A stretch of 63,978 nt of DNA, the filler included, from Dimargaris cristalligena (lineage: Eukaryota), in assembly GCA_003614675.1 (NCBI GenBank). It is 4 parts of 4 records of this genome, joined end to end, with 100 filler letters (N's around TTAATTAATTAA, not from the genome) between each part and the next. Parts side by side here need not be neighbours in the genome. Positions count along the whole stretch, not along the records: positions 1 to 16,424 come from ML002849.1; positions 16,525 to 32,943 come from ML002850.1; positions 33,044 to 49,462 come from ML002851.1; 1 more part is not named here. One strand, 5' to 3'. Positions 1 through 63,978 of this stretch are shown here, in pieces. A program made the position numbers and the translations under genes. Numbering within the stretch: position 1 is the first letter of the stretch; every line of letters begins with the position of its first letter. The notes below the pieces were generated by a model. It worked only from the letters and a program-made list of their open reading frames with translations. It was not told the origin of the DNA and did no database searches.

Positions 1-355
1 GAAGAATATGCCGGAATGAAGTGTAGCAAAAAGGTGTAGGGGGAAAGTGTAGACTGCGGGTGTGAGGGGCTGGATAGATTAAGCCCAAAACTCTTTATTT
101 CAAGAGACCCGTCTATATAAGTGAGAAATATAAGCAGAAGGATTGCTATTGTTAAACGAAGCAGTGATATTAAGCCGCCCGATTGGGAAGAGGGGGTCTG
201 TATAGATATGCCAAACACTCAGCGACGTGATGGAATACCGGTTCAAGAAGCGGGTATTTATTTAATAAATGGTGGGTAAAGTATGCTAAACGAAAATCGG
301 ATAGGCCGCTCGGCTTTGACGCTAGTCGGCTTGACTCAAACAAGGGCGGTTTGGT

Positions 356-1701
356 TTACTGGCCGTACTTTTCAACCAAATCTCTGGTGTTCTCTCTAAC
401 GACACTGTCCATGATACGCTGAATCTGCTTACAGCCTTCGGTGGCCAGCAGCATCGTGTCTTCTAGCCGAGTAATTTCCAGGCGGGATTCCATCTGTTGA
501 CGGATTTTGAAGAGAAATGGTACAAAGAGCATGGTTGAGTAAAGAGAGTAAGGGGTACCGTTAGCAAGTTGCCACTAATGGAGGGCATACTTTGCGTGAC
601 TACTATTTGAGGGCTATATCCATCAACCATGGAGCCGAAAAGCGCGCATCATAAATTCAAACATTGAAAAACAACAGTCTAATCTTACCTGAAGCAGGGT
701 GACTTTGCCCGACCGCGGCATGACCGCAATAGTCAAGTCTGGGGTTTCGAACGACGATTCTTCAGTGTGGTTGAGATCGAGTACGGGCGTCTCGTCAATG
801 TAACCGGCCGAGCAAGCGCAGATATATTCCGTCATAGGGATACCGGCGTCAATGAGAGCCAGGGTCGTGGCGTTAATGCAGGCCTGCACGTTTCCACCAT
901 CATCCTGAAGTAGGTGCAGGAAAACGTCGATTTGGGACCGAGGGTATACAGTGGCCACAATAACTGATTCAAAGGTCTGGCGAACAGCGGAGGCGATTTC
1001 TAGGATACGCCTGTTGATATTCAGCGGGGTGTAAATGATGCAGGTACAGAAAAGGATATGGTTAGACCACTACTTTAAATGAACTAGGCGTTAATTGGTT
1101 GTATTTTTAAACACATACACCCACTAGATTAGGATACTGCTTGTAAAACAAAGGGCCTGACTAGGTAACTAGTGCAACCACCCAATAGAGCGCGTGAAAT
1201 GGAGGGGCAGGGGCGCTCTGTAACGTACCGATCACCTTTGGAACGCTTGCGCCGTTCGTTGGTACTGAACGGAGCTACTTTAAACTCGACATTGACGAAG
1301 GCTCGATCATTGAGCGTGTTGGATCGGAGACGGGGCTATTTAAACCAGTTTAAAGACAATAGTAATTATATTTAGATATAGCTATACGATAAGCAATCAG
1401 TAAACTTAACTAGTGCTGGTCCCGTTTGGCAAATACTCGCCGCAATACACATGGCCTTATACTTCTACAACCGGAACTACTACCAATACCCTGACGCAGG
1501 GCTCATTCAATCAAGTAAAAAGAAGCTTACCTCTCGGGGTCCATAAATGGCCGCAAGGACCTTGGTGTTACCCTGCTCGTAATAGGCAGACCCGTCGGCC
1601 TGGGTTAATACGGACTGCTTACAGACCGTCCGGCGCAATTCGTTCGCACGGCGACCGTCGATCCGAAGCCCTTCGGGAGACAGAAGTTCCTGGCGCGACA
1701 T
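356..1701 (-). CDS. RRP41: Exosome core subunit Rrp41/Ski6 (RNase PH family), 4 exons, ~245 aa
   Basis: Exons 1701-1531, 1335-1229, 1010-689 and 493-356; all introns GT-AG and phases consistent. Begins MSRQELLSPEGLRIDGRRANELR, with ADGSAYYEQGNTKV, YPRSQIDV and DDGG...INATTLALIDAGIPM motifs. Confidence 0.96.
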
Positions 1702-2460
1702 GTGGAATGTAGGAAATGCGGGAAAGCTTGCGTTCGCAAGGTACGTTGGAGTAGATAAAAAAAACGGTAGAATTATTCCCAAAGGACTTGGGGGTGGATT
1801 AAACGATGTGGGTACGACGAGGCGATGTGGTAGAAGCTGTTGTTGAGGAAAAAAGATCGAGTTTGGAAAGCTATCGGGAATGCCACAGGCACAAAGGTGG
1901 GCGTCAGGTAGCAAAAGCCTTGCCTAGAAAATGTAGCTGCTTAGATTCCTTTCGCTTTGCCTAACCCATTCCAATAGTTATTTAAAAAAAATGTGTATAC
2001 CTATGATAGGCGGGGAAAATTCAATAGAAATGGGAGTTTATTTTCCCACTGGGATGCAAGCCAAAAGCATAGCTCAATAGAGCCATATGGCCACTTAGAG
2101 TAAACCCTTTTGAATCTGATGTGTATGGTTGAGAAGAAGCTATTAAAATGACCAGTTTCCTCCAGAGTAAGCTAATGGAATTACCAATAATTTTCTGGGG
2201 CAAAAATAAAAGCTAACATCTAGATATAGGATTTATTTTGAACATACAGCGGAAATGAGAAACCTTCGTCTGGATAGGGAAGGACATAAAGGGAACACGC
2301 ATGGTTACGCTGGCTAGCGTAAGAAAGTAGGCATATGAGGAGATGGAAAAGAGGCAGGTTTAATAACGCCATGAAATAGACAGCACTGAAATTCGCTACT
2401 AGCGGAAACATCAGACAAAGTAAATAAAAAAACAACAACCCAGGGTATATCCCCTCGGCT

Positions 2461-3342
2461 CTATTCGGATTTCTTGGTACCGTCCAACATTACCGACCCC
2501 TTGTCAGCCGTCTTCTTGGGGGAGTCCCAGGCGTACAGGGGAATAAACGAATCGATAAAGCCAACATCCTCGAACAGGTTGGGGAAGAGCCAGAGACCGG
2601 GGGGGATAGTGAACACGGTAAGCACATAGAGAATCAACCGAACGATGGACAGGATAAACAGGAAGCCGAGGAAGCCCAAACCCGCTACGGAGATGTACCA
2701 GGCACCGTCCCGCAGGATCGGGGGCCAGAGGGGGAACATCACCCCGGCCAGCACCACGGCCACGAGGCCGATACCCCCCAGGATAATGGTCCACTGGGAT
2801 CCCTCGTAAAGCCAGGCGTAGTAGCTTTCCTCCTGGAAGGCCTGCATGGGGTTGAGCCGGAGCATACGGGTGTCCTCTTCGCTGCTGCGGTCGCAGCGCA
2901 CTACAAACTGGTACCGCACGAGGTCCTTGAGAATTTCGGCGGCGTCGTCACGGTCGGCGACGGTGGGCCGCGATTTGGCCTTATATTGTTCTTTGAGAAG
3001 GGCATTGATGGCGGATTTACCTAATTATAAGGATACGGTTAGTAACAGCGGGCCCGTTGATTAACCAGCAACAGAGAAGGGGTATTATATAAGCTAAAAG
3101 GGTTAGTACACGGGTTCAGGGATGCCAGGGAACATGGGAGGTAATTTGGCTAGTAAGGATCGACATGGCGGTGGATGGCGCGGATGTGCGAGGGAAGACC
3201 TAGTTATAAGTCACCTGGACCTACCTTTAAAGTACTCGACACGGCGGCCATTCAAGATGCCTTCACGGGCACGCAGGCCGGATTGGGACACGTCGCTGAG
3301 GTATTTGGCGACATTGCGGATGTCCTTAGGAGCTTTGTCCAT
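2461..3342 (-). CDS. SEC62: ER translocation protein Sec62, 2 exons, ~225 aa
   Basis: Exons 3342-3225 and 3020-2461. Motifs GILNGRRVEYFKGKSAINAL, YYAWLYEG, two TM segments with MFPLWP, and GLWLFPNLFEDVGFIDSFIPLYAW. Confidence 0.95.
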
Positions 3343-4136
3343 GGTGGTTATTGTGGGAGTTGGGTTGAATGCTTGAAGTTAATGATGAAGAATAGACAAG
3401 GGAAGACTGGAGTGGAGGAGAGAGGTTCAAAAAGCCAGCGAACAGGAGGAACTGGGGAATAAATAGGGGCTTTAAAAAGGTGTTGGCAAAGCGGGAAAGA
3501 GTATAATGGGAGAAACACTTGGCAAGGTCAATGACAGCACTGGCACTAGAGAAGGGGAGGGCGTTGGACTATTATGTTTCGAAGCAACTCGTGGAAGTGT
3601 GCGGTGCAGCGGGGTTCGTAGGCAGTGCCATAAGAGTGGTGTAGATTCTATACAAAGAACGCATCAGCCCAGAAGTAGTGAAACCGTAGGCTCTGGCTGG
3701 TCGGCCGTCGGGAAAGGCCGCTGACTTGGGAGGCCGCCATTGGCCCAAATTTCATCAATGGTATTTCCACTACTAAGATTCCCCCCCCCCCTTCCTCTCC
3801 TCTAATCATCACCACTGGGTTAGTTCTCTTGCACAGACTATCCCCACACCACACTGTGCTCAGGCGCGCGCCGTGCCCGAATAACTACGACTATGACTAT
3901 GCCTGTACCAAACCTCCGGAATTGATGCCATTGTCGTTGGATAGGAGAAGCACCCTATACCCTCCTCCACGACCATTCGGCTCGCTCACTGGCGTGTCTA
4001 TAGAGGACAGGGTATATTGGGCCCCATTATCTGTAAAAAGGATTGCCAAAGAGCCTATATAGCAGCAGTATGTCCCTTTATTAGTCGTCAAAATGAGACC
4101 GAGCGAGGCCATGTAAAAAAAAACGGCTCTACTATA

Positions 4137-5965
4137 CTAACCAAGTGTCGCATAACGCTGCTCCATCTCAACCATGGCTTCCCGCAACTCCCGCAATTCG
4201 TCTTCAGCGAGATGGCTCCCCTGTCGGCGCGCCAGGGTAACCGAAACATCGCGACTGGCCTGTCCGAACCATTTCGCCTGCCGGGTGTTACTCTCCACCG
4301 TCACCAGGCCTGGCAGGGTAGGCCCCACCAGTCCCATTGACTCACCACCACGCATGGTCCAAAACAAGGCCGGGAAGGAGGGGGGTAGAGGAAGCTCCAT
4401 GGGGATGGCCATTGCCGTCCGCATACGGGTATCCAGCCGGGACGCGCCCAGCTGGTGGCTACGCACCACCGTCAACGACTGAATGGCTTCGTCTTCGCTG
4501 GTGCCCTGGGGTGGACGGGAGTTGGCGAAGACTGACAAGTCCTGTATGGTATCCGCCGAGAGATTGGTGCAAGTAGTGTACCAATCGTCGTCCAGTGGTG
4601 GTAGTGGTGAGGGGTAGGTGGAGTGTAGCCCCAATGTGTTGAACTGGCCCTGGTCAGTAATCCGACTACAGAGCTCGTGCAGGGATGCATGACCCGTCCT
4701 AGTAGGTAGTATGAGCCAAAGGAAAGGCCAAGAGGGGCAAGGGTCCCGAATCAATGTAACAAATTAACCATGGCAAAAGAAGATGTTAGATATAGGCCAG
4801 CCCATTGCGCCACGCACTGCTTTTGTACTACAAGATTCCCGCCGGCGCCCTGGAACTCCAAGCCATTACGCAGGCAAATTGATGGAATAGCCTGGCTGTT
4901 AAAACCCTTATGACTAGCTTCCCTAAAGACGGTTCTTTTTCCACATATGGATATCAATATATACATATATCTCCAGCCAGCCAAAGGGCCAGTCGCTTAC
5001 CTGTAGGGAAGGGTGATGGTATCTATCGCAGCCGCCAGGAAGGCACTTGATACATAGGTTTGATTCCACTTCGAGCCAGCGGGACATCGCCAACCCAACT
5101 GACCTAATCTGGCCTCATTGGGCAGTTGCAGGGGCACGTAGGTGCATTCCTCGGCCGCAAACTGCTGGATGGAAAGCAGCTGGGCCATGCTCGGAGTACC
5201 ACTGGCTTCCGCAACATGGGCCGCCCCAAATACCAGCACGGGCTCCTTCGGAAATTCGTCCCGGAGATATTCCACATAGGCCGCGGTGTAGCCGGCAAAC
5301 CCATCATTGGCATTGGCTATAATTTGAAAACCCTGGAGGTAATCGGACTCCTCGACAAAAAATCGGAGATTATCCTCGTTGAGTTCGCCCTGGGTTAGCT
5401 GGTAGCGAAAGAGATCCCGGCCCTGTTGGAACTCGGCGAAGCCATTTAGACCCCCATTGACCGCCAGCGTCGAGAAGTGCGGGGAAAACGTTCGCGGGTG
5501 GAAAAAATTCTCGCTAAAGTCCGTCCAGTAGTGAGTGTCGGGCTCGAGGGGTTGGTGCACCGGGGCATCCGGGTCGGGCGACTCCCACCGCTTAATAAAG
5601 GGGGCTGACTGGATCATCTCCTGGGCACACAGCTGGGCCGGTTGGTCCCAGGTTTCTTCATGGTGGGTCTGGGTCTGGAAGTCGGTGGGGGGCTGGGTCG
5701 AGCTGGCCGATATACCCGAGTAACTTGAGAGCGAGCCGAGGTTCTCCTTAAGGTCGTAAATCAGCAGTCGTGGGGTAAAAGTCCGCCCATAGCCCCTCGT
5801 TTCACTTTCCCGGTAGAGCAGGGTGTGGTTCGGCGCCTGCCGGGCGCCGACTTGGGGTTCAGCAACCTCGCCCTCTTCACTCGGGTAGGCTTGCTGAATG
5901 TTCCAAAAGTGGTTGCCAACGTAATTGGCATATTCGCCGAATTGGAGCGTTACTATTTCGTGCAT
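4137..5965 (-). CDS. DML1: Misato/Dml1 tubulin-FtsZ-like protein, 2 exons, ~508 aa
   Basis: Exons 5965-5001 and 4698-4137. MHEIVTLQFGEYANYVGNHFWNIQ, FTPRLLIYDLK, YWTDF, LRFFVEESDYLQGFQ and IDTITLPYR match Misato segment II and the tubulin-like domain. Confidence 0.93.
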
Positions 5966-6713
5966 GGTGGCGGGGTGTGAATGCGGCGGTGCCGAATGCA
6001 ATGGACAAGTTAAGGGCCAGAAAGACTTGGCAATGGAGCGAATAAAAGTAAGTATGGGGCTTGCGGGAAAGGGTGGGCAATGGCAGACAACAGAGTCTAT
6101 ATTACATTGTAAGTAAGTATTTACCTGTTCCTTACTGGCTCCGAAAGCAGTCTACAAAACTAAGAAACTAAGTCAAAGGCATGTCGCTTCCCACGTCTTG
6201 GGCCTCTCGCTGACCCAAGCTTACTCTACCACTAACTAACTATACTATAGAGGCCACTTAGAGCTGTGTTAATGTTTCGATGGTTCAATTCACTTTGCAG
6301 GCCTGTGTGCCGGATTTAAACAGGTCACGTGGGGAGGATGGGCCACTCTGGCCTGGCCATTTTTCGTGATTTCGCTGGATCATCTTCAGTTCCCTAACAC
6401 TTAAAAAAAGGATGAAAAACCGTTAATATTTTTTTAAAAAAAACTCGGGCTATATACCATACGGCAGTCAGTGGACATTATCGAAATTATATCGGGAACC
6501 GCTGCGTAAAACTTGCCCACTGTCCCCGTTGCCGCTATTTCTGGTTGCCCATTCATTCCCATTAGCTATACTATTGCTACGTCAGTTCGTTGAATTACCC
6601 TCGCCAGTTCGAATTGCGGAGCCCTCCACATAATACCACCTCTAGCCAGCTACTCCCGCACCGTCTCCAGCGAACCCTTTTTGCAAGTGGGCGACCCCTG
6701 TACCTTTTCCAGC

Positions 6714-9700
6714 ATGGTCGATTCTCTCACAATGGAGGACCAACTTCAGCGTATCCGCCGCCAGGCCACTTCGAAATTGGCGAACCAGCAACAGGTATGC
6801 ACAGCACAGGTCCTTTGCTACTACTACACATAACCTATCCTTTTAATTGGGACTGTGGTTCTTCCACTCGCCAACCCCGCACTCAATAATAGAGAGAGTG
6901 AGTACTTAGTAGACTAGACAGTCGTTTCCAAGGCATTTCCACTAACCACCCCTAATCCTGTTTTTCCGGCGCCACTTCCTAATCATCCCTGTATTCCAAA
7001 GACGGCCGCTACGTTAATTGCCGTCGAAGAGGTAAGATATCCTAGACAGCCTCATCGTGCTGGTCCCTGGCTATCCCGATGTTGATTTGATTTTATAAAG
7101 TGCACTGGTCATTAGTATCATCCTGACCCCGCCGCTTGATAAGTCGCTCTATGTGTCTAACGTACTCGTCTCCGCCTCACGTATAACATATATTTCATTT
7201 AATCGACTGTCTACTGATAGACGCTTAATGAGCAAAACACCGAAATCACCCCATCGGCCTATTTTGCTACTCTGGTAAGTATTTCTTATTGATCGAATGT
7301 ACTATTTTTTAGAAGCCAAGCCATCTATTCTGGACCATACCTCTCAGCTGCCTTTTCATTCGTAGAATTGTGCTCCTATAGACTGGATAATTTCCCGATT
7401 CTTACATATCCTACCGATTTTCCCCCTTGGCTCTCCCTCCACTAGGCAACTCTACTCGACCAACAACGCCTCGTTACAAAGGGCCCCGGTATGGCTCACC
7501 CCATTCTATACCTGCTAAATATTATCCTGGCGAGGTAAGTGTCCAAATCTTTCAATATATTTAACCGGCCCCTTCGTACTAACCTTATTACGCTATAGCC
7601 CGCTGACTCCGGCACTATCGCTAATTTCTATTGTGTTCTTATCCAATCAATCTACTTTACGCTTGTACCGATAGTGTTCCCATTGCCATCCAACGCGCCA
7701 AGCAGGGCGAACTCATCAAGTGTCTCGCGCCTTACCTCGATAGCCAGAAGAACGACGCCCCTATCCTACGGCCAGCCCTCGGCTGCCTGGCCACTTTGCT
7801 CATAGCCCAGGACGAGGCGGGATGGAAGCAAACCACCAGTCAGCAGGGGTACCAAACCCTGATGATCCTGGCCGTGGACAAGCGCCCCAAGCTGCGCAAG
7901 GAAGCCCAGGACGCCCTGAAGCGAGTGGTGGAAACCGCCCCGACCGCCGGCCGGGAGCACCCCGCCGCTCCTCTTGCCACCAAACTCTGCCTCCAGCTTC
8001 TGAAGGACTGCGCAAACTCCAGTGAGCCCCAAACGACCCTCCACGTGATCACGGCCATTCGCCATTTGGCGGCCGTCTGGACTTCGTCCACCTGCGCTCC
8101 CCTCGCGAAAGTGCTGGTCCAACTGGCCGAGGCTAATACCGACGTCTACGTGGCCGCTGCGGTATTCGAGACCCTGCGGGATTTAATCATCCAGCAGAGC
8201 GCGAATGCCAAGGCCACCGAGGCCCTGCTCGCTAACCTGGCCGCCGTGAAACCCGAGAAGAGTGACCACACCGTCCTCGCCGCCTGGTACGCCAGCGTCG
8301 GTAAGGCCATGGTCCACTTTGCCACCACTAACCCCGCGGCTAGTCTGGCTGCCATTGTTGATTTCTTTGAAGACTTTTTCGATGATCTGGAAATGGGTCT
8401 CCAGGCCCAGCTCCATGCCCTGGTGGCTAACGCCCTGCTCGGTCTCGTACAGGACTGTCTCCCCTGGACTTTGGAGGCTTCCGTCCCCGCGACTGCTGAA
8501 GCCACCTCTTCCAACCCTGAACTAACCCGTCTGGGCGTCATTGTACAGAAGAGTACCACCTACCGTTACCGGGATACCCTCGACAAGGTGTTGCTGGTGC
8601 TCGCCGCGCTCGTCCACTCCCTGGGCCCACGTGCCTCGCCGCTGTTGGACTCCACGATCCGCAGTATCGCCGACCTTCGCATGCAGGCCGATTTCGCACA
8701 TAAGGCCCAGGCCGACGCGGTCATCAAGGAGGCCATGGTGGCCCTCGGCCCCGCCCGTTTCCTGGAAATTCTCCCGCAGAACCTCGACCCCACCGCCGCT
8801 GCTGCTACTTCCAGTGGCCCGGATGACCAGGTGGGCCGGGCCTGGCTCCTGCCTTTGCTCAAGGAAAGTATCCAACCCACCGAGCTCCGCTATTTTGTGA
8901 AGGCCCTCCTTCCTTTGGCCGATCAGCTCGCCCAGACCGCCGAGGATTTCCAATCCAAGAGCCGGGACACTGAGGCCAAAATTTACCAAACCTTAGTCCA
9001 CCAAATCTGGTCGCTGTTGCCCTGCTTCTGCCGCTACGGTCCCACCGATGTACCCCAAACGTTCAACCAGGCCTTTGCCGAGCGTATGAGTGACGTCCTC
9101 TACGGGGAACCCGAGTTGCGCTCCGTGGTGTGCTCGGCCCTTCGTAACTTGATTCGACCCTTCCTCAACCTCCGCAACCGCGCCGAAAACAGTGAAGGTG
9201 ACCTCACACCGGCTTCTAAAGCGACGGTGGAAGAGGCCCAGGCTACCATCAACCACCTGGCCGGTTTCGCCTCCAATTATATGAGTGTACTCTTCAATGT
9301 CTACAATTCCGTGGCCTCGGATAACCGTGGTTTCATCATGGATGCCATCAACACCCTCCTGGAAATCACCCCACCGATTGAAATCCAGGCCACCTACGAC
9401 CGGGCGGAGGCGATGCTTAACAAGGAACTGGAATCCATGAGCCCCGGTTCCGATGACGAAGACGAATCTACCATGGCCACGGACGGCCTGTCCAAACTAG
9501 CCGCCAACCTTCTCGAATTGGTGGTCGCCATGGTCCCTTATATTGAAAAGACCTCCCTCGAATCGCTCTTTAAACTAGTGTCCCAGTTGCTGGCCATGGA
9601 TATGGCCGCGTCCGTCCAGAAGAAGGTGTACCAAATCCTTAGTCATATGCTTCAGCGCCAAACCGTCGGGGATACCCCCGGAACGACCCGCGCCTGGACC

Positions 9701-11269
9701 CTGTCGGCCCCCCACCAACATGCCCTTTTAACCACTCTGTCGGCCAATATGGCGGAAGTGGCCCCCGCCGCCAAGAAAGACCGACTCCGCTGCCTCCTTC
9801 GTCTAATTCCTAACCTGGCCGACGACCAGCTGCACTGGATTCCCCTGATTTTATCCGAAGCCATCCTAATGACCAAGGAATCGAATGACCGCGCCCGGTC
9901 GGTGGCCTATGACTTGATTTCCGCCATGGCCGAACGTATGAAGCGCGGGGGCACGATCCAGCGATCCGCTCTTGGCCACTCCCCCGAGGAAGAAGAAGAA
10001 GAAGCAGAAAAGGAGGACGAAGAGGATAGTGATTCCATGGCCGTCACCAGCATGGAGGCCTCCCTCGAGGAATATTTCACCATGGTGACTGCGGGCTTAA
10101 CCAGTAGCAACCACACCATGACTAGTGCCACCCTATCGACCCTGGCAGCCCTGCTGTTCGAATTCGGTACCGAATTATCCCCCGATTTGGTGCAATCCAC
10201 GCTGGAGGCCACCGCCATGTTCACCTCGACGCAGGTTCCCGAAGTGGCCAAGGCCGGCTTCGGTCTCATGAAGGCCGCCGTACTGGTCCTACCCCCGGAA
10301 CGGGTGGAATCCCATTTAGACCTTATTCTGCCCGCCGTGATGTACTGGGCCTCCCGCGTGAACGCCAGTCTGAAGGCCTTGGCCCGGCATCTCGTGGAGC
10401 GTATGATCCGCAAATTCGGTGTGGAGGTGGTGACCGCGGCCTGTCCGGAGGAACACCGGCGACTGATTAGTAACATTCAACAGCGCAAGCTGGCCGGTAA
10501 ACGTAAAAAGCACACCGATGATGCTTCGACCAATGCCACCCGCCCGACCCGGTTTGCCAACGCCTACGAGGAAGCCATCCACGGTAGTGATGACGACGAC
10601 GATGATGAGGAGGAAGACTCGTCGGCCGCGCGTTCGAACCGTAAGGGTCCGTCAGGAGCAGCCGCCGGGAAGCCCAGTCGCCCGGACCGCTGGATCCAGG
10701 AGAAGGGTGGTCAGCCCCTCGATTTGCTAGATGAGAGCGTCCACACGCGCATCACCACGGCCAAGCCCCAGCCAGCCCGCCGGGGTCCTGCTGGAGGAGC
10801 TCGCAAGGCGGCGGCCTTCCAGGTTAACGAACAGGGTAAATACATCATCGAAGAACCGACCCCCGCCGCTGCCCCGGGTTCGATTGATACTTCGACGGCT
10901 TCCGCGGAAAAGGCCCTGGAGAACCTGTACCTGGAATCCATCACGTCGGCGGACGGGTTCACGCGGGTGAATAACCGCATTCGCTTCAACAAGCGGAAGG
11001 CGGGTGGAGCGGACGATTCGGCTGCGCTAGAGGATGGTGAAGGGGAAAGCCAGCAGCATTCTTCCGCTGGTGGTCCCGCCGCCAAACGCTCCAAGGGAGC
11101 GGACCGTACTAATAATTCACGAACCCTCGGATCGGAATTCAAGTCGAAGAAGGCCGCCGGGGATGTGAAGAAGGCCGGTAAGCACGAGCCCTACGCCTAT
11201 GTGCCTTTGAGTACCAATAGCAAAAACAAGGCATCCATTGTGGGCAAGCGGGGCCGTGGCCGCAAATAA
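6714..11269 (+). CDS. RRP12: Ribosome biogenesis HEAT-repeat protein Rrp12 (NUC173 domain), 5 exons, ~1282 aa
   Basis: Exons 6714-6794, 7002-7031, 7221-7274, 7446-7534 and 7675-11269, in phase. Motifs DKRPKLRK, GRAWLLPLL, QIWSLLPCFC, LSEAILMTKE and C-terminal GSEFKSKKAAGDVKKAGKHEPYAYVPL. Confidence 0.94.
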
Positions 11270-11506
11270 GTCTTAGGAGAGGGGGGGATACCTCTGCTGT
11301 TTGCTTTGGGTGTCCTTTGTTTTTAATTACTTCCACCCACCCACCATTTCTTTTACTTTCTTCCCTACGTACGGGTCTTGGCCCAGACTGAATATTGGTC
11401 TGTGGGCCAGATTACATTCAGACTTGTTTACTTAAATATGTATGCATTAAACATTTAGCTACTTGATTTACCGTCGATTAAAGATGTCATGAACCGATAC
11501 AATTCC

Positions 11507-11647
11507 TATGGGAGAGATTTAACCTGATTGTATAGTGAAAACCCCTTTCGGTGAGGCAAATACTACTAGTGTAAATGAATCCCTCACCCATTCCCCTATT
11601 CACTTATCATTTAAAACTTTATACAGCTGGGCCGAATTTCACCCATG
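11507..11647. mobile_element. MITE family copy 1 (~140 bp, imperfect TIRs)
   Basis: TATGGGAGAGATTTAACCTGATTGTATA...TTATACAGCTGGGCCGAATTTCACCCA; the internal GAGGCAAATACTACT aligns by eye with the copy at 32818. Confidence 0.75.
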
Positions 11648-12746
11648 TCGTTAGGAAGCTGTGCCTCACTTGTATCTTCTATACATACCAGGCATAACAA
11701 TGGATGCATTATATACCCAGGCCCAATGCAATATCGCCAATTGGCTTTATTGGAAACAATAGGGACTCGAGGATTAGTTGCACCAGCCACTAGATTGCTA
11801 TATAATGTCTTTAACAGATCTATCCATTAATGTCCTTGCCAAATTCGGCAATGCCTCATGCAATGTAGTTCCATCCGATAATGAAATACACTTGGGGGTG
11901 AAGATATCCGAATTGTTGGCTTTTGCTGTTCGTACACTCTCTACTATTCTGTAGGCCCGCTGTCTCACCCCCAATTTTTGAGTCCCCGATACATTTATTC
12001 TTAAGTTACCTACCCGAGAGAGAGAGAGAGGCCTCCTTGGTCGCCCCAATGCCCTTGCAGCAAAAGTATAGACCTAAAAGCAATGGACTTAAAGTCTCGT
12101 TTGCTACAGAAAGGGAGGTTGTACGCGGAAACCTACGATCATTAATAGTCAACTTTCCGGCGGGGGCCTAGATAGTAGCACAGAACAATGGGCGGGCTTC
12201 AATAACCGCCAACAGCTGGACACTGTGCCACTTGGCCTAGTGTGAAGCACAGAGAGTCTGCCACCTGGTCGGCATTTTCCCTCCGTCGCTTCACATATTT
12301 AGCATTGCCTTCCCTTTCCCTATGCTGCATCCAATGTAGCACTGTATATACAAGCTAACCTAGTGTACACCTGTCCTATAAGGAAGCAGCAGCATTGAAG
12401 TGCCTCATTTCAACCGGAGTGCCCTCCCATGAAGCCCTGCGAATACTGTGTTGGCTCATTTTCATAGGCTGAGAAGAGAGCCCGAATTGTTATTTCGAGT
12501 GGGGCAGCCCGCCAATGTTTAGGGACAACGAAAAAGAAACAGGCCGAATATAAGTAGGTGTGCTCGCAATTGAAAATTTTCCTTTGTAGATGCACTTGCC
12601 TAAAAGGTCAGTTGACTAAGATCCTTCGTCCAAACCAGCCACCATCGACCTTTCCCCACTATAACTTCGACTGTTTCATTAAATTAAGCCCAACTTTTAT
12701 CTATTGTCCCCTATTTGCTTCGGCATAAACCTTTAGGTCCCTAGAT

Positions 12747-14190
12747 ATGTTTTTACCTACCATTGTTTTCAAGCTTGGCTTGACTGCTGGACTTGCTTGC
12801 TTTATATCCGCTCGGCCTCTTCCTGGCGACACGTCCACTAGCACTTCGTCGGTTGGATTTGTCGAACAAAGTCATTTACGTGCACTTGATGTTATGGCTA
12901 GAAGCGGCCCTGATGAGCAAATATCGCGTGAACCCAATCTGCCAAGCTCGAGCTACTCAGACCCCGACCAGTCTTCATCCGGGTGCTGTAACGAACTGCC
13001 TATGGTCAGCGACTTTCCCTTCCCGGACAATACCCAGTGGGATATTGCCGATGACAACGACGAACTCGGACGCCTGGGAAGGGCACAGCTACTGGAACAG
13101 CAACTGCTTCGAAATGGCTCACTATCTTGAGGAGGATAATGGAGTCGACCCATCGAACGGCTCCGAGGCAGGGCCGACATACGGGTATCCAAATAACCTG
13201 GATGAGGGATCGAATATGGAAAATAGCGACCCCAACTTTGGATCAGATGATTATGATGAATCCTCTATACTCTCCTGTCTAGAAGAAACCGGTATGGAAT
13301 TCGCGGAGTACTGTGATTTAGATGACGGTGTCGATGAATCTTACCCCGCAAGTCTTGATAGCGAGACCGAGAACAAGTATACGGACATTACAGTCGAGTC
13401 ATCGGACATTGAGGCTAGTGAGACCTTATCGGACGGCGAAGGAACAAATAATTTCTTTGAAGCGTGGTTCTTCAAATATGGGGATTCTGATAAAGAGTCT
13501 GATAACCCAGCCGGCTCTGAATATATTTTGAGCGAGGAGGATTGCGATATGGACTCGGATAGTGCAGATATGGGTTACTCGGTCAATGTATCCGATGGTG
13601 AATTTGACCATCCCGCCAGTCCGGAATATATTTCGAGAGAGTATGGTAGCAATATAGATTCGGATTATGTGGAGAACGATCACCCAGCCAATGTCTCCGA
13701 TGTCGAGTACAGTGATACCAAGATATACATGGAAACAATGCCGGAAAAATCCCCAGGCATCGCTAACCAACTTGATGCAGACCTGATATGCGCAAAATGC
13801 AAAAGGGTATTTCAGTATTATCCAAATGCGTTGAAGCACAGGCAGGTCTGTGAGAGCATTGAGTGTCATCATTGTAACAAAAATTTCAACCGGTCAGATG
13901 CGCTCAACAGACACTTGAAAAGGGTTAACTGTACCAAAATTCGGATCTGTAATGTGTGTGGGATTGATTTATCGAAACCAGCCATTTTAGCCAGGCACGA
14001 GGCCATGGATTGTTCTCTTAACGCTTATCCGTGCCATGTGTGTAAAAAGAAATTTAGTGGGGCTGGAGTTTTACGCGCCCACAAGAGTAAGGTTAAAATG
14101 AATGCACCGTATTTGTGTAAGATCTGCCACAAGAATTTTCCAACCCACTGCCATTTAGTACTCCATTTGGAATCGTGCAAGAAGCCCTGA
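12747..14190 (+). CDS. Signal-peptide-bearing acidic zinc-finger protein (5 fingers, 4 of C2HC type), interrupted by an apparent +1 frameshift near 13055-13066; may be a pseudogene or an assembly error
   Basis: ORF 12747-13130 starts MFLPTIVFKLGLTAGLACFISA|RPLP (signal-peptide-like) and stays acidic to ...DIADDND. The +1 frame continues NSDAWEGH... through a D/E/S-rich region into fingers such as CHHCNKNFNRSDALNRHLKRVNC. Joined product is ~480 aa. Confidence 0.75.
13486..13716 (+). repeat. Intragenic 105-bp (35-aa) tandem duplication in the acidic region of the zinc-finger gene
   Basis: SDKESDNPAGSEYILSEEDCDMDSDSADMGYSVNV / SDGEFDHPASPEYISREYGSNIDSDYVENDHPANV / SDVEYSD; units start at 13486, 13591 and 13696. 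Confidence 0.8.
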
Positions 14191-15006
14191 CAAGGTTATG
14201 CTAGTCATTCAGACATTTAGCCACTAATGGTATGTTTACATGATTAAAATGGTAATAAACCTGGCTCTTAATGAGCAATGCCCAATCTAATTCGGCTATC
14301 GAGTGGACCCTCGTCGCAGGTGGGGCTTGGTCCGGTCATAAATTACAAAACGCACAATTGATGAGCTATTTTTTATAATTTTTAAATGGGGTTTACGCCT
14401 AATTAACTATTTATAAAATTTACCAGATATATTAAATATATTAGATCATCAAGGCACACTTAATGGGGTTAAATATTGAGTGAGTTCGGACCATCTGGGA
14501 TAAACCTACAACATACATACATATAGACCCAATATGCCTGTAGCAGTGTGGAATAGGGGACAGTGGGTATAGAGGGGCGTTATCGTTCAAAAAATAATTA
14601 CACTGGCTTATAAAACAGGTGTGGTCCAGCCACGGCCTATAATTAAGCGTAGCCATCAGGATGTCCTGTTCCATGAGTTGACCTTTGCCAATGCTAGTAA
14701 TTTTTACATTAAATTTTTCATACTGTATATTACCGCTGTAATGTCTTAATGGCACTAATATCCCACTTATAGCTACAACAACTAAGGAATGGTATCGCCT
14801 AACAACTAACTAAGATAGGTTAAAAATTGAATGGTGTTACTTTGGAAATGCGAGGTTCGCCAATATTCACAATCAATTTAGCTTAGGCTAATCCTCGGTC
14901 GTTTGGTTATATATTGGTGCTGTATTGCTTTCCTATGGACAGTATGCAAAAAAATAAAATAAGGGGTGCAAAATGATGAGAAACCATTATTGGTCATGAT
15001 TATAGT

Positions 15007-15548
15007 TAAGTAATGTGGTACACTGCAGGTCAAGTTGTGTTGTACTAATGAGCAGTTTAGGCCTTTTTGGCAAAGTTCTGCTTGGCTTAACCCTGAACAC
15101 ACTGAATCTCGTCCTGGATCTTGGCGGTCTAGTTGTCAGGCATGCTGTGGAATCCACTCTTGATGGCTGCGTACATTTGATGTGGTGCCCGAAACATTGG
15201 TCTTTGTCCTGCCCTGGGTTTACTCGGTCTGACACTGGGCCTGGTTGGTGACCCCACAGGCCTACACATTCTTGTTACCGGCCGCACTGCCCATGCCGTG
15301 CTGGACGCCACCAAGGCCTACATTTTATACACTAGGGGTTTGGTTGGGACTGGTCGATATGTTGTGTGGCAGTTAGGTGGTGTGTTGTTTGAGGGATGGG
15401 TGATGTGGGTGGTAGTAATAAGGTACAATGGGCGAAGTAGAATCGATGAGGTTGCCAGGGAAGTGAATGATGTTGATGAGCAGGTGGGCAATAATGGCAA
15501 GAGCAAGAAATGGCACTGCCACTAAGGGGCCAGGTGATACATTATCAT
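15007..15548 (-). pseudogene. Decayed Pro/Arg/Ser-rich ORF with multiple in-frame stops
   Basis: One frame from ATG 15548 links ORF-track pieces 15318-15506 and 15129-15314 and continues TAKIQDEIQCVQG*AKQNFAKKA*. No frameshift is needed, only stop codons. Confidence 0.45.
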
Positions 15549-16103
15549 GGTATAAATGGGATTCTAGTCATCACCAGAATTCACCAATATGAGGGACCAT
15601 TAGTATGGCAAACCTGGTTGGTGCTACTTTTGATCGGTTGTGGTCCTTAATATCCCTATTGAATGACGGGTTTTTGGAACATTAGCCAATGTGTCCTGTA
15701 ATCGCTAATGCCTAAATCTCCTCTAGCTATTGTTCTGTGACTGGTATGATTATTACCTAACTATTATCTAGTGAGAATATGCCACCGAAAGAGATATAGG
15801 AAACTGGAAAAGAAGATTTTAATCCCGCTGCTCCAATTCTCACTGTCATTATATACGCTGCTGCCGATGTAACATCTTATCGGCTTGATTGATTGACCTG
15901 CTAACCAGTATTATCAACAACCATATCACTTAAACATATGCTATCTAAGAAAATACAATAAAATTAATCCCCTGTACACCCTGTAGTCCCCTTCCCATAG
16001 GTATTACATTGGATTTTATGATAGAAATGGCAATATTGTGAAAACAACTCGTAGTGATACACCAGTACAATAGCAATCTCATCCCGAGATTGTAAAAATG
16101 AAT

Positions 16104-16108
16104 AAAAA
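16104..16108 (-). terminator. Pol III T-run terminator of the 5S gene
   Basis: TTTTT on the minus strand at the 5S 3' end. Confidence 0.75.
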
Positions 16109-16225
16109 GTTGTAGCATTGACTATTCCCAAGTGGTCACCCACCTCAGTACTAAATCAACTGATCGGGGCTTATCTTCGCAGATCTAACGGGATACGGAG
16201 CACATCCCGACATATGGCCACAACT
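16108..16225 (-). rRNA. 5S rRNA gene (dispersed copy, 118 nt)
   Basis: Reverse complement AGTTGTGGCCATATGTCGGGATGTGCTCCGTATCCCGTTAGATCTGCGAAGATAAGCCCCGATCAGTTGATTTAGTACTGAGGTGGGTGACCACTTGGGAATAGTCAATGCTACAACT. Helix I pairs (AGTTGTGGC/GCTACAACT) and the conserved TTAGTAC...GGGTGACC...GGGAA internal control region is present. Confidence 0.93.
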
Positions 16226-16424
16226 GAAATTGTTGTGGTAGGACCTGAGACCACTTAGTTAACCATAGTATTCCCTGATTAATCACATATATCCTTTTAT
16301 CAACGAAGTTCTGATTTATTATAGCCTTGCAATATCATAGCAAGTGAGAAATACATCAAATATCATTCGCATTTATATTTGATATCATCATTAGCCAGAT
16401 ATATTCGTAAACTCCTCATTATCT

Positions 16425-16524
16425 NNNNNNNNNNNNNNNNNNNNNNNNNNNNNNNNNNNNNNNNNNNNTTAATTAATTAANNNNNNNNNNNNNNNNNNNN
16501 NNNNNNNNNNNNNNNNNNNNNNNN
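16425..16524. other. Artificial contig spacer
   Basis: N44-TTAATTAATTAA-N44, with stops in all six frames; identical to the other two spacers. Confidence 0.97.
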
Positions 16525-16741
16525 TCCCTTTCCCTTTGCTTAGTCATCCAATCTTCTGGGACCTTCTCTCCCTTTCTCTATTATTCATCTATCTTTTCAT
16601 TTAGGCTTCCTCTTTCAAGTATAAATACTCCCCCTTGCTGCCACCTCTTGGAACAGCAAGTCTATCATCACCTTTCCCTTCTTAGCATCTAACTTTTCAA
16701 ATAAGGTTGAGTTTTCAAGGATTTGAGTTCAGTTCTTTACA
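16525..16741 (+). mobile_element. Possible 3' part of an LTR, truncated by the contig start
   Basis: CpG-free, pyrimidine-rich stretch with a TATAAATA box (~16620) ending in TTTACA at 16741. The other end is not visible. Confidence 0.3.
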
Positions 16742-17456
16742 CTAACTTTAACACCATGGATCTTTAATTATAACACACAATACCATAAGCTTCAATGTAA
16801 CCATCCTACTATGCTGGGACTTAATTTAACTCCAACCACACACCTCTGTATTCATTAGACATTGGCCTACTATATAGGCCACAAACATTACTGGGAAGTA
16901 TTTATATGGCTCTGAAGTGGGCTATGTAACCTGCTTAAATCAAAATGCACCTACATCATTTTAAGTACTTGTGCTATTCCCCAAAGTTATGTATTATAGT
17001 CCTGTTCACCATGTCCAGATATTATTTAAAATCTGGGATATTGTAACTTAGATGATTCATATATGAAAAATATCATTACCGGGACCGGTTTTCTGGGTAA
17101 AAGCCGAACCCATACTTTCTTGGGTTTCATCTATAGTGCCTTAAAGATGGATCGGACATCCCATTAATGACTACTGATCAGGTGGTTGATTTTTCAGGGG
17201 CTTTATTGCGGGTTGTTGGGACAGTAATGTCGATAGAATATCGAGGTTGTCTGTTGGCTGAAACCAGATGGGCTGGAAGCAATACAGGTCATCCCGAGAC
17301 AGTAAAAAAAATATCAGCTGAAGTAGTGAAAAAAAAGCTCACTCGATAATGGAAGATTTACTGTAAGGGGCTGACCGAAGATCAAAAAAAAAATAGCGGA
17401 AATGGACACGGTTGTCATTTGGGGATAAAAAGCTTTGGAAAGTCCCAATCGTTGTA

Positions 17457-18221
17457 TTAACGAGCCAGGCATACTGGTTGGGGCGATGGGGATCGGGACC
17501 CACTGCGCTGATGTGGAACGCGATAGGCCTGGCCCAACTGAATACAATACTCCGGTTTTCCGCTTTGACGACCCTGGAGAGCCATGAAAACTAAAGCGTC
17601 CCAATCGTCAAAGTCGCTCAGTGACGTACGGGCGGCTTTGGACTTGGGCTTGGTTTTAATCTTCGGAAGAGCAAGGAGAGCTGTTTTCGGGTGGGGTTTG
17701 GCCGGACCGTTCGGAGACGCTTTCGACCGAACTGGGGGTACTACAGGTGGCATTTTCAAGGTGTCTTTGACAGGGCGCGGTGTGGGTAGATACGACATTG
17801 GGGGGGTGGGGTTGCGATGTTCGTGGCGATGATGTGATTGATAAGTCTGACGCTGGCTAGAGTTCTTACATTTCGGACTAACCAAGTGGGACGGACGGGG
17901 GGCGGGTTTCGCTTTGGCGGGTATATTTTTAGTATGGGTTAGCGGACCGTCACGCAGAGGGACGGTGTAAATAGCAAGGTTCGTGGAAAAGCTCGGCGTT
18001 ACTCGGGGGGGAAGGGGGAGAGTCGTAAATAACAGCGGCGCGGAGAATTCGGCGCAGAGTGGCGTTATCGGTACCACGACGACGGTGGGGCTAAATTGGA
18101 CGGAGGGTCGGGCGGATCGCTGACGCTTGTGCGGGCGCAGTTCCAGACCAGCGACACATACCAGCTCGGGTCCCCGTCGGCGGCGCCCCGAGGTCACGTG
18201 GGATTCGACGATAGAAACCAT
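17457..18221 (-). CDS. Hypothetical basic Pro-rich protein, intronless, ~254 aa
   Basis: GC-rich open frame from ATG 18221 (MVSIVESH...) inside AT-richer flanks, with a TATA-like element at ~18390. Basic clusters RRRR and RPHKRQR. No family recognised. Confidence 0.55.
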   Translation of the reverse strand: MVSIVESHVTSGRRRRGPELVCVAGLELRPHKRQRSARPSVQFSPTVVVVPITPLCAEFSAPLLFTTLPLPPRVTPSFSTNLAIYTVPLRDGPLTHTKNIPAKAKPAPRPSHLVSPKCKNSSQRQTYQSHHRHEHRNPTPPMSYLPTPRPVKDTLKMPPVVPPVRSKASPNGPAKPHPKTALLALPKIKTKPKSKAARTSLSDFDDWDALVFMALQGRQSGKPEYCIQLGQAYRVPHQRSGSRSPSPQPVCLAR

Positions 18222-21200
18222 GATGAATGACAGCCAAAGGATAAATAAGGGGGGAGTTGATAAATGTATATATATATATATATGTACGTAATACAAGGTG
18301 GGCTATGGGATGATGGCAAAAGGGGCAAGATAAACTATAAATGGAAAGAAAACTCCGGAGAAAAATCGGGGATCTGAGGCCGTTGGATATATATAGATAA
18401 TCGAGTTGGGGAAGGAGGCGGAAATTGCCGGAAATCGATAGTGGTAGAGGGGTGCGCTTTATGTGCGGGACATGTAGGTGTAAAGGGTGGGGTTTGGCAG
18501 GATGGGAGGGAGGCAGTGGGAAAGTGATAGGGAATTCTATTCAGGAGACGTAGTTGTTTGCAGGAGTGGCTGACGCAGCACTGAGTGGAAATATACAAGA
18601 GGGGGTAGGTTTACAATGGATACGAAGCAAGTTTAAATAATATTTGACATTGGTGGAGGTAGGTGAGTGTGCAAGGGCTCAAATGGAAGGTGGCAATGCG
18701 ATGCGATTACAGTAGCAATTACAACGAGGTGCGTAACAGATATCAAATTATCGAACAGGTCGGGATTTTTTGTCGGGGGATATTATGTCAAATAATAGGG
18801 GTGAATGAAAGTGGATCAATACGGCATTAAATGGGGGCATTAAATAGGGGCGGTTTTTACAGACATTAAATGGGAGAGTTAGGAAAGTGGTTAGTTAAGA
18901 AGGTTCGTTAAATGGAAGGTTGGATAGTTAAGGATAATAACCGGGACTAAGAGACAAGAGAAACAACGATTAGAAAGGTCTGGTATTAACAATAATTAAA
19001 ACCATCGACATAAAAGTGGGAGACTACTGTTAGGCTTCATAAAGCCGCTGCTTTGAGGAAAAACCTCCTGGAGGGTTAGTCCTTGGGCCTGGTATTTATA
19101 CCATAACACACCTGGTCAGTAATCCATGTACTCTCCGTACGTTGTTCACTCTCCCCCATCCAACACTGGCAATCTGCCAGTGCTGATAAAGCTTAGAGCG
19201 CGTCGGCTCGACTGTTTGTCGGCACCCTTACCCAAACCAGTCCAGAATGACCCTGGTGAATGAATCGACATCATACTGTCCAAGGGGTGTATATCTATGA
19301 AGGGGGGTGGGTGACTATGTCGTATCTACTGGAGAGTGGCCCTGGGAGTGTGTGTCCTGATCCGTCGGTTTAACTACCGCCATAAAGGCCCAGATGGAAA
19401 TCAGCCGAATAGAATGTGTTAGTGTGAGTAGGCTGGCTGAACCCACACGGAATCATATGGAGGCAAAGGGGCCAAGGTGGTATTCATACTGGGGGGGTAG
19501 GGTGATCAGTTGGAGGTAGACGGAACCAGTGCTGCCCTGGGGATGATCACTGCATTCCCTTAAAACACCCTAGCCCAGTAGTGAGGCGGAGGGGAAGGAA
19601 CAGTGTTCAAACGACTTTCCTTCTCACCCACACCCGTACCCGCACACCCCCGATATACACACCCACCCACCCATTTATATATATCCATCCACGCCGACAC
19701 TGGCATCCACCCGTATTCCCCCTCCTCCATCCTTCATCTTCACACTAGGGCAGAATAAAAGGAGAGAACGTAAATGAAGGATGTGATAAATTGGGATTAG
19801 TATTGCGGTGAGTAGTTTTAGAGAGTGCGGGCTTCCCAATAGAATACCAACGAAGGTGAATAATGCCCTAACCTAACCGCCTCGATAGCTAATCAGTCCA
19901 GGCCGTGGGACTGCTATGTAAAGGCGCCGATGCCTAATCACTCCGGGACCCCTTAACTGCGTTTTTCCCATTAGAGGACTGTACTAGCTGCTCTCCTAGG
20001 GCACCTTCCATTCATCCGTTCTAGTGCCTTAATGCTAGGTCAACATTAGGTGAGCGCGGCAGTATTCACTCGCCCATCTGGCGCTATGACTGCTCATGGC
20101 CACGATTACAGCTGATCCGGCCATATCAAGTATTGCCCAAACCAGCTGCAATTTTAACTCAGACAAGAAGAAAAACAACAATAAAACAGCATTATAATGC
20201 CAAGGAGTAGTTACGTGTGAATGTTGGGATGCGGCGCCATAGGCATGAAGCTCTAATCTCTACCCCTTGCCAATATGAAACACTCCTTTAAGCAGAGGCG
20301 GATTTGGATACACAAGCACATACTATGAACGTGAAGAATAGACATGCTTGCCAGACTTGGGTATGTTTAGGTTGGTGTAAACCGCCATCCACACCTTCAT
20401 CTTTGCGTATCAGTACCTCTTTCAATGTACATGGTTTTAATACATCCGCACGAAACATTCGGGTGAATTCCGCCCGACATTTCTATTCATCCTCACGAAT
20501 ATGTACCAAAATTTACCCAACACAAATCCTACTCGACGCGCCCTATAATTATCAAAATATATTCATAGAGGCCATTCCCAAAGCTAGCCATCATTGGACT
20601 GAGCACCACCTCACCAACCCATAATAGTACCCTGAGCGGCAATATTCGTTAGCATTTGACATCACAAGCAACTGTTGGCCGAGGCTGTCTCCTTCACATT
20701 CACTCATAAGCAGGACTGTGTTCAGTTTGGTTGTGGCCCTTGGATTATCCTAGTGTGTTGGATATCCCCACTAACCTAAACACCAGAACATATTGACATC
20801 CCGTTGGTGGTATTTATTTATTTACTGTTTACAATTACCGACCCAAGAGGCGGTGAGTGTGCAATGGCCTAAATGCCAAATAGCGTATAGTAAACCACTT
20901 TCCCTTAAAGGCGCAACTAATAATAGTATATTGGTGCACTAAAAAATGGGATCGACCATGATTGATCGGACCCATGGTAATGTAGTTCATATTCCTCGCA
21001 CCTCACTGATATTCGACGTATTCCACATTACTTGGGTACGAAGAGTGAATGCTATACGAACAAACAGCCAGTATCAGAACCGATAATCACGACGCGTCCT
21101 CAAAGCTGCGGTATAACCAATCACACTAGTACTACCAGTCTAAAGGTACGATGTTTCTTATTGTATGACGCTTGAGGCTGGATCCGCTGAGCTGGTTTAA

Positions 21201-22673
21201 AGGATGCAGCGCCCAGGGGGGGTGATTCTAGCTGATAGGCAGCTGCTGATAGTGGGTAATTCAATGATCGATGTAACCTCCGAATACCCACTTGCCGGAG
21301 CAACCGAATATGCCATACTCGGGTTACATGGGTTGTAATGCCGTTCAGCGGTCAATAACTTGCCCTTGCTAGTGGGTGAGTGCCCCCACGTGGGTATACT
21401 TTTATTAGTATTTAAAAATGCAAACGTGACAGGGTTAAGCAGCTCTATAGATAAATAAATGCTATATTATGTTTAAATCCGGCCGAATCGTAGGAAGGTG
21501 AGGGAGGGGGTAATCAACAAGACGAGTTGGGACGGTCGCGATGGGAAAAACGTATTCGGGGGTTTGGTATCCGTATTTCAATGACGACCGGCTAATCGGC
21601 CCACCTATTTCGCCAGCTCATCAGCAGATGGACGTTCCGGGTAGATAAAGTACAGGAACAGGTAATAATTAGTTTGGATGCTCTAATCGGGCTGCCTATC
21701 ACCAAAATAGTACTAGTATGCAGTGTCAGTTCATTTACCAACGTATAGAATTGGGGAAGGGGGGTGGCTATTTTAGGCTGGAGATGATATTCATTGTTCT
21801 CTCACACCAGTATCCACCACCCCGCCGTGTCACCCGTTCCCCGGAGCAAGGTTAAAATGCGTAGGGGGTCTAGATCGGCCGTAGTCCGGCCGGTTTGCTG
21901 CACTACAGTTGGGGGGTTCCACCAGTTTTAGGTTATTTTGACCCCCCCCGCACACACTTAACCATACCCCAATACTCGCACAGACACCCATTTTTACCCC
22001 CACTATCTTAAAATCGAATTGTATAAATTTAGCCGACATATCACCCGAAGTCTTGAATTAGTCAACAGATCCGTACCCAGTCGACCGAATCAACTGGTGC
22101 GAGCATATTTATGTAATATTGTTTATCGCTAACCCTGTTACATATAAAACACCATGATATTTACCGGTTAGTGTCAAATATTAGGCAAAAACGGAAACCG
22201 GATTATTATATGGGGCGGACCAACCGCCGGGGGATATAACACGCAAGCAATATAGCTACATTCTGGTACCACTCGGGCGAAGGCAACCATTTGGAGGATG
22301 GGTGGGTGTTAGTGCAGCGTGATTTTTTAAACCTTCTACTGAAGGAGTTGGCATCTGGCTGACTACCTCTTAGGGCTTGGGGGCATTTTCACCGATCAAA
22401 TGTTTTTAGCATCATTAAAAAAATAATATGACAGGGTAGAAAATGACCCTGCCAACACGAATCCTAACATCTAGCCAATCCACTCTTCGTTTAAATACCA
22501 ATCAATTGGAGATGTTGTCACTTGTTCAACAGAGCAAATGAGTTATGGCATCAACTATTGCCAAGTAGTCTTCCGTCTTCGTACTAAATTAACTGGTGTA
22601 TACTTAATTTCGCAGATCCAACGGAATACGTTGCTTGGATGCACAGTTGGCCATATTTATATATTATCCATTG

Positions 22674-22817
22674 ATATGATAGAAGTTCAACTGAGCTGTG
22701 TAACAAATAATCCGCTGGATAGGGAAAATGCTACTGATTGAAAATAAATATCCCGTCTATTTTCACATACATATAGAAAATAACATCTTATACCGCTGGG
22801 TCGCATTTAACCTATAT
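22674..22817. mobile_element. MITE family copy 2 (diverged)
   Basis: ATATGATAGAAGTTCAACTGAGCTGTGTAAC...GCTACTGATTGAAAATAAATATCCC...TTATACCGCTGGG; colinear with the copy at 32818. Confidence 0.7.
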
Positions 22818-25804
22818 GTTCTCTGTATATGCTTCGGGTATCGATGTCTATTGGGTATCTTTAAGGCAATTTGTAATAAAGAAAGCGTATAGAACGATTC
22901 CAAGGTTGGGTTTACATCCCAAAACAAAATGCTTATGCGAGCGAGTGGATGGTCTTTGTGGTTATTAATACCCTAATGGGTCGTGGTGTACCTCATGCCA
23001 TGCTGCACTGTAAGTTGTTCAGCGCAATATTGTATATAAATCCCGAGGTGCCAAGTATATTTATCTATGTGCCAAGGAATTTATTAACGAAAGCACGGCG
23101 TTGCCATGGCTTACTCAAATTGTGGTTATCACTTGGCCCACCATAGTGGAGGCTAAAGCTCACCCTCTATTAATAACTTTGGCCGATATTAATGGGTTCT
23201 ACGACTATTATACTGCACCTTTGTTTAATATTTGCTAAGCTGGACCATTGAGCGGCCCATGTATATAGAAGTGTGGGGAAAACTATGAATGATGGATTGG
23301 CATTCAGAACTTTATTGATCCCGTCAGTCTGCATACTTTGTAACGATTGGTTAACTGAATGTCCGCTTGTCATAAAATTAGAATGATGCGGTGTTGGGAC
23401 TACGCCTCTTTCGAATTCGTGACGGACTTTGGGTCGAGGGCTGAAGCCACGCTGCTGCCGTATATTGGACTGTGGGTATCCCGAATAAGGTGGCAATCGC
23501 CGTGCCGCGGACCCACGAATAGGGTTTCATCCTTTTATTACAATTGGCTATTTACCCTACCCAAAACGTCGGAACCATTGGTTATTTTTCTCCGGGGCTG
23601 CTGGGTGACCCAACGCAATGACGGTAGGCCCAACCATTTTTATGGTTAGCAGCCTAACCCCTAGCCAATGTCAGGGTCATAGAAAGGGAGGTGTCCTTGG
23701 ACATGGCCGAATTTTACGTCATGGTTTGGTGTATATATGTTTTTTACTCAATTTTCATTGATTTCAGAGCTAGACCTGGCCCACCAGTCCAGATAAACCA
23801 GCATTGGCTATGGGCATGAAGGTCCAGCTCGATATCAAGCCCAATATTGGGGAGGGGGGCTGCATCCGACGGTACTGCCGAGCCCTTCATTGGTCCTATT
23901 AATTAAGCGCAAGTCATTCGTACGCGGAAAGGACCCCCTGGTTCCACGAGGTGTATGGTGTATTTTTTGGGTTGGTAAACCATGGCCTTCCTCCATCCAC
24001 AAATATGGGAAACAGGTAAGATGTCGATGGGGCCCGCCGTCGCCACGTTGCCTTTTGCCACTGCAGTTTCAATTCCTGTAGACCCTTTTCTGCCTTACTT
24101 TTTTGGTTGGTTTCATAATCCACTCAAACCTTCCATTATTTCTGAAGTCCGCGGCTCGGCCGAAGCACAGGCGACAGTCCCCATTAGGCAACCGCCCAGC
24201 CAATCATCCGTCACCACTATTCTCCCAACCACTCCCCCTCCTGGGCCACTTAGTTTATCTCTATATCTCCAGAAGGGTTCCGCCAACTGCCTGGCTGGCC
24301 CCGCTATTCATGGTCACAGGGTCCGTTTCCTTCATTGTCAGTTTATTTACCACCCTTCCTTCACTCGTCCTTCCCCGGCCACTTGTGAAATGACCTTCCC
24401 ATCTATTCACATGGGTCGGCCGTCTCACACGGGGCTAGTGGTAGTCGGACGTCCTCTCGGCCGTACCGGACTGAACAAATGTAAACAGAGAGATAGGGTG
24501 TATGTAGACGTGCAACAGAAAATAGAACACCCCATGGTGTCTGTGCTTTAATTCAGCACTTGCGTCTGACCGAATGTTCGCTATGCTTGGCCTTTTTTTT
24601 GTTTCGCCGGTTGTTTAGTTGGGTTTGTTTAGGTCATTGCCACCGATAGTACCTCTTACTGCGATATACGGACGAGTAGTACCACCGGGTTTACTCATTC
24701 GGCTAATAAACCGGAAGGATCGACTCATGGGACACACCCTCCGGAAATGGGCCAGCATCAATACAGACAGTTGGTGGAACGAGAAGAAGAAGGGTGGTGA
24801 CTGCAGCCATATGGGCTGCCCGTCGATACATATGCCTGATTTCACGGTGTGTGGGCCAATGAAGGGGGCGCATTGTTCATCTCCACCCAAGCCCCCGGAT
24901 GGATGTCAATGCCCACATCGGACTGCCCAGGGCTGGTGTAGGGGGGGTCTCTAAACTCAGGTACCCCAGCCCTGCGGGTAGATGAAGTATTACATTTTCC
25001 GGACGGGCCATATCGGCTCCATTGGGGTAAACCGAAACGGTAGGGGGACCGGGTCATTCCAAGTCGGAAATGGAAAAGGGGGCATCGGTCGACGCCTACT
25101 CCATGCAGAACACCATACCCCACTGCGGTGGGGTATATAAGGCAAGGCTGGGCCACATCTACCACCGCCTTAATCGCCACTAACTTTTCTGCATTATCAT
25201 ATCATTTTGAGCCCATTTATAATTTAGCATTCCGCTGCCTATTGCTTCAATTACCGCCCATTCCTGTCCATTCTTCCAGCACCAAGGAGTTGCTGGACTT
25301 GTCCACTACCTAGTCATTCCTGTTTTAAGGGCCTGGTCATTTACTCTAGTCTGCTCCGCTCTCCTGTCCGTCGGCTAAGTATGAGAACCAATTCGGCCCT
25401 TTTCCTACCGTGTACAACCTGACCAGTGCCTTTTTGACTTCCATTTTAACCGGAACCCACTGGTCACAGGGGGTCCATAGTAACACCAGCCTATTGTTCG
25501 CAAGAGAATTAATACGGGTGCCCGTGTGCGGATTTACCTTCATCACTTTTTCCAAATTCACTTCGTAAAGAAGCTCGCGGCCCTTGGGTCGTTTCCACTC
25601 AGCTTTACAAAGGGAGGGTGTTTCCCACCTTGAAGCCCTAGTCAATACTTGCGGCCTATTCCCCCCCACTTCTTCTTCTTCCCAATTATTCACAGATTGA
25701 TATCACATTATTTTATTTACATTCTTTTCATTTTCATCCCTCCTCTCACCCAACCCCCGGTATTTTAGTATACATCCCCTTCGGCCAGTCCTGCTCTATA
25801 TTGT

Positions 25805-28800
25805 ATGGCGGACTATACGGACATCCTCTTTAAACTGGGGCTGGTTCTCTTCGTCGGCCTCCTGTACGTGGCGTATAAAATTGGAATAGCGGTGGTGCCC
25901 CACCCAGCCCTTCGATCCATCCCACATGTCCCAGTTCTCGAGTCCCTGAAATCATTGCTTAAAGGGGAAAGCCACTCCGAATTTTACCGGAAATATCTTC
26001 AAGCCGAGCTACGTCGACATGGCATCGTGCGGGTAAGTTTAGATAAAATCCACGTGTACCCGCAGCTACACCTCCCTCCTCCACATACTATGCACTTCCC
26101 TCACTGGGTATTGCCGCGGTCCTAAAATATAAGGGGGGCGGTTTAAGGGGTGGGGGGGGGAGGTGGTGTGAATATAGTGAATAGGAGTTGTGAGGTCATT
26201 TCCCCGTCCGGTATTACCCTACCTTCAGTACTTTAGCACTAGACGTCCCTGCCTCATTCCCTGGAAATCCCACATTGATCCGGGGTGCTGGAGGGAGTCG
26301 AGGTCATCTGAAGCGGTGGGACGGATGCTTCGAACGAACGCCCCCATCACCCTCTCCATCATCTAACACTGCTTGTTCGCCACCCATCCCCTTGCGTTAA
26401 CCATTTAATATTCGGGCATAAATGATACTCATTAGGTTTTTTTTACAGGCCAATGGCTCGTATATATCAATAACCCCACTTACGTAAAGCAGTACTTCTA
26501 TAATATAGGTAGGCTCTTTTTCTAAACCAAATCTGATATTTACTCAAGACTGGTCAAACTTGAATAGCGGGCCTTGCCAGAAACAGTAGCCCTGGCTGCA
26601 TCCTGGTGTACCAACTTTCACAATGCTACCGCTTTATCCTTTCTATTCTATTATATTTTCTATAATGTAGAAATATTCGATCGGCCCGACCCCAATTCGC
26701 TGCTCACCGGGTCTCCTCTCCGATATTTCTTCGGGGACGGCATTCTAGCTGCACATGGTGAGGTAAGAGGGGTGTTATATTTAGAGCGCTATATTCACCG
26801 GTCACCATCATTATGCCATGTTAAGTAGTGAGTTGGTGATGCTGTGAGGTTGGACCCACTGGACGAGTAGCCCATCTGGCCCCAAAGGAGGCCAAGCATC
26901 GACATGCTATTAGTCACTTCAACACCGTCTAAAGGGCGTATCTTTTAACCGGAATCCCACGAAGGTTTGTGAAAACCTTCCCCGAAAAACTTGTACTCGG
27001 TCTCTTTACTAATGTATTGTCCATCTTTCTTGCTCATCAATGGTTATAACTCCCATGGACTGGGGGTTCTACCATCCACTGTAGAACTGGAAGCGGCAAA
27101 GGCGGCTTACTGCACCTGCCTTCCGGCGGAGTTTTTCGACGTCGGTGGTAACAAAATGTGTGCGCCGGCTACTCAATGTAATTGACCTAAAGGACGGCCA
27201 ACCCGTGGATATCGTTTTTCTTTTAAAAAAGTAAGTAGATGGCCCCCCCATCGCATTAGTAATCCTTGTTGGTGGTATTATGTTCTTACAAAGCTTGCCA
27301 AAGATATTGTGGTATTAGGGTATATATTACCACAACCCCTGCGTTTAAGTGTTCTAACCAATTCGCATTGTCTGATTACCTAAAAAACAGGATGACCTTG
27401 GATGTTCTAGGGTTTGAGATCTTCGGGGTCGACTTTCATGTAAGTTTCGGTTACTCGAGGCATCATCGCTACCGATCATGTACATTTTCTAATCGCAATT
27501 GCGCACATTGGAGGTGCCAGTATTCCTCAAGGCACTACATACAATTGGTTTCCTTTATGACTTTATTTGTATATTAATCTTTTTCAAATTCATTTACTTG
27601 AATGCTATTAAATTGGTGTAGGTTACCTCAGACAAACCCAGTGCCTTTTACAATCTCTACAGCGAGATAATCAGCGAAGTGCTGAATCCCCTGTACTTGG
27701 TGTTACCCATTGTAAACCGTCTGCCTTGGCCGGCTCGTTTGCGCTCGCTGAGAAAGATTGCCGAATTTGAAGCCCTTTTGGCCGACACGATCGTCACAAA
27801 GAGCCGGGAAATGAGCCAAGACGCCGACGGCGGTGCCCACGTTATGCATTCTATTGATATTATTACATCGCTGACCAAAGGCCTTGGGGAAGGGGCTGAA
27901 TCTCTATCCACCAAAGAAATCAGGGTAAGAATCCGTGTTTCGCACCCCCATCCTGTCGATAACCGGTAATAGCCGACAGCACTATACGTGAATTAAAATT
28001 CACACAACTCACTTAATCTCACCCTTGATACACGATGTATATCCACCTTAATTACAGGACGGGGTCAACAATCTACTATTTGCGGGTCATGACACAACCG
28101 CCAATGCCTTATCATTCCTTCTATGCCATATGGCCATTTACAAGGTAACCTACCTTGAAGTACCTCGGTATTTTTCCGTATGATGAAGTTTTCTATAATC
28201 TTTCAAGCACCTGTCCCTAATTAGTCACTAATTTTGAACTTCGAACTTCGAACTTCGACTATTCCCATTTTTCATTAACCCGCGGTGTAGGACATCCAAG
28301 TGAAAGCCCGGAATGAGGTCCTCCGCGCCATCGATGCCATGCCGGATACCGCTGACCCTTGGGCTGCCTTTGGTGACGACCAACTCGCTGCCCTTCCCTA
28401 CTGTTTCAACGTTATTCGAGAATCAATGCGCCACGAGCCTGTCATCTCCTGTCTTACCAATCGCAAACTTCGCGGGGCCTACCAGTACGGGGATTACGTT
28501 CTGCCTCCTGGTACCAAAGTGGGCGTTCATATATATGATTTACAGCACAGTCCTGACTACTGGGGTGGGAGCTCCGTAGGGGGATACGATAGGGGAAACG
28601 ATACCGGCGATAGGGAATGCGACCTTGACGCCTTTAGGCCTGAGCGATTTGAAGCCGGCCCTCGGCGTGGGAAACCGGACGGAGTGGTCGCTTGGATTCC
28701 ATTTGCCATGGGCAGCCACCAATGTAAGTAGTCAAAGCTTTCCTTCGCTAAAATGGGCATGAGTGGGCCTTAGCGGCAAGTGATTGCAGATTCTTTGTGT

Positions 28801-29103
28801 ACCATTGCATTGCTAACTTCCGACCCAAATATGTCATGCTTCACTCGACTATAGTGTAAAATAACGCACTAATTACAAATTACCGGTGGTTTGTGGATAT
28901 ACATATTTATATATGCTACGATAGGTGTCGGGATGCAGTTTGCCCTACGTGAAATCCGAACGGCCTTCGCCATGCTTCTCTATCACTACGAATGGCACTT
29001 GCCCAAACACTCCATACATCACAACGGTCTGAAAACTCGATTAGCACCCGTCACCTCAGCCAAGAATCTACAACTATGCTTCATCCGTCGCACCATTATC
29101 TGA
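25805..29103 (+). CDS. Cytochrome P450, 9 exons, ~529 aa
   Basis: Exons 25805-26032, 26436-26508, 26671-26762, 27085-27230, 27391-27439, 27622-27924, 28058-28144, 28291-28723 and 28925-29103. N-terminal TM anchor, WKRQRR, I-helix FAGHDTT, ExxR (ESMR), FRPERF and heme motif FAMGSHQCVG. Confidence 0.95.
28236..28257 (+). repeat. (GAACTTC)x3 short tandem repeat in a P450 intron
   Basis: gaacttcgaacttcgaacttcg read directly. Confidence 0.8.
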
Positions 29104-31980
29104 AACGGGAACCCTTGTTAAGGGTTATATATTCTTATGGCCCTAACTTGGCTGATGCTGTAATATATATATTTTTTATCGAAATAACTAATATGGACGC
29201 AATTGTAAAGATTTGTAATGGGGGCTATATTGAATGGTTATACTGTTAGCATGATCGGAGAAGAGTCACAAAAAAACAGTTGTATGGATTTGCTTTAATA
29301 ATGATTCATATTGAACGCGTAGGAAAACTGGAACTATGTTAGGATGATCATTCAGTTACGGATAGAACAGACGAACTCAATGAATTGGTTCTTCGACTCG
29401 AAAATATTTTTTAGATGACAGGTGTAGTTACAAGTACAACCGAGGGTCTAATTCAGACAAAGCGGGTAGTGATTCGGCGAAGATACTAATGGAATGCCAG
29501 CCTTATAGGTAAATACTGGGTCTTTGTTAAATGACATGACTATCGTTTTCAATCATTAATAGGGATCAATTGACTCAAAATACAAATGTCCAGCACACGG
29601 GAGAAGTATGGTATAGCTGCATTAAACACCAATATAACAAGTCCACCCAAGTAGTATGCCTTAATAGTTAACCACCCAGGTGTCGCGCTTGAAGTCCGAT
29701 GAATAGGAACCTACTAGACTAAATATGTCCGTCAACCGATATGTCTTGGCAATTTGCGGAGGAGGTGAATATAATTAATGAGGGAAGCGCCTAAGCGCGA
29801 CGGGCCAACTAGGGGTGATAGTTTAATATGGCCACTGAATAAACAATGGCTATGATTTGTCGGGTCCAAGGGTAATTCTCTAAATAAGACGGTACTATTA
29901 TTTTTAAACGGTGCAACCCGTCATTTTTCGCCAGGTTTAGCAGTAAATACATTATATGCAACTATAAAAATGACACTTAACATAACTCCTAGTTCATAAA
30001 TATCCGAAAGCAAGAGTCGAATAGTGGCGGGGTTTTGTTCGATCCTGCTGGACGGTACCACACTTCCATATCACTGATCGATTGCATACCGGTAACGACA
30101 GGTCCTAGCAGCCCGGTGTAATTATAGATATATGCCATTGAGTTAGGTTAGCGACGGTCTTGGCCAGGAGTCCAGACTCTTAATGGAACCATTAGACGTT
30201 CGGGAAGTCGGTAGAATTCTGGATTTTGAACCCGGAAAAATGCAAAACAAATAGGGCACTATACCATTTAGTAGCACGAGTATGATTTATTAAATGAAAA
30301 AGAGGTGAGATAGTATGTAATTCTAATAGGATGTATTTCTCTATAAACAAAAAAAGATAGTCAATTAGCCTACTAGAACGCTAAGTGATGAGAAAGAAAG
30401 CAATAGCTGAGTTGTCATTATAAATTGCACGTTCCACTTAAATACAAACGTGAGCTAATCCATTGAAAAAGGTTTATCATTTCTGGGTCTAATTACCTAG
30501 AGGGACCCGTCAGCTCTTGAAGGGTGGAGTGGAAGTCCCCCAGGTTGTATTGATGGCATTGTTGATGTTACTTCTTCCACAGCAACCGAGCACAGCCCCA
30601 CAATTGCGAACGAGGCATCCCCTCCAACTGAGACTAGTACGACCGAACATCAAGATAACCAGGGTCCCGACCATGCACCGACCCTGGTCATGAACGATGG
30701 ATAAAATCCCTCCCATTGTCAACGATTGCCGCGGCCCAGCTCACCTTACCATTGCTACGAGACAATCTGGCCCCAATCCCATCTCGGCCCTTCTAGGAGC
30801 TTCTCTAGGTCTCTACCCATAATAGGGCAAACCATATGGCTATCAGGCATTAACCGCCGCTTGTAGTAGAATCAGAACCGACAACATATAAAGGTCACAA
30901 TGCATCTTACGTTGGAAGTTCTTCAGTTTACTAGCGCTCCTATCGCTATTACTTTCCTTAACATCTATACATCTCGCTTAAAGCATTCCTAATTAATAAA
31001 GGTCGCTCATATTCACTCGCTCATTCAACATTGACATTGGCCAGTTTCACAATCCGAACTGAGGTTTTGATCGGAAATTGTTCTTCCTGACAGGACCATT
31101 AGTAATGGTAGATCTGCAGTCGAATATGACTTAATAGGGGCGCACGAAGCAAATTCACCTCAACAGCACAAAAAAAATGAACTAAGGGTTACCTAATTTG
31201 AAGCAAAACTATGCCAATGCACAGCTGGGGGACCAAATCGACTTCCTTTTTCGACTAGATGAATTGAAGGCAGCCACGTAAAGGAAATAGACTGGCATCA
31301 TGGAATAGGGCAATATGCGGTTGGGTATTTCTAAAGATAGGCCTGCCAATACCGAAAATCCTAGGAGTGACCAGAGAGTGAATATTAAACACCACTAGGC
31401 TCCATTAATTTGTTATTTTGCCGTATTACGTAAGCACAAATATGGCGGCTCTTCCTGGCTCTTAATTATTCCGAGCTTCAAAACATTGGCAGCAGTGCCT
31501 TCAGACAAAATAGGATGTCCGTCGGATGCAACCAACCGACCTTAAGCATCTCAATTCCCGCCATCCCGCAATAGACTTTAAGCGAGGCCAATCCTTGAAA
31601 ATTAATCCATGAATCAACCATTGGTCAGCCCAGTAGATATATCGGGAGGGGATCGACCTAATAATGGTGAGATACCTTTAGCAAGAGTGTAACTTGATCC
31701 TCCTCATAACTATTTCCTATTCGTGTTAGAAGGGGTAAAATACAATTCCGCTGCATGGGATTATGCCTATAGCTAGCCCCCGGATAGGTCGGATATTTGA
31801 GTATAACCCGCAATGCCCGTTTGACCAGGTTGTTAGTTACGGAGTTCGATTGAACCCATCACGTATATAACCAAACACCAATCCCTCTTATCGTTCTGCC
31901 TATTCTCCCCATCTTCCTCAACTCACTATCCTCCCCATACACAACTCGCTCTATCGGACGTTCCACCCCCCACCGCAGCC

Positions 31981-32160
31981 ATGAACACTTCGAGACTCGT
32001 AATGCTAGCGGCTGTTCTCGCACTCATCGTCACTCCGCTTGCATACTCCAAGCCAACCAATGAGTCGCCCAACTCGCCTCCCTCTGCTCAAATCTACCAT
32101 CGGTCTGAGAAACCAAAATTAAACGGGGGTGGGAAGCTTTTGATTTTCAGATTTAAGTAG
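31981..32160 (+). CDS. Small secreted peptide precursor, 59 aa (below the ORF-track cutoff)
   Basis: MNTSRLVMLAAVLALIVTPLAYS|KPTNESPNSPPSAQIYHRSEKPKLNGGGKLLIFRFK*. Strong start context GCAGCCATG, TATATAA at ~31864 and a CT-rich leader. Confidence 0.7.
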   Translation: MNTSRLVMLAAVLALIVTPLAYSKPTNESPNSPPSAQIYHRSEKPKLNGGGKLLIFRFK

Positions 32161-32817
32161 CACCACTAACCCTAACCTCTACAACTACCTTGTGACTGTA
32201 TAGTCATATTCACGTTACACGTCTCTGCTGTATTGCCGATATAGTTACACGTATCTTATGATACCTGTGGGGATGTCTGTGTTTGAGCATATTACCATGT
32301 TCCCGTTTCACTATGGGTATTCACCACGCGCCTACAAAGATTCCCTTAGTTGCTTAATTATTTTGACTGCTCAAAACCCATTGCCTATATAATGGATGTT
32401 ATATTCGACCCGTTTGATAATGATTGTTACCTTGAAATTACCCCGTAATTTCCTAGCCATCTCTGGCATTTCTGTTTTTATGGTGCTTCCCAACCCCTTT
32501 GCCAAGCAGCTGTCTGTTAATCTACAAGGTGTAGTATTCATGTGACCCATATCGCCACTAAATGCCAATCTTCTAGGCCCAGCTCTAAAGCCTTACTACC
32601 CCGTCTAATGCGGTTTCTCTTGTTGATTGCCGTTCATGACTGACACTCTCGCCTCTACAGCTAAACTTGTTGATCTTAGCAATAACAGCCCCACTTACCA
32701 TCACTCCTACTCTTTACTCAATAAATAATGTAATGTTAAACTTCTAGCCCTACTTACCTATGCCTTTGAGGCCCTGTTCTGCATACAGCGGCAGACAACC
32801 TGAGAGTTCAGGAATAC

Positions 32818-32943
32818 ATATTGGAGTAGTTCAACCAGGCTGTATGACGAAAAATCCATTTGATGAGGCAAGTACTACTGGTTGAAAATAAACATCCCAC
32901 CGATTTTCCCATACGCATAACAGTTAAAGCCTTATCAACCAAG
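32818..32943. mobile_element. MITE family copy 3, truncated by the contig end
   Basis: ATATTGGAGTAGTTCAACCAGGCTGTATGACGAAAAATCCATTTGATGAGGCAAGTA... is a near-identical reverse complement of 33044-33100. Confidence 0.85.
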
Positions 32944-33043
32944 NNNNNNNNNNNNNNNNNNNNNNNNNNNNNNNNNNNNNNNNNNNNTTAATTAATTAAN
33001 NNNNNNNNNNNNNNNNNNNNNNNNNNNNNNNNNNNNNNNNNNN
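32944..33043. other. Artificial contig spacer
   Basis: N44-TTAATTAATTAA-N44. Confidence 0.97.
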
Positions 33044-33100
33044 TACTTGCCTCATCAAATGGATTTTTCGTTATACAGCCTTGTTGAACTACTCCCATAT
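33044..33100. mobile_element. MITE family copy 4, terminal fragment at the contig start
   Basis: TACTTGCCTCATCAAATGGATTTTTCGTTATACAGCCTTGTTGAACTACTCCCATAT matches the right end of the 55937-56080 copy. Confidence 0.85.
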
Positions 33101-35376
33101 TCTGCGATGTAATCATGTCCGACGGGTTACGGACTCCGAGTGATTAGTAATGGACCTGCTCCTTGCCACCAACCCCACTCTTCTCTAAAACCCCCTTATT
33201 TCCCTGATATGTATGGATCAGGGTTTGAGAATATACTATTTCTGTGTTTTATTATAAGCTGTACCCAGCTCCCCATCAAATCTCCTTTTCATGTGTTATG
33301 TCCTCTCAATTATTTCGTATACAACCATTCCAATTTGTTTGTTGTAATTGTCCTCTTAATCCATTTCCCTGCGTCGCTCATTGGCATTTCTATGCGTACT
33401 TTCATCCCTTTCCTGGTCCTTATACTATCTTAAATTATTTTCCTTTGCAATAATTAATTGGTCTTTCCGTCCCATTTCTCCCCATTTAACCCATGGGTAG
33501 GGGTCAAAATATAAGTATATAGGGGTCACAGTTTAATATTATATAGCGTTGCGGCAGGACGCTATTATGATTCCGGAAAATTTATCCATCCTCATCAAAA
33601 ATCCCAGGCATATAGCTGTAGTCCCGGCCTTGTATTAAATATTTGTCTAAAAAAATATTAAAGAGCAAGCATCACTAAATCTAGTCCCCAAACTAATTGG
33701 GGCGATTACATGCATTTGAAAATAGGGCATTCATGTGGTCCCTATGGAAACCCTTCTGGCCGGTTGCAATCAGATTTTTCTCTTATTGGACTCGATGCTT
33801 GCCGTTCCTTTGTACTGATTTCGATCTATTTACCTTGGTTATCAGTCCTAGATTGTTTTACTAGAATATGGTTAGGTAAACAGATTCGCGGTCTTGAATA
33901 AATCGTTGCTGTGACAAATTATTTTTATTCCATTAATCAATTAGTATTCAAGAAGGCTCCACGACCACAATAGCCGGGTTAGTGTCTATTCAATTATAGG
34001 CACTCCTTACTAAACCATACAGTCTGACTCTTCCTTGAAAAGCCGTTCTGTTCCCTGTCTTGTGTTTCCCACCACTTTGGCAGTTCATTGAACTTCTCCT
34101 GGGTACTGGGGCATATGCTAATGAGCATTACTTTACTATAGTGTTCATCCCCTGGTCAAAGCCGAAGCCTGAAGGGTTCTATATCAACTGCCCCGGCTGG
34201 CACTTGAAGGCTATTTCCGCCGACCTTTACCCTTAGTAGGTGAGCCGTGCGGATTCAAGTACAGTTGTCCTGATTACCAATGGATATTTTCTGGTATCCG
34301 CCACCTTGATTCCTATACAATACCCTCTTGGTGGTATCTGTTCATAATACTACTCTCCTGGGTCATATTCCCAGCTATTTTTGTTAATGGGGAGTTGTCA
34401 CTCAATGCAATAGGCCTTCTCTATGTACACAACCCCCCGGGCTAATACCCCACCCATGGGTCCCCCCTGTTGACAGATATATCCCCCTTTCTCCCCCACC
34501 TGCCTTGCTATTAATTTGTCCTGGTTGTTGTTATTACTCGGCCTCGTAAACTTTTAGCCAATGGACTCAAGTGCGGTACTCAAGTGATGAGCCCCTTAAG
34601 TAATCTCCAGCCCACGCACTTAGAACTAACCCGTGGAACCCTACTTGACTGGGCGTGGATGTTGGTGTCAATACACCCAAAGTTTGCCTTCATATATGTA
34701 CGTTTTAGCTAACCCCCCCTCCCAGTTTAATCCTGCCTTCACCATTCCTGGTACTCCCATACAGAGGTGTATCTTGTTTGTTCGTGCAGATCGTGTTCCA
34801 ATAAAGGAACATTTCGATTTCCCATTATAATACCTGTTTATCGTAACATTTACAATGGCTGATGATACCGACTCAGAAGTTATATGAATCCAATACCAGT
34901 TACCTAAAGGCGGACTTAACCATGCTTCAATGAAAACAACATAGACCAGTCTGGCTAGTCTCTTAACCATAGCGACAACATTCGGCTTCTTTACAGTCTC
35001 ACAATAACCAACGAAGTTGAAGATGGACGACTCCAGCAGTAAAGGAATACATTTAAGTCCAACCCCAGAAAACTCTATAATTGGCAGCGACCTTTAATTA
35101 AGATGGGATATTGGCAAGTAAGGACGGCATGTCCTAAATAACTTTAAATGTGATTGCTATTTCTTTATTGTGATTTTTTGTTGGGAAATCTATATTGGAA
35201 ACACCTATGTAATATGGTATTAATAGATCGCATGTGTTTGAGTGTGTGTAAGAACAAATATTGGGATTAAAAATTTAAAAAAAGTTCCTTTGATAAGTCC
35301 ACTTAATGGGGTAAAATATAAGACCAAATTTGAGACTGGAGAAGTGCGCAACTAACTATCGGTCAATTTCAAGGGA

Positions 35377-36687
35377 TTAGGACTTCTCCTTGGAGTGTCT
35401 CTCTTTAATATGCCTATAACGAGCACTCATGGCGGTGTACGTCTTATAACAATGCTGGCATTTGAATGTCTTCTCCCGAGTGTGTATATTCCGATGAACG
35501 GCTACTTCGCTGGGGAACATAAACGGTACATTGCAAATATCGCAAGCATATTTCTTTTTCTCTTTGGGGTGGGATCTTCTAGCATGTGCACGGAGAAGCG
35601 ACCGTTTCGGAGTCACAAAGTCACAAATATCACAGTCATAAAGATGTTCCCCGCCCGGTGTTGCCAAATCGCCATTTGGAGGACTACAGTTGGGCAGCGC
35701 AATCTTCTTAACCACCCCGGACTGAGTCTTCTCTTTGGGATGGATTTTCAAATGGTCGCTGAGCTTAATCCAGGTGTCGAATGGGGTTTGGCACTGGTCG
35801 CAAATATAACGCAGTTCCCCGGGGTGTGCTTTGTCAAGATGCTTGTTGCGGCCGTCACGCCTACTGTATGCCGATTCACAATAAACACATTGGTAAAGCT
35901 TAACATTGGTGTGTGATCTCAAATGAACTATAAGCTGACTGGACCTCGAATACAATTCCCCACAGATGTTACAGACATGCGACTTGGTTCCGCAGATTGA
36001 GAGTAAATGATTTTGCAGATTCTTTTTGTTCTTGTATGGGCGCTTACAGTGATTACAGATATAAGGCTGCTTCAGCTTGGGTAGTTTCGACTGCTTGTCC
36101 CGAGGAGCGGGCACTATGGGGTCAGAAAGGCTGGTAAGACGGCTCTCGAGGTCACATCCGGTGATTTTCTTTGTGGGCTGCTGGGGTGGGATGTCTTCAA
36201 ATGCCCCTAGGCCTGCAGCGGTGGAATCGCACTCTAAATCGGCTAGATCGTCAAGCAAACTTCGGTCAAGGTCAGTGCTGACCCAATAACCGTCATTGAA
36301 TGGCGCATCATATACGATACTCTGAGTATTGGGAAGTGATCCAGAGTACTCGTCTATTCTGTCTAGGCTGTAGGCTGGAAGAGGGTTGTTTAGTTCCTGG
36401 TGCCCTAAAGCACTACTGCCACCCACCGACGGTTCGAACTGATTGTTGAATGGCAGTACACTACTGATGGAAGAATGTCCTAAATCATTGTAGTAATCAT
36501 ATAGTAGGGGGTCGATTGGGTGGGGTCTACGGTCCGCATTTGTGGCCAGTTCATCGAAACTATAATGGTAACTATGGGTATAGAAAATTGCATGTTCTGG
36601 ATTGACTTCATGTGAGTTTGGTTCAGTGGCCCTGACTACAGTGAGTAAGCCCAGCCAGAGCAGACCAGCTGCCTTGCAGACTCGTAT
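35377..36687 (-). CDS. Signal-peptide-bearing 7-finger C2H2 zinc-finger protein, ~436 aa, with ATA at the expected start position
   Basis: The ORF-track frame (GTG 36426) stays open 87 more codons upstream to ATA 36687: (I/M)RVCKAAGLLWLGLLTVVRA|TEPNSHE.... An acidic stretch DLDRSLLDDLADLECD precedes 7 fingers with TGEKP-like linkers (TNVKLY, TREKTF). The first in-frame ATG lies inside finger 6. Confidence 0.8.
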   Translation of the reverse strand: MRVCKAAGLLWLGLLTVVRATEPNSHEVNPEHAIFYTHSYHYSFDELATNADRRPHPIDPLLYDYYNDLGHSSISSVLPFNNQFEPSVGGSSALGHQELNNPLPAYSLDRIDEYSGSLPNTQSIVYDAPFNDGYWVSTDLDRSLLDDLADLECDSTAAGLGAFEDIPPQQPTKKITGCDLESRLTSLSDPIVPAPRDKQSKLPKLKQPYICNHCKRPYKNKKNLQNHLLSICGTKSHVCNICGELYSRSSQLIVHLRSHTNVKLYQCVYCESAYSRRDGRNKHLDKAHPGELRYICDQCQTPFDTWIKLSDHLKIHPKEKTQSGVVKKIALPNCSPPNGDLATPGGEHLYDCDICDFVTPKRSLLRAHARRSHPKEKKKYACDICNVPFMFPSEVAVHRNIHTREKTFKCQHCYKTYTAMSARYRHIKERHSKEKS

Positions 36688-37532
36688 TCTTAGACGGCGG
36701 CTTCAGGGAGGTGCTTGAAAATTAGGTGTAAATTAATGTCAGCAAAGACAAAGTAAAGCGAACCTCACCGGCGGATAATATCAAGTAGTGGCGGTACAAT
36801 AATGTAGTAGTCGATAACCTGTTGTTCAAAAAGAAGCCACACATAAATAGTGGGGTAAACGCGATTAATTACACGAGGAGGCAAATTAGAGGGTATATAT
36901 TGTTGGCAAAGAATGGGACTGGATCTGCCCAGATGTTTATATGCCGTTGGCTTAAAACCATGGGCCTGGTCGGTGGTCTCGTTGGGTAGGGGATACTTCC
37001 ATGTATGACAGTGACACATTCTGTACCAATTACCAATCTTCTGAGAGTGTTTGTTTATCGTACAAAGCATTGCAGGTTGGAAGGCTTTAGTTATATAACG
37101 GGTCAGGGAAATCTTACTTCTAGTCGTGACCCATTAAGAAATTCAGTCAAATTGCACTCTTTCAATCGTAGCACAGGATAAAATACGCCCCTTGTTGAAG
37201 TGAACGTGTTTATGGTGCCAACATGGGGTCTGGTGTTAAGATTTGGGCCCCCTCATGGTTGGATTCTGGCTGGATTTATGTTGTAGCCACCGTTTTGTAG
37301 ACGGTCATTCTAACATACCATAAGGTGCTTACATATCGACGCCCCTATCATGTAAGCTATCCAGTATTGCTTGTGTGGATATTTTTATTACGCCTGATAA
37401 GGCTGGAATACTGCCTACAGTGCTACTCGGTTGTAATGCATCAGTCAAGTTTTAATATTTCGAACTTAACCAGCGATATATGTAGTAGTAAGGACAGTGG
37501 TGAGGATAGCAGATTGTGGTTGGTGCAGCTAG

Positions 37533-37676
37533 ATATGATAGAAATTCCATACTATTGTGTGGATTTTTAAAGGCAGCGTAATGGAAATAATGGGCAGTAT
37601 ATTTATATTTAATTGATAAGGCATACCTTATCAAACGGACTTTTTACTGTATAGTTGGACTGAACTTCTTCCGAAT
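37533..37676. mobile_element. MITE family copy 5 (highly diverged, 144 bp)
   Basis: ATATGATAGAAATTCCATAC...GGACTTTTTACTGTATAGTTGGACTGAACTTCTTCCGAAT; same length and orientation as 55937-56080. Confidence 0.55.
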
Positions 37677-38201
37677 GGTCAATAAAGCGACTATTAAACA
37701 TTAGTGTAAGATATATGCCAGTTAATTTTAGCATTGCAGCCGCTAGACGAGACTGACTACCTGAAACGCAGCCTGACACCCCATCCCACTAATGGGAATG
37801 GCATTACCAGATGTCCATCGTTGGTTTTATTGAATTAGGTGAACCGTATAATGCATATAAATTGGTGCTTTGAGTATGGGACGACATAACCAAAAACGTA
37901 GAATCAGCGGGACGGGATAAACGAACTTCTAACGTGAATGCTTTATATTTTATACCACGTTCTTTAACGCCCCGAGCTCTTTATGCCCCGATAAATTAAC
38001 TATTGTATTCATAAAAATTCCCCCACCTGACAATATAGTTATTTGGTCCTACTCGGCCACCGTGTCCACCAATCACCCCGCTTACCATAGCAGTATATAG
38101 TTTAGCTATCTCCCCCACCTTCTACTGCCCTTCTCGAAACCTTGTGAGTCCCATTCCCTCTCTATGTCCAGAACAAGGACTTCTTGGATAGACCCTTCAC
38201 C

Positions 38202-41200
38202 ATGCCCATTCGGCTCATTCCTCACGCACTGCGTCAGCAACTTCGGTCTCAATATACACTCGAATCGTTAGAGCTCATTGTCCAGGAACTCATTAGTAAT
38301 GGTAAGTTATGGCGACAAGTTCGCGCCTGTAGTTTTCTCTACTCTATTTGTGACTAGAATACCGGGTATTCTTATATAGACATGTCCACCATATGGCTTA
38401 ACCTATCCAAGCTTGTCGGAATTCTGTGTATCGAGGGTATTTGATAGCCTATTAAAACAATATATATCTATAGTCCACGCTTTAGGTGTCAACAACCCAC
38501 TCGTTAATCAGTCCTACACAAATGTTTACATTCCTTCTGTATCTGATTTGTTCGCTATGGACCGCAAGTAGGAATCGATTCCGGTGCTAGTCAGATAACG
38601 ATCAGAATCGATTTGGAGAGCTGCTATGTAGAGGTCAGTGACAATGGCTCAGGCATCAGCTCGACGGATTTGCCCTTGTTGGGTCAACGCTACACGTCCT
38701 CGCGGGACCTACCCAATCCCCAATTACTCCCCGAAGTGACTCGGTCAATGCAATTACGCCCCACTGGGTTTCGCGGGGAAGCTTTGGCCAGCCTATCCCA
38801 CATTGCGCTTGTTGAGCTACACACCCGGGCCCAGTCGAAAGCACCCGGAGCCGTTGTTATATTACAGGATGGGTGGATCATCGAGCAGCGCAGCCCCGGG
38901 CATATCGGCAGCCATTATCCAACCGGCACTACCGTACGCGTCCATAATATTTTCTACCGCACCCCCGTTCGGCGGAAGCAATTGCAGGAATCTAGCCCCG
39001 CCCTATTGTTGTCCCGCGTAAAAAAAGTCGTGGAGACGATGGCTCTAATCCGACCTTGCCTGGCATTTACGGCAATTAATCAGAAGAATACCCGATTTAT
39101 CGTTCAGTTGCCTGAGGTAAGAAAGTTGCTTCTAATATCAACTGTCCGGGACCGCATCCGCCGATTTCGTATTGTGGATAGGTGCTCTCTTTAATTAATC
39201 ATTTCGGGGGCCTGTTGCTCACTTTATAATTTGAAATTGGACACTTTCCTTAATGACTATTCTAATATTACGAAGCAATCCAGCCAATTCAGTCGATTCC
39301 AGCGGGTTACCGGTATTCCGGGGAACATGGTAAGCATATTTTTTATCGATTCAGAGGTTCGGCCCACAACAAAAAGAACCACCAGTGTCTAGGAAACCAC
39401 TACTTATTTTAACACATACCCCGTGCCAAAAACTATTTACCAGGTTATTAAAATTGCTTAATTATTTGGGACATATATCTATTAGCTTCACGATATACAC
39501 TACCAGAATGAAGGCTGGTCAGCCTATGGGGTGTTCTGTCCTGCCGCCATCTCCACTCGACAGCACCAGTATATTTTTGTCAACCAGTACCAGGCGAGTA
39601 TACCTGAGCTAGCTGACCTAGTTCATAGACGTCTCAAATTACTAAGTAACGAATCAAAATTAGGTAGACAAAGAACTGTGGTCCCCAGTGGTAAGGCGTT
39701 ATCTAACGATACCAAGAATCCGATATTTCTGCTGCATATTCGATGTCCACCCGCCGAGTATGATGTAACCATCGACCCGACAAAACTTTGTGGACAGTTC
39801 AAGGTAATAATATATATGGATGACAATACCCTAGTCGTGCGATATAGTTATGGGCCCAATAAATCTACCGGGATCGGCTTTATCGAACTTTTCGGTAGAA
39901 TACGACCCTTACTAACTATTTGGTATTTGAAAGGTTACTACTTCTTTGTATTTATAGAACATTTCATCTACATTGGCGATGGTCGATGCGACAATGGATC
40001 AGTATGCTCATAAAATGGAATTGGGCAACGAGGCAAGACCTCTAAATCTTAAAAGGTTTCAAGAACCCATAGCAATCGATACTACAGTACCTCCCAAGCG
40101 GCTACGCGAATGTTCCATTAGTCATTCCGACGAGTTATTTCCTAATAATAAGCCCGACCTTCGAATACCCCAGCCCCTGCTCCCAACGGATCCACCAGGA
40201 ACACACCCACCAACAGAGAAATCGATATTTCTAGCCAACAAATTACCCCCATCGCCACCAAACACGGCCAAGAGGGGACAACCACTCATCATCCTCGATG
40301 ACCGCCGATCAATCCTCCGTCATTTTCAACCCTCGACTGTTTTGAGGCCAAATGAGGCATTGGGCAATTCTTCTACTGCACCCGACTCTGCCCCTCAATC
40401 ATTCACTGTTTCTCTCCAGTCCCGGTCATTAAGGTATTGGACGGCTCCGCCCAAGGGTCTATTGCCTGCGCCTTCTCTCCCCCCTACAGCCCCACTAAAT
40501 AGCCCTGCACTCCTGGCTACTAATACCGTGGGGATATCTGGCCCACCCTCGTTTATTACGCCCCAGCGAGTCAGCCTGGCCTTACCCCCTGCGGACCAGC
40601 CCCCTCTTCCCAAAGCGATACATGCCGTCGACCTACCCGTCCAGCGAGTACGACTGCGGCCGAGCTTCAAGAACGCTTTGCCTGACCCCTACTGTGAGAC
40701 CCTACCGATATCATCCGAAGCAGTCAGCCTCGACAAGGCCATATTCGGTGGCCGACTGCGGGTAATTGGTCAGGTTGATGCCAAATTCATTGCCTGTCGA
40801 GTGCAGCAACTGGCGAATGATAGGTCTCCTCTACTAGTCCTCGTGGACCAACATGCGGCAGACGAGCGGGTTCGCCTTGAGCAGCTCCTCGCCCACCTGG
40901 ATGAGTTAGTGGGATGGAATCTCGAGCAAATACCAGCGGAGAAGGACATAAATGACTATTTCCACTTTCCCATCGTACACGATCAGTTAATGGTGGAACT
41001 GCGCCCCCCAGTGAAACTAACCGTCTCTCCTCCGATACTAGAGCAGGCCCGTGAACACAGCCGATGGCTGTACGTTTGGGGGCTTCGATTCACGCTAGCC
41101 GAAGCCACACCTTGTGCCCCTGGTAGATCGGCTGAGCTTTACAGTCATGATACTGGCTGTACCTTGACATTTACCGCCATTCCCTACTTTATTCAGGATC

Positions 41201-42085
41201 GCCTGCTTCAGGACCCATACGTCCTGGACAGGTTGGTCATTGATTATCTCGAATGGCTGAGTCACCGCCACCCACTCTTTGACGCGACATTTGGCCTGTG
41301 GCGGAAGGGGAAGCGAGGTGCAACAGACACAGCCCGTAAATCCCCGGCACAATGTAATACCTTTGATCCGCTGTCTACCCCCGGATCCACAGTTCTACCT
41401 GTACCGGGCACAGTAGTACGGGAGGGTTCGTCGCTCCCCCTCACGTCTGACCACAACAACCAAGCATCTGACCCGGTGCCTCCGACATGGGTGGGGCTGA
41501 TGGCCCTCTGCCCAGCGGAACTAACCCGCATCCTAAACTCACTGGCCTGTCGCTGTAAGTCATTTTTTAGTTACGATCTACTTCGCCTTTTATTTGAAGA
41601 ATCATTTACGCTAGCATACTAGTTCTTCAGAATCCCGTGAGGGGGGGGGGTGTACGCCTTATTGGATTGTTCTGGTACAGCCTGCCATACTGTACAACCG
41701 CCGTTTGCCCATATTGCTGTTTTATCTAGTCCCACCTTCCGACTGCCCTTCTCTAACTTGGTTTTATAATTGGTCATTATTCATACACAATGGATCAAAC
41801 TGAGCTAGCCGCCATCAAATTTAATCAGCTACTTGGTCATACTGAATGCCAAGGTCTCGTTTGTCGGTTAGGCCGCTGTGTCTTTCCATTCCAATGCGCC
41901 CATGGCCGGTAAGACTCACTTTCATATTTCATTGGATGGCCTCATTTAAGGGCTAGTGATGGTTAAGCTTATATCGTCTGCTGGGATGTCTAACATCAAC
42001 TTATTTGCTCCACCCACTGAAATTCCTACCTCGATGCTTCCCTAGGCCCACCATGTACCCGATTGTAGCCCTGCCTAAAGGGTAG
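38202..42085 (+). CDS. MLH3: MutL homolog Mlh3, 7 exons, ~917 aa
   Basis: Exons 38202-38301, 38572-39116, 39276-39329, 39486-39803, 39958-41554, 41809-41908 and 42046-42085. GHKL ATPase motifs (DNGSGI, GFRGEALASL, GTTV), endonuclease motif DQHAADERVRLE, ACRSAIKF and FPFQCAHGRPTM. Confidence 0.93.
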
Positions 42086-42351
42086 GTTTCGACGTCCATT
42101 ATTAAATCAATATAGAAAGGACACGGCTCCAACGGGGAATTAATTTTTGGCTTTTATTTATTTTATCTATACCGCCAAACTAAGTAATTTGTGACATTTT
42201 ACCACTATAAAATGAAGAAATATAAAGAGGATGGGTATCCAATAGATAGACAGTGGCGAGGGATGAGAGAGTGTCAGTAAAGTAGCGCTAGGTCTCTAAC
42301 GGAAATCGGCCGGAACGGCAATATAGACGTGTGAATACTGTATAGAGCTGT

Positions 42352-42652
42352 TGTTGGAAATTCATTTCCCTCGTCCCACTGATTCCATCTCTCGGTTTAA
42401 TTCGTCCTATACTTAGGACTATATTCCATCTCTCGGTTTAATTCGTCCTATACTTAGGACTATATTCCATCTATGATTATATCATCCTATACTCGGGACA
42501 TCATCCTAATCATCATTACTAAAATTTCCAACTCCATAAACCCAACCGCGGGCATCTAGCTTTGCCCCTTGCGGTTCTTTCTTTCTTCTTTAAAGTCTTT
42601 ATAGTTGCATTTAAAGATTATTGCGTTTACCCTCGAATTTACCTTTCCAACA
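42352..42652. mobile_element. Solo LTR, 301 bp, Ty1/copia-like termini
   Basis: Begins TGTTGGAAA and ends TTTCCAACA (9-bp inverted termini, TG...CA). Flanked by a perfect 5-bp direct repeat GCTGT at 42347-42351 and 42653-42657. Confidence 0.88.
42382..42499 (+). repeat. 41-bp tandem repeat inside the solo LTR (2 perfect + 1 degenerate)
   Basis: ATTCCATCTCTCGGTTTAATTCGTCCTATACTTAGGACTAT at 42382 and 42423; degenerate third unit from 42464. Confidence 0.92.
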
Positions 42653-43098
42653 GCTGTTACGTGAGAGGTAGGGTAAGATGATTATGGAATGCCTACCACT
42701 TGAATCTAAAATAGACCTAATAGCATATCTTTTATAATTAATAATAACAAAATATTCTAAGCCAGCACTTCCCAGCCCAATGGTTATTCAATCGCCAACG
42801 CCACTTAATTACCAACGGCATGATGAGGTTTTTTTTGCATATTAGGCCAGCTATTTCCTTTCTTGTAGGACGTGGGGGGTTTTATTTTTGCATTTTTACA
42901 AACTCATAACCTATAGTTTATTAAAAATCTATGGCAGCTTGGTATAATAAAGCCGTAGAGATTATTTATCTATACGAATATTTATCATCGAAACAAGACT
43001 AAACAATGCAATATAAATATTAAGCCTATATTAGGCGCTATTGGAAATATGGAGATACAAAAATGAGCTACATTAGAGAAGGAAATGACCGGATATGG

Positions 43099-45684
43099 CT
43101 ATGGCCACTCGATCATAAAATTAGGCGAAGTCCAAGTCGTAAAATCGGAGGGCGTCTGCACGGAACCACCGGGTTTCAGTAATTGGAAAATAAATTTGTA
43201 GGTGCCGCTGGGCACTATTTCAAATTGCTGAGTCGATTCATTGAGAGCCTTTCCGTTGAAGCGCCAAGTGTACGGTGGGTTAGCGGGGCTCCAGCTGCGT
43301 CGCATGTAACTATATATACCATTACTGGCCAGCTGTGGTGCAGTAGCCCCGAATGGCTGGGTGGTCGCCACGAAGATGTAAAGCATCTCCGTGTTGAAGA
43401 TGAGTTCAAAGGTAACCCCAGGCACGTCCGAAATGCCCCCCACCACTCCCATAGTAAAAATGGGTGTGGTACCAGCGGCGGGGGCGGAAGCGGGTGCCAA
43501 TAATTTTGGATAACCCACACTACCGACCGGGGGCAGGATGGGTACACGGTAGAGGTAGTCCTTCATCCCCATGACGGGAAGGCTCCGCACAAGGGTTTTA
43601 GAGCCAACCACCAGTTTGTAGGTGAGATAGGCACCGAATATCAGGAACTTATCATTGGGAATACTAGTGGTGATGGCCTTAACATTGGCAATGTAGGTAC
43701 CACGGGCCGCCAGGGTCCCAGTGAGAGGAGGGGCGTTGACGTACGTAAATCCTAGTTCGTTATCGAGGGTTTGCGGCGTCATGAGTAGGTTCTGGTTAGA
43801 GTCGTACACAGTGTACGCGGGGCATCGGTAAAATAACATGCTGTATGCGTACGACGCAGTGCCGCTATTGGTTATTTTAACGGTAAAGGATTGGAAGTTC
43901 GCCAAGGGCCCTACGATGCTCAAATCCGTCATTCGATTGTCCAGTGTAGCGCGCACCCGCATGTCATCAAATAGATTGCCCATGGTGAGGCTGCCGGCTC
44001 CCTGGATGGCCGGTAGATAATGTTTGCCATTTTCGAAAAGGGGAGTGGCATGCTCGAGTACAACGGCACGGACATCGACGGGTTCTTCATTCGGGTAGGA
44101 TTGGAAGTATAGGGCAAGACAGCCGGCCACGTAGGGAGAAGCCATGGAAGTTCCCGACATGATGGTGTAGGAGCCGAAGTTGACGGGGTAAGTGGAGTAG
44201 ACATTGGAGCCGGGGGCCACCAGGGTGGGTTTCATCTCCATGGCCAGGCCGGGTCCCCGCGAAGAAAAGGTCGAGACCCGATTGGCATAGGGGTTATTCA
44301 GAACTTGGTAACTGTCGGTAGAGGTAATGCGGGGGATCCATCCGTATCCAAACCACTCCACCAATTTGTCACCGGTGGTTTTGCCAACACGGACCGTTGG
44401 AATGGTATTAGGGTTGGAGAAAAGCGGTGGTGGAATGGGCCCGTCCACAGTATCATACACGATCATGGCCACAGCACCGGCGGCTGCCACATTAGCAGCC
44501 TGGACATCCAGGGTGCACCCGCCTGTTTGCACCACGGCAATCTTGCCAGTCAAGACGGTAGTTACCGTTGAACAGGCATTAAGCGACCCGGTGGCTGTCT
44601 TGGCCTGGAGAATCCCCAAATTGGTGAATGCAAATGACTTGGAAACGCCCTGGGTGCTGGAACGGATATGGGGGGACACGCCAGTGGGATTGGTGAACGT
44701 AAGGCCATAACCGTATACCGTGGGAGGTTCCATACTACCCACGGTAATCACGTTCGTACCGGTGGCTGGGGAACCAGTCATCCAAAAGGAGCGCACGCCT
44801 TCATTGCCCGCGGCGGCCACGATCATTACCCCTCGGCTAAATAAGAAGTCGCTACAGAAGGCATCGATGTCCGCGTTAAATCCGGAGGGAGCCGAAATGG
44901 AAAGGTTGATGATTTTCATGCCGTCGAGGTAGGCCATCTGCAGGGCCTGAATAAGCATGGCACTGTTGGTCTTACTCGCGCAGCCCATGACCCGGTACAC
45001 ACCCAACGTGGCCCCAGGGGCAACCCCTTTGAAATTACCATTGTTTCCCGCAATAATACCGGCGACATGGGTGCCGTGGCCGTTGCATTGGTCCAGGGGG
45101 TTAGCCTTGGGTTGAGGGGTGTTGGAACCAGTAAAGACATCGCCTACCAAATCATACCCGTAGCCCACCTTACAGTTGGTTGTTTTAAAGCAGTTTCCAA
45201 AAGCCGGGTGGGTGTAATCAATTCCGCTATCAATGATACCAATCTTTACCCCAGCTCCGGTGGTGCCATAGGTGGATGCGAGTGTACTGACCCCCGTGTG
45301 GACGTGGTTAATCTGGGTCAAAGCCAAATTGGTCGACGCCTGTCGGGCCCGGAGGTCCACCGTGCCTTCCTGAGTAAAAATCTGGTTGGGAACAATGGCA
45401 TGCACTATGTCCATCCGGGCGATGGTGGTGACGTAGTCCTCATTCACAAGAATCTGAGAGCCGGAAAACACATCGCTAAAGTTAGTCGCTAGGGTAAACG
45501 GGATGGTTGCGGCCTGCAGTTCCGCCACGAGGGACTCGCGGAGAAAATTGGCCATTACGATATCATAGTCGGAGGTCCCGAATTGAACGATAAACGAGTT
45601 GGGAACGACGTCAGCGTGGACATAGCTAAACGCCAGGAGTATGCCTGAGAGCAAGACTCCAAAGCAGAGCCGAAACGAGCGCAT
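43099..45684 (-). CDS. Secreted S8 subtilase with prodomain, PA domain and C-terminal Fn3-like region (Vpr/C5a-peptidase-like), intronless, ~861 aa
   Basis: Signal peptide MRSFRLCFGVLLSGILLAFSYVHA. Catalytic triad IIDSGID, NGHGTHVAGIIA and SGTSMASP; oxyanion AAAGNEG; PA insert GKIAVVQTGGC...AGAVAMIVY. Confidence 0.95.
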   Translation of the reverse strand: MRSFRLCFGVLLSGILLAFSYVHADVVPNSFIVQFGTSDYDIVMANFLRESLVAELQAATIPFTLATNFSDVFSGSQILVNEDYVTTIARMDIVHAIVPNQIFTQEGTVDLRARQASTNLALTQINHVHTGVSTLASTYGTTGAGVKIGIIDSGIDYTHPAFGNCFKTTNCKVGYGYDLVGDVFTGSNTPQPKANPLDQCNGHGTHVAGIIAGNNGNFKGVAPGATLGVYRVMGCASKTNSAMLIQALQMAYLDGMKIINLSISAPSGFNADIDAFCSDFLFSRGVMIVAAAGNEGVRSFWMTGSPATGTNVITVGSMEPPTVYGYGLTFTNPTGVSPHIRSSTQGVSKSFAFTNLGILQAKTATGSLNACSTVTTVLTGKIAVVQTGGCTLDVQAANVAAAGAVAMIVYDTVDGPIPPPLFSNPNTIPTVRVGKTTGDKLVEWFGYGWIPRITSTDSYQVLNNPYANRVSTFSSRGPGLAMEMKPTLVAPGSNVYSTYPVNFGSYTIMSGTSMASPYVAGCLALYFQSYPNEEPVDVRAVVLEHATPLFENGKHYLPAIQGAGSLTMGNLFDDMRVRATLDNRMTDLSIVGPLANFQSFTVKITNSGTASYAYSMLFYRCPAYTVYDSNQNLLMTPQTLDNELGFTYVNAPPLTGTLAARGTYIANVKAITTSIPNDKFLIFGAYLTYKLVVGSKTLVRSLPVMGMKDYLYRVPILPPVGSVGYPKLLAPASAPAAGTTPIFTMGVVGGISDVPGVTFELIFNTEMLYIFVATTQPFGATAPQLASNGIYSYMRRSWSPANPPYTWRFNGKALNESTQQFEIVPSGTYKFIFQLLKPGGSVQTPSDFTTWTSPNFMIEWP

Positions 45685-48600
45685 GGTTGATGAGCACAAT
45701 CAACCGATAATCAATCTAAAGTATGCTCAAATGAAATTAAATATATAGATATAAAATATACCCAGAGGATAGTTAGCAATTTGAAAGGATTATATTACTA
45801 GAAGCCACCTTAACAGGGGTACGATTCTCTCTTACCAGTGCGGGCGTAGCGGGGTTTACCTTGATTATTGATGAGCTGAGACTTTGAATATTAAGTAGAT
45901 AAAAATTATTAAGTAGATGCTAATGGTGGTGAATTGAGATGATGTACGACCTTATCGGTATTTATATAGAGGTTTTGGTTTCTGTCCCTTGGCCATTGGG
46001 CATGCGATTCTCAGGTTTGGACAATATGTTCAACGGTTTATTGGGAAAGCGTGATAGTAAAATGATGGGCATGTTATGATGTCGCTCTAGCTGTGTCCTA
46101 CCAGAACCATAATTATTGTGATATTGCGTTGGATTTCTAAAATAGAGGGATATTGTCGGATAAATAACCTAGCTATTAGGCAAGGAAAATTATAGTTGGG
46201 CCCTAACGAACCGTTATGGTTAAATGGAAAATTGAGGATCAAAAGATTGTCATAAACGGGTCAGTGAGACATTCAGTGATTTTCAAGCATCTGAGAGAAA
46301 TTTTATAACTTATTAGAATAAATAATTGGATCAACCTACTTATGATAAGGAAATCCAAAATCTAACTAAATGGTGTGCTGCTAATGCGACCGTTGGGTTC
46401 TTTCATTGCAATCACCCCCGCCGGGCCAGAATCGCACAGCTGCCAGCGTAATAGACTATCCAGATATCCCCAAGATTTATAGGGCATGGTACACATATTA
46501 TCCTGGGTGCTTTATGGCTTGATAAAATAATATATACCTATCTAGAAATCCCCCACTTGATGGCGCCAAAGACCCCCCCCCCTACTCGGCCCAATCATTG
46601 AACTGGCTGACAAGGTGGCTTGTTAGAAATGGCTTCTACCATTAATGATTACTTGGAGAGTGTTCCCATGGAATCCGATGGTTTGTCCGTAAATAGGTGC
46701 ATTCAATCCCGACCTATTCAGGGTAATCCAATTCCCAGCAATAAATATATTGACTGGTGCTAATTAGTACCTACCGGAAGCTTAACATATCAGGAAATGG
46801 ATGGACAATGTACATTGGCTCTCGGAAATGAAGATCCGTTACCATCCAGGCTAAGGTATTATCACCCATTGGGACAAGTGTGGGGTGGACGGATAATGGA
46901 ATATAACAAATACCAATTCCTCTACGACAGTTATTGGAGAGGACATGTCCCCCTCTGTACCTCTGAGAAAATATGACTGTATGACCCGAAATTCTACTCC
47001 GCCAGCTAACGCGAAGACGTCCCCAATAAACAATGGTTGGCTTGCCCGGCCACCAATGATAAAAAATTACTCAAACCATTCAGGAAATTACGCAACGCCT
47101 AGAAAAGGCGGAGCCGGCGAGGCACTGCTTTATTATCTTGTGGGCAAAGTAAGCCTAAATTGTATTTCGGTGATTAAACAAGCCAAGCGGTTTCAATAAG
47201 TGATGTATTCATTATCGGCGACTTCTTACAGTCCTCCCAGGGTAGCACTGCCGCTACTACTACTTGGGTCATAATAGATTAAAAATTTAGAGGGAACGCA
47301 ATCCCGTATTTCGGAATGGAGTATGGAAATAGGCTGCTAACAATGTGATACCGTATGTTAAGATATCGGGTAAAATTAGCCACCACACGAGCCTATAAAG
47401 AACGATTCCCCGCGCCAACTGAAGAACCCAAGCAGCAGATTGGGGGGATGACCACCCTGTATGCCCCATTCACAAGTTAACGCATACCTGCGTCAGACTC
47501 CCCAGAAACCGTTCATCCCACCTTCGCTCGGAATTATTCTTCAATTGGTGTAGATGATTGACTTTACCACTGTTAATCACTGTACGCCTCATCTCGAAAA
47601 TATACTGGTATTTTGGGGAAGAGTACTAGGAAGAATCTTTGAAAACATACAGCAATCTAAGAGCAGCTTCCCCAAGGCACGAAAGATAGTATCTAGCATT
47701 AACTTCGAAAATAAATATGATAATCTACCGGGGCCGCGTTTCGTTGATAGATAGTTTATCCTAAACCGCCATTTGGCTGATGAATGTGTTTTATAAGAGC
47801 ATCTCCAGAGAAGCTGGGAACCTTTTTGCAGATTATCCATATTTGAAACTGATTGACGACCAAAAATATTTTTCTAATTGCTACTGCAACCGGGGGTTGG
47901 CCGCCACCATTCAGAGGCGAGAGGTCGATCCCCCCATAATACTCCCTACCCAGGCGAGGGGGACTTGCGGGACTATGGCGTGGTCAGTGTGAACCCGCTG
48001 GAGGAGAGCTTCCTTACCCTAACGGCACAAGAATGACACCTCATCTCAGAGGAATAATACATGCCGCCCCGAGCGGCCAACTAATATTTTTTTTCTTTGA
48101 AATAAATACATATTACTTTTACATTTAGTTTGATCTAGCTAACATTTAGTTACCTGCCCTACTCAGCATACTTAGTCATTTTTTTATAGTTAGTTTGGCT
48201 CAACTCGACACGCTTGGATAACTTACCTGCCGACTTGTATTACCACCATTCTATGTATACCGATTGGCCAGGCCCAAGGTAGTGCCTAGCTAAAATATAT
48301 ATTTTCTGGAGAATTCGCACGTCAGTAGAACAAGGCCCGCATTGTGTCCCACTCTCGACCGCCCATTATGGCACTAAGTAACCTCTTACAAGAAACACGT
48401 AAATATATTGCGATTGAGACATACCCTGTATTTTGCTGCTGGCACTCTAATGCCCTACCATCTTCACACAAGTATTGTTCGAATTTGTGACCTCCCCAGA
48501 ATATATATCATCATTTACTAGAAGTCCAATGGTACTTTCCTGCCTCAGGCATGCAACCATATTATCCGGTCTTTTAAAAAAACAAACTGTTAGGCTACCA

Positions 48601-49462
48601 AGAGATAGAACAGGTGGGGGCGTAGGTGATCGTCAAAGGCAATAGTTCCATTGGCTGCAAATAATCCAGGTTAACTAGAAATAATCTCTATTGCAGCTTT
48701 AATAATGCCCAGCTATAAATTCAACGTAGACTTTTAGTAACCAATATTAATAATTCGGGGTTGAATCAGCCTACAAAATATTTCTGAAAAGCCTTCAAAT
48801 TTAACATATTTTTCTATCATTTATAGCAAAAATAAAATTCATGGACTGTTGTGCTGCTGATAACTTAATATGGTAATAGAGGTAATTAGATTTATTCCAA
48901 GTAATAGTAATGGTAATAGTCGCAGGTTAATTCCAGTACGACCGCTGATAGTAATTGTTTTAGAAGATATAGGAAAAATCGAGGTCCGGAAAGGAATCCC
49001 CGTTCACCCTGTGGGGAACAATATGATTATATATATGGATTATTACAACTGCAATTGTATAATTATATTAATAAAGGACTACGGTATACCCAAGGTATGT
49101 AGTCATAAAGTTTGTAATCCTAGTTAGAGAATGAATAGTAGAAATATAGGTTTGAATATTAAAGGAATGGTAAAACTTTCGGGGCTCGTGCTCTTTTGGA
49201 GGGAAGGTCCGAGACTAGAAAGTTTAGTTGTTGTATTGATAGGGCCACTAGACTCATCCCAGTCCGGCCACAACAGGACTGTTGTGATGTGGCAGAGCGA
49301 CTTATATAATAACAGGCGTAAATGTCTTATAATCAAAGAGATAGTAGAGTCGAACCTTAAGAATAACTAAGACAACTGTAGGTAAAACTACCGGTACAGT
49401 TCAGAAGAATGAAAAAAGAGATGTTTTATTAAGAGTTGCGATTCTTGGAGGTATTTATACTT

Positions 49463-49562
49463 NNNNNNNNNNNNNNNNNNNNNNNNNNNNNNNNNNNNNN
49501 NNNNNNTTAATTAATTAANNNNNNNNNNNNNNNNNNNNNNNNNNNNNNNNNNNNNNNNNNNN
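49463..49562. other. Artificial contig spacer
   Basis: N44-TTAATTAATTAA-N44. Confidence 0.97.
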
Positions 49563-50253
49563 GTAACCTAGGATAGTACGACCTATGGAATAATTTAACA
49601 CCATTGGTTTCACTACTATATTTTTCCCCGCTATAGCCTACTTATACACCATATCCCTCCTGTCAGTAGTGACAAAATCGTTAGAGCCCGCGACACCCAA
49701 AGTATTCGGCCATTAGGAGGCCTATTCCGACTAGGGGGGAAATGATCATAGTAATTTATATAACCACCGAACCACTGAGGCATTATCCGATTTTACAAAT
49801 AAATTATCAGGATTAAAAATAAACGAAAAACAACAACAACAAAACAGGGCAATTGAAATGTCCAAGACTGAATCGTCTTAAAAAACTTAAGAAAACGCTA
49901 TACAAAATTACTCGATAAAAAAAATAGTCAAAGAGGTAAAAACCAATAAATTAAAGCGCGAGCGATTGGGAGAGGAAGGTGAAGAAAAATGGCAGACAGT
50001 TAAAGCATAAATTATGACATGAAATAAAACTAAACCGAAATAACTGTTGTTATACAAAATTGATCCAGACGAGAGACTAATAGAAAAAAAACAAATCCAA
50101 AGGAAATAGAAACTGAAGGCTATCTATAATATAGGGGAAGTGGGGAGGGGAAAAAGTAGTACGGTAGAGTATCAATCTCTACGGTTAAAATAGTAATATT
50201 GGGAATAGTAAATAAGATAATAAGGGTGAGGGGTGCGGTCAATGTTCAGAGAA

Positions 50254-52467
50254 TTATGAATTAAAGCCGGGGTGGGAATTAAAAGGGATCGAATTAAGGG
50301 CGGCAGACGGAGAAGTGGGCGATAGTAAGCCTGCAGTGGAACGTCCGATGGACTGGGACGCGGGTGAGAGCGACAAAGGCGGGGAATGGAGTCCATTAAT
50401 AAGTCCATGGTCGGAGGCGGGATTATAGTTTCCGCGGGAAGGATCGGTACTTGCCAGGAAGAGCGCGGCGGACGATGACAGAGGAGCAGAGGGTGGGTCA
50501 CGAAGGGAGAGGTTGGGCCCTATTGCATTGGACTGGGTGTACAGAGTAGTCGGGGACGTGGGCTGGCTTCCCCGGGCCGGTGTATAAACAGGGGGACGGT
50601 GGTGGAACGTACCTTGAGCGGAAGGGAGGACATCTCCACCGCCGGGGTGAGGGTGAGGGATGCCACTACTACCGGAATTAAAAGAGGCTCGGTGGTGGTA
50701 GCCATTGGGGCCGACCGGGTATTCCTCATGGCCCCCCGCACCTGGACCCGGCAGTTGCACATACAATGGGTTGGTGGATCCATTAGGGTAGTAGCCGGAA
50801 ATCGAGTGACGGTGGGTCGCGGCACCTGGCGGTGGTTGCTGTTTGTTGGGCTGGGAGTGAGGGGGGCCGTGGTGGGTAGTTCTACCGCCATGGTAATGGG
50901 TCGTCGGACTCTTAATGACAGGGGCTGATGGGTGGTGGCTATGGTGGCTCGATGAATGGTAGTGATGGTTGGTTGAGTGCGGACCAGAAAGGTGGTGACT
51001 GTGGCTGTGGCTGTGGCTATGGTTCTGGTGGTGGTGGTGGTGGTGGTAGGTAGCAGTTGCCAAAGCAGGGTTGGGATTATCACCAATCTTCAGGAAGTCC
51101 TCTAGCAGCGTACTGCAGGAGGGGGCCTCGAGGAATATTTTCAGCATTTGACGGCCGGGGCCTTCGGGAATTTCCTGGGTATCCCGGCTGTTGGTGATGG
51201 GCTTATTGTTATTATTCGCCAGCAGAATATGGCGGATGTAGATGTTGGCGATGTCCTTGGCGAAAGTCCAGCGGACCTGGAAGACACCGTTCCATTTGTC
51301 CTGGGCCCATACGGTGCTGCGGCGGGAGAGATCCACCTCGGACTGCATCTCGGCCATGCCACAGAACCTGCCGCTGGCATTCACACTGAAGAAGAGGTAG
51401 GTGGGGCCATGGGGGCGATTCTCTCGGAAGGCCTTATCCAGGCGCTTGTTGCCCATGTCGGTACTAGCCCAAATGTGGTGCTTCAGCGACCGACGGAGGT
51501 CGAGTTCGCTGTTGGATTTGATAACGAAGTAGCGGGCATGCATAGGCGCAATGTCGAAGTCCGGTTGGTTGATACCCAGGGAAGCTAACTTGGCGGGGGC
51601 CAGGATGGCACTGGTGGGTGGAATCACGACGGGCGGGGATGGGGCCAAGTGACCGGTGGTGGGGGCTGCATAGGGACCTAACGGAAAGTGATGGGCGAGG
51701 GAAGCGGAAAGGGGTCGATCGTCACGGGCCGACGGAAGAGCGGAGGCTAGTGACCCAAGGTCCAGTAGGGAAGAAGCCGAGGAGTCGCGATGGAGGCCAT
51801 GATTCCGGGATAAATCAATACCTGAGGAGGGGGAGTGCAGGGAGAGGCCGTGGCCAGTAGGACTAATTGGGGTAGGGTGGCTAGCGTGGAGGTTAGGCGC
51901 CGAATCGAACAGTGAGAGTGGTCGTTGGGAGGACGGAAGATCGCCCGGGAGAGGCCCTCCTAGTCGGGCAGCGGTGGTCTCGCCAATGCCAAGGCGCTGG
52001 AGGAGCGAAGGGGGGCGCGGACCGGATAGTTGCAGGCCAGTTGGTGAACACGGCGAATTGAAACTGGGTGGCCGAATATCGTGGCTGGAGTCGGGCCAAA
52101 AGTCGCTGATGGTACGTTCCCGACTGTAGCCGGAGATATCGGGTAGGGTGGGTGATAAAGCGGACAGGCGACTGGCGGCTAGTGAGGTGGAACCGGTAGG
52201 GTTTGGTGAAAAGGCCTGGGCGATCTCGGAGGGGGAGAAGTGGGAGAATACCCCGGCGGACGCGGGCTCACGTTCGGCAGGAGGAAGGGTCAGGGGAGCA
52301 GGCTTGGCGGTCATGGGTAGATCCAGCCATGACGGAGACGGCTTAGGAGCTGGCCGCGTGGACTCCAGAGGGGCGGGTTGTTGTCGGGAGCCGTTGGCCG
52401 ACGCCAGAGGTTTGCTAGAGGTCGACAGGGAAGCCTTAGACCAGGGCTGCGGTGCTGAGCCAGCCAT
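50254..52467 (-). CDS. YTH-domain m6A RNA reader (YTHDF/Pho92-like), ~737 aa
   Basis: ARYFVIKSNSELDLRRSLKHHIWASTDMGNKRLD...LFFSVNASGRFCGMAEM...VWAQDKWNGVFQVRW...KPITNSRDTQEI. First ATG at 52467; Ser/Pro-rich N-terminus and His-rich C-terminus. Confidence 0.93.
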   Translation of the reverse strand: MAGSAPQPWSKASLSTSSKPLASANGSRQQPAPLESTRPAPKPSPSWLDLPMTAKPAPLTLPPAEREPASAGVFSHFSPSEIAQAFSPNPTGSTSLAASRLSALSPTLPDISGYSRERTISDFWPDSSHDIRPPSFNSPCSPTGLQLSGPRPPSLLQRLGIGETTAARLGGPLPGDLPSSQRPLSLFDSAPNLHASHPTPISPTGHGLSLHSPSSGIDLSRNHGLHRDSSASSLLDLGSLASALPSARDDRPLSASLAHHFPLGPYAAPTTGHLAPSPPVVIPPTSAILAPAKLASLGINQPDFDIAPMHARYFVIKSNSELDLRRSLKHHIWASTDMGNKRLDKAFRENRPHGPTYLFFSVNASGRFCGMAEMQSEVDLSRRSTVWAQDKWNGVFQVRWTFAKDIANIYIRHILLANNNNKPITNSRDTQEIPEGPGRQMLKIFLEAPSCSTLLEDFLKIGDNPNPALATATYHHHHHHQNHSHSHSHSHHLSGPHSTNHHYHSSSHHSHHPSAPVIKSPTTHYHGGRTTHHGPPHSQPNKQQPPPGAATHRHSISGYYPNGSTNPLYVQLPGPGAGGHEEYPVGPNGYHHRASFNSGSSGIPHPHPGGGDVLPSAQGTFHHRPPVYTPARGSQPTSPTTLYTQSNAIGPNLSLRDPPSAPLSSSAALFLASTDPSRGNYNPASDHGLINGLHSPPLSLSPASQSIGRSTAGLLSPTSPSAALNSIPFNSHPGFNS

Positions 52468-53586
52468 GTTACGGGTGGGTGGGGTTAATACTATATAGCA
52501 GGGGGTGTGAGCGCTACTACACTTTAGAACAGGAGAGGAATACGGTGGGCCACTGGGCTCGAATGGGCTAGGCCGAGAGCCAGGATCAAGGAACAGCCAG
52601 GCCACACGAAGCGACGGGTTGGAGCACGAAGACTGCGGAGGAGAATGGAGGCCAAACGAGGAAATAAACGAATGCAAGAACAAAATAATAATATATAAAC
52701 GAATAAAGGAGGGAGAGAGAGAGGGGCACAGCAGCGGGGCCTAAGAAAAGCAAAGGAGGGTTTTGTTGGATATATGCAATAAATAGTCTCTATGAGGAGA
52801 GCAGTAAATAGGTGGTTGTTTTTCCCTTCTTCCTTCCTCAGTTATGGCGGCTGGCCCATTCCACCAGATCAACAACGAGCTAAACTTTCAGAGAGACGAT
52901 AGGTCGGGTTTTAGACAACGGGGAGAGCTGGCTGAGTTGTTGGGAGCGGGACATTCTTTCTCTTGCTCTATTTATATAGATAAATAACATGCGCTATTTC
53001 CATTCGGCGTTTCTTTTCAATCTCTAGTTGTATTATCTATACTACTACTACTATTAATGATAATAGCATATCATTATAATATCACTACAATATAATCATA
53101 ATAACTCCTTATTATTGTAAGGAGCCACAGCGAGGGTTGTCGTTTTGTATGCGTGATTGCCACGGCTCCGGGATTCATAGTGGTTTTGTGGGCGATGAGA
53201 GAGCTCTTCCGCAAGGTATTTCTCTGCAGGGGTGCCAATTCTCTTATTGCATACACAGAGAGAAGAACACTCCTCTCCTCTCCTCTCATTATCCTAGGCC
53301 AGTTTAATCTCCCAGGGCAACTGGCCGACCCATCCCACTCATCTGTTCCGGGATTCGCCGCAGCAAAGCCCCTCTCATTAGTAGTGGTGATTCGCCCCAA
53401 TATACTAAATAAATCCTAGTGGTATGTATGGGTAGTAAAAATAGTCCGCCGGATCGGCCACCACCAGGGAGAGTCACTACTATTCCATTGCTCAAGTCGG
53501 GCCTTTTCGATCCGAGCTCCTTCACTCGTGTCCCCATTTCCCTACATATTCCTTTGTTGCATACCGAGTTCTCCGCTAGCCTAGCA

Positions 53587-55591
53587 ATGCTGTCTCTGTC
53601 TCTCTGTCCGCTAAGGTCCACCTCCTCCGCCGCCTGGGCCCAGTCCCGCCGGGGTTTCGCCGCGACCCTTCGCGTAGGTTCTACCACCCGCTCTCTCCAC
53701 CACCATACCCGTCAGTCCCGTTTCCCGGAGCGGACCGCTACTCGCCTAGGTACTTTACCGAGCGTCGCCCGCATTCCGGCCCTCCGCACCCCAGGCACTA
53801 CTACCCCTTGGTCGTTGCTGGCCCGTCGCTTCCAGTCCACGTCCACCGTTGCTCCCCCGCCCGCTGCCGAAGGCTCCTCCCAATCGACTCCACCCCCGCC
53901 CAAGGCGTCTGACAAGGCTGTAGGCTACTGGCTCCTCGCGTCCGCCGCTTCGGTCTTCGGTATCGTGGTCTGGGGCGGGGTGACGCGTTTGACCGAGAGC
54001 GGCCTTTCGATTGTCGAGTGGAACCTGATCCGCGGTATGAAGCCCCCGACGAGCCAGGCGGAATGGGAGGTTGAGTTTGACAAGTATAAGCAGTTTCCCG
54101 AATATAAGAGGTGGGCAACCGTTTGGGAACGGCTTACTCGTTTGATTATGTTTCAGCTGTTGGTGACCTACTGGTATTATCGCCCCCACTTTGATCTTAC
54201 CGGCCGTGATGCTCTCGAGGTCTGGGTGACCCTGGACGAGCTCTATCGGGATATCTGGTGGGGGGAGGGGGGCATCTACCCGGCATCGCCGAATGGATTT
54301 CCCCCCCTGGCCAGCTCCGATTATAGTGTATGAGCCATGTACGGTCTTGGACAACTAAACCACCTTACTTTGGTATGTGCTTTCTCCTATCAACCCACTA
54401 CTGCCCCCATCTCTCTCTCTTTCTCTCTCTGCTGCCACTGTCTAGATTAAACCAGCACATGACGCTAGATGAATTCAAATTCATCTTTTTCATGGAGTGG
54501 GGCCATCGTATCTGGGGCCGCCTCATCGGCCTGACTTTTATCCTGCCTGCTTCGTTCTTTGCCTATAAAGGCTGGATGACCCCTGGCATTAAGAAGAGCG
54601 TCATCGGTATCGCCGCTATGATCTGCTTCCAGGTAAGCATACGTCTTAAACCCCCCCCTCCAATATGGCTAATATACAGCTTGGCCGGCCGCTCGAGTCT
54701 CTCTCTCTCTCTCTCTCTCTCTACCCCTTCCTATCCCTCACCACTACTAACCGGACTGCCCCTTTCGGATATTCCTATTGACACTCTCTGCCGCGACATA
54801 CGAATTCCTACTCCTTCTTGGCCCCGTTCCTCCAGGGTGCCCTAGGTTGGTATATGGTCAAGTCTGGACTCGACCACGCGCTAATGGAAACCCCCGGGGC
54901 CGTCCCCCGCGTCAGCCAGTACCGCCTGTCGGCCCATCTGGGCAGCGCCTTCGTCATCTACACCGCCATGGTCGCCGCGGGCTTGAACGTGTTCTTCCAG
55001 AACAGTTTGCTTGACAACCGCATGGGTCAGGTTACCAGGCTCGTCAACAGCTCGGCCGTCAACAGCCTGCGCCACTCGGCCCACGGCCTGGTCATGCTCG
55101 TCTTCTTCACTGCCCTCTCGGGTGCTTTCGTGGCGGGCCTGGATGCGGGTCTGCTTTACGATACGTTCCCTCTCATGGGCGGTCGTTTGGTTCCGCCCAC
55201 CGAGGACCTGTGGAGCCCCGAATTTTCCAACGAAAAGAAACAGGTGTTGCCCGGTAAGGGTCTACCGACCGATTTCCAGCCCACGGGTATGTGGAAGAAT
55301 ATCTTCGAGAACCCCACCACTGTCCAGTTTAACCACCGGGTCCTGGCCATGACCACCTTTACCGCCGTGACGGCCATCTACCTGATGGGTCGCCGGCTGG
55401 CCCTGCCCCGCTCGGTGCGCGTTACTCTGAATACCCTCATGTCGCTGGCGTTGGTCCAGGTGGGTTTGGGCATTTCGACCCTGCTGTATTCCGTGCCCAC
55501 GGAATTGGCCGCGGCCCACCAGGCCGGCTCGCTCTCGCTATTGACTGCTGCTATTACCTTGATGCATTTCCTCAAGCGTGTTCCGAAATAG
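53587..55591 (+). CDS. COX15: Heme A synthase Cox15, 3 exons, ~488 aa
   Basis: Exons 53587-54110, 54446-54632 and 54836-55591. Arg/Ser-rich presequence, [56 protein letters not shown] and AAAHQAG. Confidence 0.97.
54699..54722 (+). repeat. (CT)n microsatellite in COX15 intron 2
   Basis: About 12 CT units read directly. Confidence 0.85.
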
Positions 55592-55936
55592 AAACATCCC
55601 ACGGGCTGGCTTTAGAGGAATCAATTGCATTGTTGCCTCTTTTTATATACATTTGGTTTCCCCCTTTCCACCATAGTCCAAAGTTTACCATTAAAATCGA
55701 CCCGCCATTATATATGCCACCTAACGCACCTCGATTGCTTCCTCTCGGCCAGGCGTTTTCCTAGCAAGTACTTAACCGGGGCGACCTAGACCTTAGAAAA
55801 AAGCGACTCCCCCCACTTACTATACCGCACACCCTAAAAACCTCCTCACCATTTTTCGGGGCTATCCTAGCAGTAGCTCGAGGTCCCTAGTCCATTTACG
55901 CGTACGTTTTAGTCAGTTTTGAGCCGCCTGTTTTAG

Positions 55937-56080
55937 ATATGGAAGAAATTCAAACCAGCTGTATAAGGTTTTACATAATACGTGTATGGACGAATATATT
56001 TGAGAATAGCTTTTAACCAGTAATATTGGCCTCATTCAATGGATTTTTCGTTATACAGCCAGATTGAACTTCTCCCATAT
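55937..56080. mobile_element. MITE family copy 6, complete (144 bp, ~30-bp imperfect TIRs, TA flanks)
   Basis: Left end ATATGGAAGAAATTCAAACCAGCTGTATAA versus reverse complement of right end ATATGGGAGAAGTTCAATCTGGCTGTATAA. TA|TGG...CCA|TA fits a Tc1/mariner-type TA target duplication. Confidence 0.85.
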
Positions 56081-56949
56081 GGTTTTGGCGGTTGTTCCAA
56101 CGGAAAAAGGTAATTCGGCACAGGTACCTGGCCCCGCCTGGGTCACTCCCCTCTTGCCTCCTTCCCAAAATAGGCATTGGTGAATTCATTCATGCCAGCT
56201 TCCCGTAGCTGTTTTGGGCCATTCAGGCCTGCCACTGGGGGAGGACACCAATGCTGGCTCTCCCCCCCCTTCTCTCTCTTATTTTTGATAAAAATCATTT
56301 TAATATACACCCAAACTTGGAGGAAAAGGGGTATGTAATGGGGCCATTAGGTACTACAATGCATCCCTTTTTGCATTCGTCCTCTACTAATCGGCTTGTG
56401 CGTGCGAAAAGTGGTATTACCTTTGTGGTAGGACGTCTACAAGGTCATTCGATGCTAATTAACTTGGGCGGGATTCATTTGGTTTAAATAACCTACAGAC
56501 AGCCTCTTCTCCCCTCCCCTTTCCTCAGTTAGTCATCTTAGTATTTAATTGGTCAAGCGATATCCTTACATGTCCCTAGAAGAGTCCTTGCATTTAGTGA
56601 TGCTGCGCCGTTGTATATCTTATTTTTTTATTCGCATACACTAATTTGATACCTTGCTTCACATATACCCACTTTGCCTTTAATACTATCCAAAGTGGTT
56701 AACTTTTCCTTTATTCCATTCTATTTATTTTGGCTTTAGCTCATTTCCCCCTCACTCAAACCGGGTACCCAATTCTCCGGACCTTCTTATCGATATACAC
56801 CAATTCCTACCTACTATTTGGGCGAGGCACCCGCTCATCACCTTCGTCGAGTCCGTAGTCAGCCTGGCGCGGTATGTCTTATAGCATTTAGCTTGCTATT
56901 TTTGCCGGACAGACTCCCGTCATCTTCAGATATTCCCTTTTAAGCGCCA

Positions 56950-58315
56950 ATGCGAAAGGTCATTTTTTTCGGACTACTCGCCTGTAGCTGGTTAGTAGTA
57001 GCCGCTATTCGAATTAGCCCGGATGCGGCTGAGCAGGCTCCACAGTACTATACATTAACCCTAGGCAGTGGCCTAGACGGGTCAGCGGTTATCCAATCCG
57101 AGCCACAGTTTCAGAATATCGGTAAGTTGTCATAAAAGTGACCATGGTCCATGTCTTTGGCCCTCGACGACCAATCTCTACGCAAGCCCGAGTATATGTT
57201 TTTTGGGGACAGTCTGCCATTGAACATCCGCCGCATAGCCCCTTTCTTTGTGCGCCCTGAGTAGAAATGGGGCTTTCTTGTTGAAGGACGGGGGGGGGGA
57301 TGGATTGTAAAGCCAATTGGCTGGGATAATTATCCATATAATATCTCTCTCCAGGAGTGCTAATTACCTGACGCACCTTTTTATTTGACAACATGTATGG
57401 TTACCGGATTACATAGGCGAGCTGCTAATTGAAGATATTAACAAGGTTCAGTGTCAAATCGACGATACCACCGCCTTGGCCGAGGGCATCCAGCCCATTC
57501 TCGAACTCCACAATCCCCGAAGCCGTGAAATCCTCACCCTCGCCATCTGGGACGAAGGGCACACCAGCCAGCTGGTCTCAGCTATTGTACAAACCCTAGG
57601 TGACTACAAGGTCCGGGCTATTGACATTGACGCCAGTTGGATTAGCCAGAACTCCCTCGGAGAATCGGTCAAGGTCAATAACGGCATCGTCCAAAACTTC
57701 ATTCTCTTTGTACGCCGGTTGCGCGGGTCTCTTAACCAACTTTACCAAGACGCACCGAAACCGACCATTGTCATTACGGTCGGGGCCGTACCCTGGCCCA
57801 ACCACGTCGATTTTCAAAAGACGGTGAACGATGTCGCCGAAGACCTGGATATTTATTTCCGGGTCATTTTACTCCGACCGAACCCCCACAATTTACGTTA
57901 CGATGCCAATCGTCAGCCCGCATCGTATTTGACCAATCTCCCCGCCTCGCAAAAGGACGTGGACGAGTCCACATCTAGTAGTAGCAGCGGTAATGGGAGC
58001 GGTGGCCTGGACAGTGGTGGTGACTACTCACCGAGCCGTAAAGAAAGCAAGGCGCTCATCAATCGCCAGACCAAATTGGCCCAGTCGGATCAGTTTTCGG
58101 CCCACGAAAAAGAGATCAACCTGGCGCAGCAGTGGATAGAAGGTGGCCTATCTGTCGAGCGCCTAGTCATTCGGTACAACTTTCCTATGGAAACGACCAG
58201 CCCCACCCGCAGTCGGGGCCTGGGGGATCGGGAAAACAGTTTATCGAACCTCAACAGCTTTAAAACCCGGTCAACCTATTTCAAACCCTCTGGTAAACAA
58301 TACACCCGCCATTAG
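56950..58315 (+). CDS. Secreted GH18 chitinase-like protein, catalytically degenerate and truncated, 2 exons, ~356 aa
   Basis: Exons 56950-57121 and 57417-58315, in phase. Signal peptide MRKVIFFGLLACSWLVVAA. LVSAIVQTLGDYKVRAIDIDASW, NFILFVRRLRGSL, VAEDLDIY and QQWIEGGLSVERLVI follow the GH18 barrel motif order by eye. The gene model is solid; the family call is tentative. Confidence 0.65.
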
Positions 58316-58446
58316 TAGTAAAAAACATACGGGATTTGGAGTGAGCACTTCTAGTGGTTTAATATTATTTTGTTCATTGAGTAGAATAGGAAGGGTGAAC
58401 CATAATAAATCCTATAACCGAGTGGGTTAACGTAGATTTTCGGAAA

Positions 58447-59534
58447 TTAGCTCGGGCACTCATCGAAGTAGTCGATATGGCTACCCGACTTGAATTTATT
58501 TTCCTGCAATAAACGGATTAGCTTGTGGGCCGAGTCATTCATGTTCACCAATTTGCCCTAATATACAAAGGATAGTCATAAGAACGTGGCAGGAACTTAG
58601 TACAGTTGTTGGGTAGGTGGGTCGATTGTCACTCAGGTTAGGGCCCAATGCGGCCCTGTCTACTACTAACGAAGCTATGGTCGGCATTTCTACCCATTAT
58701 ACTTACCTGCTCGTGCATTTCGGTGTACAGCTGCTTCTGCTCAGGGTCACCCAGTTGGTCCCGCACCTGGGTCTGCATTTCATTATCCAGCGGCCCTGGG
58801 GCGTAATTGAGGGTCTTTGTGAAGGCCGCATCTTCCTCCGCCGCCACGACCTGGTTGATGGAATTCCGGGCCGCCTTGGCCGCGGCATAGTAGCTCCAGT
58901 GGGGGAACGCCTGGATCGCCAAGAGACTGGAGATATTGACCAAGATCCGTTGTCCGGTACAGACTCCCCCAGGGATAACCGTGCGCAGAAAGGCAGCGGC
59001 CACGGCGGCATACGCAACCACGTTGACGTCCAGAAAAGAACGCCATTCGGGCCACGTGGTATCCTGTACCGTTTGGGACAGGTTGCCGAGAGTTCCGGCG
59101 TTGCTAATCAGGTAACAGCTATCGTAAGTGGTGACGGGGGAACCGGATGTCGGAGGGGACGGTCCTTCTGCTGTTGCTACCTGGGGTAGCGAGCTGGGAG
59201 CGGCAGGTATTCCCGCTGCCGCCCAAACCCGGGCTATATTGGCATCGATGCGATCCAGTTGGGCCAAATCAAAGTCACTGACTAGCTGAATCTGGACGGG
59301 GCCGGGGGAGGTGGGGCGGGGCGGGGTCGTCGCCGTGGTGGAGGTAGAAGGCGCCAGGCAGAGTCGGGCGGTTTCCGACAGTTGGGACTCCGAACGGCCC
59401 ACCAGGACCAGGCGAAGGGAATCCCGGGGCGCCGCACGAGTGCGAAACGATTCGGTAAAGGCACAGGCCAGGGCGCGACCGAAACCCCGGCCCGCTCCAA
59501 TGACGAAACACAATTGGCGACTGGGTGCAGGCAT
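58447..59534 (-). CDS. SPR: Sepiapterin reductase-like short-chain dehydrogenase, 2 exons, ~312 aa
   Basis: Exons 59534-58707 and 58557-58447. GAGRGFG, LISNAGTLG, VNISSL, YAAAKAAR, LNYAPGPLDNEMQ and C-terminal FKSGSHIDYFD are typical of SPR. Confidence 0.85.
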
Positions 59535-60110
59535 TTTTTTAAAAAACAATTTAGGGGGGGAGGGGTTGTATTTTCTTTACTTTGCGCTTTCCTTTAATTA
59601 GCGGAGAACTGGCGAGACTACCACAATAGTGACTGCTCGCTATTTGAATATATAGTTAGTATATTAAAGATAGAGGACAATGGATGTAGGGACAGTGTTC
59701 CATGGAAGGCCAAAGGACACCTAAGCAGAATAGTCTTTGGGGTTCAATGAACGTACCAGAATAGGGGCCGTTTCAGCCCGTTGGTTTCTATTCCATGAAC
59801 GAACCCGAAGAATCGAGGTGGGAAATAAGGAGTGGGACCAGTCTCACCGGGTTGATTTCGTTCAACCTCCCTGGGAATAAGGGCATCGAGTCACTAAAAC
59901 TAGAGACCCCGGCTCCGCTGATGTAGCCCAGCAGTCCTCCCAGTTGCCGAATAGGAAACAGGCTGGGCTCGGCCGTAAATGCCTGCTCATTCCCGCGGCC
60001 TATTCCCCTATTTTTAGATACACATTGGCCTGCTGCATTCCCTCTATTCCCTCCATTCCCGTACTTTTATTTCGAACTCCCGTTGCCCGATCCTCCGTAG
60101 TTTGCCTCTC

Positions 60111-61231
60111 ATGTTGACCCCGACTGTCTCCTTACGTTTGGCCCGCGGCCTGTCCGCCCAGCAGCCCCGACTTTGCGTGCCCACAACAACACCACTGACC
60201 GCGACCTACCATTGGCGGTCCGCACTGACCCGCTCCGCAGCCCCCGCCTTCGCGCGATCGCTAAGTGGTAGTTCCATGGCCGGCGAATCCCACTTTGACA
60301 CTTTTCAGCTCACCCAGAAACTCCAGGAGAAGGGGTTTACGCCCGAACAGTCCGAGTCCATTATGGGCTGTCTGCACGATGTGATCAATGATAGGTAAAC
60401 TAAATTCAAATCGGTGGCCCGGGGGAGAGGAGGGCTTTTTTTTTATCGGGCCGCGTGAAACTAAGCAATGTGGTATAGTAGTCACCCCCTCCTATCCACC
60501 GGCTGTATTGCGTACTATCCCTACAGCCGGGCCTGTTAGACCTAATCGAGGATGCTTCCGTCTTTACCTCCCCCCCCATTCCTATCCCCACGTGTAGTAT
60601 CGTCAATTTCAAAAAGGAAATGGTGACCAAGGCCGACCAGGAAAAGGTTAGTACAGCTACGTTAATTGCGTGACTCGGAATCAGGCGTTTGTCCTTCTCT
60701 TTCTTGCGGTTGAATTTCCGACAGTGGCGTTGCTAAATCAGAGCCATCGCAAGCACCCCTCTAACCACCTACCTTTATAAACTTAGTTCAAATTGCTCTG
60801 TAGTACTAACAGCTATTTCTCTCTTCCATCTAAATAACGACTTCCTCCAGAACGTCTACATGTACAAGGTAGACTTCGCGCAACTCAAATCGGAGATCCA
60901 AATGCTGGAGAAAAACGACTATACCATGATGAAGTCGGACATTTCCAAGCTCATGGCCGAGGTTGAAAAACTCCGCCAGAAGCTCAAGGAGGAGATTACC
61001 CGTTCCCAGGCGGGTGTGCGACTGGATATGAACCTGGAGAAGGGCCGGATTCGTGACGAGACGGGGACCCAGATGCTCAAAGTCAAGGAAACTAACACGA
61101 AAATCGAGGCCGAGATTGCCAACCTGCGGACCCAGATGGAAACTATCAAATTCCAGATCTTGCAATATATGATCGGTACCATCACCGGTACCGGAGCGCT
61201 CATTTTGGCCTACTTGCGCATGTTCCGTTAA
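60111..61231 (+). CDS. FMP32: Mitochondrial CCDC90/MCUR1/Fmp32 (DUF1640) coiled-coil protein, 3 exons, ~237 aa
   Basis: Exons 60111-60394, 60598-60646 and 60851-61231. HFDTFQLTQKLQEKGFTPEQS, VRLDMNLEKGRIRDE and C-terminal TM ETIKFQILQYMIGTITGTGALILAYLRMF. Confidence 0.92.
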
Positions 61232-62889
61232 TTATTACGGGCATGCCATGGCATACCCCCGCCCCCCCCCACATATACACATACACGCACGCACCTCGTC
61301 GGGGCGGGTTACTTTGTTTTCCTACTTTATTTATTGACCGACTCTATACCCCCAAACTTAATGGATGGTTTTATCTTTTGGAGTCTAGGGCACCTCCGCT
61401 TTTGGCTGTCATCCTATGTAGTTTATAGTACCGTACCCTTTCCCTGCCCTATTTTGGCCATTACCATTAAATGTGGGCCGTCCGTTTGAAAATGATGTAA
61501 GCAACGTGGCCTGGACAAAATATTGCAATGACAACTGGTGAAATTCTCACCCATTACCCAATCCTAAAGTATGAGTATGGGTCGGATGATACATTGCACT
61601 ACCCACAGTTCACTATTAAGCCAGCTAATTGTCCTACCACAGCGTTTCATGCTATTCATACGAGGGACCTAAAAAGTAAATATGTTAGAAATGGGCCTCT
61701 CGTTTAATCAGGCCCCAGTTTAACCCCCCTCTTATCACTGGCGCGAGTTTAGACATCAGGACTATCGACCTAATCGATGGAGGAAAATATGTAATTTCGT
61801 AAGGTATGGAGTGTAGCCCTAATCGCGTAAACAAGCCTTTAGGTTACACTGCCTGACACTGGTTCGCCTACTATCTTATTCATCAAGCCAACGGGACATT
61901 TATGTACACTTGTCCCAATGGGGCAGATACGGGCCTCGTTAAAAGACTACTAGCATTCGCTATTCAAGTGTGTGTAAAATGGACCACGGGGCGGCGACCA
62001 GTCCCGATAATGGTTATCGTGGAACTAGAGTTGCTTGGTAGTGGTCATATGGTCATTAGTAATCTATATTAGAAGGAGGCTGGAGTGGGTGGGGGAGAGA
62101 AGGTGGATTTTGGGCTTGTCGTTCTCTAGTTTGTTTTGCACTCCTATCGGACACTTCCACCTATCATCTTTCGCTTAGCCTACCTTCCATGTACACACCA
62201 CCAGCGCAGTCGGTGTAATGCTAACCCGGCGTACATTTACTCCCCATCTATTCACGCGTAACCCACCCACCCCTCACTTGTGCTTCGTTGGAACAGAGTC
62301 CCGCTTCATGTGCACTACAAAAGGACCAACCATAGGTGCGATTTGATGGACAAGGGTTCTTTTAGACCGCCATTCTTAGAATAATAGGACTATGGCCAAG
62401 CGAAAAAAAGCGGGTCTTGCAGATTTAGCTAGACTTCCCTTAAAAGGATTGCGTTTTATTGGCCGGTATAATAGTGGAAAGGTGCAGCCCAGCTAACGGA
62501 CTATTCGCCACACCTGTTGGACCAGGCCCCTCCCGTAACCGCCGCTTTCAATGCTTCGGGTCACTCCCGTTGGCTCTTTCGTGCTTTTTAATATTCCTTT
62601 TCTTTCTGCATTATGTAACCTTTCCATTCGAAAAGCCCAGGTTAAAAGGCACAGGGGCTAGGTGGTAAGGATCTAGGATACAAAAAAAATTAAGAAGGGG
62701 GGGAGGGGGGGGAAGAGAAAATCCCGGCCGATAGTGCCGCATAAATACCGGAGTGGCCGCCCCCCTTCCTCTACAACTCAGCTTTTTATCCTCTGTGCCT
62801 CTTTCGCCCACCCCATTGCAATCCAAAACATACCCACCATTTTATTATCTCCCCCGGGCCCCTTTTTTGTTCGCCTTTGGACCATAGCT

Positions 62890-63421
62890 ATGAAGCTGTT
62901 TCAATTATCAATTTTCATGGCTTCTCTCGCGTGCGCCTGGGCTGCTGATGTGGCCACCTCTATGCAACAAACGTCGGAAAGAGTCTTGTCGCCGAAGGAT
63001 ACCCCCGTAAAAGACCAAGTTGACCTAGCTGCCCTCATGGGTCCACTTTATAAGGCAACCACCGGCACGGCATATGTAAGCAATGTGATAAGTTTTGGCC
63101 ATCCTACAGGGGCACATTAATTATTTTTAGTTGGTCACTAATTATAACTCATATGCCAACCACCCCCACCCCCGTGGATCCTGGTCCATATCCAATGATA
63201 GCATGCGGCCAGTCAACGTTATTTCTAATTCTCTACCCTGGCTTTTTTAAAAAAAATATATTTCAACATCTACCCATCACACCTTATTCATACCATTGGG
63301 TTACCACCCCGTCTTTTAGAAAGAGGAACTGGCCCATAGAACCAAAGAGTTGAAAAGGCTGAGCCGATTAGGCAAATCGAGAAAATCGAAAGTGCGTGGA
63401 CAATATTTGAATCTAGACTGA
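62890..63421 (+). CDS. Small secreted protein with basic C-terminus, ~95 aa (exon 2 uncertain)
   Basis: Exon 1 62890-63075: MKLFQLSIFMASLACAWA|ADVATS..., ending at a GTAAGC donor. Candidate exon 2 63320-63421 is in frame: KEELAHRTKELKRLSRLGKSRKSKVRGQYLNLD*. An alternative acceptor lies at 63130. Confidence 0.6.
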
Positions 63422-63925
63422 ATATACAGTCAGCCCCGATCATCCCAGTACATCTGCCCTGCTGGCCTGCGACCCCCTAAGAAACAAGGCCAAGATATAG
63501 TCCGCCAGCGAGAAATAAATAAATAAGACCAGGTTCTCTGTACCCTATTGTTATATATATATTACATGTTTATTACTCTCATACCATTAGGAATGAGTAT
63601 TTTATCAAGAAAACCCATCATTGAGGAGAGCCCAGGCTAACTAGTACAATATCTCAAATAAAGTTCTTCCCTGTCTCAAACATTTGTGAAATGGTTATTA
63701 GACATAAACGAAATATAATTACAATGTTACAAATAAAATATGGGAATAGACATTTAAGGAAAAATAGTCTCTACCAAAATTGGTCAGACATACTTCCCAC
63801 TTTACAGATGGACTATACCCATTCCGTAGGATGAATATTAGTGGTGAATACTAAAAGAAAGGCCAATTGCTCCATTTGGACTTCACATAAAATTATTACA
63901 TCGGCAAAAAAACCCCAAAAAGAAT

Positions 63926-63978
63926 CGACAGCAGCAGGATTTGAACCTGCGCGGGCGGAGCCCATATGATTTCTAGTC
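63926..63978 (-). tRNA. tRNA-Ser(AGA), 3' part; 5' end lies beyond the window
   Basis: Reverse complement GACTAGAAATCATATGGGCTCCGCCCGCGCAGGTTCAAATCCTGCTGCTGTCG shows anticodon loop CT-AGA-AA, a long variable arm, T-loop GGTTCAAATCC and a G discriminator, followed by TTCTTTTT. Confidence 0.92.

Follow-up and report, generated by a model that had tools for sequence, protein, structure and literature searches.

Do two zinc-finger loci of the fungus Dimargaris cristalligena encode exported mimics of transcription factors? The original prediction placed both loci in a single family, in which a hydrophobic, signal-peptide-like N-terminus is followed by a long acidic region and a C-terminal array of fingers within one continuous coding region. 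The window, which is the whole stretch of DNA analyzed here (63,978 nucleotides), consists of four pieces, each about 16.4 kb long, which are connected by linkers of the form N44-TTAATTAATTAA-N44. Piece 1 contains locus 1 and piece 3 contains locus 2, and the two loci therefore do lie on separate contigs, as predicted.

The building blocks named in the prediction are largely present. Hydrophobic leaders are found where they were placed at both loci, and the acidic regions are real, with a D+E content of 26.5% and a net charge of -57 at locus 1, and of 16% and -20 at locus 2 (residues 27-205). The motifs FFEAWFF and SLLDDLADL both occur. The stop-free frames of 468 codons at locus 1 and 441 codons at locus 2 are longer than expected by chance. 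Pfam zf-C2H2 models (PF00096 and relatives) score 42.8 bits at locus 1 and 84.2 bits at locus 2, with a gathering cut-off of 25.2 bits. The ligand pattern C-x2-4-C-x12-H-x3-5-H/C is repeated in tandem, and is complete in four of the five fingers of locus 1 and in all seven of locus 2. The proposed array of seven is thus intact, whereas the proposed array of five includes one incomplete finger. The basic patches are weak: at neither locus does any stretch contain five or more K/R in seven residues, the one pattern considered here for a possible nuclear localization signal.

The assembly of these blocks differs from that proposed. As the DNA stands, no single AUG-started ORF holds both leader and fingers at either locus: locus 1 carries a frameshift and the leader of locus 2 lacks an AUG, so the continuous coding regions of the prediction do not exist in this form. 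Nor do the loci belong to one family, because their resemblance is confined to the fingers (28% identity over 104 residues), and the best match outside the fingers is no better than E = 2.4. A repeat search around both loci found no inverted repeats, one direct pair at chance level, and no sign of a mobile element.

Leader, frame change and fingers of locus 1

The leader ORF of locus 1 (12747..13130, plus strand, frame 0) is formed by 127 codons and a TGA stop at 13128-13130. It begins with a signal-peptide-like leader of 22 residues (12747..12812) that ends in ISA before RP. Residues 1-106 of the ORF are homologous to paralogs, and residues 107-127 constitute an out-of-frame tail. The finger ORF is in frame 1 and extends from stop to stop over 12784-14190 (stop at 14188-14190). 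From the ATG at 13051, which is the start of the public gene model P0006, it comprises 379 codons and a TGA (13051..14190, plus strand). The acidic region (13075..13788, plus strand), which contains FFEAWFF, is read in the finger frame and is collinear with the paralogs P0001 and P0005. The finger array follows at 13789..14178 on the same strand. It is composed of four complete C2HC fingers of the form C-x2-C-x12-H-x3-5-C (13789-13851, 13864-13932, 13948-14013 and 14116-14178), and a further finger, starting at 14032, in which the fourth zinc ligand is missing.

A HMMER search with the leader ORF against 1.84 billion representative proteins gave three matches, each restricted to query residues 1-106. 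The matching proteins all belong to D. cristalligena, for which two annotations are represented, and no relative from beyond this species was found in that search. The paralogs are the hypothetical proteins RKP39866.1/KAJ1993894.1 (P0001/P0002) and RKP40189.1/KAJ1983063.1 (P0005/P0003). Residues 1-28 of the leader are 82-86% identical (23-24 of 28) among the three paralogous loci, and residues 29-106 are 55-71% identical. Judged by sequence comparison, the leader of locus 1 is a true N-terminus of a protein, under conservation, and no other part of the family is conserved as well.

Both P0001 and P0005 open with this leader and continue uninterrupted into sequence that corresponds to the finger frame of the window. 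Aligned by tblastn to the window, the paralogs follow frame 3 at 12747-13064 and then frame 1 from 13060 or 13072 to 13770, where the homology ends just 5' of finger 1. Locus 1 thus shares with the family its leader and a collinear acidic region up to 13770, and differs in the interruption of the leader-acidic ORF by the frame change at 13065..13074 (plus strand). This site consists of 10 nt in the window versus eight codons in both paralogs, and is flanked by DDE codons in frame 0 and WEG codons in frame 1. Codon scores follow the same division: up to 13064 frame 0 is best (0.117 versus -0.079 and -0.534), and after 13064 frame 1 is best (0.408 versus -0.945 and -0.204).

Contigs of the three runs X1, X3 and X5, which come from two studies, contain the same locus 1 DNA without an indel. 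Because the frameshift is common to contigs from two studies, it is not brand new. The differences in X5 comprise two synonymous and two non-synonymous changes in the finger frame and one synonymous change in the leader frame; none creates a stop, and together they give no clear sign of decay or constraint.

Restoration of the frame by an intron was considered. There are 84 GT-AG combinations that leave the frame open, none of which has a GTAAG or GTGAG donor. We reject this explanation, since there is no strong donor and the collinear paralogs leave only about 10 nt unexplained. An intron proposed upstream of the leader (12607..12736, plus strand) has the donor GTCAGT and, by eye, no CTRAY branch near its 3' end. 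An intron-pattern scan returned 100 matches, mostly attributable to chance, and the clear introns combine a GTAAGT or GTGAGT donor with a CTAAC branch.

Both public annotations place a gene at locus 1 (models P0004 and P0006), with its start at 13051 or 13114, an observation that does not sit easily with a disabled copy. Both models contain an intron at 13807..13990 (plus strand), which excises fingers 1-3 and shifts the frame, and which we judge to be a mis-annotation. The leader is omitted and fingers are spliced out in both.

None of the four annotated models of the paralog family contains a Pfam finger. The paralog models are 202-323 residues long and have no Pfam domain. The C-terminal tails of paralog B differ between the two annotations after the same residue, which is more in keeping with predicted splices than with a genuine stop. 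The paralog models stop where the fingers of the window start, and the models at the window locus wrongly splice fingers out; the paralog loci may therefore contain fingers as well. The ESM Atlas model of P0005 has a mean pLDDT of 0.32; an Atlas search with this protein gave no usable feature match, and the structural TM scores were all below 0.3.

Open frame, start and fingers of locus 2

The open frame of locus 2 (35377..36702, minus strand) comprises 441 codons and a stop. Upstream, it is closed by an in-frame TGA (36703..36705, minus strand) located five codons 5' of an ATA. This ATA, at 36687-36685, encodes the first residue of the signal-peptide-like stretch, which was written as "x" in the prediction. 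The stretch (36628..36687, minus strand) is 20 residues long and, in the manner of a textbook leader, is composed of a basic stretch, 13 hydrophobic residues, and V-R-A before TE. The only in-frame ATGs are at residues 395 (35520), within finger 6, and 425 (35430). The leader could not be made by ordinary scanning, because it has no AUG. The N-terminal region (36091..36627, minus strand) is mildly acidic, contains SLLDDLADL and has no homolog. The array (35395..36057, minus strand) is formed by one C2HC and six C2H2 fingers. The five data sets listed as containing locus 2 are all of DNA, and none is of RNA.

Residues 1-205 have no match among 7569 candidate proteins of 242-772 residues, and neither annotation contains a public protein of that length matching the ORF. 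The whole ORF matches only four generic animal C2H2 proteins among 8000 scored, and its identity to these best database proteins is correspondingly generic, at 24-27%. The AlphaFold2 model of the ORF, calculated with no alignment, has a mean pLDDT of 34.5, and its only confident element is a helix predicted at residues 2-24 (pLDDT about 80).

The intron proposed upstream of locus 2 (36714..36768, minus strand) has a good consensus, with donor GTGAGG, branch CTGAC and acceptor CAAG. The first ATG on its 3' side is out of frame and opens only 43 codons. Among 69 combinations joining an upstream exon to the open frame, only those from donor 36768 look plausible, with the second or third AG as the acceptor that they require.

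The leaders of both loci were scored with two home-made signal-peptide rules, neither of which serves here as evidence on their nature. Both pass a crude rule, but so do 17 of 109 arbitrary ORFs. A strict rule, which is passed by one of 109 window ORFs and by 18 of 3102 ORFs from shuffled sequence, accepts locus 2 and P0001 and fails the locus 1 leader, P0005 and a subtilase control.

Disabled genes, nuclear factors or working effectors

On balance, we think it somewhat probable that the loci are two unrelated, lineage-specific zinc-finger genes, and that, instead of working effectors, they represent copies, disabled or re-arranged not long ago, of leader-bearing genes that evolve fast and whose products are candidates for secretion. 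What the sequences themselves show is how the frames run, that locus 2 lacks a start, that locus 1 has paralogs and how the finger ligands are arranged. The leaders would then be signal peptides and the loci would be non-functional at present, the signal-peptide-like leader having been severed from the finger ORF at each of them. Locus 1 would be a frameshifted member of a small family limited to D. cristalligena, with a conserved hydrophobic leader and a probably disordered acidic region. A ribosome starting at ATG 12747 would make a leader-plus-acidic fragment of 127 residues with an out-of-frame end, and translation of the fingers would require an internal ATG and leave out the leader. From the aligned sequences, leader, acidic region and fingers, in this order, can fairly be taken as the layout of the gene ancestral to locus 1, because the leader is continuous with the acidic region in the paralogs and the acidic region continues into the fingers in the window. 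No stop interrupts either finger frame (379 and 441 codons), and codon usage in both is coding-like, which speaks against disabled genes; any disabling would therefore be recent, or the ORFs are used somehow.

A role as ordinary zinc-finger transcription factors of the nucleus is unlikely for the products of the two loci. Such factors usually have an acidic region with a C2H2 array C-terminal to it, and the public models P0004 and P0006 begin inside the finger frame. Locus 1 would accordingly be translated from the internal ATG at 13051 or 13114, and its leader ORF would be a relic or an upstream ORF. However, six ATGs lie between 12747 and 13114, so that on a message starting upstream the finger-frame starts would rarely be reached by scanning. 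Locus 2 would be expressed via an upstream exon that begins at ATG 37070 or 37019 and is joined from the donor GTGAGG at 36768 to the AG at 36702-36701, which would make the hydrophobic stretch internal. The strong donor at 36768 permits in-frame joins with introns of 68 or 80 nt, and the upstream ORF at 37070-36769 has the best codon score of the three frames (0.05 versus -0.26 and -0.33). Nevertheless, splicing to the first AG after CTGAC (36715-36714) would retain the in-frame TGA (36705-36703). None of the homologs or domains tested for turned up in the upstream ORF, which contains TATA-like sites, and the search for a public protein of 242-772 residues gave no match.

That the loci are working secreted mimics of transcription factors, as originally proposed, appears to us quite improbable. 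Translation of locus 2 would have to begin at AUA, a near-cognate codon preceded by a purine at -3, and locus 1 would need an intact allele elsewhere or finger-bearing paralogs. The proteins would be exported via the haustorial interface, enter the nuclei of the host (Mucorales) and bind DNA. D. cristalligena is described as a haustorial mycoparasite in PMC9866270, and the same text suggests that it is not haploid; an intact second allele of locus 1 or 2 may exist, which would tell against disabled genes. Within the paralog family, conservation is highest in the leader. The leaders of both loci combine an n-region that is short or basic with a hydrophobic core free of charges and with small residues at -1/-3, and the helix predicted by AlphaFold2 at the N-terminus of locus 2 is consistent with them. 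Both arrays find counterparts among the DNA-binding tandem C2H2 arrays of solved structure (ZNF568 in the PDB, with phmmer E-values of 5e-32 for locus 2 and 1.5e-15 for locus 1), fingers may have been missed in the paralog models, and MoHTR1-3 provide a precedent. Set against this are the absence of an intact AUG-started leader-plus-finger ORF at either locus and of a Pfam finger in all four annotated family models, the restriction of the leader family to one species, a locus 2 N-terminus without relatives, and the arbitrary ORFs passing the crude signal-peptide rule. Cysteine-rich zinc sites also do not seem obviously fit for the secretory pathway.

We consider it very improbable that the members of the leader family are acidic, disordered proteins that are secreted and have no part in DNA binding, to which the fingers of locus 1 were added by a later fusion with a neighboring finger gene, the frameshift being the mark of a failed or reverted fusion. 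The lack of Pfam domains in the paralog models, the low pLDDT of the P0005 model, which may reflect disorder, and the end of the homology at 13770, just before finger 1, would agree with such an origin, but the differing tails of paralog B point to predicted splices and not to a true stop.

Relation to known finger proteins and effectors

Secreted C2H2 proteins that reach host nuclei are known from Magnaporthe oryzae as MoHTR1-3 (available text of PMC7672089 and PMC10189765). The combination of a signal peptide and C2H2 fingers, which the original prediction did not connect with any described fungal family, is therefore not new. According to the same text, MoHTRs are small, contain a single C2H2 domain and a nuclear localization signal, are expressed during infection and were shown in rice nuclei (PMC7672089, PMC10189765). 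They resemble the loci studied here in having a signal-peptide or signal-peptide-like N-terminus and a C2H2 finger, and in being lineage-restricted in a parasitic fungus; MoHTR1-3 are proposed to reprogram host transcription. The D. cristalligena loci differ in having five or seven fingers and long acidic regions. Unlike the intact MoHTRs, both are broken, by a frameshift or the lack of an AUG, and they belong to a mycoparasite of the Kickxellomycota. Database searches with locus 1 or locus 2 found no fungal relatives beyond D. cristalligena. Among the literature matches listed, none describes a secreted finger protein of a mycoparasite, and "zinc finger" has no occurrence in the accessible part of PMC9866270.

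It is also conceivable, if rather doubtful, that D. cristalligena possesses a species-specific, fast-turnover set of signal-peptide-led acidic proteins with C2HC/C2H2 arrays, of which these two loci are disabled or non-AUG-started and intact paralogs act in host nuclei. Such proteins would be the first transcription-factor-like effectors in the parasitism of one fungus on another, a variant of the MoHTR type with several fingers instead of one and with an activation domain, and a handle on how one fungus reprograms another. Should intact paralogs with both leader and fingers exist and be exported, the range of secreted nuclear effectors with zinc fingers would widen from plant pathogens to a mycoparasite of an early-diverging lineage. 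For now, the practical value of the analysis is smaller, and lies in showing that the public models of locus 1 lack the leader and splice fingers out, in finding no counterpart of locus 2 among public proteins of 242-772 residues, and in the definition of one small species-only leader family, which is worth a proper secretome check.

TAL effectors of Xanthomonas are exported by bacterial type III secretion, bind host DNA and contain an acidic activation domain. Their likeness to the loci is limited to this concept of an exported host-DNA binder with an acidic activation domain. No TAL repeats of 33-35 residues with repeat-variable di-residues are present, as the Pfam matches of either ORF are confined to zinc-finger families, and in place of type III secretion there is a eukaryotic signal-peptide-like leader.

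The paralogs P0001/P0002 and P0005/P0003 differ from locus 1 in that their ORFs are unbroken at the frame change and have no annotated fingers. The finger spacing and ligand pattern of both arrays resemble those of ZNF568, PRDM9, CTCF and Aart in the PDB. In contrast to the loci, those array proteins are nuclear and have no hydrophobic leader, and the fingers of locus 1 are of the C2HC rather than the C2H2 type.

Composition of locus 1 and locus 2

Locus 1 (12747-14190, + strand) and locus 2 (36702-35377, - strand) contain real zinc-finger arrays, which score 42.8 and 84.2 bits, respectively, against Pfam zf-C2H2 (cut-off 25.2 bits). Of the five fingers at locus 1, four follow the complete pattern C-x2-C-x12-H-x3-5-C and the other lacks the fourth ligand. 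All seven fingers at locus 2 are complete; six are C2H2 and one is C2HC. Solved DNA-binding arrays, among them ZNF568, PRDM9 and CTCF, are matched by both. The hydrophobic leaders, the acidic regions and the motifs quoted in the original prediction are likewise present at both loci; the continuous intronless coding regions that it described are absent, as the leader and fingers of locus 1 lie in different frames and the frame of locus 2 opens without an ATG. The two loci do not form the single family that had been proposed: BLASTP aligns them in the fingers only, where 104 residues share 28% identity (E = 9e-9), no alignment elsewhere scores below E = 2.4, and locus 2 is not a member of the locus 1 leader family.

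In both leaders, a hydrophobic core free of charges precedes small residues at positions -1 and -3. Among the locus 1 paralogs, 23-24 of the first 28 residues are identical, vs 43-55 of the next 78, and this sequence conservation is the best evidence that the locus 1 leader matters. The leaders are likely signal peptides; we hold this as likely only, because a crude home-made rule (hydrophobic core with small -1/-3 residues) also passes 17 of 109 arbitrary window ORFs, and a stricter one fails the subtilase control. AlphaFold2 run without an alignment on the locus 2 frame predicts a confident helix at residues 2-24 only, the rest being uninformative. A short ORF begins at ATG 12590; without a putative intron (12607-12736) it would be in frame with ATG 12747 (17 + 10 = 27 nt). 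Worked out by hand, this putative start would put nine residues, two of them basic, before the locus 1 leader.

Frame change at locus 1

The leader ORF of locus 1 extends from ATG 12747 to a stop at 13128-13130 (127 residues), and the finger ORF occupies a different frame, open between 12784 and 14190. Searched against 1.84 billion representative proteins, the leader ORF returned three matches, all D. cristalligena proteins and each covering query residues 1-106 only. These proteins and their cluster mates correspond to two other loci, both of which carry annotations in two assemblies (RKP39866.1/KAJ1993894.1 and RKP40189.1/KAJ1983063.1). In RKP39866.1 and RKP40189.1, a leader nearly identical to that of locus 1 is followed by D-D-E, eight residues, W-E-G and an acidic region matching the finger frame of locus 1. 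Aligned to the window by tblastn, the paralogs follow frame 3 as far as 13064, switching to frame 1 from 13060 or 13072 to 13770. The DDE and WEG codons are separated by 10 nt in the window vs 24 nt in both paralogs, and the frame change between them is thus a frameshift. Codon usage points to the leader frame before 13064 and to the finger frame beyond.

An intron as the cause is ruled out, since the collinear paralog alignment leaves no room for one; none of the 84 open-frame GT-AG pairs has a GTAAG or GTGAG donor. An assembly slip was rejected, as contigs from three sequencing runs of two studies (X1, X3 and X5, of which X1 and X3 may derive from the source sample) cross the site without inserted or deleted letters. 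X5 differs by seven single letters, including one synonymous change in the leader frame and two synonymous and two non-synonymous changes in the finger frame, a number too small to reveal constraint or decay.

The annotated protein at locus 1 is a hypothetical protein of D. cristalligena. Its two public gene models leave out the leader, starting at 13051 or 13114, and remove 13807-13990 as an intron, with the loss of fingers 1-3. After that splice they read 13991-14092, covering fingers 3-4, in another frame (noted region 14087 onward, + strand), and their product has no Pfam domain. The splice is probably an annotation error hiding the finger gene, because five correctly spaced fingers sit in the unspliced frame.

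Missing start at locus 2 and competing explanations

The frame of locus 2 is closed on its 5' side by a TGA at 36705-36703, and the residue left unspecified in the original prediction is encoded by ATA (36687-36685). In-frame ATGs occur at residues 395 and 425 only. The proposed upstream intron (36768-36714, - strand) shows good donor, branch and acceptor sequences. The TGA stays in frame when this putative intron is used, and the first ATG past it is out of frame and opens 43 codons. An upstream ORF (ATG 37070 or 37019) joins locus 2 in frame only via the second or third AG, and with such a join the hydrophobic stretch would be internal. The N-terminal 205 residues had no database match among 7569 candidates, and the whole ORF matched nothing but generic animal C2H2 proteins (24-27% identity). 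Neither search returned a protein from the window itself; therefore, no public model of 242-772 residues covers the locus 2 ORF.

The proposal that the loci encode secreted transcription-factor mimics is supported only in part. Each locus would be a lineage-specific gene in which a secretory-type leader has been parted from the finger array, putatively by the frameshift at locus 1 and by the absent AUG at locus 2. The finger frames are long and still open, which implies that the parting is recent or that the ORFs keep some other use. We somewhat favour the explanation that the two loci stem from fast-evolving genes with a leader, as copies that were disabled or re-arranged not long ago.

It is unlikely that the loci encode ordinary nuclear factors that start internally or use an exon further upstream. 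Working secreted factors, as originally proposed, have the leaders in their favour and the interrupted frames against them, and we consider them quite improbable. Least probable is that fingers were acquired by fusion at locus 1 in a family of secreted acidic proteins.

Known secreted C2H2 proteins and surroundings of the loci

Secreted C2H2 proteins entering host nuclei are already known in fungi, from M. oryzae (PMC7672089). There, MoHTR1 and MoHTR2 came from a screen for a secretion signal combined with a DNA-binding domain, which yielded twenty candidates, half of them C2H2 proteins, and both were shown to reach rice nuclei. MoHTR3 combines a signal peptide and an NLS with a C2H2 domain at the C-terminus (PMC10189765), and the abstract of a 2026 preprint mentions a zinc-finger-fold effector family, also in M. 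oryzae. Unlike the MoHTRs, the D. cristalligena loci have five or seven fingers and long acidic regions, come from a mycoparasite, and are broken. They are defective instances of an already known kind. A search of main texts on D. cristalligena and mycoparasites found no description of such proteins.

D. cristalligena belongs to the order Dimargaritales (Kickxellomycota), which PMC9866270 characterizes as haustorial parasites of other fungi with high subtilase counts. The window is not one continuous genome stretch; it consists of four pieces of ~16.4 kb each, and the linkers between them, at 16425-16524, 32944-33043 and 49463-49562, consist of TTAATTAATTAA flanked on each side by 44 N. Locus 1 is on the first piece and locus 2 on the third. 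Ordinary eukaryotic genes account for the other long ORFs: RRP12, a Misato-like tubulin-fold protein, a MutL-like protein, a YTH protein, COX15, a short-chain dehydrogenase and a PA-domain subtilase (43099-45699, - strand; 861 residues, hydrophobic N-terminus). The subtilase gene is 6.4 kb away from locus 2. Locus 1 and locus 2 lie in stretches of lower GC (0.39-0.47 in 12001-18000 and 32001-38000) and have a GC3 of ~0.5; the housekeeping ORFs have a GC of 0.53-0.59 and GC3 up to 0.71. Two short ATG-started ORFs, at 62890 (+ strand, 76 codons) and 56950 (+ strand, 61 codons), have signal-peptide-like N-termini, the former being the sole one of 109 window ORFs to pass the strict signal-peptide rule. 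They could represent small secreted proteins or first exons, or have arisen by chance.
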